Shown: one piece after another, positions 1 to 40,018 of the stretch
Numbering within the stretch: the stretch's first letter is position 1
Layout: every line of letters starts with the position of its first letter
From: Chiloscyllium plagiosum
Lineage: Eukaryota
Length of the DNA stretch: 40,018 bases
Direction: 5' to 3'
Assembly: GCF_004010195.1 (NCBI RefSeq)
Contig: NC_057726.1
Location: 37,238,092 to 37,278,109, forward strand
Position numbers and translations under genes: made by a program
The notes under the pieces: generated by a model
Databases searched by the model: none
What the model was told of the DNA's origin: nothing
Seen by the model: the letters and a program-made list of their open reading frames with translations, nothing else

Positions 1-360
1 TTACTCTTGATGTCCAGGTATTATTCAGATACAGCTATAATGCACTGAACCAAGACCAATACCATATATCCACCTAGGGTGTGTTGCTCAGAACTGGTCA
101 CAGTGGTCTAGGTGTGGTCTAACCAGGATATGTATAGCTATCTTTCACCCTCTTGCACTCTGTTCCAGTAGAAATAAGACCGTATTAACTCTTTTAGCTA
201 TTTTCTGAAACGGTTTATATCTCTACATTCTGCACCCCATTTCATCAGGTCTCTTTGGATGTCCGAGAGTTTTTAGCTTTTCACAGGTTAGACAGTGCTC
301 TGTTTTATTCTTTTACATTTGACGATACTGAAATCCGTTTGCCACCATTTTGCCAATTCA
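1..360 (-). mobile_element. Degenerate CR1-like LINE RT fragment
   Basis: Minus strand near 85-130 reads LVRPHLDHCDQF, a decayed form of the CR1 LVRPHLEYCVQFW motif; boundaries approximate. Confidence 0.55.
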
Positions 361-563
361 CCTAAATGATCAATATTTCTTTTGCATTTTCATTTACACT
401 GATTACAATTCTACACATCTTTGTTTCATCATCAAGTCTGATGAAGAAGCTTCAAAATACAATCTTCTAAGAAAATGCCAGCCTTCTATCTATGACTGTA
501 ATCAACTAAAAAATTGCAAAGAAAGAACATTTTAATAAATGAACAATAAAACAAAATTCTTAC

Positions 564-647
564 CACAACTCTTCAAGTGTGTCATTCACTTCTAAAGCAC
601 TTCTAAAATAATCGCTCCCTTTCTCACTGATACCATTGTCTCCGAGT
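564..647 (-). CDS. Exon 12: LRR (RLGDNGISEKGSDYFRSALEVNDTLEELW); gene continues beyond the window
   Basis: 84 nt, phase 2-2, TTTGTAG/GTAAGA; ends at a donor site, not a stop. Confidence 0.92.
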
Positions 648-3600
648 CTACAAACAAATATTCTCCATTGTATTAATGAGCACCCACAAAGTACAGCAAT
701 ATGTACAATGAAATCCCTTAAATATGAAAATGTATGAATCACAGATACGCATAACAACAAGAAAATAATAGAGCACTTTTAAAGGAGCCATTCTCTTAAA
801 AATGAATAATGACCTGCCTCCAGCCAAATTAATTCTAAGTAGGAAATCAGATGGGGAATTTGCTGAACCACCACTAACTGAGGCTTTTAACTGGGAAACT
901 GATACTCACGTAAGCCTCTCATAGCACCACCGCTGGTATTCACCCAGTGGTGAGGCTAGGTGGAGTGGTGCAGAAGGAGATCTGACCACGTTCGGAGCCC
1001 ACCGAACGAACCTTAACCGGGTGTGTATGCGTGTGTGTGTCCATCCTTCCTCATTGTACTAATTCAAAGGACCAAGCATCACGACTCAGTACTCCAATGA
1101 AAGACTCATCTCTGTCCTATTTGCCAATCCTTCTCCCATGCAGCCCACCACCGCCTTGGCCTGTGCCTAGTGGGTACGTGAAGCAGCAGATACTAGCTCC
1201 CTTGTGTCATTTAATAATTAGCACTGCTGGCTTCTGGAGGGTAAGCAGTTCTTGCTGGGTGGGACGTCTGCCGTTTGGGTCCTTGATTCTGGGAAAGGTC
1301 CACCACTGCCCAGTTAAATGATTGATCAGATTTAACAACAAAGATGGGACAGATGGTTTGCGCATGTTTCCAGCTCGCAGGTGGCATTCCCAATGCCTCT
1401 GTCCAATGTAGCCAAAGCTCACTGCAAACATCAGCCAGGCTCAGCCCATGAGCACACAGACAAGTGCTAAACCACCAAGCAATAAAAAATGTGAGTAAAA
1501 GCAAACTTAAAAGCTCACCTGAAAATAGGTGAACCTGGGAGAGATTGGGATTGGAAAAAACATTCTTCTGCGAGTGTACATTTAAGCACTTACCTTAGTT
1601 CAACCAAGCTGCGATTTTTTTTCATTGCTTCTGCCATATACATTGCACCTTCATCCCCGATCTTGTTAAATTGCAAGCTGAAACAGGACACACATATATT
1701 TAATTTCCCTTCAATAATGAGAACAGCCCTCTTGGCACCAAACTAACTCAATTCATTAATATTTTGAGCAGTTTGGGAAAAAAAGGAAACTCATTACACT
1801 CCTCGGTTCAATCTTCAACATATATTAAGTTAGCTCATTTAACTTGAGGTGGTCATGGAGCATTGGTTCATAGCCTGTAGGTGAAAGAGTGATAATGAAA
1901 TTGAACCAGGCTTTCTAGTTTTTGAGCTAGTGACTTCTACACTGCCACCTATTGATGAGGAGGGAAGAACAGCTTCAGGTATAGTTGTAATAATGGCTGT
2001 GAATATTAGAGATTCATGAATGAGGAAATGCATCCATAGCATGATGGAACCATCCTGTGCTTTCAGAAAGGGAGGGGGAAATGGGGATTTAGAGAAAGGA
2101 AAGTTGAATTCTTGAGGGGTAATGGTGCAGTGCTTTGGAACATCAAGCGCTCTACCATTCATTTGTAGAGTGCAGGACCACAAGTATCTCGTCTCATATG
2201 GTGGGAACCTTTCTCTGGCCAAGCAAAATGAAGACCATGAATAAAGAGAAAAAGCTCCAGAATTCCTCAGGTGGGAATGATCTCATTAATTTGTAAGGTA
2301 GTTTTATTTGCATGGATCAGGTGTAAGGCTGTTTTTGAAAACAGTTTCTCCATTGTTGACAGTAACTTTGGTGCTCATTTTCCCTTTGTAATGGAAATTT
2401 CCCAATGCCATTTGCTACTGCCCCAGGCAATTAGTTCTATAGACAAGGGTGCTAATTTGCGCTACTATTGGGGTCCATAGTCAATCCTGTGGAAGCCAAT
2501 ATACCAGCACTCTGTGGACCACCTATTATCAATATACAGTCACATTGCAGCATTGTAGTGAGAGCTCCTAGCTTAAGGAAAGCCAATCAACTGTTCTAAC
2601 AGTGAGTACTTTTAACTTAGCAAAGGACATAACTTCCTCTGAGGTATTGAGGAAATGGGTGGTGACAGAGTATGTCTTCCAGTGGGTTCAGGCCCTATTT
2701 TTAAATAAACACATTTAGAGAACAGTTCATATATTAATAAATTAATAATGTAATTGTGTCTCTCATTATACCTGGGTGATACAGTTACTTTTATCTTAGG
2801 TTTATTAAATAATGAAACACACAAGTTAATTTGTCAACAGTCCAGGAAGCAGAGTATTGAGAATTCCTCTTCATCAAGATAAGGATCCACAATGGACTTG
2901 AAATGGGAACCATGAACAGTGCTGTCATGAAATTTAGTAATATCCACGGGTAGTGCACACAAAATTTGAGGAAACAATACCCGAAAACTCGCAACGTTGT
3001 GTTCATCTCCAGGGCTTCAGCAATCGAACGGGCACCTTTAGCTCGGACAGAATTTGCCCTTAATCTAGTGAAATCAGAGAGATTTTGTTAAAATAAACAA
3101 AGTAAAACCATCAGTCATCATAACAGCAGTTAATTTTGTTAATAAATTCTCTTGCAAGTTTGACAAACATTTGATTTTGCTAAGTTGAATACATACCCCA
3201 ATGTTTTCAGACTACTGTTTGTTTTCAATGCATCAGCTATTTGAGCTGCTCCTTTTTCCTGTATGGAGTTGTGCTTTAACCTGTGAAGATTCCAGATATT
3301 CAGACAGTATAACATTTGTATCATTTGCTTGGACCTGAAGCTAGCAATACACAAATATCCATGGACACTGTAGTCCATCAGGTCACTGATAGCATCTGAT
3401 TTACTTATAACTGATTTGGAAATTTCCCAATTAATTTAGGACGCATGGCATACAGGGAAATTATTTATTGCAGTTAAACAGAGAAATGCAAGCTCTTACA
3501 GTACAAAACACATCAGAAACAGTTATTTTCATGTGCTAAACATGTGTTAATTTAATGTTGCATTTATTAAACTGCTTTTAACTTGAATCAGAAACACAAT

Positions 3601-6600
3601 GGTGTAAATACATTTTGGAGTTACTTAATTTTGAGAATCAAGATTATTATTTACAACCAGCTAAAACTAATGATATGATATATTCGAAAAATAAGCAAGA
3701 CTGGTCATCGTCTTCTATTATAAAAATCAATTAGAGCCATAGTCATAGAGATGTACAGCTTCGTTCCAACTCATCCATGCCAACCAGATATCCCAATCCA
3801 ATCTAGTCCTATCTGCCAGCACCTGGCCCATATCCCTCCAAAACCCTGCTATTCATATACCCATCCAGATGTCTTTTAAATGTTGCAATTGTACCAGCCT
3901 CCACCACTTCCTCTGGCAGCTCATTCCATACACATACCACCCTCTGCGTGAAAACATTGCCCTTTAGGTCTCTTTTATATCTTTCCCCTCTCACCCTAAA
4001 CCTATGCCCGCTAGTTCTGGACTCCCCTACCTCAGGGAAAAGACTTTGTCTATTTATCATATCCAACTCCCTCATGATTTCATAAACCTCTATAAGGTCA
4101 CCCATCCTCCGATGCTCCAGGGAAAACAGCCCCAGCCTGTTCAGTCTCTCCCTATAGCTCAAATCCTCCAACACTGGCAACACAATTGTAAATCTTTTCT
4201 GAACCCGTTCAAGTTTCACAACATCTTTCCGATAGGAAGGAGACCAGAATTGCATGCAACATTCCAACAGTGGCCTAACCAATGTCCTGTACAGCTGCAA
4301 CATGACCTCCCAACTCCTGTACTCAATACTCTGACCAATAAAGGAAAGCATACCAAACGCCTTCTTCACTATCCTATCTACCTGCAACTCCACTTTCAAG
4401 GAGCAATGAACCTCTACTCCTAGGTCTCTTTGTTCAGTAACACTCCCAAGGATCTTAACATTAAGTGTCTAGGTTCTGCTAAGATTTGCTTTCCCAAAAT
4501 GCAGCACCTCACATTTATCTAAATTAAACTCCATCTGCCATTTCACAGCCCATTGGCCCATGTGGTCAAGATCCCGTTGTAATCTGAGGTAACCTTCTTC
4601 GCTGTCCACTACACTTCCAATTTTGGTGTCATCTGCAAACTTACTAACTATACCTCTTATGCTCACATCCAAATCATTTATATATATGATGAAAAGTAGT
4701 GGACCCAGCACCGATCCTTGTGGCACTCCACTGGTCACAGGCCTCCAGTCTGAAAAACAACCCTCTACCACCACCTTCTGTCTTCTACCTTTGAGCCAGT
4801 TCTGTATCCAAATGACTAGTTCTCCATGTATTCCATGAGGTCTAACCTTTCTAACCAATCTCCCATGGGGAGCCTTGTCGAATGCCTTACTGAAGTCCAA
4901 ATAGATCACACCTACCGCTCTGCCCCCTCGTAAATTCTCTTTGCTACTTCTTCAAAAAACTCAATCAAGTTTATGAAACATGATTTCCCACGCACAAAGC
5001 CATGTTGACTATCCCTAATTACCTTTCCAAATACGTGTACGTCCTGTCCCTCAGGATTCCCTCCAACAACTTGCTCACCACCGAGGTCAGGCTCACTGGT
5101 CTATAGTTCCCTGGCTTGTCCTTACCACCTTTCTTAAACAGTGGCACCATGTTAGCCAATCTCCAGTCTTCCGGCACCTCACCTGTGACTATCGATAATA
5201 CAAATATCTCAGCAAGAAGTCCAGCAATCACTTCTCCAGCTTCCTACAGAGTTCTAGGGTACACATGATCAGGTCCTGGGGATTTATCCACTTTTACATG
5301 TTTCTAGATATCCAGCACTTCCTCCTCTGTAATATGGACACTTTTCAAGATGTCACAATCTATTTCCCCACATTCTATATCTTCCATGTCCTTCTCCACA
5401 GTAAATACTAATGCAAAATACTCGCTAAGTATCTCCACCACCTCCTCCACACAAAGGCTGCCTTACTGATCTTTGAGAGGCCCTATTCTTTCCCTAGTTA
5501 CCCTTTTGTCCTTAATGTATTTGTAAAAACCCTTTGGATTCTCCTTAACTCTTTTTGCCAAAGTTACCTCATGTCCCCTTTTTGCCCTCCTGATTTCTCT
5601 CTTAAGTATACTCCTACTGCCTTTTCTACTCTTCTAAGGATTCACTCGATCTATCCTATCTATACCTGACGTATGCTTCCTTCTTTTTCTTAACCAAAAC
5701 CTCAATTTCTTTAGTCATCCAACATTCCCTCTACCTATCAGCCTTTCCTTTCACCCTAACAGGAATATACTTTCTCTGGACTCTCATTATCTTGTTTCTG
5801 AAGGCTTCCCATTTACCAGCTGTCCGTTTACCTGTGAACATCTGCGCCCAATCAGCTTTTGAAAGGTCTTGCCTAATACCATCAATGCTGGCCTTTCTCC
5901 AATTTAGAACTTCAACTTTTCTTGTACACACTTAACAAATTCCTCTCCATCTAAACCCTTAACACTATGGCAGTCACAGTCTATGTTTGGAAAGTTAAAA
6001 TCACCTACCAGAACCACCCTATTATTCTTACAGATAATTGAGATCTCCTTACAAACTTGTTTCTCAATTTCCCTCTGACTATTAGGGGGTCAATAATACA
6101 AGCCCAATAAGGTGATCATCCCTTTTTTATTTCTCAGTTCAACCTAAATAACTTCTCTGGATGTATTTCCAGGAATATCCTCCCTCAGTACAGCTGCAAT
6201 GCTATCCCATATCAAAAACGCCACTCCCCTCCCTCCTCTCTTGCCTCCCTTTCTGTCCTTCCTGTAGCAATTTATATCCTGGGACATTAAGCTGCCAGTC
6301 CTGTCCATCCCTGAGCCATGTTTCTGTAATTGCTACAATATCCCAGCCACATGTTCCTAACCATGCCCTGAGTTCATCTGCCTTCCCTGTTAAGCCTCTG
6401 GCATTGAAATAAGTGCAGTTTAATTTATCAGTCCTACCTTGTTCTCTGTTTTGTCCCTGCCTGCCCTGACAGTTTGACTCGCCTTTGTTCTCAACTGTAC
6501 CAATCTCAGATTGATCTCTTTCCTCACTACCTTCTTGGGTCCCATCCCCCAACCTTACTCGTTTAAATCCTCCCGAGCAGCTCTAGCAAATCTCCCTGCA

Positions 6601-9600
6601 AGTATATTAGTCCCCTTCCAATTTATGTGCAATGCGTCCTTCTTACACAGGTCACTTCTACCCCAAAAGAACTTCCAATGATCCAAAAATGTGAATCCTT
6701 CTCCCATACATCAGCTCCTCAGCCATGCATTCAGCTGCTCTATCCTTCTATTCCTGCCCTCACTAGCTCGTAGCACCGGGAGTAATCCAGATATTACTAC
6801 TCTCAAGGACCTCCTTTTTAAATTTCTGTCTAACTCTCTGTAATCTCTCTTCAGAGTCTCAATCCTTTCCCTTCCAACGTTGTTGGTTCCAATGTGTACA
6901 ATGACCTCCTGCTGGCCCCTCTCCCCTGTGAGAACATTCTGCGCCCTCTCTGAGACATCCTTGATCCTGGCACCAGGGAAATAACACACCATTCAGATTT
7001 TTTGCTGCTGGCCACAGAAACGTCTGTTTGTACCTCGGACTAGAGAGTCCCCCTAACACAAATGATCGCGTGGAATCCATCATGCTTTAAGATTACTATC
7101 CTGACGTATTCACTGATTTGTTTAACATTTGTTTAAAGATTTTGTTTTAAACAGTGAATGCTGATGTTACTGTAAGAAATCTCGTTTGGAAAAGTTAGCA
7201 TTGCAAAATACCTACATATGTGATATAATATTCACTGAAAATCCAATGATTAAATACTACTTCTATGCTAACAGATTTTTTTTAAATCATTTACTTCAAT
7301 GAGTCCTCCCAATTTCTGTACTGGCATTAGCTACAGTACAATCTAATAAAACAAAAATAACAATACAATAGTGTACTAATCATAACTTTTAACAATTTAA
7401 TCTTTTAGATATACAAAGTAAGTCCAGGCTTCTATAAAGTACAAAGTTAAGAACCTGAAAACAAAACTGTTGATCAACACAATGATACAACAGTTCAAGA
7501 AAAGAGTTTAGAATTAACTTTGTTATTCTTTGGCTGTGAATTTTAACTCGTAAAAAGTCAGTTTTTAACGAACAACATTTTGTTTAGTTTATATCTTCAT
7601 CGTGAACCAAAATTTGCAATTGATATTTGATTTTATCCACTCTGCCATTTTTAAGATGTGAAACAGATGAAGGCAATTTACCTTAAAATTTCTATTCTGC
7701 ACGTCTTACTTCTGAGTGCATTTGCAATGATCTCTGCTCCTTCATCTTCCAGCATGTTTCCCTCTAAACTGTGAATGAAAGGAAAATTATCATCATCTTG
7801 TTCACCTGGTATTTGTGAATATTCTTCAGCTAATGAAATATTCATTCCTGTAGCTGCATTGGGTGAACAACTCAATTTTAGGTAGCTCATTTCTGTTCAT
7901 GGCCTCCTATGCTTCTCATTGACCCAGGACTGACCCCTGGCTTTATGATAAGGATAGAGGGGGTGATATGCCAGATCATGAGGTTGCAGACTGTAGATGA
8001 GTGCAACTGTGCTCCTGCTGATGGCCCACAGTGACTCATGGATGTCCAGTCTTGAGTTGTAGATCACTTTGAAACCTATTCCATTCCCCACAGCAAAATG
8101 GACAGCAACCTCAATATGAAAGCAGGGCTGTGTCACCTGAAGGACTAGGTGCTGTTCATTCCTACTGGTATTGAATGTATGTACCTGCTACAGGTAGATT
8201 GGTGGGGATGAGGTCAAGTATGTTGTAAGGCCAGTTTTACAGTGGTGGGGTAGGGGGATGGGGTGGTGTTAAGGGAGTTGCAAAGAATGGTAGTTGGCAG
8301 TGAGATTTCACAAGGACCAGAGTAAATGTTAAAGGGCAACTCCCTCCTGACTGTGTTACCATCTCTGGAAATGGTGATGGGTGACAGCTGATGGAAGATT
8401 TGGTGCCGTCTGTAGGATTTTATCGAGCTGGTCTGTGGAGCAACTCGCAATTTTTACACAAGCTCACTCCTAAGATTAGTAAAGAGGACTTTGCAGGGTT
8501 GACTGGGATGGGTGCCCTCTTGTTGTTTTTGACAATGCCGTAATGTCAATCCAGTTTCACTCCTTTTATTATACTTTGTCGCAGTTAGATACAACTGAGT
8601 GACTTGCTAGACCACTTCAAGAGGGGAGTAAAGACTCAATGACATTGTTCAGAGTCAATCACATTGCTATGAGTCTGGAGTCACATGTAGACCAGACAAA
8701 ACAAGGAATGCAGATTTATTTTCCTAAAGGGCATTAATGAGTCAGACTTATTTTCACGGATTTGTTTCCACAAAGCTTTTCATTGTGTCTGGTTACACGT
8801 GACAATATATTCAATTCAATTCAATTGTTTTTATGGCATTCGACAATGGTTTTATGGTGACTAAAAGACAAGTTTCTAATTCCAGATTTATTAATTGAAC
8901 TAATAATTCACTATGTAAGATGGTGGGATTCAAACTTGTGTCCACCAGCATTAGAACTGGGCCACTAACTCCCTGTTGACCTGTAGGAAAAGGTACAGAG
9001 AATTGACCTAAGGCTGGGTTCTGAAATTGGGATTTTGAGGAGGTAACAGGCAATGGGGTTTTAGATCAAAAATCCAAAATATCGGGGCTGATAGCACGAT
9101 TGCCAGTTATGGGTGGAATGCTCATGAAACTAGAGTTTCCAGGCAGAATTATAGGGAGTTAGAGAAATTAGGAACAATAAAATGATTGGCAAATTCAAAT
9201 TAGAAGGATGAGAATTAATTTGAGGCACTGCTGGATCCGGAGCCAACATGGGAAGAAGGAGTGATGGATCATGGATGAATGCAGGCAGGGGATTTTGCTG
9301 AGTTGAAATTTAATGAATTATGAAGCCTACCAGGAGAACATTGGAACAGCCAAACCTATGTGACAGGGGCATGGATGGAAGTTTTAGCAATGGCTGTGTT
9401 TGCTGACACCAGCATATGTGAACCATGCGCTGCTTTAAATTACATTGGGGTTGGGTTTGTTGGGGTGGGAATGAGGGGAGACTGGGAGGACCATAGAAAA
9501 AGAGTGTCCGCCCACCCACCAAAACTGTCCCATGCACCCTTTCCCCACCACTGAAACCCTATTCAAATTCTTGTGCACAATACTTTTGCATGTGATGTCA

Positions 9601-12600
9601 CACACGAACTACATCTATGTGATGACACTGTATTTGGAACTGTGCACATGCACATTTCTAAATGAGCTCACATGTGTAGTTGCCCTCAGTTGCCAGTGTC
9701 AGCAAACATTGCCCTAAAGTTAATAACATTGAAAGTTTTGTACTTAATAAGATAGTATTCGTGACTTCAAGATGTTCCAAGCACTTTGCACCCAATAAAA
9801 TATGTTTCAAGTGTAGTCACTTGTGATGTGAAAATCTGCCAAACAACTTGAACACAGCAATAAGGTTACAGGCCAGATAATCTTTCTTAATGATGTAACT
9901 TGAGGGATAACTATTGACAAGATAGCTTATTTGAATATTAACATGAAATCTTCTAAATCTTCCTGAGAGAGTACACAGGCCTTAGTTTAATGCCGAATCC
10001 AAAAGATAGTGCACTATCTGCTATTACGGCAGAAAGTCAGCCTGAAGTATGTGCTCAAAGCTAATCTAGAATCGACTGACTCAGAGATGATAATGTTACA
10101 CAGCAATAGCTGACATCACAATGAGTGGCTTGCACCACTGTGGCACATAAAGGATCAGCCTCAAGACACACATTTTCAGAGTTTGCTCACAGTCACTTGA
10201 TAGTTATATACAACCGAAGTTGTTTATGGGACCTGCATGTAACTATGTTAGATCATTTTTCTCTAAACTATGGTAAATACCAGATTAATACAATATATGC
10301 AATCAAATATTTTCATTTTTTGTTACTGTTTAAGAAATTTCAATATCAAATGTCTGAATTGTAACAAAAGTAGATATTTTCGGTTTCTAGCTTCTGTGGA
10401 TTTTTAAAAATATGAATTTGTAATAAAGATTTTAAAATATTAGCCACAATATAAATGTATCAATTGCAGAACAATTCAATTTGAAAACAAAAAAGCAACC
10501 TTAATATTTAATGTATGCATATGTCAAGGTTGTTGACAGCATCATTTCAATGTCGAGAGTATGTTGCTGGAAAAGCACAGCAGGTCAGGCAGCATCCGAT
10601 GAGCAGGAGAACCAACATTTCAGGCAAGAGTTCTTCATCAGGAATTGAGGAGGTGAAGAGATAAATGAGAGGGAGAGGTAGATCTGGGGGGAAGGTAGCT
10701 GAGAGTGAAATAGATGGATGGAGGTGGGGGAGAAGATGATAGGTCAGAGAGGAGAGTGGAGTGGATAGGTGGGAAGGAAGATGGACAGGTCGTTAGGGCG
10801 GTGTCAAGTTGGAAGGTTGGAACTGGGATGAGGTGGGAGAAGGGTAAGTGAGGAAATTGGTGAAGTCCACATTGATGCCATGTGGTTGGAGGGTCCCAAA
10901 GTGGACACATTCTCCTAGCATCATTTAAATGCAATGCATGACACTTTAGTCAACTAATTTAATATTAAACATAAATCTACTAAAGTCTTATTGCTGTATC
11001 TTTAAAAGATAAAATGACCAAGTCACCAAAATTCTAGAGCATTCCCAATTCTTCGAGTTCATATATGAAGAACACATTTTAATACCTCAGTGTCTTGACT
11101 CTTGAGAAAACAGACTCGAGTCTTTGGAAACCCAAAGGTCCAGCTTTACATCCATCTAATTCTAGTGTTTCAATTGTTGTATGGTAAGACAGAAGGTTTG
11201 CAATTGCAGTGCAGTCAGTCACATTCAAAGAGATGTAAGAAAAGTTTACAGTATCACTAGTTTGGGAAGCAACTTGTTGTGTTAAATTTTCATTTGCTGC
11301 TTCATAGAGACAATGTGAGGCTGTAAGTTTTTGTCTTTTGTGTGCTGTGTACTTTACAATGTTTTCTGGAGTCAGCGTGTCTTCTTTAGGAACTTCAACT
11401 GCAGCAACATTTTTGATAGCATCAAATACTTCCCTATCTTTAACCTGATAATTAGGTACCAATTGCTTCACAAGTTTTCTGTTGCTGAGAGACACCAGGC
11501 CAGCAGTGAACCTCAGTACAATCTCAAACACACTGCTTTTTGAACTGAAGGCTTTATGAACATGATTTACTCCAGGTTCATTTGCAGAAATGCAATATAG
11601 TGCTGCAAAAAATTCTTGGTGTGTCAAGTGGAAAAATTGCCAAATGTGAGACTGCATCATCTTCAGGCTTTCTTTGGTGAGAATTTTTTTCCAGAAGGAA
11701 TTTTTGCCTTGAGTGATATTCTTTTCAATATCTTTTGTTGAGAATATTATTGTTTTATTGGTGACTCCATCCCATGCAAGTTGTGCTAATTTAATGATCT
11801 CATTTTTGTCTTCATCATCTTCTAAGCAGAAGGACTCAGGGTCTTCTTCCTCATCATTGTTACAGACCAATAAACACTTGGTAAATCTGAGGAACAAATC
11901 TGTGATTGTCCTGGGAAAGGAAGACAGCTGAGACCACTTGCCTTTACAGTGAAAGGACTTGTGGAGGTAGAAACACAGAATGTCACAAAATGCAGGAACA
12001 TAGCAAAGTCCAAATAAGGAATCAATGCTCTTCACCTTTTGAAAGACATGCTCAGCAGCTGTTTTATCCTTGAGACACTTCACAAAGTATGCAGCAATTT
12101 CATTTTTGGAAAATCCTAAAATTTCAGCACAACGATTAAAATATGCTTTGTTATCCAAATCAATTGTGGTTGGGCGGGATGTAATAAGGATGGTTGCATT
12201 GTGAACAAGGTCTCCCTTTATGATACTTGCAATCAAATGGTTCATGTGTTGAGCAATGGAGATGTGAACTTGTGAATAAATGCCAAAATCAAGAGAGGAT
12301 TTGAATTCATCCAATCCATCAAATAAAAACAGAATCCTACTGGGCCATTCTAATATCTTTGTGCATACTGCTCTCAGATGAGGGTAACTACGTATAATAA
12401 GCTCAGTTAGACTAATTTTCTCCTTGATTGTGTTCAACTCCCGAAAACTGAAATACAGCAGTATATTAAACCCAGAATAAAGTGGTCCACAGGCCCAACT
12501 ATGAGCGACTTTTTGCATCATAACACTTTTGCCTATTCCTGCCACTCCTTGCACTAGACAGACTCGTGGTGGTTTTTCCCCAGGTGCAGATGGTGAAAGG

Positions 12601-15600
12601 AGCTGTCTTAAATCAATACGTTCACATGCTGTATAATCCCTGTGTTGTAGGAGTTCATGCTCTGTTTTATTCCTTTCTCGAACATTAAGAATGACTAAAC
12701 TGGTGAAATGTTCTTGTAGCAAAGGTCTGGAGTTATCAAATGCAAAGTATGGTTTAATTCTCTCCATTTGTGCTTTTATTGTTCCTTTATGAATGGTCAC
12801 AACTTCAGAGATTTCTGTAATTACAAGAGAAAAGTAATGAGTCATGGTGAAACTTGCATTTTCTCCTATAATGGACAAAGCCCCAGCAAATCTGACAGTG
12901 TCACCATACTTAATATAGTACAAATATTGTACATTTACTTAATGAAAACAAATAAAGCAAACTTAATCTTTCTTGCTGCACAAGGTTGATTTATGTTGAA
13001 TTAAAGAGATTAGTATTTGTGCCTATATGACAACATCTGCTACAGGACTTTGCCCTACAAAAAAGGTTTATCTGAAAACAAAATAATTGGAACCTGAATA
13101 ATGGAGGCTTACTTGTGTATATAAAGGATTGTAAGGCATCAGATAAATTGTAGATCATTTTAGGAATTCAAATACGTCTTGTAGAAAGATAATAAGGTAC
13201 CCAATAAACTTGTTTAAACCGTAAAGTACTTCATTCTACAATGTAATAAACACAGTGTGCTATAAAAATGAACACTGGTGCATTCAGTATAAGAAGACAA
13301 GACACCATGGAATTGAAAGCTGTCCTTTGTTTAAGTAGCTGATTCTTTCTGATGTACCATGCAGAATAATAATGGCATGGCTTCCATCCAATCTAATCCA
13401 GGAATCCATGATGTTTGCAATGTAAATCAATTAGAACTTCGAAAAAAAAATCAAAGAGAATGAAATGTGCAGAATTTTTCAGTGTAAGTGAACTTGATAA
13501 AACCGGGCACTACACAAGTTAATGACAATCAGTAGAGTGGAAGCATGCTATTGTGGAGTAGATGGCCTGGATTAGATAGTGACCTGAATGTGAATGGGAT
13601 AGCTGATGAGGAACATGATGAAAAGACCAATTTAGGAGGAGTGCCTGTAAGTAACTCTGGCTGGAAACTGATGTTGGGAGTTTCCTACTATGATACCCAC
13701 TTCCAAAACTGGGATGAAAATTGCTCTCTTTAAGTGTGAAGACATCAAACCAAGCAACATCAATACAGATGTGACAATGGGTCCAAGTCTTTCATCAAAA
13801 TTAGTGAACAGAAACATTAGGATAATCTATATCAATACAGATTTATCTATAATGAGTTTAAATTATGTTCCCATCAATATTAAATAATTTCAAAATCAAT
13901 GGATCCAAGCTATTAACAATACTAGAATACTAAATGTGGAGATGTCATTTGTTACTAATACCCAAGAACTTATCTTTTACAAATCATGCCTACCTTCAGG
14001 GAAATCGGTTATTTGGATTTTTTCATTGGTTCCCTCAAATGAAACAATTGGTAAGTTTTCATGGAGAAGATCAATACTTGGCCTGTCAACTTTGTCAGTG
14101 TAGGATTCCAGTAGTGTTGTTATAAACTGTTTTAAACCAGGATAATAGTCTTCTGTGTCTTGCAGTACATTGAGAAAATTAGCACATGATTCCTGACCTC
14201 TGTGGCTTAGCATGTCGAGAAGAGTTCGCCCTTTATCAACGTCTGGTTTATCTTTTATTGCATTGTGGTCGTCTTCAGATATTATTTTCTTATTCACTAA
14301 AAGGTTTAAAAGTGGCAGTATATTTGGGCTGATGTAATTTACCACTGTTCGACGACCTTCTTCTATAGCATTAATTGCCCAGTCAGCACGCTTCAATTGT
14401 GATGGAAAATATCCAGGATCCTCACAAGCACCTGTTAAGAATGTTATAAAATCATTAAAAATCAAACTAAGCTAAATTTTAGAACTAATAGGACCATATT
14501 ACACAAAATTGACTGACTTATAGTTTTTTTTTCAATTTTGTAACCTACTGCATTAACTTGTCTGGCAATTTTAAATCATGGCTTGAAGTTCTAATTATTT
14601 CACAGATTAAGTAATGCAGATACAATATTTATTTCCCAAATAATCATACAAGGGTTGCTATTGTCTATTTTACCTATGTGTGTTTGACCTTTCAGTGAAC
14701 AGGTATTGGGGTCCCCTTAAATGTTTGAAGCTATTGCTGCTAAAAAGGAGCTACCTCAATCCAGGGAACGTTCTTCTTCCAGAGTAACTCTCAGATACCT
14801 CCAATACTGAGTAATGCAATGAATGTGCTAAAGGTTGCTCACAATTACATTATCTACTTCAGGAACTTGTACATATAAGTCGGGGATGTTTGCTGAGTTC
14901 TCTGGAACATAGTAGGTAAAAGTCATGGGAAATGGGGTAAATTATTAAAAATAGCTAGTTCTGCCTTTCCTCCAAGGACCCCACAGTATGTAAGTTGCTG
15001 GTATTTCAGGATCATAACTTGGAATGGAATATGAAATAATCTTTCTCCTCTCTCTCTTGCATAAGGTATTGACTCTTTGATCAAGTGTAGAACCATGGAT
15101 GTCTATTGGTTTCTGATACCGGATCCATTCTTTACAATTGAGCAGAGACTGATCTTGCACCATCTGACATTCACACTCGGTGAACGGCAAGGATTGTTGC
15201 AAACAATTCAGATGCTGAGGTTAATTTTGGTAGCTCTGTCATGGATAAGCTAATTTTACAAAGGGCTAAAATTTAATTTTAGAACCTCTTACTACTGAAG
15301 TAAACAAGTCAAGGGTGTGTTTTCTGATTTGTAAAGTTAGTTTCCAAAATGCTTAGAATACTTGGACAATATTGTAGAATTCTGTGCAGTGGAGCAGCAT
15401 TTCTGGTTAAGGCAGGGTACGCTCAATCTAAAATCCAGTGGAATTGGCTGCAGATAGAAGATGCTCCCTTTTTGCAGAGTGCCGCATGTTTGCAAACAAC
15501 AGAATAAGAAGATCAGATCTCAGAAATTCCATCACTTAAACAAGAGTTATGGTTGACTCATTTCAAAACAAAAGAAAAGTGATTGAATTACCTGCTTGAC

Positions 15601-18600
15601 AATTTCTATTTAAAACATAAACTTTGAAAAATAGAAAAAGAAACTATTTTCAGTTGGTTTCCCACAATTTCAAGCAGGTAAAATTTTCATGCTCAGCTTT
15701 CTGTACTGGAGTTTTTAATCATAGTGTTCACCATGGGCATTCCCATAAGAGGAACTGGAAGAAGAAATAACAAGGGCTTGCAGGCTAAGGCCACATCACT
15801 GGAAAAGGAGGAAAAACTTCCACCAGCACTAGCAAACCATTTCCCTCCAGGTAGTGCTGCATTGTCAATGTCATGTTGGATACTGTGATTGAAAGTTGTC
15901 ATGATTCGTGCAATCTATCAAGTTGTCCAAAATGGCCCTCTTTGTGAATAAGATGTTCATCCAACTAGTTTAAGTTTCGAACCACACCTTAACCAATTTG
16001 AGAAAACAGGCAGAAAGACGTCCAAAAAGCCTTTGCTTGTCACTATAAGATCTTATTTTCATCTTTGAATCCTCTGCAACTGTGAAGATATTGTACACAC
16101 ACACAAAGAGATTGTAGTGAAAGGTAAGGTGGCTTTAAATAGCTTGTCTTGGTTGCTTCGGTGAGGTTACGAAACTTCTTTTCACATTGCAAAGAAGATC
16201 TACTTGTAGAAAGAGCAAACCACTATTATGGTAGAATTCTGGGCCCAGCCCCCAACAGAACATCTACAAGCACCACATTTTTAGTGGAAAGTTGAATATG
16301 ATTTAAATAGAAAAAGATTTCTAAAGGCTGCAGTGCAGAAAAATTTGGGGGTTCTTGCGCATGAATCATAAACAGAAAAAGCTAGTATTCAATCTCATAG
16401 AATCCCTACAGAATCGCTATAGTGTGAAAACAGACCCTTTGGCCCAACAAGTCCACACCAACCCTCCGAACAGTAACCCACCCAGATTCATTCCCCTACC
16501 CTATATTTACCCCTAACTAATACACCTAACCTACACATCCCTGACACCATGGGCAATTTAGTATGGCTAGTTCACCTAACCTGCACACCTTTGGATGTGG
16601 GAGGAAACCAGAGCACCGAGAGGAAACACGGGAGAATGTGCAAACTCCATACAGACAGTTACCCGAGGGTGTTCGGGAAGGGAACTGCAATGTTGGCCTT
16701 TATTTCAAAGGAAATGGGAGCATAAAAGTAGGGACAACATGATAAAATTATACAAGTCACTTGTCAGACCATAGCTGGAACACTGAATAGCTTTGATCCC
16801 TTAATGGAAGAAAAAGTATACTGTCACTGAAAGGTTCACTCGGTTGATTCTGAGTATGAAGGGGTTTTTTTTATGAGGAGAGGTTGAGTAGGTAGTGCTT
16901 GTACTCACTGGAGTTTAGAATAATGACAGTGATCTTATTGAAACATACTGGATTGTTAGGGGTTTTACAGGGTAGATGTGGAGAGAGTGTTTCCCCTTGT
17001 GGGAGAATCTCTGACCAGAGGGCATAATCTCAGAGTGATGAGTCATTCTTTTAAGACAGATATGAGGAGGAATTTCTTCTCTCATGGGATAATAAGTCTG
17101 TGGGATTCATTATCACAGAGGGTTGTAGAGACTGGGTCATCAGGGCTGGGGAGAACGCGGGTATAGAGTACTGAGTTGAATGATCAGCCATGATCAGCTT
17201 GGATAACAGAGCAGGGTCAAAGGCCCCAGTGGCCTACTCCTGCTCCTAGTTTCTAAGTTTCTATATTCAAAGTTGAGATGGACAGATTTTTAACTAGTAA
17301 GACAATCAAGGGTTAAAGGGATCGGGTAAAAAGGTAGAACTGAGGAATTATCAGTTCAGTTATTATTTCATGAAATGGTGCAGCATAATTTATAGGCTGA
17401 ATGTCAACTGCTGTTTCTACATCTTACTCTCTTAAGACTGCCATTAGAAAACATACAGGCCCAGCCCAAGTTCTTTCTCCTGATGTTCATTATCGGTATC
17501 TTTGATCTGTCTGTCACTGTTCCTGCTCAGATTTCTTGTTTTTAAGTCAATACACAGATAGACTTTTTAAGCAAGAGCAGTTTTTAACCACAGCCATGCA
17601 ACAAGATCCAGATCTCACTGCAAATAGTTTTGTCCAACATTTCCTAGTCTCCCTCTTCGCTTTATCTTTTAAAATTGAGAAAAATGTAAGAGCAATGACC
17701 TGACAATTGTTAAAACTTTTGTTTCCAGAAGAACCATTAGGTGCTTTGAAATTTTGAGACCAAATTAGTTTCAACAAATTGCTTAGCTTACAAAATAATT
17801 TACCCTTCAATTACCACTAGTTTTGTATAAAATCAGGAAAATGTTGAGAGAAATCTGCTTGCTGGAAGCCTGTTAATTTAGCCACACGTTCGCTCATCAC
17901 GTTTAAAGGCTGCTCTTCGAATCATTCCAACAAGAACATACTTTGTTTCTCTCTATTGCTGGACACTTTCACTGTTTATTCTCTTTACTACAACTAAATT
18001 TCTGCTCATTGGACAAAGAAAATCACATTAAGATTGTTGACATGGGTAAAAGGAGCAGCAAATGAGCTACTAAAACTTTAAACTTAGCAATCGAGTCAAT
18101 ATTCTGAGGCCCTGACAGTACCTTCTGTTCACTTTATTTGGGACATATTGGCAACAAATTTTCAAATACACCGTAAATGTCATAGTGTGATGTTAAGAGA
18201 TGAGTGTACAAGGTATCTGCATAACATTTCTTTGACCATTATATTAAGTAAATAATTTACCCATGTAAAATAAGTTATTGCCCTGCCTTCCATGATGTCT
18301 ACTAACTCCATTCCTGCCTCAGTTTATTTGCTGCTGAAACAGTCAACCATGCTTTTGTTACCTCTAGCCCTGACCTATCCAAAACTCTCCTGATCGCCTC
18401 CCATATTCCATCCTTCATAAGCTTGACCTCATCGAAACTCTGGTGCCCATATCCTAACATACAATAAGTCCTGATTATCCGTCAGCCCTGTGTTTGCTGA
18501 CCTATATTGACTTTTAGTCCCACAATGTCTCAATTTAAAACTCTAATACTTGTTTCAAACCTGTCCATGATCTTCCTGCTCAATATTGCTGTGCACTTCT

Positions 18601-21600
18601 CCAGACAAACCTTTACAATTCCCAGACTATTCTAATTCTGGCCTCCTGTGCATCTCCAACTTTAAGGGTTCCACCATTGGTGATCTGCTGCCTTAGTCCT
18701 AAAGCTCTGAAACTCTCTATCTTAACCTGCCTGCCTCTCGATTTCGTTCTCTCCTACCATACACAGCTTAATTCTTCACTCTGTGCCCAAGTTTTTGGTC
18801 AACTGTCCTAACATCTCCTACTATCTCAGAATCAAACTTCGTAATGCTCCTGTGAAGTGGCTTGGAAAATTTTATCATGTTAAATGTTTTACGTTAAGTG
18901 TCAGTTGTACCTGTTATTAAAATATTAGACAGAGGAATTAAGTTAAATATGTGAAGTCTTGTCTGCTAATATTACGCACAATAATATGAAGGCTATCATA
19001 TGCATAGCTATGTACTGTCAAAGAATTCCTATTTTGTTATTTAATCAATTTTGACACTGACTAATACAATTCTAATTTTATTATGCAGTAAAATAAATGT
19101 AACTCACCTTTGGTTTCCAAAGCAATAACTTTTGAAATACTGTGTTTCAGAGCATCATGCTGGACTTCAAAAGAATATATCAGCTTTCTTTTTGTAGCTT
19201 CTGTATTTCTGAAGGTGAGCTGAGATACTAAACTGTATGCTCCACTTCCTTTGTGATTTTCTAAAGACATGGCAATGTCATGTTCTCCTTCCGTGAAGTA
19301 CATTGTTTTGTCTTGTTCACTCTGATAATAATCCCCGATTTTTCTGTATTCCAATTGTTTTACAGATGATGAGGTGCTGTTCCATTTACTGATGAGAACT
19401 TTCTGGAAGTTACCCTCTTCCTCTCTGTACCAAGAGACTTTGACAGCTTTCGGCTTGAACCAGAGAACTGCACAAGCCAGAGAGACTGAATCATCTGTAT
19501 GGAAATAGTTTGGTTTGATGATGTCTGTCACTTTTGGAGCAACTGAAAAAAAGAACAAAGAGGAACAGAATCTCTTAAACAAACTGCCATTCTTGTAATG
19601 TGCTGCATTGATCATTTTCCTAGCTTTTGAACTTATTTTTATGCACCATTTTCTTTGGGTAGGTGCTCGAAGATATTCTTTGTAAGCAAATGCATTATAT
19701 TGTATCAATTGTATGATGTAAACCAATGTATTAGTTACATTTGTATTGTATTCCAACAAAAGCAGCCAGGTGGACCTCAGAATATGAGTTCCCTGATTGG
19801 GGCTGCTAATCTGGTCCAATCAGGGTGCCCTGGCTGACACTGAGAGCTGGCTCTGAGGGAGCTGGATCAATGTCAAGGGCTCTCCATGTGTAAATAAAGG
19901 GTGACTTGGTCACGGGAGACTGGCCTCTGTGGAGTTTGTTCAGTAATCACTTTTAAACACATAACTGTGTTATTGTGTTTTCCCCAGCAATGAATGTGAA
20001 CTGGTTGTGAAAGAGTTCTATTGGTGAAAGCTTGTCTCATCGTGGTGAAATTGGACAGCCATGAAAGAAAGAAGACAGTTTCTGGGCTAACCATGCTATT
20101 GGAATTAATACACAACATACTTGGAAATGTCAGGCCAGGTCCCTGAAATGGAGATTTGTCACAGATGCCTTGTTGATCTTGACAATGAACACTCAGACAG
20201 GTGCCAATATGTTTTTTTCACCCCAAGGTACAAGTTGATTAGGTTGCAGCTAGAGTGTTTTCTGCAATTCTGGAATCCACAATATAGGAGGGATGCTATT
20301 GCACTGGAAAGACTGCAGAGGAGATTTACCAGGATCTTGCTTGGGCTGGAGAATTCGAGTCATGAACGGTTATGAGATTGGCCGGGATTTTTTTTCTTTG
20401 CAGCAAAGGAGACTGGTGGTTGGTGGGGGTATGATTGAGATTATAGAAGTATGGAGTCATAGATGTGGTAGATCGAAAGGAACATTTACCCTTGATGCAA
20501 GAATCAATGACAGGTGGCATAGATTTATGGTATGGGGCAAGAGGTTTAAAGGAGAAGTGAGGACATTTTTTTCCACTCAGGGAGTGATGAGAATCTGCAA
20601 CTCACTTCCTGTAAGGGTAGAGGAGGCAGAAACCCTCACATCATTCGAGACATATTTAGATGTGCACTTGCAATGTGAAGAGAAAGTGAGGACTGCAGAT
20701 GCTGGAGATCAGAGCTGAAAATGTGTTGCTGGAAAAGCGCAGCAGGTCAGGCAGCATCCAGGGAACAGGAGAATCGACGTTTTGGGCATAAGCCCTTCTT
20801 CAGGAATGAGGAAAGTTCCTCATTCCTGAAGAAGGGCTTATGCCCGAAAGGTCGATTCTCCTGTTCCCTGGATGCTGCCTGACTTGCAATGTGAGGCATA
20901 GTAGACTATTGGCCAAGAGCTGGAAAATGGGATTAGGAAAGTTAGATACTCATTTTTGACCAGTGCAGACTCGATGGGCTAACGTGCCTTCTTCTGTGCT
21001 GTAGGCCTTTGACACTATGATGCTAATGTCACATTCATTGTTAACATAGTTCTGGAAGACAACCCGTACTGAGAGCAAGATATGATGACGTGGAGGTGGT
21101 CCCAGCACAGCCATGATAGGATTAACACTAGAATCAGAGTTGAGAGTGTGTTGCTGCAAAAGCACAGCTGGTCAGGCAGCATGCGAGGAGCAGGAAAATC
21201 AACGTTTTGGGCCGGTGCCCTTCATCAGGTCCAGCTCGAAACGTTGATTTTCCTGCTCCTCGGAGGCTGCCTGACCTGCAGTGCTATTTCAGCACCACAC
21301 TCTCAACTCTGATCTCCAGTATCTGCAGTCCTCACTGTCTCCTAACAGTAGAATCAGATAACCCAATTTAAGACTTTGCCTTATTTGCCATGGGGCAGGA
21401 TCAGAAGTGCATATAAAGACAGACCAAATAAATCAGCTTTGCTAGCCAAAAACTGGGTTCTTTGAAAGAGGAAGGGTAGACTGATCATCCATCAAAAAGA
21501 TATGCCAGGAGTTTCAAGGAGCTCTGACCACCTGAGATAAACCCTAGCTTACTAGTGCCTGGGTCATTAGGGGTATGTACAAATTCATATACTACATCTT

Positions 21601-24600
21601 ATAGATTAAATAAAGGCATTCTACACAAGTGGAACAGGATCTAATTTTCTATGCCATTTCAATGCCTACAGTGAAACCCACAAAAATGTGTCTTATGACT
21701 GGGTCCCTTTCCCTTATATCTTCAACTAATCTAAATGGTTAACAACTTTCAATCCCAATGGACAAAAATTGATTTATCTTCTGAAATTCAGGATTTAAGC
21801 AGTAAAAAAAGAAACCAAATTTCAAAGCAGGATTGAGAACCCAAAATGTGAATATTTTCCAGGCCTCATCTCAGTAATCCTCAGCTATTTTTAAAAATAA
21901 ATGCCTGAATTGGGCAGGAGATATTCTCAGTGTCCAATTGGCTGCAATGAAGATCTCTATGAGGTGGGAACGGTCAGCCTGATATCAGCAGCAAATGTTG
22001 ACAACAGCAATACTCAGGTCTGTCGCATTCTAAAGAGCAGGTAGCTCTTTAGAGGGTTAGCTTGCCTTAATAGAAGGAATGTAGACGTGCAGCCAAATGC
22101 AGATAATACCCATGCCACTGCCCCACATGCCCTGCACAAACACTTTTAAGTCAATGTAAGTACATTTTCAGGTCTCCCCACTATGAACTGACAGCTGGTT
22201 ATTACATGCATCAGATTGTTCAGGTTCACTGGACTTCCTTTTGAAAATGACAGTGCTATCCTCCCTGCCTCTAAAGGAGCTTAATGTTATTTGGAGATGA
22301 GATGCTTCCAGATTCTCTCTTCTCTGCTTTCACTCCTAAAAATAGCAACCTGTCCCTGAAGTGTCAGGATCCAGAGAGAATCCGTGAATGTGATTTTAAT
22401 ATCATTGCTACACAAGGTCCTGATCCCACTGGGAATTGAAAAGTGAGAAAGTGTCAGCATAAAAAAAACCCATCAGGAATGTATAGTTGAATGCTGTGGA
22501 TGATAAAAATAATTACAATCTATGGTACCAGAAACAGCAAGATATAGTACTATCTTTAAAAATGATTTATATTATAATATCTTCTACCTTACATCATTGA
22601 TAGAGCATCACTCTTACATGAACTGCTGAGGGGGCCAACACCTTTTAGGGAAACTAGAAATGGAAATGTGTTGCTGGAAAAGCGCAGCAGGTCAAATGCC
22701 CATTAAATTCAGTCTTGCCAAATTCACCCCATTCCCAAAATACCAAGTTCCAGAAAGTCTGATCATTTACCTTTTCCTTGATTGTTGCAAAAAATAAATG
22801 TCCAAAAACAAATGGCCATGGTGATCACAAAGGTTAGAAGAAAAGTGAACAATGTTCCTGATCTTATTCTTGGGTTGGATCCTAGAGAAATGCAAGACCA
22901 AAGACGTGTTAGTGTTGATTTAGCCAACACAGACAAACAGCAGTGAATAACTAGGATTCATCACAGGAAACAGAAAAGTTCTCACAACACAGTATAAGGC
23001 AGCATTACACCTGACGAATCGTAAACCTCCTTTATTGATAAATGAAGCAGTGGCCCCTCTTCTGTTTATAATCTCTGGTGAATAGCCCAAATATTTTGTA
23101 AGTCAAATGGCCTTACTATAGTCCATCTAATATATTAGATAAGCTTGAAATTTTTAAAATGTATTTCAGAGGACACCCATTAGTGGAATTCTTTCAGTAG
23201 AAATAGAAACGTGAAATGTGTGACAGTTCTGCATCTGCACAGCAATTTAGATTGTGATGTCAGTAAGAAAATAATTACTTATTGATTCAACATTCTACTC
23301 AGTCCCGCTCTGCACCCAAGATACACTACACCTAAAGTCTGTTTAGAAAATAAAATTTTTCATCTTTTTACCCTGAGGATCCAAAGCTGGCTTTATCAAA
23401 GTCTGCGTTTTACGGATATGAGGAGTGCAATTTGGTGATCATAATAAAAGCCATATGTTGATGAGTAGTACTATGACAATGAGATGGAAAAGAACTGCTT
23501 TGCTAGCGGTTAGAAAAAAAAAGTCATTTTTAACTGTTGGGCAACATAGATTAGATTAGATTACTTACAGTGTGGAAACAGGCCCTTCGGCCAAGAACTG
23601 CTTTGCTAGCGGTTAGAAAAAAAAAGTCATTTTTAACTGTTGGGCAACATAGTTAGCACTGCTGCCTCACAGTGCCAGAGACCCAGGCTTGATTCCAGCC
23701 TTGGGTGAGTGTCTGTGTGGGGTTGTACATTCTCCCTGTATCTGAGTGGGTTTCTGCTGTTTGCTCTGGTTCCCTTCCACAGATGTGCAGGTAAAATGGA
23801 CTGGTCATGCTAAATTGGCCTATTGTGTCGAGGGATGTGCAGGCTAAGTGGGTTAGCCATGGGAATTGCATGGTTACAGGACTAGGGTAGGCAGGTGGGT
23901 CTAGGGTGGGGTGTTCTGAATATCGGTGCAGGCATGATGGGCCAAATGGCCTCTTGCACAGGGTAGGGATTCTATGTCTCTGTATTTAAACATTTAGGCA
24001 TGCAACAGAAAGGGTTATTTTGGCTTGTATGTAAGATCCGCTACCAAACCCTGAAAAGGATTTGTAATAATAGAGGCTCCAAAGAGTAATTTTCCACTCT
24101 ACACTGATACCATTGAGGGAAAGCCAATTTCATGCAGACTTCATTGATAAATCCTCTGGAATACACACAAAAAACAACTGTGACTTGGGGTAAATAGCAA
24201 AAATGTTCATTTCCATATTTTGACCAAGGAACAAAAGAATCCACTTTAAAACTTCCACATAAATTAGATTGTTTACTAGACATAATGGAAGATTATTGCT
24301 TTGTCATCCTGTAATTTTCAAATGAATTTGTGTGAAAGTCTGGCAGTATTTCTATTCAACTATCCCTCTGAAATGTGAAAAACCTTCATAAATGCTCTGC
24401 AATTTAAAAGAACACGTAAGCAGAGAACAATCTGAATGATGAAACAAATCTGTGACAAAATTAAAATCTGGCAAAACTTTTTATAATGAATCAATATTTA
24501 TACTTGAAGGAACCAAATAATGTCTGTTACTTATAATGATCCATCTGTTGTATGGCTCTCTTATACAAATTCAAGCCAAGACCCCCAAAGTGGAAAAATA

Positions 24601-27600
24601 GAATTCATGTCATATTAGAATTGAGAAGTGTATCATGCTATTTCCTAGATATCATTCTCTTTTAACTACTTACCCTTGATTGTCAAACTAACAACTTTTT
24701 GTACAGGTATCTTTAAAGCTTCATGAATAACTTTGCAGACATAGGAAGCCCCATCATCTGTTTGAATGCCTTTGATGATAAGGAACGAAAGCAGATTAAA
24801 TGTCCCATCTTCATTTTGTTGAGGTGATCCTGTAACCGCTCTTGATGTAACATCAAGTTGGTTTTCACTGTCTTGTGAGCCACTTTTTAACCAAAAGATA
24901 GAATGATTTTTTGGATAAAAGTTTTTCATCTCACAAATGATTACTTTGTCTTCACCAGGTTCAATTACAATGTTTACAGTGTTCACTGAAACTGTAGGAG
25001 GTGCTACAAAGACACAAGGAAAAAGGATAAATATATTATTTTTATTAGCATTATTGGCATTACTTTACAATACATCATAACAATGTTAGCCAATGCAGCC
25101 CCTCAAACCTATTCTCCTATTTAATTAGTTCAGTGTTGGTCTGTGATTTAACTCCCAATTTATTCTTTGTCTCATATACCTCAATAATATTGCTCAATGA
25201 AAGTCCAGCTATCTCAGATTTAAAATTATTATTTTACTGAGTGCAAAAGTGAGCTAAAAATTCAATCATAATTTGCATGAAGTAGGATTTCCTAATTGGA
25301 CTTCTGAACAATCTGGCTCTGATTTTGGATAATACTCCCTCCCCCATCAGTGGAAATGACCTCTCCCTAGTGGTCATATCAATGCCCATGACATCTTGAA
25401 TTTTTGATGTTTGTATAATCTGTCTTTTGTAATTTATTGCTTGCAGCTCAGATCTTCTGACAAATACACTCAATACTCTCCCAAGACATCTGGTTTTCAC
25501 TTACAGCAGATACTAATGATTATGGATCACTTTTGGGTTTAATTAAACTGTAGATTCAACACCCATTCTTTACATATTTCAGTATTTAATAGCAAGTGGA
25601 GAAGAAATTTTGTTTAATTTGTTCAACACTTTTGATGGAAGTTATTGACCTCCAGGTGAACTCCACCGATACAGTCAAACTTGTTATTTCCAACATTTTC
25701 TATTTCTACTTTAAACTTCTAGCAGCTTCAGTACTTTCTTTTGGTTTAGTAAAAAGCATTCTCAGGTTGACAATTTTGAACTTGGATGGTCAAATGTCAG
25801 GCTTCAGTATTAAAGCTGTGTTCTGGAAATGGTGACAAAGCCAAGAATATTGTATTCTGGAAAACAGGTCATTTTGACTTATTGATTTATGTCCACGAGG
25901 TATGAAACTGCACTGTTCAGTTATTTGAAGAAAGGATCTACAATTGGCCATCAGGGATAGTAAATGCTTCACCCCAATAGTTCAGTTTGCTGAATGTAAA
26001 CAAAATCAATCCAACTCACATTATTGCTTCTGTTTTTTTTCTAACTTGCAAGACAGATTAGAGTAATTTTTCAGATATTGCACCGAAGCTAAATAAAATA
26101 TCTACTCTATCTCTTAAATAAGAAACACAATGGTCTGTATTTTGTGGCATCAGCAAAGCACCAGCATTCACCTTTGACTTTCATGAAAGTTATGCACAAA
26201 AATCTTCCAATTTCTGTGGCAATTTCCTTTTCCAAGGTCAGTTTTATTGTTGGTACCAAGCCAAAGTGTCTCAAAGCATCAAGCAACAGTGGATGTGATC
26301 GATTTGGATTTCCAGAAGGCCTTTGACAAGGTGCTGCATAGGAGGCTGCTAAATAAGGTAAGGACCAAAGGTGTTGGAGACAAGGTCCTGGCATGGGCAG
26401 AGGATTAGCTGACTGGCAAAAAGTAGAGTAGAGATAAAAGGGTCTTTTCTAGCAGGGCAGGCAGTGATTAGTAGAGTTCTGCAGAGGTCAATGTTGGTAT
26501 CACAACCATTCATGTTATACATTAATGATCTGGTTGAAGAAACTGAGGGCACTGTTGCTTAGTTTGCAAATGACACAAAGATAGTTGGAGGGACAGGCAG
26601 TGTTGAGGAAGCAGGGAGGCTTCCGAAAGAGTTGAGGAGAAAGTGACGACTGCAGATGCTGGAGATCAGAGCTGAAAATGTGTTGCTGGAAAAGCGCAGC
26701 AGGTCAGGCAGCATCTAAGGAACAGGAGAATCGACGTTTCGGGCATAAGCCCTTCTTCAGGAATGAGGAAAGTGTGCCCAGCAGGCTAAGATAAAAGGTA
26801 GGAAGGAGGGACTTAGGGAGGGGCGTTGGAAATGCGATAGGTGGAAGGAGGTCAAGGTGAGGGTGATAGGCCGGAGTGGGGTGGGGGCGGAGACCGCCCC
26901 TCCAACCGCCACCAGGGCAGAACCCCACTGGTCCTCACCTACCACCCATCAACCTCCATATACAGCGTATCATCCTCCGTCATTTCCGCCACCTCCAAAC
27001 GGACCCCACCACCAGGGATATATTTCCCTCCCCTCCCCTATCAGCGTTCTGAAAAGACCACTCCCTCCGTGACTCCCTCGTCAGGTCCACACCCCCCACC
27101 AACCCAACCTCCACTCCCGGCACCTTCCCCTGCAACCGCAAGAAATGCAAAACTTGCGCCCACACCTCCCCCCTTACTTCCCTCCAAGGCCCCAAGGGAT
27201 ACTTCCATATCCGCCACAAATTCACCTGCACCTCCACACACATTATCTATTGCATCCGCTGCACCCGATGTGGCCTCCTCTATATTGGGGAGACAGGCCG
27301 CCTACTTGTCTCTCTGTATGTCAATGCTCCTAAGGATTCTGTCCTTTATTGCATAATTCACAGCTGAATTTGATCTTCCAAAATGCATCAACTTGCATTT
27401 GTTTGGATTAAACTCCATCTGCCATTTCTCTGCCCAAATCTGCAATCTATCTATATCCCACTGTATCCTTTGACAATCTTCTTCATGGTCTGCAACTCTA
27501 CCAATTTTGGTATCAATAAACAATATAGGCAATAGGTGCAGGAGTAGGCTATTTGGTCCTTTGAGCCAACACCACCATTCATTATGATCATGGCTGATCA

Positions 27601-30600
27601 TCCACAATCAGCATCCTGTTCCTGCCTTATTCCCATAACCCTTGATTTCACTATCTTTGAGAGCTCTCTTTCTTGAAAGTATCCAGAGACTTGCCCTCCA
27701 CTGCCTTCTGGGGCAGAGTATTCCATATATCCACCACTCTCTGGGTAAAGAAGTTTCTCCTCAACTCTGTTCTAAATGGCCTACCCCTTATTTTTAAACT
27801 GTATCATCTGGTTCTGGAAACATACTTCCTGCCTCCAGAGTGTCCAATCCTTTCATAATCCTGTACGGCTCAATCAGATCCCCTCTCATCCTTCTAAACT
27901 CAAGTGTCTACAAGCCCAGTTGCTCCAATCTTCCTACATATGATAGTCCCACAATTCTGGGAATTGACCTCGTGAACCTACGCTGCACTTCCTCAATAGC
28001 CAGAATTTCCTTCCTCAAATTTGGAGACCAAAACTGCACACAATACTCCAGGTGCAGTCTCACCAGGGACCTGTACTGCTGTAGAAGGACCTCTTTACTC
28101 CTATAGTTAATTCCTCTTGTTATGACGGCCAGCATGCCATTAGCTTTCTTCACTCCCTGCTGTACCTGCATGCTTGCTTTCATTGACTGATGAGTAAGAG
28201 CACTTAGATCTTGTTTTACTTCCCCTTTACCTAACTTGACCCCAATTAGATAGTAATCTGCCTTTCTGTTCTTGCCACCAAAGTGGATAACCACTGATTT
28301 ATCCACATTAAACTGCACCTGCAATGCATCTGTCCACTCACCTAGCCTATCCAAGTCACCCTGTATTCTCATAACATCCTCCTCACATTGCACCCTGCCA
28401 TCCAGCTTTGTGTCATCAGCAAATTTGCTAATATTACTTTTAATATATTGTAAACAGCTGCAATCCCAGCACTGAACCTTGTGGTGCCCTACTGGTCACC
28501 GCTGGTCATTCTGAAAAGGACCCGTTTATCACTGCTCTTTGCTTCCTGTCAGCCAACCAATTTTCAATCCAAGTCAGTATTTTGTCCCCAATACCATGTG
28601 TCCTAATTTTGCTCACTAATCTCCTATGTGGGACTTTATCAAAGGTTTTCTGAAAGTCCAGGTACACTACAAACACTGGGTCTTCCTTGTCCATCTTCAT
28701 GGTTACATTCTCAAAAAACTCTGGAAGATTAGTCAAGCACAATTTCCCCTTTGTAAATCCATGCTGACTCTGGCCTATCCTGTTACTGCTATCCAAATGA
28801 GTTGTTATTTCATCTTTTATAATTGACTCCAACATCTTTCCCACCACTGATGTCAGGCTAACAATTCCCTGTTTTCTTTCTCCCTCCTTTCTTGACAGGT
28901 GGGACAACATTTGCCACCCTCCAATCCATAGGAATTGATCCTGAATCTATAGAACATTGGAAAATGATTACCAATGTGTCCATGATTTCTAGTTAAGTAC
29001 CCTGGGATGCAGATCATCAGATCCCAGGAACTTATCAGCCTTCAGACCTAATAGTCGATCCCGCCTAATATAAATATAAATTCCCTTCAGTTCATCCATT
29101 ATCCTAGGTTCTTCAGCCACCAATACATCTGGGAGATTGCTTGTTGCTTCCTCAGTGAAGACAGATCCAAAGAACCTATTCAACTCTTCTGCCATTTCCT
29201 TGTTCCCCAGAATAAATTCACCCATTTCTGTCTTCAAGGGACCAATTTTAGTCTTAACCTTTTTTTTTCTATTCACATACCTAAAAAAACTCTTACTATC
29301 CTCCTTTATGTTTTTGGTCAGTTTGCCTTCGTACCTCACTTTTTTTCTCCACATATTGCCTTTTTAATTATCCATTGTTGCTCTTTAAAAAGTTTTCCAG
29401 TCCTTTGACTTCCCACTCATCTTTGCTATGTTATACTTCTTCTCTTTTATCTTTATACAGTGCTTAACTCATCCACAAACTTACTAATCAGACCACCTAC
29501 ATTTTCCTCCAGATCATTTACATATGCTTACATTTATTTACATAACAAGCATGTTAGCATTGATTTCAAGAGGGCTAGAATAAAAGAGGGACGTATTGCT
29601 GAGGATGTAAAAGGCTGTGGTCGTATCGTATTTGGAATATTGTGAGCTGTTTTGGGCCCGTATCTAAAGAGGTATGTGCTGGCCTTGGAGTCACTCCAGA
29701 ACAAGTTTACAAAACTGATCCCGGGGATGAAGGGCTTTCCATATGAGAAGCAGTTGAAGACCCTGGCTCTGTAATCAATGGAGTTTAGAAGGCTGAGGGG
29801 GGAATCTTATTGAAATTTACAGAATACTGAGATAACTGGAAAGAGTGGACATGGAGAAGATCTTTCCATTAGTAGGAGCGACTGGGACTCAAAGGCACAT
29901 GCTCAGGGAGAAGGGATTCCTTTAGAACTGAGATGAAGATGAAGTTCTTTAGCCAGAGGGTGGTGAATCAGTGGAATTTGTTGCTGCAGAATGCTGTGGA
30001 GGCCCAGTCATTGAGTCTATTTAGGAAAGTGATTAGAAAAGGGATCAAGGGTCATGGGGACAAGGCAAGAGAATAAGCTGAGAATTGTACCAGCCATGGT
30101 TGAATAGCAGAGCAAACTCGATGGGCCAAATAATCTAATTCTAGTCCCATATCTTATGGTGTTCATGGCAATGCCTCAACCAATTAGCACCCTTGTTCTC
30201 ATGCACTATAAGCTGTTTCAAAACAAAGATGCTGGAGATCTGAAACAAAAACAGGAACAAAAATTGCTCAAGAATAGCAGCAGGTCTGGCAGCATCTGTG
30301 GGAAGAAAGCAGAGTTAACATTTCAAGTCTGAACTGTGAGTAAATGTTTAAACAAAAATGGTATTTATGCGGTGGAGGGGTAAGCAGATAGATGGAGATG
30401 AAACCTAGAGAGAGAGAGAGAGAGATGTGAAAGGGGTAGATAAACAGGGAGATAATGGATAGCAGGCCGGGACAGCGGCATTATAATGTATACATTCCAT
30501 ATCAATGGTGTATTTTCTCTCTCTGGTTTGACAGTGCTTACATATAAAATTGTCATATTTCTATTTTAAAACAAAGCAGACAAGGCAATGTGCTGTCAGA

Positions 30601-33600
30601 TGCAAACTATAAGTCACAGCAAATGATTAGGTCTGAACCATAGCCTCAGATGGGCAAACCTTTCTGTGCCAGTTCCAATCTTTGCATTTGCTTTACGAGT
30701 CGTTATTATGACCACTTTGAGTCATCAGGCCTATTTTTATGGCCAGATTTAAATGTATGCACACTAGAAAGTAGGCTGGGAGCCTAAACATTCATCATTA
30801 TGACAAACATTACTTTGGTATTAAAAGACATTATCCAGCTAAAGACAACACTGCGTGGTTCTAGAACAAAACTTCTAATAGGATTGAAACACACAAAAAT
30901 AGTCTTGGTGGGTTATCTTCTCTTTTCTTGCCCACTGTGGGAGGGAGCACATCTCAGCTTCTATAGGGATCTCATCACAAGACACCAATCTTCCATGCAC
31001 CTCCCCAGCCCACATGGTGCTTAGTTTAATGTTGAAACTAGAACATAGAACATTGAACATAGAAGAATACAGCGCAGTACAGGCCCTTCGGCCCTCGATG
31101 TTGCGCCGATCCAAGCCCACCTAACCTACACTAGCCCACTATCCTCCATATGCCTATCCAGTGCCCACTTAAATGCCCATAATGAGGGAGAGTCCACCAC
31201 TGCTACTGGCAGGGCATTCCATGAACTCACGACTCGCTGAGTAAAGAACCTACCCCTAGCATCTGTCCTATACCTACCTCCCCTTAATTTAAAGCTATGC
31301 CCCCTTGTAACCATATGACAATGAAACCATCTGAATGGGACAGTGCTGAATGTTTAATTGGCAGCAATACAATATCTACAGTATAAATTTCTCCTGTCAC
31401 TAATGTTGCTGTGTTACAGTCAGCAGTACATTTTGGTGCCACTGAAATGGGTGTTGCTGTGGAGTTTACTGTTAGTACTAATTTCTGGAGCGTAAGGAGA
31501 AGGCTGAGTCTACTCAGTATGTAGACTGTAATTAGAAAACAGTTAGCTCTTAGTTTTGTATCTTACTGAGGCTTAGAGATAACCTGCAGTGCAATTTGTT
31601 TCAAAATGGAAAACATGTCTATAAAATCATCCTCCAAAAGCTGCACAAAATGTTGCATACTTGCATTTGTTATCTATTTGTTGGATTTGGAGTCAATAAC
31701 AATTCTATATTTTGGAGTAACCAAAGTTATTGTACCTTCGAGTGAAATGGCAGATGAAGTGAAGGAGTACAGAGTGGATGCTGAGTCGTTCACTAGTGCT
31801 ACAGCTGGACACGAATCCACGAAGTAAACATATCCACTTAAGTGGATGGTAGGGTGAGGGGGTTAAAGCAAGGAGCAATCCCTTAGCCTGAAAAGTGAGG
31901 CCTGAAGTGTCCTTGATATTAAATCTCTAATTTGCTATTTGACCCTATTTGCTATCCAGCTAATAAATTGTTGGACAGTACAAATGAGGTTGCAGTGGTA
32001 AATGGTGGAGAGCAGCGGGAAATAGCAGCCCCATATTCTTTGAATGCTCCCTTGTCCCTCCCACTCTGCATTCAAGTAATTATGTTTTTAAATCCTTACC
32101 TTGTTGGCTCCAGCTTTATCGAAAGTCCCTTTAAAGGACACTAAAGGTTATGAGCATACTTTTATTTTTTATTACATCTTATTAAAGAAGGCTTCAAAGT
32201 ACTTCACTGGGGGTCTCAGAGCACAGTCAGCAGCCAGCTGTCAGGATTATTATCTCAATACTGTACTACAGAGGAAGTTCTCTGAGATTCCCCCGAGTTC
32301 AGCCTGGAGCTGCTGAGCCACAGCACTGCAGATTCAGCAAAAAATTGTCAAATCTGGTAATGCTCGTCAAGAATTCAATATCCTTGGAAAGAAAGGATTC
32401 ATTTGTGTACAGAACCTGGACTGTTCTGTGCTGCTGTTTGTGTGATTGTACTAAGTCTTGTCTTCCCAAGCCCACTGTTTATTTTTGGTCAGAGAAAGTG
32501 TCCCTTTACAATTACTTTCAAAGGACATGCCTTTTAAAACTTTCAGCTCAAAACTCAGTTTCTAATTAACACTGACCAGCTTTTTATAATTTTTGACTTC
32601 CTAATCCATTCTTTAATTCTCTCCTGGTTTACCCCTCTCGTGCACTGTTGCTAATAGGTGGACTGTGTTCTAATTCTTTCTTCTCCTCTTCCAAATTAGT
32701 GGGTATATTGACGTGGAAAAAAATGTTCAGATGAAGGAAGGCTATTTAGCTTGTGAAAGGATATACCTTTTCATGGATGCATTAAACTTTGCTTCCCACT
32801 ATCCTGTAGAATGGACATTTGTTCATGCTCGGGACAGGAAAATACTTGGTACCCACCTGCAATGATGTGGCAGCACATTTTTCTTGCACCCAAGTTGACA
32901 GTTCACCAGGAAAGCTGTTGAAAANNNNNNNNNNNNNNNNNNNNNNNNNNNNNNNNNNNNNNNNNNNNNNNNNNNNNNNNNNNNNNNNNNNNNNNNNNNN
33001 NNNNNNNNNNNNNNNNNNNNNNNNNNNNNNNNNNNNNNNNNNNNNNNNNNNNNNNNNNNNNNNNNNNNNNNNNNNNNNNNNNNNNNNNNNNNNNNNNNNN
33101 NNNNNNNNNNNNNNNNNNNNNNNNNNNNNNNNNNNNNNNNNNNNNNNNNNNNNNNNNNNNNNNNNNNNNNNNNNNNNNNNNNNNNNNNNNNNNNNNNNNN
33201 NNNNNNNNNNNNNNNNNNNNNNNNNNNNNNNNNNNNNNNNNNNNNNNNNNNNNNNNNNNNNNNNNNNNNNNNNNNNNNNNNNNNNNNNNNNNNNNNNNNN
33301 NNNNNNNNNNNNNNNNNNNNNNNNNNNNNNNNNNNNNNNNNNNNNNNNNNNNNNNNNNNNNNNNNNNNNNNNNNNNNNNNNNNNNNNNNNNNNNNNNNNN
33401 NNNNNNNNNNNNNNNNNNNNNNNNNNNNNNNNNNNNNNNNNNNNNNNNNNNNNNNNNNNNNNNNNNNNNNNNNNNNNNNNNNNNNNNNNNNNNNNNNNNN
33501 NNNNNNNNNNNNNNNNNNNNNNNNNNNNNNNNNNNNNNNNNNNNNNNNNNNNNNNNNNNNNNNNNNNNNNNNNNNNNNNNNNNNNNNNNNNNNNNNNNNN

Positions 33601-36600
33601 NNNNNNNNNNNNNNNNNNNNNNNNNNNNNNNNNNNNNNNNNNNNNNNNNNNNNNNNNNNNNNNNNNNNNNNNNNNNNNNNNNNNNNNNNTTCTCTTGAAT
33701 CATCCTCGCAATCGTTTCTTCTACGTTTCTAGGACTATTGGGAGGCCTGTAAAAGACTCCTAACAGGGTGAGCTCACCTTTCCTATTCCTAACCTCAGCC
33801 CATACTACCTCAGATGGCGAGTCTTCATCCATCGTCCTTTCCACCTCTGTAATACTATCTTTGACAAGCAATGCCACACCTCCCCCTCTTTTACCCTCAC
33901 CTCTGACCCTACTAAAACATTTAAACGCTGGGACCTGCAACAGCCAATCCTGTCCCTGTTCTAGCCATGTCTCCGTAATAGCCACAACATCGAAGTCCCA
34001 GGTACCAACCCACGCTGCAAGTTCACCTACCTTATTTCGTATACTTCTTGCATTGAAGTATACACACTTCAAGCCACTTTCCTGTTTACAGGCACCCTCC
34101 TTTGAAATTGATGCCATGTTCCTAACCTCCCTACACTCCAGGTCCTGCACCCTAAAGCTACAGTCTGGATTCCCATGCCCCTGCAGAGTTAGTTTAAACC
34201 CCCCCAAGAGCACTAGCAAACCTCCCACCAAGGATACTGGTGCCCCTCAGGTTCAGGTGCAGACCATCCTGTTTATAGAGGTCCCACCTTCCCCAGAAAG
34301 AACCCCAGTTATCCAGTTAGTACAGTGATTTTCTTCCCTTAATAGTAGAAACAGCCTTGTGACTTACCAGTTTATGCCAAAGTTGACATTTTCCAATTTG
34401 AACTCAGTTTAATTTAGAATAGTTTTTCATAATTGAAAGAGCAATTTGTAGGAATACAACAACAATTCAGGAAGTACTGTAATGTGTTATTTCTATTTCT
34501 TTGTGCCACCTTTATTTGGAGTTTCTGAGCATGATTTCTCGATTAGGTTTGAACCATAAGCAGTCATGGATCGCACTCAAAATCCTTAAGGACTTTCAGG
34601 AGCTGTCAGGCAGAGGTGACTTTTAAACCTCTTAATGTAAGTTAGATTATATTCAAACCAGATTAGATCAAATTCAAACCCTGAGGTGACTGCTACTAAC
34701 TTAATGCTGTCAAACCTCTCTTTCATACTCTTTGATTTCTTTACAGTTATTCACCCTGAGATACTAAAATTTAACTTTTCTCATTCTGTCAATAGGCTGG
34801 TTTTTGAAGCTCTTTCATCTTCAGACAGTTTTTCTGTTTGATCTTCGCAGCTACCTATTTTTACACATCGTAGATAATTTATCAGTCTGCCAGCCAGAAT
34901 GGATCACTTTTGCCATTCAGCTTTATTTTGTTTCATATAAATTCCCTCCTCTATTAATTTATTTGGGCAGGAGTCTCCCTGTACATTACAAGTTTACTTT
35001 CCATAAACCAAACTTGTTCACTCACACATATAAGTATAATTTTTTCAGGCTCACTGCACAAAAGTGTGAAACCTGTTCCACTCCAGTCGCTCAGTAATTT
35101 TTAATTCTTTACCATCTTTTCCATAACATAAAGTTTTGACTGGCAATTCCTCACCAGCACATTGTAGTTAAGTCTAGTTTCCAACCTGAATTGTTCCCAC
35201 ATTAGAGCTTTACAAGAATGACCCTGGAAATGGAGGGCTTGTCATATGAGGAGCAGTTGAGGACTGTACTCGATGGAGTTTAGAAAGATAAGAGGGCTCT
35301 CGTTAACATTTACAGGATAGAGTGGACACGGAGAAGATGTTTCCACTAGTAAGAGAGACAAGGACCAGAGGGCCCAGACTCAGTGAAGGGACAACCCTTT
35401 AGAAGTGAGATGAGGACGAAATGCTGCAGCCAGAGGTTGGTGAATCTGCAGCACTCATTGCTGCAGAGGGCTTTGGCAACCAAGTATTTAAGGCAAAGAT
35501 AGATAGGTTCTTGATTAATGAGGGGATCAAAGATTATGGGGAGAAGATAGGAGAATGGGATTGAGAAACACATCAGCGATGATTGAATGGCAGTGCAGAC
35601 TCAGTGGGCTAAATGGCCTATTTTTCATATCTTACGGCCTTACAGAAACTCACCTGGTGGATATTTTGGCATCCAGAAATGTACCTTCTCCACTGAGGTA
35701 ACTTGAAGTGTTTTCAATTTGAGTTTGGAAGTGCTTTTCTTTCATCACTTCTTACTGACTGTTACATTAAAAACTGTGAATGGATCTCAACAAAATCATG
35801 GTCAAGATCTTTTAGTTTGATCAGGTGATGTCAAATTATTTGTCACTTTACATCAACCTGCTTCCAACTGACAGTATTCACATCTGTATAATTTTCTCAT
35901 CCTACGTTTTAAACTTCTCACCACTATGAATGCTTATCCACACCATTAATGTTTCCAGAGAAGACAGTAAGTAAAGGAAAACCTCCAGAGGTCCTAAAGG
36001 TTTACACTTTAGGCATTATTTTTCACTCACCTGTTACCGACAGAGTAACTTTCCCTGTGGCTTTGTCAGAAAATACTGTCACTGTGCAGGAGTATGACCC
36101 AATGTCGTAAATCGTAACATTTTTTAGGAGTAAAGAAGCATTTGCTTTGCTTATTTCATTTATAGAGAGACTTGATCCTGGTCTATAGCTTTCATATTCT
36201 CCAAAGTCAAACAAGCAAACAGTTTTTTCCTCATTTCCCACTCTATGGTTCCACTCAATGACAATGTATCTCAAATCAACTGCAACAGCGCGTGAAAACG
36301 TGCAGCCAAGGAGGACATCTTCCCCAAAGGTGGCACTGACAGCTGGTGTGAGCATCACCTCCAGTGAAACTGCAATAAAAATAATAGACATCAAAAGAGA
36401 GTAGGGTCGATACATAGTTTATTAATCATTAATTTTATTTGTCAGCATTCCAAGAAGGAACAAATGGCTAGCAGTTTCAGGACCCAGCAGCTGGGAAACT
36501 CATTGGGTCATGTTTCATTCTTATAGTTGCTACACTTCGGAGAAACACTTGCTTGGCTATAAGGCTTATTATTACACAGAGACCTGGGAAAAAGGCTGCA

Positions 36601-38133
36601 TTAATACAAGTCCGATGTCTCCCCCCTCCGCCCCATCCACACCTCCAGCCAGATGAGCAGAGGCATTAAGTCGTGATGTGGGTGGGAGAGAAGGAAGGGG
36701 AGGGGAGAGGCGGGCAAGTTTGGCTGCCATTGGGTTGAGGGGGCCATGCTGTCAGCTGCCATTGCAAAATCAGACAGAAGCTTGTTTCGGGTTGAGCTGG
36801 ACACATACAATTTGCCTGTTTTGGCTTGAACTTACACTTTAAAAAAATCTGTCTCTTTGGTGAAAGTCACTTGCTACATTAGAAAGTGGCAAAATGACAC
36901 TGCACCTCAAACAAATATATTAAATATGCTCTCCACAGATGATGCCAGACCTGCTGAGTTTTTACAGCAATTTCTGTTTTTGTTTCTGATTTACACCATC
37001 CATAGCTCTTTCGATTTTTATTTAGTATTAAATCTGCTATTTTGCAGGGCTCTTCATCTCGGTGAATTTGCAGCGAGCTGTATGGACAAGACAGGTCAAA
37101 TTGTGACTTTTCTTCACTGTAACAATTCTGTGATTACAGGTGACTTTAATGCATTCAGTTCTCAATATCCGTGAGGGATTGGGGCATGAACTTCCCATGT
37201 ATAACAATAAGCACGATACCACTCCTATGTACCTCAAAGGACCGCAATGTTTACTGAGGCAAACTGGGTGAGACAATGGGATAAAAAGAGGTCTGGGGTA
37301 GACTTCACAAGTTCGAGGGTAGCAGATAGCAAGGCGTGAGCACACCACAGGAAGTTTTGAAGGGCTCAAATACATATTTGAATACTGCAGTGACTCTTTT
37401 GGAGGTTAATAGATAATTACTTAAATTTACTGAGTGCTGTCGCTTCAGGATAATATTTCTTGTCAGATTCATAACAGAGAGAGTTTGAAGCTTGCGCAAG
37501 AAAGAAACCAATTCAAGGCAGACATGTCTGATGGACGAAGGGAAAAACCAAAACTGACAAATTACAATATAGTAGCCAGAACTCTTTCACTTGTTTGCAA
37601 GTCACTCTGTAGGTTAGCCTTGGCTAGGGTGATGTGCTTCCTCTCCAAAAGGTGAATTTTTAACCAAACAACAGTAGTTACAGAGTCACTGTTTAGCTAG
37701 CTGTTATACTGAATTCAAACTTCACTATCTGCTATAGTAATATCTAAAGCAATGTCCACATCTCAGGATGCTGTTCTGGATTACTTGTCCAAAGACACTA
37801 AGACTATGCCACTGTTTCCTTATTTTCTCTCCCTCCTGAAGAAAAATAACTTCAGAAACCACTGTAGTCTTTAGATATTTAATTGTTTTGAGTAATGTGC
37901 AACATACCAAATATCATATTTATTGCTTCACTAAAAGAACTTTCATCAAAATATATATTTCCCCTTTCTAAGCCTGAAATGAAGGCCTACACTTCACATC
38001 ACCCCTTTCATATCCGAAAAGCTACAAAGAAATGACTTCCTTGTTTATAGTAACAGAGAGATAAAGCAATTCTCCACTTACCCGCTAAGGGGACAAAACA
38101 AAATATAATCAGTTCTACTAAAAAGCAATTCAT
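564..38133 (-). CDS. Spliced gene, 3'-incomplete: type I membrane protein SP-IgV-IgC1-TM-(cytoplasmic IgC1-like)-CARD-NACHT-LRR. Exons: 38133-38082, 36369-36031, 25003-24674, 22881-22771, 19542-19108, 14431-13994, 12814-11086, 7768-7682, 3280-3197, 3064-2981, 1677-1594, 647-564
   Basis: Manual splicing: every intron is GT..AG and phases match (1,1,1,1,1,1,2,2,2,2,2), with no stop in 3857 nt. The individual exons are well supported. Their joining into one transcript, especially 19108 to 14431, is inference. Confidence 0.8.
1594..1677 (-). CDS. Exon 11: LRR (GLQFNKIGDEGAMYMAEAMKKNRSLVELR)
   Basis: 84 nt, phase 2-2, TTTCAG/GTAAGT; not in the ORF track. Confidence 0.93.
2981..3064 (-). CDS. Exon 10: LRR (GLRANSVRAKGARSIAEALEMNTTLRVFG)
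   Basis: 84 nt, phase 2-2, CACTAG/GTATTG. Confidence 0.92.
3197..3280 (-). CDS. Exon 9: LRR (RLKHNSIQEKGAAQIADALKTNSSLKTLG)
   Basis: 84 nt, phase 2-2, CACAG/GTATGT; NLRC3/NOD-type 28-aa LRR exon. Confidence 0.93.
3732..7083 (-). mobile_element. Long 5'-truncated CR1-clade LINE (ORF1 SGNH-esterase part, ORF2 APE endonuclease + RT), frameshifted
   Basis: ORF1-like VCYFPGARIKDV...VIVHIGTNNV; endonuclease YFNARGL...VAITETWL; RT YLDFSKAFDK, GVPQGSVLGPLLF, KFADDTK, LVRPLLECCMQFWSP. Short-repeat tail (catagtcatag) near 3740. Confidence 0.93.
7682..7768 (-). CDS. Exon 8: LRR (SLEGNMLEDEGAEIIANALRSKTCRIEILR)
   Basis: 87 nt, phase 2-2, CACAG/GTAAAT; ribonuclease-inhibitor-type LRR of NLRs. Confidence 0.92.
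7890..8960. repeat. Old degenerate interspersed repeat (LINE/SINE-like)
   Basis: Resembles common elasmobranch retroelement-derived sequence (recalled similarity only); no intact motif; boundaries approximate. Confidence 0.3.
10553..10916 (-). mobile_element. Penelope-like element 3' fragment/pLTR with 15-bp flanking duplication
   Basis: Shares the GTTGCTGGAAAAGCACAGCAGGTCAGGCAGCATCC terminus with other copies. Minus strand encodes the ORF end GTLQPHGINVDFTNF. Flanks AGCATCATTT[C/A]AATG at 10538-10552 and 10917-10931. Confidence 0.75.
11086..12814 (-). CDS. Exon 7: NACHT NTPase + HD1/WHD/HD2 + first LRR-like units (NOD1/NLRC3-like)
   Basis: TTACAG acceptor, AG|GTATTA donor, 1729 nt, phase 1-2. 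Walker A GVAGIGKS (12525-12548), FSFRELN, Walker B ILFLFDGLDE, sensor ILITSRP, EILGFS, LCYVP, FFHLTHQEFFAA, LRFTAGL, HCLYE. Confidence 0.96.
13994..14431 (-). CDS. Exon 6: CARD (death-fold) domain plus linker
   Basis: TTAACAG acceptor, GAAG|GTAGGC donor, 438 nt, phase 1-1. RRTVVNYI...LLNLLVNKKIISEDDHNAI...KGRTLLDMLSHRGQESCANFLNVL matches the CARD pattern of NOD1/NLRC-type proteins. Confidence 0.88.
16260..17430 (+). mobile_element. Degenerate CR1-like LINE 3' fragments interrupted by a SINE
   Basis: ERVFPLVGESLTRGHNLRV...MRRNFFS...LWDSL is the CR1 ORF2 C-terminus; boundaries approximate. Confidence 0.8.
16395..16670 (-). mobile_element. HE1/V-SINE-like SINE (partial)
   Basis: Reverse complement resembles the copy at 23642-23980 (TGTATGGAGTTTGCACATTCTCCC, GTGCAGGTTAGGTG core), with a CR1-like tail. 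Confidence 0.75.
18300..18910 (+). mobile_element. Degenerate L2-clade LINE 3' fragment
   Basis: Plus strand reads AAETVNHAFVTSSPDLSKTLL, a decayed form of the L2 'HAFVTSRLDYxNxLL' motif. Confidence 0.7.
19108..19542 (-). CDS. Exon 5: atypical C1-like Ig domain, predicted cytoplasmic, with a long internal insertion and F-strand Cys replaced by Phe
   Basis: TTTTTTTCAG acceptor, AAG|GTGAGT donor, 435 nt, phase 1-1. VAPKV...LACAVLWFKPKAVKVSW...GAYSLVSQLTF...IYSFEVQHDAL. Confidence 0.88.
19770..19942 (+). repeat. Possible solo-LTR-like remnant
   Basis: CCCTGATTGG/CCAATCAGGG short inverted CCAAT pair followed by AATAAA; termini not established. Confidence 0.3.
20220..21010 (+). mobile_element. 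Degenerate CR1-like LINE 3' end, host to a nested Penelope-derived palindrome
   Basis: YKLIRLQLECFLQFWNPQYRRDAIALERLQRRFTRIL; RTFFSTQGVMRICNSLP. Confidence 0.85.
20679..20883. mobile_element. Palindromic Penelope-pLTR-derived insertion
   Basis: Inverted arms about 68 bp centred on GAGGAA-AG-TTCCTC near 20815; ACTTGCAATGTGA duplicated at 20666-20678 and 20882-20894. Confidence 0.8.
21133..21343. mobile_element. Older palindromic Penelope-pLTR-derived insertion
   Basis: Imperfect inverted arms; TAACA[C/G]TAGAATCAGA duplicated at 21123-21138 and 21343-21358. Confidence 0.75.
22662..22694. repeat. About 33-bp Penelope-pLTR terminus fragment
   Basis: AAATGTGTTGCTGGAAAAGCGCAGCAGGTCA is identical to part of the copies near 20719-20749 and 26676-26706. 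Confidence 0.7.
22771..22881 (-). CDS. Exon 4: transmembrane exon GSNPRIRSGT-LFTFLLTFVITMAICFWTFIFC-NNQGK
   Basis: Acceptor TTTCTCTAG, donor AAG|GTAAAT, 111 nt, phase 1-1, open in the required frame. Contains 22 uncharged hydrophobic residues. Not in the ORF track. Confidence 0.88.
23490..23652. repeat. 60-bp perfect direct duplication flanking a 43-bp retroelement tail
   Basis: 23490-23549 equals 23593-23652; the insert is ATTAGATTAGATTACTTACAGTGTGGAAACAGGCCCTTCGGCC. Confidence 0.9.
23642..23980 (+). mobile_element. HE1/V-SINE-like tRNA-derived SINE
   Basis: tRNA-like head (GTTAGCACTGCTGCCTCACAG...GCTTGATTCC), V-domain-like core, and CR1-like tail (GATGGGCCAAATGGCCTC...GGATTCTATG). Confidence 0.8.
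24674..25003 (-). CDS. Exon 3: Ig C1-set domain
   Basis: TTTGTAG acceptor, GTAAGT donor, 330 nt, phase 1-1. APPTVSV...ICEMKNFYPKNHSIFW...NEDGTFNLLSFL...YVCKVIHEAL has the C1 hallmarks CxxxxFYP and YxCxVxH. Confidence 0.93.
26240..26630 (+). mobile_element. CR1-like RT fragment
   Basis: Reads DVIDLDFQKAFDKVLHRRLLNK...YINDL...FANDTK. Confidence 0.85.
26632..27306. mobile_element. Penelope-like element (GIY-YIG) fragment with internal inversion
   Basis: About 26632-26890 is the pLTR/3' end in minus orientation. About 26893-27306 on the plus strand encodes RTPLVLTYHP and PGTFPCNRKKCKTC...IIYCIRCTRCGLLYIGETGRLL (Cys linker + GIY-YIG). Confidence 0.88.
27307..29470 (-). mobile_element. CR1-like LINE ORF2 fragments (at least two pieces), degenerate
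   Basis: WAEKWQMEFNPNKC; VSLTSVVGKMLESII, YLDFQKTFDKVPH, LVRLHLEYCVQFWSP. Confidence 0.9.
29555..30160 (+). mobile_element. Degenerate CR1-like LINE 3' end
   Basis: TTCTTTAGCCAGAGGGTGGTGAATCAGTGGAAT (FFSQRVVNQWN) and a CR1 3' tail. Confidence 0.8.
30223..30480. repeat. Older Penelope-like terminal fragment (related copy in opposite orientation at about 36928-36995)
   Basis: GATGCTGGAGATCTGAAACAAAAACAG...CAGCAGGTCTGGCAGCATCTGTGG resembles the pLTR copies. Confidence 0.5.
31035..31312 (-). mobile_element. Short CR1-like 3' end with short-repeat tail
   Basis: TRGHSFKLRGGRYRTDARGRFFTQRVVSSWNALP; CATAGAA repeats at 31040-31065. Confidence 0.88.
32925..33689. other. Assembly gap (765 N) in the IgV-IgC1 intron
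   Basis: Run of N. Confidence 1.
33690..34315 (-). mobile_element. CR1-like LINE ORF1 end/ORF2 endonuclease start, truncated by the gap
   Basis: LKCVYFNARSIRNKVGEL...VAITETWL...GGGVALLVK...GVFYRPPN. Confidence 0.92.
35205..35640 (+). mobile_element. Degenerate CR1-like LINE 3' end
   Basis: Similar to 29700-30160. Confidence 0.75.
36031..36369 (-). CDS. Exon 2: Ig V-set domain (B7/NCR3LG1-like)
   Basis: TTGCAG acceptor, GTGAGT donor, 339 nt, phase 1-1. LGCTF...IEWNH...NASLLLKNVTIYDIGSYSCTV has the canonical B-strand Cys, C-strand Trp and DxGxYxC. Sequons NAS and NVT. Confidence 0.93.
38082..38133 (-). CDS. Exon 1: signal peptide MNCFLVELIIFCFVPLA
   Basis: ATG at 38133 (A at -3), 17 codons + 1 nt, hydrophobic core, donor G|GTAAGT. 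This is the typical phase-1 leader exon of Ig-superfamily genes. Confidence 0.85.
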
Positions 38134-38212
38134 TGTTCCATGCGTCTCAATTTAAAGCAGAATTAATGATAACAATACATATTCAACAAGCAAACTACAG
38201 CCCAACATCTTA

Positions 38213-38248
38213 GCGAAAACCAAAGCGAAAGCAAACAGCACAGGAAGT
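38213..38248. promoter_or_regulatory. Candidate IRF-element/ISRE-like motif plus Ets site upstream of exon 1
   Basis: GCGAAAACCAAAGCGAAAGC (38213-38232) and CAGGAAGT (38241-38248), 80-115 bp upstream of the ATG; motif match only. Confidence 0.45.
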
Positions 38249-38820
38249 TGCAAGTATGAACGCATTCATTTATGAAGGTTCCTGGTCCACCTCGAAAGTA
38301 ATCTGCGTGATAGCGATGAGCATTCGTAAACTAATGAGAAAAATCAGGTTTGCCAAAATCTTCATGAAAGGTGTGCTGTTTTAAAACGGACCATTACCAC
38401 GTGAAAAGAAAGAGATTTTGAAAGATAGAACTCCTTTATATCATAACATAGCAAATATCAAATAGCGAAAATCTGAGATAAAAACTGAAAATGCCGAACT
38501 ATTGAGAAGACACTGAGTAAACTCGGACAGGTTAATGATTCAAACTGAAATTCTGCAGAGGTGAAATAAATAATTTAAAAATAGTTAAAACAGAATTGTG
38601 AGAACTACAAATATACGAATATGAGAAAAGGAGAAACAAGGATGCAGATGAGTCTGAGGTATGGTGTGATATAACTTTGATCTCAAGAATCATGTATCAG
38701 AGACTCTGCTAGAGGATTTTACCAAAGCAACTGTAGGGCATAGATGTCTTCTGAGGTACTTCTACAGATCGTAAAAATACTGTTTGAACAAAGACCTTCA
38801 GGTCTAGTTGGAGATTATTG

Positions 38821-39028
38821 AAGTTGAAACTTTATTGCTGGAACAGCACAGCAGGTCAGGCAGCATCCAGGGAACAGGAGATTCGACGTTTCGGGCACAG
38901 GCCCTTCTGGGGCCTGTGCCCGAAACGTCGAATCTCCTGTTCCCTGGATGCTGCCTGACCTGCTGTGCTGTTCCAGCAATAAAGTTTCAACTTTGATCTC
39001 CAGCATCTGCAGACCTCACTTTCTCCTC
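38821..39028. mobile_element. Young palindromic Penelope-pLTR-derived insertion (perfect 84-bp arms)
   Basis: 38821-38904 is the exact reverse complement of 38910-38993 (loop TTCTG); GGAGATTATTGAA duplicated at 38810-38822 and 39029-39041. Confidence 0.88.
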
Positions 39029-39139
39029 GGAGATTATTGAAACAGATTAAACGTTAAACAAGATGTGCTATTTAAAAATCCACCAGATTCAGTTAAAGTT
39101 GGAAAAAGAGAAATTTTACATGAAGTAAAAACAAATAAA

Positions 39140-39330
39140 TACTGTGGCTGCAAGAGCAACTTAGAAGCTGGGAATTCCGCAGTACCTCGCTGCCTGAATT
39201 CTTCAACCCTGTCCATCAACTGCAAGGCACAAGTCAGAGGTGTGGTGGAATAATCCACACTTGGTTAGTTGGGTGCAGCTCCAACAACACTCAAGTAGCT
39301 TGACACCATCCAGGACTAAGCAGCCTGCTT
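39140..39330 (+). mobile_element. Degenerate LINE (CR1/L2-group) RT C-terminal fragment
   Basis: CKAQVRGVVE*S...GAAPTTLK*LDTIQ. Confidence 0.6.
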
Positions 39331-39628
39331 TCCTGTGAGATCCTTTATGCACGCCCGGACTCTCTGCCGCACCGCACGCTGCCCTCGAAGCGGCTGCAGG
39401 GTGGGGGGGGGAAACAAGACTGTCGCACACCTCCTTCTGGAATGTGCCTATGTAGAAGAAGTCTGGAGAGGAATGCAGTGGTGTTTGTTGAGGTTCGTCC
39501 CGAGCAGCGCCGTGACCTGGGACTCCGTGCTGTACGGTCTGTTCCCCGGGACGCACACCGAGACGAACATCAACTGTGCCTGGAGGATCATTAGCTCGGT
39601 GAAGGACGCTCTCTGGGTGGTCCAAAAC
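39331..39628 (+). mobile_element. Tx1/L1-clade LINE zinc-finger (zf-RVT) fragment
   Basis: ARCPRSGC...TVAHLLLECAYVEEVW...SVKDALW. Confidence 0.8.
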
Positions 39629-39632
39629 CTGA

Positions 39633-40018
39633 GTCTAGATTAGAATGGTGCTGGAAAAGCACAGCAGTTCCGGCAGCATCTGAGGAGCAGTAAAATCGAC
39701 GTTTTGGGCAAAAGCCCTTCATCAGGAATACAGGCAGAGTGCCTGAAGGGTGGAGAGATAAACGAGAGGAGAGTAGGTGTGGGGAGAAAGTAGCATAGAG
39801 TACAGTAGGTGAGTGGGATGGGGATGAAGGTGATTGGTCAGGGAGGAAGGTGGGGGAAGGTAGCAAAGAGTACAGTGGGTGGATGGGGGTGGGATGAAGG
39901 TGATAAGTCAGAGAGGAGGGTGGAGTGGATTGGTGGAAAAGAAGATAGGCCGGTAGGACAGGTCAAGGGGACAGTGCTGAGCTGGAAGTTTGGAATTGGG
40001 ATGTGGTGGGGGAAGGGG
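39633..40018 (-). mobile_element. Penelope-like pLTR/3' UTR running off the window
   Basis: GGTGCTGGAAAAGCACAGCAG...CCCTTCATCAGGAAT followed by a purine-rich tract similar to 10640-10860. Confidence 0.75.

What the first reader, a model, noticed from the sequence alone, without database searches (positions are those of the whole stretch)
564..38133. Candidate transmembrane receptor-NLR: B7/NCR3LG1-like IgV-IgC1 ectodomain and TM fused to CARD-NACHT-LRR
Seen: 12 minus-strand exons splice with canonical sites and matching phases into one stop-free frame of about 1285 aa, in the order SP, IgV, IgC1, TM, Ig-like, CARD, NACHT, LRR. Established: vertebrate NLRs (NOD1/2, NLRC3, NLRC5, NLRPs) are soluble cytosolic proteins without signal peptides or ectodomains, and V-C1-TM is the B7/butyrophilin/NCR3LG1 layout. 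Inference: this is a membrane-spanning immune receptor. An extracellular or lumenal ligand, or a lymphocyte counter-receptor, could cluster a membrane-tethered NACHT and expose a CARD. Alternatively, cytosolic sensing by the LRR could be relayed outward to immune cells. I know of no described vertebrate protein with this architecture, but could not search.
Basis: partly seen in the sequence, partly recalled or inferred. Interest (0 to 1): 0.96.

Follow-up and report, generated by a model that had tools for sequence, protein, structure and literature searches.

The report
Shark B7H6-like transmembrane NLR gene
A bamboo-shark gene joins a cell-surface B7H6-type immunoglobulin ectodomain and a membrane anchor to a cytosolic CARD-NACHT-LRR danger sensor, a layout kept across sharks and rays that sits in sequence databases under misleading names.

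Summary
Confirmed. Twelve minus-strand exons (38133-564; AG/GT sites, matching phases, 3,857 coding nt) encode SP-IgV-IgC1-TM-C1-like Ig-CARD-NACHT-LRR. The N gap lies in a LINE inside the IgV-IgC1 intron and touches no exon.

Intron-less contigs from 4 of 4 runs (4 studies) join Ig3 to CARD at 19108/14431 and run 454-933 nt further 5'. Their 2-nt overhang fits the TM exon as the upstream partner.

The same architecture is modelled in at least 17 shark and ray species. A nurse-shark entry (QTT61908.1) is named B7H6. No unfused orthologue was found; the nearest NACHTs are at most 36% identical (NLRP3-like). The Ig-TM-Ig module is B7H6-type.

Best reading: a type I membrane protein whose cytosolic NLR is tethered to an NKp30-ligand-like ectodomain. 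The direction of signalling is inferred only.

Ten literature searches found no vertebrate description; sea-cucumber AjNLRC4 is the nearest precedent, and the likeliest source paper was not held. Earlier scan notes list B7-H6-like genes elsewhere in this genome, but no NLR fusion on other DNA.

The parts
38082..38133 (-). E1: ATG and signal-peptide exon (17 codons plus 1 nt). The 5'UTR extent is not determined.
   Evidence: Donor gtaagt, phase 1. 100% identical to P0160 residues 1-17. Hydrophobic window at 4-22, score 2.33.
36031..36369 (-). E2: IgV (V-set) domain exon, phase 1-1.
   Evidence: Pfam V-set 1.1e-9. Best solved relatives are CD276/B7-H3 at 5e-11, B7-H4 and B7H6 at 2e-6. Cys40 and Cys112 are kept in 15 of 15 orthologues.
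24674..25003 (-). E3: IgC1 (C1-set) domain exon, phase 1-1.
   Evidence: Pfam C1-set 1.2e-11. Cys154 is kept in 14 of 15 and Cys220 in 15 of 15 orthologues.
22771..22881 (-). E4: transmembrane exon, 111 nt, phase 1-1.
   Evidence: Hydropathy 2.37 over 19 residues. A hydrophobic segment is kept in all 12 aligned species and in 35 of 36 models. The 2-nt overhang of RNA contigs at 19544 fits this exon's end.
19108..19542 (-). E5: post-membrane C1-like Ig domain ('Ig3'). The second Cys is replaced by Phe, and there is an insertion of about 35 aa.
   Evidence: Partial C1-set match, 2.8e-6. Two halves match Ig constant domains. C23, W37 and F124 are invariant in 16 rows. The exon is covered by RNA contigs.
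13994..14431 (-). E6: CARD exon, phase 1-1, with no start codon of its own before the CARD.
   Evidence: Pfam CARD 1.5e-11. Best solved matches are ICEBERG at 3e-7 and NOD1 CARD at 6e-4. Spliced to 19108 in 4 of 4 runs.
11086..12814 (-). E7: NACHT, helical domains and first LRR-like stretch; phase 1 to 2.
   Evidence: NACHT 1.9e-35 and HD2 1.1e-10. Walker A GVAGIGKS, Walker B LFLFDGLDE and TSRP are nearly invariant. Best solved match is NLRP3 at 2.4e-41.
7682..7768 (-). E8: LRR exon, 87 nt, phase 2-2.
3197..3280 (-). E9: LRR exon, 84 nt.
2981..3064 (-). E10: LRR exon, 84 nt.
1594..1677 (-). E11: LRR exon, 84 nt.
564..647 (-). E12: LRR exon, 84 nt. The last coding exon (27 aa) lies outside the window.
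32925..33689 (.). Assembly gap, intronic (E2-E3 intron), inside a LINE copy.
   Evidence: for the N run. Exo_endo_phos 2e-10 is encoded at 33692-34231 on the minus strand.
30092..30166 (-). Alternative first coding exon of RefSeq isoform X3 (P0170). It replaces the SP and IgV.
   Evidence: tblastn 25 of 25 identical.
26172..26394 (-). Alternative first coding exon of RefSeq isoform X2 (P0172). It replaces the SP and IgV.
   Evidence: tblastn 74 of 74 identical.

Best explanation
This is one gene of the whitespotted bamboo shark. It makes one main transcript, which encodes a type I membrane protein.

Predicted layout:
- The signal peptide, a B7H6-type IgV and an IgC1 face the outside or the lumen.
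- One helix spans the membrane.
- A disulfide-less C1-like Ig domain, a CARD, an ATPase-competent NACHT and about six RI-type LRRs lie in the cytosol.

Shown: the exons, the Ig3-CARD splice, and the conservation across species.

Inferred from sequence rules: the topology.

Inferred from analogy: the mechanism. The LRR/NACHT senses a cytosolic danger or microbial cue. It oligomerises at the membrane, as NLRs do. This has two effects at once. It brings CARDs together for a caspase-1- or RIPK2-type partner. It also clusters the B7H6-like ectodomains, so that NKp30-family receptors on lymphocytes see an infected or stressed cell. This is inside-out signalling, as with the B30.2 domain of butyrophilin BTN3A1 (recalled knowledge).

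The gene probably arose in an elasmobranch ancestor by exon shuffling. The phase-1 exons SP-V-C1-TM-C1' of a B7H6 gene were placed before phase-1 CARD and NACHT exons.

My confidence in the identity and architecture is about 0.9. My confidence in the inside-out mechanism is about 0.4. The figure given is a blend of the two.
For: - Exon structure and domains.
- 100% identity of every exon to P0160 = XP_043562816.1.
- Joint 14428/19105 (= 14431/19108; CT..AC on the plus strand, so GT..AG on the minus strand) in 4 of 4 runs from 4 studies. Introns show zero depth. Contigs of 1262, 3827 and 3695 nt continue 454, 933 and 836 nt upstream of Ig3.
- The three contigs that reach the Ig3 acceptor all stop at 19544, 2 nt past the exon. 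That is what the TM exon end (..AAAAG) predicts. The IgC1 exon end would give 1 nt and the IgV exon end 3 nt.
- Orthologues with V-set, C1-set, NACHT and LRR: 14 of 17 hits, from 12 species. Five more species appear.
- In 36 models, Ig3 and NACHT are in 36 of 36, the TM in 35 of 36 and the CARD in 34 of 36.
- Identity falls with taxonomic distance.
- Walker A/B and sensor motifs are nearly invariant.
- The second Cys of Ig3 is Phe in all 12 aligned species, while the ecto Ig cysteine pairs are kept.
- No unfused orthologue was found. The best NACHT matches outside the group are at most 36% identical and 28-33% identical.
- The Ig module is nearest to NCR3LG1/B7H6 of nurse shark, chimaera, python and turtles. 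These share the V-C1-TM-C1-like order.
- The Ig3 profile matches their post-TM domains best.
Against: - There is no localisation, binding or signalling data of any kind.
- The TM-to-Ig3 joint lay outside the 6-kb stretch laid. It is inferred from a 2-nt overhang and from database models, and was not seen directly.
- RefSeq also models isoforms without the SP and IgV (5 of 36). One model lacks IgC1 and the TM (P0180).
- Charges flank the helix on both sides, so the positive-inside rule does not decide the topology.
- N-glycosylation sequon counts did not separate ecto from cytosolic parts, because the LRR consensus itself makes sequons.
- Against one sister-species contig (X5), the CARD and Ig3 exons show 13 non-synonymous and 3 synonymous changes. 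That is no sign of constraint at that short range. X7 gave 8 non-synonymous and 9 synonymous.
- No orthologue was seen in the chimaera Callorhinchus.
- Canonical B7H6 proteins keep cysteine pairs in several post-TM Ig domains. This leaves some doubt about how the hydrophobic segment behaves in this family.
- The run type 'RNA' was a guess by the tool. Only the intron-less contigs argue for RNA.
Confidence: 0.55

Rival explanations
1. Outside-in receptor. A lymphocyte counter-receptor (NKp30-like) or another extracellular ligand cross-links the ectodomain. This brings the tethered NACHT modules together and exposes the CARD. The engaged cell then activates a caspase or NF-kB and dies or inflames.
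For: The architecture is the same as in the best explanation. Induced proximity is enough for many CARD and death-fold pathways (established knowledge, recalled). The ectodomain is as conserved as a receptor-ligand surface would be: 67-73% IgV identity between sharks and rays, against 75-80% for the NACHT.
Against: It leaves the conserved LRRs and the intact ATPase motifs without a task. NLRs are normally auto-inhibited by their LRRs until a cytosolic cue arrives. No data bear on this either way.
Confidence: 0.25
2. Membrane pattern-recognition receptor for microbes. The Ig ectodomain binds microbial surfaces at the plasma membrane or in the phagosome lumen, and the NACHT side drives uptake or signalling, as reported for sea-cucumber AjNLRC4.
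For: Precedent: AjNLRC4 has extracellular Ig domains, is in the membrane, has an intracellular NACHT and acts as a phagocytic receptor (PMC8699970, abstract and passages read).
Against: The ectodomain is a B7H6-type V-C1 pair, whose known partners are host receptors. It is single-copy and moderately conserved, not diversified. AjNLRC4 lacks a CARD and LRRs and has two membrane segments.
Confidence: 0.1
3. Two neighbouring genes (a B7H6-like gene and a CARD-NACHT-LRR gene) are merged by annotation or by occasional read-through splicing, helped by the shared phase-1 exon structure.
For: Phase 1-1 exons are the rule in both Ig-superfamily and NLR genes, so matching phases alone prove little. An AATAAA lies 26 nt after the Ig3 donor, and read-through of the TM exon stops after two codons. 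Short Ig-only products are therefore conceivable.
Against: The Ig3-CARD joint is the only joint at 14431 listed in 4 of 4 runs, and the same contigs continue on both sides. The CARD exon has no start codon. Only one weak ATG-exon candidate exists in the 4.7-kb intron, and it has no read support. The fusion is modelled in at least 17 species, and no unfused orthologue exists in the databases searched.
Confidence: 0.04
4. Assembly misjoin, at the N gap or between 14431 and 19108, brings unrelated exons together.
For: A gap of unknown length lies inside the locus at 32925-32689 region boundaries 32925-33689.
Against: The gap is intronic and inside a LINE. Independent transcript contigs cross the 19108/14431 junction. 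Sixteen other assemblies and species give the same exon order.
Confidence: 0.01

Closest known systems
B7H6 / NCR3LG1 of non-mammalian jawed vertebrates (nurse shark P0306, Callorhinchus P0307, python P0308, turtles P0165 and P0166)
   Same: Both have a signal peptide, V-set, C-type Ig, one hydrophobic helix at about residues 260-295, and then a C1-like Ig domain directly after the helix. These proteins are the best non-self matches of the Ig module: E 3e-47 to 7e-31 and 1e-30. The Ig3 profile matches their post-helix domains best. The nurse-shark orthologue of the window's gene is itself named B7H6 in GenBank.
   Different: Those proteins continue with about six C1-like domains and end there. 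This one has a single such domain followed by CARD-NACHT-LRR. Identity is only 26-28%. Binding to NKp30 is known for human B7H6 (recalled) and is untested here.
Chondrichthyan 'NLRP3-like' NLRs and the vertebrate NLRP/NOD clade
   Same: NACHT, NOD2_WH/HD2-type helical domains and RI-type LRRs on short phase 2-2 exons. The best solved match is NLRP3 at 2.4e-41, then NLRP1, NLRP6 and NOD2. The CARD is a regular death-fold CARD.
   Different: Only 28-36% identity to any other NACHT, so it is not an orthologue of NLRC3, NOD1 or NLRP3, despite the automatic RefSeq names. It has a signal peptide, an ectodomain and a membrane helix, which no described vertebrate NLR has (recalled; none turned up in my searches).
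Sea-cucumber AjNLRC4 and AjNLR-new (PMC8699970, PMC13133943)
   Same: A membrane protein that combines Ig domains with a NACHT. AjNLRC4 has the Ig outside and the NACHT inside, and is shown experimentally at the cell membrane (passages read).
   Different: It is an invertebrate protein with two membrane segments, no CARD and no LRR. Its Ig domains are not B7-type, and it is reported as a phagocytic receptor for Vibrio. Homology to the shark gene was not tested and is unlikely to be more than convergent domain shuffling.
Butyrophilins (BTN3A1/BTN2A1), B7-related IgV-IgC-TM-B30.2 proteins (recalled)
   Same: A B7-family ectodomain is coupled through one helix to a cytosolic sensor domain. This is the accepted example of inside-out signalling to lymphocytes.
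   Different: The sensor there is a B30.2/SPRY domain. No SPRY/PRY hit appears in P0160. This is a functional analogy only.

Membership tests
NLR (NACHT-LRR) family | NACHT NTPase domain with Walker A and Walker B motifs | tested here: met
   Pfam NACHT 1.9e-35. GVAGIGKS and LFLFDGLDE are present and nearly invariant in 15 orthologues.
NLR (NACHT-LRR) family | C-terminal leucine-rich repeats | tested here: met
   Five 84-87-nt LRR exons. LRR_6 2.8e-12 in P0160.
NLR (NACHT-LRR) family | Soluble cytosolic protein without signal peptide or membrane segment (the usual vertebrate condition, not a formal criterion) | tested here: not met
   N-terminal hydrophobic leader and a 19-residue segment with hydropathy 2.37, in 8 of 8 orthologues scanned for the TM.
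NLRC subfamily / NLRC3 or NOD1 orthology (the RefSeq names) | N-terminal CARD next to the NACHT | tested here: met
   Pfam CARD 1.5e-11, directly upstream of the NACHT exon.
NLRC subfamily / NLRC3 or NOD1 orthology (the RefSeq names) | Orthology to NLRC3 or NOD1 (closest sequence relatives) | tested here: not met
   Outside its own group the NACHT is at most 36% identical to anything. The named best hits are NLRP3-like. Among solved structures, NLRP3 at 2e-41 beats NOD2 at 2.5e-28. No tree was built.
B7 family / B7H6 (NCR3LG1) | Signal peptide, IgV, IgC, single TM in that order | tested here: met
B7 family / B7H6 (NCR3LG1) | Closest relatives of the Ig module are B7H6 proteins | tested here: met
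   Nurse-shark B7H6 at 3e-47, Callorhinchus at 2e-46 and python NCR3LG1 at 7e-31. Turtle NCR3LG1 at 1e-30. GenBank names the nurse-shark orthologue B7H6.
B7 family / B7H6 (NCR3LG1) | Binds NKp30 (NCR3) | not testable with these tools
   Needs a binding assay. The scan's notes list NKp30-like genes in this genome, which I did not check.
Butyrophilin | Cytosolic B30.2 (PRY/SPRY) domain | tested here: not met
   No SPRY/PRY family among the 13 Pfam families found in P0160.
Echinoderm Ig-TM-NACHT receptors (AjNLRC4 type) | Ig outside, TM, NACHT inside, no CARD, no LRR | tested here: not met
   This protein has both a CARD and LRRs, and one helix rather than two (against passages read). Sequence relation was not tested.

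The most novel reading that the evidence does not exclude
Elasmobranchs wire an NLR danger sensor directly to an NK/T-cell ligand. Activation of the cytosolic CARD-NACHT-LRR part changes the clustering or conformation of its own B7H6-type ectodomain. An infected cell thereby both triggers its CARD pathway and flags itself to NKp30-family receptors. This would be a one-polypeptide link between inflammasome-type sensing and lymphocyte recognition, not known in any vertebrate.
Probability: 0.3. Interest if true: 0.9.

Novelty: new variant of a known kind. Interest (0 to 1): 0.72.

Why it matters
Textbook vertebrate NLRs are soluble cytosolic sensors. Here a complete NLR is built onto a signal peptide, a B7H6-type ectodomain and a membrane helix, and the whole has been kept since before sharks and rays split.

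If the protein sits in the membrane as predicted, it physically couples two systems that are studied apart: NLR/CARD signalling and the B7H6-NKp30 axis of NK-cell recognition. It then offers a simple, testable model of how intracellular danger could be shown at the cell surface.

It also shows that automatic names ("NLRC3-like", "NOD1-like", "B7H6") can hide a conserved domain fusion.

Its value is lowered because the sequences are already public, and at least one laboratory has handled the nurse-shark orthologue.

Tried and rejected
- **Two-gene or read-through reading:** rejected on the RNA joints and the lack of any unfused orthologue.
- **Independent ATG exon for the CARD inside 14432-19107:** only one weak candidate (ATG 17640, 22 nt) was found, with no read depth there.
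- **Short-range selection test:** differences came from two sister-species contigs. X5 gave 3 synonymous and 13 non-synonymous; X7 gave 9 and 8; X2 gave 2 and 0. The sample is too small and the results too mixed to use.
- **N-glycosylation sequon density as a topology test:** not discriminating, because the LRR consensus itself creates conserved sequons.
- **Positive-inside rule:** ambiguous.
- **Rfam on the highly covered repeat at 16200-17500:** 0 matches.
- **Whale-shark genome paper (PMC8455134):** the passages read mention no Ig or membrane NLR.
- **Papers not held:** Kinlein et al. 2021 (PMC8273117), Ohta and Flajnik 2015 (PMC4594805) and Flajnik et al. 2012 (PMC3709836). These are the most likely places for a description. 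I know them only from reference lists and from memory.
- **Literature searches, all ten used:**. One search (B7H6 together with NACHT) found 0 papers. The spelling 'B7-H6' was not searched.
- **Joined model:** I searched the window's model exon by exon and left the joined step out. Full-length work used database proteins returned by the tools.

Full report
**What is in the sequence**

On the minus strand, the window holds twelve exons that behave as one coding unit. All internal boundaries have AG acceptors and GT donors.

The phases chain without a break:
- E1 (38133-38082) starts at an ATG and ends in phase 1.
- E2 to E6 are symmetric phase 1-1 exons. They are IgV 36369-36031, IgC1 25003-24674, TM 22881-22771, a third Ig-like exon 19542-19108, and CARD 14431-13994.
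- E7 (12814-11086, NACHT) runs from phase 1 to phase 2.
- Five LRR exons of 87 or 84 nt are phase 2-2: 7768-7682, 3280-3197, 3064-2981, 1677-1594 and 647-564.

The total is 3,857 nt with no in-frame stop.

Each large exon was translated and scanned on its own. All five reached Pfam's curated cut-offs: V-set, C1-set, a partial C1-set, CARD and NACHT plus HD2.

I searched the model exon by exon and left the joined step out.

**The gap**

The N run at 32925-33689 lies in the 11-kb intron between the IgV and IgC1 exons. Next to it on the minus strand is an endonuclease domain of a LINE (Exo_endo_phos 2e-10). No exon is near it, so frame continuity across it does not arise. I did not fill it.

The exon order across it is the same in the database protein of this species and in the orthologues of other species.

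**Identity of the locus**

A phmmer search of the NACHT exon against 1.84 billion cluster representatives gave one close hit, P0001. It is 76% identical and 1168 aa long, and the NACHT exon aligns at its residues 426-999. Every other listed hit was at most 36% identical.

P0001 is XP_069757801.1, 'NLRC3-like isoform X4' of the electric ray Narcine bancroftii. Its sequence reads SP-V-C1-TM-Ig3-NACHT-LRR, without the CARD.

Searching with P0001 returned 17 proteins. Fourteen of them, from 12 shark and ray species, carry V-set, C1-set, NACHT and LRR families, and 12 of those 14 also carry a CARD.

One of them, P0160, is 100% identical to each of the window's seven large exons at consecutive positions. 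P0160 is XP_043562816.1/XP_043562817.1, 'NLR family CARD domain-containing protein 3-like isoform X1' of Chiloscyllium plagiosum. It maps to the window up to residue 1286 of 1313.

The window is therefore this bamboo-shark locus.

**Is it one transcript?**

The look-up of sequencing runs, queried with the CARD-NACHT region, listed 14 runs guessed to be RNA that hold 0.11-0.57 of the words. About 0.65 of that query is exonic.

I laid four of them, from four studies with four organism labels, on 13950-19949. All four contain one contig that skips 14429-19104. After the stated 3-nt shift, this is the 19108/14431 GT..AG intron on the minus strand. The intron bins 14750-16349 and 17350-18149 have zero depth, so these contigs come from spliced RNA.

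The contigs are long:
- One of 3827 nt has 2013 nt 3' of the CARD exon and 933 nt 5' of the Ig3 exon.
- One of 3695 nt has 1984 nt 3' of the CARD exon and 836 nt 5' of the Ig3 exon. The 1984 nt is exactly the NACHT exon plus three LRR exons.
- One of 1262 nt has 454 nt 5' of Ig3.

E4, E3, E2 and E1 together are 832 nt.

The TM-to-Ig3 joint itself lay outside the 6-kb limit, and my single read-laying run was used. There is an indirect read-out, however. All three contigs that reach the Ig3 acceptor stop matching the genome at 19544, two letters beyond the exon.
- The TM exon ends ..AAAAG and the intron ends ..TTCAG, so two letters agree.
- The IgC1 exon end (..CAAGG) would give one letter.
- The IgV exon end (..AACAG) would give three letters.

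This fits E4-E5 and argues against skipping of the TM exon in these transcripts.

Two of the four contig sets differ from the window by about 2% and so come from sister species. One of them carries an in-frame 6-nt insertion in the CARD exon tail.

**Conservation**

Cluster look-ups added five more species: C. punctatum, nurse shark, basking shark, cloudy catshark, and one species whose name was cut off in the output.

Across the 36 models I held:
- Ig3 and NACHT are present in 36 of 36.
- The TM segment is present in 35 of 36. The exception, a Mustelus isoform, lacks IgC1 and the TM.
- The CARD is present in 34 of 36. CARD-less isoforms occur in Narcine and Pristiophorus.
- The IgV is present in 31 of 36. 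The other five are isoforms with other first exons, and two of those first exons lie in this window at 30166-30092 and 26394-26172.

Identity to the bamboo shark falls with taxonomic distance. Against batoids it is NACHT 75-80%, LRR 76-82%, IgV 67-73%, IgC1 64-74%, CARD 57-68%, Ig3 45-55% and TM 41-52%.

Other conserved features:
- The leader and the membrane helix stay hydrophobic in all aligned species.
- The cysteine pairs of IgV and IgC1 are kept.
- In Ig3, the first Cys and the Trp are invariant, but the second Cys is Phe in every species.
- Walker A, Walker B and the TSRP sensor are nearly invariant.

**Relatives of each half**

For the NLR half, a search restricted to proteins of 316-1006 aa found 1221 hits. 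The 120 listed are only 28-33% identical. Nearly all are the expanded 'NLRP3-like' NLRs of cartilaginous fishes, including Callorhinchus. I therefore found no unfused orthologue.

Among solved structures, NLRP3 is the best match at 2.4e-41, ahead of NLRP1, NLRP6 and NOD2. The CARD is nearest ICEBERG and the NOD1 CARD. The RefSeq names NLRC3-like and NOD1-like are thus labels, not orthology.

For the Ig half, the best non-self matches are the following:
- a second nurse-shark protein named B7H6 (P0306, 1092 aa);
- a Callorhinchus protein (P0307, 1106 aa);
- python and turtle NCR3LG1.

All five have leader, V, C, one helix at about 260-295, and then a run of C1-like Ig domains after the helix with no second helix. 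A profile of Ig3 matches those post-helix domains better than their ecto C domain. The best domain E-values are 6e-10, 2e-9 and 4e-8, within very small local databases.

The V-C1-TM-C1-like module is thus a B7H6 family trait. In this gene it is followed by CARD-NACHT-LRR instead of more Ig domains.

**How it most likely works**

Shown: one spliced mRNA, and conserved intact domains.

Inferred from sequence rules: the leader and the single helix give a type I protein, with V-C1 outside and Ig3-CARD-NACHT-LRR in the cytosol. The loss of the Ig3 disulfide fits a reducing compartment.

Inferred by analogy: NLRs oligomerise on activation. A tethered NLR would do so in the plane of the membrane, bringing CARDs together inside and B7H6-type domains together outside.

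I rank the readings as follows:
- Inside-out display to NKp30-family receptors comes first. It is the only reading that gives a task to the LRRs, the ATPase and the ectodomain at once. A B7-related precedent exists in butyrophilins (recalled).
- Outside-in clustering comes second.
- A microbe-binding role like AjNLRC4 comes third.

None of these was tested.

**Against my reading**

- There are no protein data.
- The TM joint is inferred.
- SP-less isoforms and one TM-less isoform are modelled.
- Charge distribution and sequon counts do not decide the topology.
- Short-range substitutions are mixed.
- Cysteine pairs are retained in post-helix domains of canonical B7H6. This leaves open how that helix behaves in the family.

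**Novelty**

The sequences are public in RefSeq, GenBank and UniProt. One is a direct submission from nurse shark named B7H6 with the full NLR tail, so at least one laboratory has seen it.

My ten full-text searches found no paper that describes a vertebrate NLR with an ectodomain and membrane anchor. No held paper contains both 'B7H6' and 'NACHT' (the hyphenated spelling was not searched). The nearest precedent in print is the sea-cucumber AjNLRC4 family.

The papers most likely to mention the shark gene were not held, and supplements were closed. I therefore rate it a new variant of a known kind, with a real chance that it is already noted in print.

As a result there are no orthologous DNA, no codon-based selection test and no fold.
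- Read laying and the look-up of sequencing runs were each used once.

Noticed in passing
P0306 (nurse shark), P0307 (Callorhinchus), P0308 (python), P0165 and P0166 (turtles); not in the window: Canonical B7H6/NCR3LG1 models of non-mammals are 864-1106 aa. They have a single hydrophobic helix after V-C, followed by about six C1-like Ig domains, several with both cysteines kept, and no second helix. An Ig array predicted on the cytosolic side is odd and deserves its own check: alternative use of the TM exon, or a true cytosolic Ig array. Scan notes s1-883541, s1-883827 and s1-885801 report the same layout elsewhere in this genome.
   Followed up: partly
window 26172-26394 and 30092-30166, minus strand: These are alternative first coding exons of RefSeq isoforms X2 and X3, inside the IgV-IgC1 intron. 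The products would start without a signal peptide or IgV but keep IgC1-TM-Ig3-CARD-NACHT-LRR.
   Followed up: partly
window 19045-19108 and 22760-22771, minus strand: An AATAAA lies 26 nt after the Ig3 donor, and the read-through frame stops at 19061. Read-through of the TM exon donor stops after two codons. Short Ig-only or Ig-TM-only products are conceivable. The four contig sets laid showed no read-through below 19105.
   Followed up: partly
window 16350-16750 and 19750-19949: These repeat segments in the introns carry very high contig depth in all four runs, up to about 70,000 in one bin. This is an abundant dispersed repeat in the transcriptomes. It looks like a common elasmobranch SINE-type element (recalled, not tested). 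Rfam gave no match on 16200-17500.
   Followed up: partly
window 3809-7083, 27302-29354 and 33692-34231, minus strand: LINE fragments sit in the same orientation as the gene inside its introns: RVT_1 2.4e-22 and 3.9e-13, Exo_endo_phos 1.2e-5 and 2e-10. One of them holds the assembly gap.
   Followed up: yes
window 13994-14431 (CARD exon) in other species' models: CARD-skipping isoforms are modelled in Narcine (P0001) and Pristiophorus (P0155). The exon is 438 nt and phase 1-1, so skipping keeps the frame and would give a tethered NLR without its effector domain.
   Followed up: partly
window 14024, run X5: A sister-species transcript has an in-frame 6-nt insertion in the linker after the CARD.
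   Followed up: no

Follow-up and report, generated by a model that had tools for sequence, protein, structure and literature searches.

A C1-type immunoglobulin domain that lies behind the membrane segment of a Chiloscyllium plagiosum receptor gene (hereafter C1'; exon at 19108..19542 of the 40,018-nucleotide stretch of DNA analysed here, the window) is best interpreted as a domain inherited from a B7-H6-like protein family, in which it is the first cytosolic C1, and kept in an elasmobranch B7H6-NLR fusion. Judged from sequence comparison, C1' would be an inherited spacer, folded and located in the cytosol, with a membrane-sorting signal in its inserted loop, a reading to which a probability of roughly 0.55 is assigned. 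The sequence of C1', its splicing, its conservation and its membership of the family are shown by the data. C1-set domains are normally extracellular or luminal and disulfide-bonded, and vertebrate NLRs are soluble proteins; the gene appears to break both of these textbook rules.

Gene architecture and splicing

The window holds this gene only. It lies on the minus strand in the order leader-V-C1-TM-C1'-CARD-NACHT-LRR, with the following exons:

38082..38133, minus strand: leader exon (coding part), predicted signal peptide, corresponding to aa 1-17 of the C. plagiosum model P0001 and ending in a GT donor
36031..36369, minus strand: IgV exon, B7-H6-like (Pfam V-set, 1.1e-09)
24674..25003, minus strand: extracellular IgC1 exon (exon 3), 110 codons, both Cys present (Pfam C1-set, 1.2e-11)
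22771..22881, minus strand: TM exon, 37 codons, with a Thr/Cys stripe (T253, T257, T261, C265, T268), spliced in contig X5 record 22
19108..19542, minus strand: exon of the post-TM C1-like Ig domain (C1'), 145 codons, 435 nt, AG/GT bounds, phase 1-1
13994..14431, minus strand: CARD exon, 146 codons, phase 1-1 (Pfam CARD, 1.6e-11)
11086..12814, minus strand: NACHT-HD1-WH-HD2 exon (Pfam NACHT, 2.2e-35), with Walker A, Walker B, sensor-1 Arg and WH His intact
about 7770-7681, 3279-3196, 3063-2980, 1676-1593 and 646-563, minus strand: five LRR exons placed by exact-match mapping of P0001, borders approximate

Translation of seven exons was checked and agrees throughout with residues 1-1144 of P0001, and the mapping of this model did not find the last exon of the gene within the window. 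Spliced contigs from 4 of 24 listed runs, covering three studies, were compared and judged to be RNA-derived because they skip the introns exactly. One of them (X5 record 22) spans C1, TM, C1', CARD and NACHT in one piece, and 492 further letters at its C1 end fit V, leader and UTR by arithmetic alone. The C1'-CARD joint was seen in all three studies (including X1 record 5 and X2 record 9) and the CARD-NACHT joint in two (including X3 record 16). At two positions the window departs from the contigs: Trp267 (position 22804) is Gly in the contigs of 2 runs and in close relatives, and Pro679 (position 12485) is Thr in those of 4 runs and mostly Thr in close relatives. These letters are either rare alleles or assembly errors.

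The same architecture was found in 14 records from 12 shark and ray species, with a hydrophobic N-terminus in 12 of the 14. It is shared without architectural difference by a nurse shark orthologue already deposited in GenBank under the name B7H6 (QTT61908.1; 1318 aa, 88% identical), which has the same domains and the same YSFEVQH motif in C1'. An annotation that merges two neighbouring genes is ruled out by the single contig running from C1 to NACHT together with this 1318-aa record. A C1 match is absent from the 106 next-closest NLRs (best about 31% identity, chimaera records included) and the fusion therefore looks elasmobranch-specific, among the best 120 of 476 matches.

The NLR half contains a NACHT with Walker A and B, helical domains, LRRs and an N-terminal death fold, as expected of an NLR; the 'NLRC3-like' label carried by the gene is an automatic annotation. 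The nearest PDB entry for the NACHT is NLRP3 (2e-41), followed at 2e-28 by 5irm, which we take to be rabbit NOD2, and the CARD is nearest to ICEBERG and NOD1. The order CARD-NACHT-HD-LRR and the intact nucleotide motifs are shared with NOD1 and NLRC4. While these proteins and the NLRP-like NACHTs are soluble, in the shark gene a TM exon is part of the same spliced contig. All 12 species compared retain Walker A, Walker B, the sensor-1 Arg and the winged-helix His, and from the intact motifs alone we infer ATP-driven oligomerisation and CARD signalling of the shark receptor.

Several annotated models deviate from this scheme. Isoforms of sawshark and electric ray (P0008, P0014) leave out exactly the CARD exon, in frame, and going by the gene models alone these could possibly be non-signalling forms. 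Two C. plagiosum isoforms (P0246, P0248) are missing the leader and the greater part of V, and their topology would differ if they are real. In the Mustelus model P0005 the first part of the C1' exon is repeated, adding about 34 residues, which is either a partial duplication or an annotation artefact. Within the introns, a run of N at about 32922-33698 marks an assembly gap between V and C1, and open frames at 3809-4951, 27908-29363 and 32903-34246 resemble LINE reverse-transcriptase and endonuclease fragments.

The C1-like domain behind the membrane segment

Four features within the C1' exon bear on its fold:

19472..19474, minus strand: B-strand Cys301 (TGT), now partnerless, invariant in 11 of 11 aligned rows
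19430..19432, minus strand: C-strand Trp315, from the exon translation
19283..19378, minus strand: C'-D insert, aa 333-364, the least conserved part of C1' (57%)
19169..19171, minus strand: Phe402 (TTT) at the F-strand Cys position, in YSFEVQH (translation, contigs, orthologues)

The original prediction, made from the letters of the window, described a C1-type domain in which the F-strand Cys is replaced by Phe and whose exon has 145 codons against 110 for exon 3, and translation, Pfam and a structural model confirm this. The claimed insertion of about 35 residues was likewise recovered: the F-strand position lies 101 residues behind the B-strand Cys in C1' and 66 behind it in exon 3, a difference of 35. 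Pfam C1-set scores 28 bits on C1' (cut-off 21), over residues 15-44 only, and the C1 signature (Cys-x4-F-x-P and the C-strand Trp) is present. The B-F disulfide of the C1-set is lacking, with all 14 records carrying Phe in place of the F-strand Cys.

As had been suggested, the domain was modelled and searched by structure. AlphaFold, run on 11 orthologues, returned an Ig sandwich with a mean pLDDT of 65 (the other four models reached 35-59) and with residues 58-75 at low confidence. Foldseek and VIA searches with this model retrieved Ig domains at Z 10-12, among them the C domain of B7-H6 (Z 11.1, rmsd 2.1 over 97 residues). By rmsd the C domains are closer (about 2.1-2.5), while TCR V domains are equal in Z because the insert was modelled with extra strands.

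Conservation of the Cys loss was also checked, as proposed. Phe at the F-strand position and Cys on the B strand occur in all 14 orthologue records (12 species), and Phe was then found in nurse shark and Chiloscyllium punctatum as well, giving 14 species in total. A sequencing error at the TTT codon, on which the claimed loss could have foundered, is thereby ruled out, as it is by the contigs (X2 record 9 shows 0 other letters across the exon, and X1 record 5 shows one, at 19451).

Each of the 14 records has a single segment of TM grade, located before C1'. Behind C1' no second segment of that grade was found in these records, the only peaks being weak ones (KD 1.6-1.7) within the NACHT region. 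The cytoplasmic placement of C1' thus holds as a prediction, and an orthologue with both the Cys and a TM after the domain, which would have told against it, occurs in 0 of the 14 records. A cleaved leader followed by one stop-transfer helix would put V and C1 outside and C1', CARD, NACHT and LRR inside. The helix itself carries T257, T261, C265 and T268 in 12 of 12 species and T253 in 11 of 12, at a spacing of 4-4-4-3 that places them on one face. This face is a candidate helix-helix interface, and a comparable pattern was seen in only 1 of 54 non-fused relatives.

Dimerisation had been named as one role for C1' itself. C1-set domains commonly pair via the ABED sheet, and the E-strand motif YSL(I/V)SQL hardly varies, which would suit CH3-like pairing that pre-assembles receptor dimers under the membrane. 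This is held to be improbable: the motif is ordinary Ig core, and the polar face of the TM helix, with four of its residues conserved in every species, offers an alternative dimer interface. A reading of YSL(I/V) as an ITIM is ruled out, since it forms the E strand of the model and lacks the -2 residue of what we take to be the ITIM consensus.

The V-C1-TM-(C1)n family and the origin of C1'

A profile of the shark C1' was compared with 1.84 billion proteins and matched 98. The 99 proteins examined comprise 97 of the profile matches together with P0015 and P0001. One TM with C1-like domains behind it was found in 64, and 6 have all their domains before the TM; 29 with no or several TM calls were left out. 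The 27 members whose names were looked up come from chimaera, sharks, skate, ray, bichir, reedfish, coelacanth, lungfish, amphibians, reptiles and a teleost. The earlier guess of NCR3LG1-like relatives was right, and the profile search revealed a V-C1-TM-(C1)n family. Its members (P0017-P0113) have up to about 14 post-TM C1-like domains and are nearly all annotated as 'uncharacterized', and one snake record is automatically named NCR3LG1. These counts suggest that cytosolic C1 arrays are ancient in jawed vertebrates.

Based on this comparison, the family resembles the shark gene in the type of its ectodomain, in the position of the TM and in the first domain behind the TM, which has a long insert and has often lost the F-strand Cys. 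It differs from the fusion in its tails, which are further C1 arrays with a NACHT motif in 0 of the 99 proteins, and many members have a Thr-Pro FG loop and a full dileucine motif. A span of at least 85 residues is shown by 39 of the 56 first post-TM domains and by none of the 78 domains before the TM; C1', at 101, falls near the median of the first post-TM class (96). With profiles of the two classes, the shark C1' scores best as a first post-TM domain in 11 of 12 species, the matches having been chosen with the shark profile, and the shark extracellular C1 scores best as a pre-TM domain in 12 of 12. An origin of C1' by duplication of the gene's own extracellular C1 is disfavoured by these class profiles, and a shark-specific insertion is ruled out, as the insert is a family trait. 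Standing directly behind the single TM of a V-C1 protein, C1' fits the first post-TM domain of the family, and the family counts taken together with the class profiles make its position, insert and Cys loss family traits at the level of sequence. In a quick unrooted tree of 60 rows (midpoint-rooted), the fusions sit on a long branch outside the chondrichthyan paralogues, without a clear sister. An ancestral V-C1-TM-(C1)n gene would have kept its first cytosolic C1 exon and exchanged the remainder for phase-1 exons encoding CARD and NACHT-LRR, prior to the divergence of sharks and rays.

The Cys loss had also been taken as independent support for the topology. Among the pre-TM domains 75 of 78 have the complete pair; among the first post-TM domains 11 of 56 do, and among the later ones 141 of 259. 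In a paired comparison within 54 relatives the pair is lost only behind the TM in 43, kept on both sides in 10 and lost in the reverse sense in 1. These counts are biased in that the proteins were found with a Cys-less shark profile and are related, not independent, so that a Fisher p value for them should not be taken at face value, and a few of the pre-TM rows may be V domains. The claim stands as a family-wide trend (43 of 54 against 1 of 54 reversed) and fails for a single domain: 152 of 315 post-TM domains have both Cys, and one lost Cys is therefore not diagnostic. The loss is a trend and not a proof of topology. In the reducing cytosol the disulfide would be dispensable, and the core would be kept by a buried hydrophobic residue, which is Phe in C1' and Leu, Val or Ile in relatives.

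Glycosylation sequons point in the same direction as the preferred reading, towards which their density (1.15 vs 0.58 per 100 aa in the family comparison) was counted. No sequon column in C1' reaches 8 of 12 species, and N94 and N101 in the V domain are conserved in 12 of 12. The NACHT/LRR part has conserved NxS/T as well, in 9 columns at 8 or more of 12, presumably as part of the LRR consensus, and sequons are therefore weaker as a topology marker. A dileucine motif in the insert supports the family topology better than the Cys loss does. Acidic dileucine motifs bind AP adaptors and work only in the cytosol. Of 50 first post-TM domains, 27 have the pattern [DE]xxxL[LIM] in their insert (mean 4.9 and maximum 12 in shuffled sequences), and the pattern shows no excess in later (7 of 259) or pre-TM domains (1 of 78).

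In the fusion itself this motif is reduced. The strict form occurs in 0 of 12 shark and ray orthologues and looser forms (ExxxML or ExxxIL) in 4 of 12, so that the sorting role may have lapsed. At the offset of the family's dileucine motif, the shark insert has an acidic EQDK(T/I)(M/I/L) element, and it also contains a conserved Y(F)Q(S/N)E, with the Tyr in an acidic context in 11 of 12. The acidic loop would then steer trafficking more weakly than the full motif does in relatives. Neither the sorting-signal character of the insert nor the existing B7H6 deposit had featured in the original prediction.

The origin of C1' also bears on whether it is an integrated decoy, in other words bait offered to a protease, ligase or effector by which a pathogen attacks the tails of B7-H6-family proteins, with modification of the bait tripping the NLR. 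The parent family has related cytosolic domains that are possible pathogen targets, the loop is exposed and more variable (57%), and human herpesviruses downregulate B7-H6 according to passages of PMC6514059. Such a role is very unlikely nonetheless. C1' belongs natively to the receptor half, next to the membrane, and was not inserted into an NLR, and the orthologues look one-to-one, with one architecture in 12 species and without the domain turnover typical of decoys. Of the three roles first put forward (spacer, dimeriser, decoy), the spacer fares best, and the decoy loses ground, since the parent family already had this domain, insert included, at the same position.

Proposed role and comparison with other receptors

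Conservation within the gene is compatible with a spacer. Identity is 64% for C1' as against 77% for V, 75% for C1, 73% for CARD, 78% for NACHT and 86% for LRR, and C1' as the least conserved folded domain is what would be expected of a spacer. An alternative, considered unlikely, is a regulatory or binding module that docks on the CARD or NACHT and keeps the NLR off, or that recruits a cytosolic partner (the cytoskeleton, or a kinase via the Tyr), and is freed on ligand binding. It gains from the 31 of 144 C1' positions that are invariant over 12 species, from the Tyr of the insert with its acidic context, from the retention of C1' in the annotated isoforms that lack the CARD (P0008, P0014), and from an invertebrate parallel: the intracellular Ig domain of a sea cucumber NLR binds fidgetin and actin, according to parts of PMC13133943. 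On the other hand, many of the invariant residues are Ig core, no other folded domain is less conserved, and C1' is older than the fusion.

The same low identity, along with the degenerate sorting motif, could be read to mean that C1' is simply a leftover exon of the donor gene, carried in frame without a role of its own. This has very little probability, as C1' is full length, is 54% identical between sharks and rays and has its core Phe fixed in all 14 species; moreover, loss of its phase 1-1 exon would leave the reading frame intact, yet C1' is retained in 13 of 13 isoform and orthologue records compared.

As an inherited spacer with a sorting loop, C1' would hold the CARD about one Ig length off the membrane, an Ig domain being about 4 nm long. 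Once the ectodomain is bound by a surface partner, of the NKp30 family or another, the chains would cluster, aided by the Thr/Cys face of the helix, and clustering would lead to ATP-dependent NACHT oligomers and CARD signalling inside the ligand-displaying cell. The part played by C1' itself is probably modest, being that of spacer and trafficking element.

The ectodomain is that of a B7-H6 relative. V and C1 together have human B7-H6 as their best PDB match (E 5e-25, for the best single-stretch match), and human B7-H6 (NCR3LG1) shares with the shark protein the V-C ectodomain, the type I topology and, in equivalent positions, Phe82, Gly83 and Lys130. According to passages of PMC3135353, Thr127 and Pro128 of human B7-H6 provide 44% of the NKp30 contacts. 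This hot spot is Phe-Ser in the C. plagiosum protein, and the FG loop of the orthologues likewise lacks Thr-Pro, with Phe-Ser or Leu-Ser in 12 of 13 and Ser-Pro in sawshark. The extracellular partner of the shark receptor is thus uncertain and could be an NKp30-family or another surface protein. Many non-fused relatives keep the Thr-Pro loop, and these may be functional NKp30 ligands of fishes and amphibians.

The tail of human B7-H6, described as Gag-like in parts of PMC2715080, has no C1', CARD or NACHT, unlike that of the shark gene. This suggests that the tails of B7-H6-like proteins were swapped repeatedly, with C1 arrays, an NLR and the human Gag as outcomes, and it would allow reverse signalling through B7-H6 to be tested in a protein whose signalling machinery is obvious. 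Perhaps, though this is a tentative and on balance doubtful extension, jawed vertebrates have an overlooked B7-H6-like family with cytosolic, often disulfide-free C1 arrays and a dileucine loop, one member of which was rewired in sharks and rays into a membrane CARD-NACHT-LRR, such that engagement by an NK or T cell receptor would directly switch on an inflammasome- or NOD-like platform within the cell that is touched. If true, an NK ligand would double as a vertebrate transmembrane NLR.

A literature search returned no description of a shark Ig-TM-NLR or of cytosolic C1 arrays, the B7H6 evolution papers likeliest to describe the gene lying outside its reach. The main-text parts available of a whale shark NLR survey (PMC8455134) mention no Ig-TM NLR, and there is nothing on a shark Ig-TM NLR in the available parts of PMC10751288, PMC12227049, PMC11599192, PMC12436146 and PMC6514059. 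What is known already is the nurse shark deposit and the published Ig-TM-NACHT receptors of echinoderms. Passages of PMC8699970 and PMC13133943 describe the sea cucumber proteins AjNLRC4 and AjNLR-new as Ig-TM-NACHT receptors, the latter with an intracellular Ig domain. They resemble the shark gene, as far as these passages go, in being membrane proteins with Ig and NACHT, and differ from it in having two TMs each and, for AjNLRC4, in the lack of CARD and LRR. No sequence match to the sea cucumber receptors was found among the matches of the orthologue search, and the likeness is therefore probably convergent. The top Atlas look-alikes of the gene are echinoderm clusters that combine V-set and NACHT. 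Among the NACHT matches, the next-best (P0120-P0123; from skate, catshark, frog and sawfish) are 1900-2250 aa long and possibly contain tandem NLR units.

Follow-up and report, generated by a model that had tools for sequence, protein, structure and literature searches.

The putative transmembrane (TM) exon on the minus strand of the window, the whole 40,018-nt stretch of Chiloscyllium plagiosum DNA analyzed here, is spliced into one mRNA running from an Ig C1-set exon (C1) through exons for a third Ig domain (Ig3), a CARD, and a NACHT region to the first LRR exon (LRR1). The encoded protein, hereafter the fusion, very probably has a cleaved signal peptide, a V-set domain (V) and C1 outside, and Ig3, CARD, NACHT, and LRR in the cytosol, as predicted from sequence. 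The TM exon is ordinary and already annotated; what is of interest is the protein, the topology of which it sets.

The TM exon and its splicing

The TM exon encodes SNPRIRSGTLFTFLLTFVITMAICFWTFIFCNNQGK (minus strand 22881-22771), corresponding to residues 242-277 of a 1,313-aa protein, with a hydrophobic core at 251-272 and a Kyte-Doolittle(19) value of 2.37. The original prediction, a 111-nt phase 1-1 exon with a TM segment at about residues 251-272, is exact in coordinates, AG/GT ends, and translation. It had also called the exon hidden, which is true with respect to the ORF track; the exon is, however, already within the RefSeq model XP_043562816.1 (C. plagiosum, "NLRC3-like"), which matches the window exon by exon. 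The first ten exons of the 1,313-aa protein were compared one by one with the stored protein (P0001). The coding features are listed in Table 1.

Table 1 Coding exons of the fusion gene, in window positions
Feature	Position	Strand	Basis and remarks
Coding part of exon 1, ending in a phase 1 donor; residues 1-17, predicted signal peptide	38082..38133	-	P0001 match, GT donor; KD(19) 2.33 at 4-22
Ig V-set exon (B7-family type), predicted extracellular	36031..36369	-	Pfam V-set E 1e-9; AG/GT, phase 1-1
Ig C1-set exon with canonical Cys pair, predicted to be extracellular	24674..25003	-	Pfam C1-set E 2e-11; joined to TM exon in X2 and X5
TM exon	22771..22881	-	111 nt, AG/GT ends, phase 1-1; helix predicted at about 251-272
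Third Ig exon (Ig3), predicted cytosolic	19108..19542	-	C1-like fold, long insert; second Cys replaced by Phe
CARD exon	13994..14431	-	Pfam CARD E 2e-11; spliced to Ig3 and NACHT
NACHT-HD1-WH-HD2 exon	11086..12814	-	Pfam NACHT E 2e-35; Walker A, Walker B, sensor 1, and WH histidine intact
LRR exon 1, phase 2-2	7682..7768	-	
LRR exon 2	3197..3280	-	
LRR exon 3	2981..3064	-	
LRR exon 4	1594..1677	-	Ends inferred from residue match and 84-nt length, not from splice sites
LRR exon 5	564..647	-	

The minus strand of the window was scanned with a simple home-made splice-site score (acceptor at least 3.5, donor at least 3, length 45-400 nt), giving five open phase 1-1 candidates. The TM exon is the only one with a Kyte-Doolittle(19) value of at least 1.8 and the only one located in the C1-Ig3 intron. 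The same scan gave no open phase 1-1 candidate in the Ig3-CARD intron, in agreement with the earlier statement that no phase-compatible TM exon lies between exon 5 and the CARD exon. Since the acceptor score of the TM exon (3.7) barely passes the cut-off, the RNA-derived contigs are the decisive evidence for it.

Four runs (X1, X2, X5, and X19) were compared with window positions 7600-25200. X1, X2, and X5 are presumed to be RNA, with contigs that lack introns at GT-AG sites. In X5, from a related organism, one 3,827-nt contig with a depth of 19 is continuous through C1-TM-Ig3-CARD-NACHT-LRR1. The pieces of its record 14 (24673-25005, 22771-22880, 19105-19542, 13994-14428, 11086-12814, and 7680-7768) occupy consecutive record positions, so that both junctions proposed for checking, 24674-22881 and 22771-19542, are joined in this contig. 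A 1,262-nt contig in X2 (record 12) is consistent with them, showing C1, then exactly 110 unlisted letters, then Ig3 and CARD; one difference inside the TM exon is found at the same depth as that contig. The TM exon is thus included in spliced contigs of two of the four runs, representing two organisms. X1 contains the CARD-NACHT junction, and its coverage does not reach the TM exon, while the single-cell run X19, of which about 2% of the reads were sampled, has almost no exonic reads. The C. plagiosum genome (G000) holds a single Ig3 copy, with no second one to suggest a processed gene. The X5 contig ends in 492 unplaced letters, against the 391 expected for V and the signal peptide; the signal peptide-V-C1 junctions rest on annotated proteins and these 492 letters, not on reads.

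The arrangement had been argued, from its topological coherence, not to be a chance juxtaposition, and the unbroken spliced contig from C1 through LRR1 together with the annotated orthologous proteins bears this out. Two neighboring genes or rare read-through, with the TM exon ending a B7H6-like gene, would suit the observation that each half resembles a stand-alone family, as well as a short X2 contig that covers 60 nt of the intron preceding the NACHT exon, where there is an in-frame ATG. This explanation is largely refuted, and we hold it to be highly improbable, because unbroken spliced contigs cross TM-Ig3-CARD in two organisms, annotations of the fused protein exist for 18 species (one record being author-deposited), and a stop codon is absent after both the TM and Ig3 exons.

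The two RNA contigs should also be noted at base 22804, where the reference encodes W267. Both X2 and X5 have G at residue 267, and 17 of the 18 orthologues have G or A there, suggesting either a rare allele or an assembly error in the reference.

The TM exon is symmetric, and the frame would be kept on skipping, as had been pointed out; nevertheless, none of the 38 annotated isoforms of the gene skips it alone. Such skipping is absent from the listed contigs too, though contigs drop rare variants and repeats swamp the joint table (623 joints beyond those listed). The TM segment is contained in 37 of the 38 isoforms, and in the exception, Mustelus isoform X5, C1 and TM are skipped together. 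Two C. plagiosum isoforms (P0016 and P0018) begin in the V-C1 intron and have neither the signal peptide nor V. The in-frame ATG mentioned above, at window position 12845 (minus strand) in the intron just upstream of the NACHT exon and within one low-depth X2 contig, could be the start of a soluble NACHT-LRR form or could reflect unspliced RNA.

Predicted topology and features of the TM helix

In every full-length orthologue tested, hydropathy predicts a signal peptide followed by a single strong hydrophobic segment; a weaker segment (KD 1.6-1.7) lies inside the NACHT region. The disposition of cysteines and sequons was compared on both sides of the TM segment in 18 orthologues, counts that come from related, non-independent sequences. 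The second canonical (F-strand) Cys of Ig3 is replaced by Phe in all 18, whereas the Cys pair of the outer C1 is intact in 17. The sequons N94 and N101 in V are present in 18/18 and an Ig3 sequon in 8/18. In 39 single-TM proteins of the wider family (among 65, those whose only TM lies at 200-350; five partial domains set aside), both Cys residues are found in 49 of 52 C1-like domains before the TM and in 104 of 224 behind it. Since nearly half of the post-TM domains keep both, the loss is a tendency. The pattern as a whole fits an oxidizing environment outside and a reducing one inside. The flanking charges show no clear positive-inside bias, C. plagiosum having two basic residues on each flank.

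Judging from hydropathy, the Cys loss in Ig3, and the sequons in V, the topology originally put forward, with V-C1 outside and Ig3-CARD-NACHT-LRR inside, is supported as a prediction. The accompanying argument that an NLR must be cytosolic agrees with the predicted placement but has been challenged, since a sea cucumber paper reports an extracellular NACHT (PMC13133943). A structure model of a near full-length whale shark isoform shows formed Ig domains, a 24-residue TM helix, and a CARD, with a low-confidence NACHT (pTM 0.30); because of this low confidence, the model gives no domain packing.

T257, T261, C265, and T268 in the predicted helix are invariant and T253 is kept in 17/18, all lying within a 120-degree arc. 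An i+4 Thr/Ser/Cys stripe of this kind occurs in 18/18 TMs of the fusion vs. 1/27 TMs of non-NLR family members, the pattern having been defined after viewing these related sequences; its helical periodicity is borderline (p 0.014-0.16 depending on the angle). We infer that the stripe may be a helix-packing face gained with the NLR. A TM homodimer prediction scored 0.02, too low to read for or against dimers.

The proposal of two palmitoylated Cys residues near the cytosolic end does not hold as a conserved feature. C272 is present in only 4/18 orthologues, Tyr being found in 14/18, and the invariant C265 is located seven residues inside the predicted helix on its Thr-rich face. Acylation of C265 may still take place.

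Conservation, ectodomain, and family origin

The nurse shark orthologue (QTT61908.1; 1,318 aa, 88% identical) contains the TM segment and all the domains. Its deposited name is "natural killer cell cytotoxicity receptor 3 ligand (B7H6)", whereas the RefSeq models are called "NLRC3-like/NOD1-like", names that look automatic; each database name thus reflects just one of the two halves, B7H6 or NLR. Conservation of the exon in related genomes, which had been suggested as a check, is evident from an alignment (A2) of 18 elasmobranch species (sharks and rays, one sequence each), since the hydrophobic TM segment is kept in all 18. We take these species to span nine orders. No orthologue in chimaera, skates, or bony vertebrates is among the matches listed, from searches that were length- or word-limited or clustered. 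The other NACHT exons in the C. plagiosum genome are at most 41% identical. The fusion gene, a single copy in C. plagiosum, is conserved in sharks and rays.

The domains behind Ig3 are those of an NLR. The CARD profile match is 41-44 bits, a death-fold effector thus preceding NACHT; Pfam NACHT and HD2 are both above cut-off; and the LRR_6 profile scores 46 bits against a cut-off of 23.4. Five LRR exons lie inside the window, and the last coding exon is about 1.5 kb past the window start (in L003). The Walker A/B motifs, sensor 1, and the WH His are invariant or nearly so in the 18 orthologues, and the best solved match of NACHT is NLRP3. The CARD-NACHT-LRR order, one large NACHT exon, 84-nt phase 2-2 LRR exons, and intact motifs are shared with NOD1/NLRC3/NLRP3. 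Unlike them, the fusion adds a signal peptide, Ig domains, and a TM in front, and its tail has no close relative outside elasmobranchs among the matches listed (72-100% identity within elasmobranchs; next 26-28%, teleost FISNA-type NLRs). With a predicted signal peptide and TM, the fusion is not a soluble cytosolic protein, a usual though not formal feature of NLRs.

The B7-H6 likeness of the ectodomain and the inheritance of the Ig-TM-Ig layout from an older family had no place in the original prediction. The predicted layout, type I with V then C Ig domains, is that of the B7 family, and human B7-H6 shares the V plus C1-type ectodomain. Among solved structures, V-C1 best matches human B7-H6 (NCR3LG1; 91.6 bits), followed by B7-H3 (88) and TAPBPR (69), so that the lead of B7-H6 is only 3 bits; for C1 alone, B7-H6 is the best non-antibody match. 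Ig3 gives a model with a pLDDT of 81.7, and its Foldseek matches are antibody chains. The face of human B7-H6 for NKp30 consists of 11 contact residues according to Table II of PMC3135353, T127 and P128 accounting for 44% of the contacts. Three of the 11 are identical in the shark protein (F73, G74, and K120, each in 18/18), and F and S occupy the positions of T127 and P128. The fusion differs from human B7-H6 also in its additional cytosolic Ig and NLR and in its PLEKHF1-like neighbor. The equivalent V face is nearly fixed among elasmobranchs, which suggests a fixed (self) partner.

A search with Ig3 found 63 proteins, most of which have V-C1-TM followed by several C1-like domains. They are mostly "uncharacterized", some being named NCR3LG1-like, and their named hosts are chimaera, sharks, rays/skate, bichirs, coelacanth, lungfish, amphibians, and a lizard. 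These jawed-vertebrate V-C1-TM-(Ig)n proteins share with the fusion the domain order, the TM-to-Ig junction, and the phase 1-1 TM exon (seen in a paralogue). They differ in having several post-TM Ig domains and a plain hydrophobic TM, and none of the 65 scanned has a CARD, NACHT, or LRR match. In C. plagiosum, such genes, with several predicted cytosolic Ig domains, form a cluster on C16 (32.65-33.0 Mb; L009-L015), while the fusion gene is on C17, adjoining the PLEKHF1-like gene. One C16 paralogue has its exons in the same arrangement, its TM exon being 114-117 nt long and likewise phase 1-1. A Kir-type gene, checked for synteny with human 11p15, lies 11 Mb from the cluster.

In a V-C1 tree of 33 rows, without human B7-H6 and poorly resolved at its base, the fusion forms one long-branch group (100/100), and the two shark paralogues lacking an NLR are not its sister. 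Since the C16 paralogue and the family share the plan of the fusion, the TM exon and cytosolic Ig appear to be inherited from this B7H6-like family. The new step would then be the CARD-NACHT-LRR tail, which we infer was joined at a phase 1 intron by exon shuffling. In this large, mostly unnamed family, Ig domains thus lie on the side predicted to be cytosolic, with the effector behind them swapped. Among the Xenopus/Rana records (P0038, P0080, and P0106), a Xenopus member has tachylectin domains behind TM-Ig in place of an NLR, and a Rana member has an annotated isoform without its 37-aa TM segment.

In vertebrates, NLRs are regarded as soluble sensors in the cytosol, and B7 proteins as short-tailed surface ligands. 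Flajnik et al. 2012 reportedly noted unusual cytoplasmic domains in frog B7H6, and QTT61908.1 presumably comes from Kinlein et al. 2021; both lie outside the literature searched, in which no description of a B7H6-like/NLR fusion was found. A prior description is quite possible, since the complete sequence was available to those who deposited QTT61908.1. The accessible part of the whale shark genome paper (PMC8455134), a shark NLR survey, mentions no Ig- or TM-bearing NLR. As far as shown within the searchable literature, the receptor-NLR is a new form of membrane NLR for vertebrates.

Membrane NLRs are described in invertebrates, namely the sea cucumber AjNLRC4 (PMC8699970) and AjNLR-new (PMC13133943) and the anthozoan multi-TM NLRs (PMC3879445). 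They resemble the fusion in combining an Ig or TM with NACHT in a membrane protein, the two sea cucumber proteins having the order Ig-TM-NACHT. AjNLRC4 differs in having two TMs and neither CARD nor LRR and in signaling to actin, whereas the fusion has one TM with CARD and LRR; the anthozoan proteins have 3-4 TMs and no Ig. The shark fusion is likely independent of them in origin.

Candidate modes of action

We give roughly an even chance that the fusion is a type I surface receptor-NLR that an extracellular ligand switches on by clustering it. The V domains would be brought together by a conserved self counter-receptor, probably an NCR3/NKp30-type protein, and the TM helices would pack via the Thr/Cys face. 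Ig3 would be a spacer keeping the NLR off the membrane. Proximity would then drive ATP-dependent oligomerization of NACHT, and a partner with a CARD, either RIPK2 or an inflammatory caspase, would be drawn to the clustered CARDs. Ligand-driven clustering is favored on the basis of the B7-H6 match, the near-fixed V face, the intact NTPase motifs, and the CARD resemblance. A precedent is AjNLRC4, which was tested as a receptor and in which, according to PMC8699970, the outer Ig binds the ligand and the inner NACHT signals.

Against clustering, most of the NKp30-contact residues, the two main ones included, are replaced, and the mean identity across orthologues (87%) of the LRR fits a cytosolic ligand equally well. 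Conservation is highest in the LRR and helical domains (87% vs. 78% for V and C1), as expected if Ig-TM merely placed a conventional NLR at the surface, endosome, ER, or contacts, and the LRR sensed microbial or damage signals in the cytosol there. Being complete, the NLR could act alone, and TAPBPR, an ER protein, is among the ectodomain matches. Such a membrane tether, which we consider unlikely though well worth weighing, needs neither an invariant V face nor a polar TM stripe specific to the fusion.

The V face bears also on an integrated decoy or guard, in which the B7-H6-like part would lure viral proteins or proteases that eliminate NK ligands, and the NLR would be freed once this part is bound, shed, or degraded. 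Baits under pathogen pressure usually diversify, whereas V averages 78% identity and its presumed face is nearly invariant, and this reading appears improbable. It draws on the down-regulation of human B7-H6 by HCMV US18/US20 and HHV-6B and its shedding by metalloproteases (PMC6514059), and on the fusion being a single copy apart from the C16 family cluster.

The best solved structures for the CARD are ICEBERG (34 bits), NOD1 (24), and caspase-1 (15). The first place of ICEBERG would suit an inhibitory receptor that damps NF-kB or caspase-1 upon contact in the manner of NLRC3 or CARD-only proteins, as would the CARD-less isoforms annotated in two species, a sawshark and an electric ray (P0008 and P0036). 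However, these CARD scores are low, the activation motifs are intact, and ICEBERG itself resembles caspase-1; we regard inhibition as quite improbable.

Returning to clustering, we suggest tentatively, and with less conviction than for the receptor mode itself, that sharks and rays possess a single-chain cell-surface inflammasome/nodosome. The fusion would be a backward-signaling NK-receptor ligand, so that contact with an NCR3-bearing lymphocyte would directly set off NLR assembly in the target cell, with inflammation or lytic death of that cell as the outcome. Its origin would be a single event in which CARD-NACHT-LRR replaced the cytosolic Ig tail of a B7H6-like gene, and it would have been retained across elasmobranchs. 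If true, surface contact is wired straight to an innate-immune switch. As a natural B7/NLR fusion, the protein makes outside-in NLR activation and reverse signaling of an NK ligand testable in one chain.

Several features of the surrounding DNA should be noted. LINE-like reverse-transcriptase fragments, which we take to be of CR1 type, occur in the introns at about window positions 3800-7000, 27900-29400, and 32900-34250, and the V-C1 intron contains an assembly gap (N run, 32922-33698). ETS-like and IRF/ISRE-like motifs at 38248-38210 (minus strand), about 100 nt upstream of the start codon, make an interferon-inducible promoter possible. About 26 kb before the window start, a PLEKHF1-like single-ORF PH+FYVE gene lies downstream on the same strand (L008:3105-3938, minus). 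The basking shark orthologue of the fusion carries the name PLEKHF1, suggesting a merged model or read-through.
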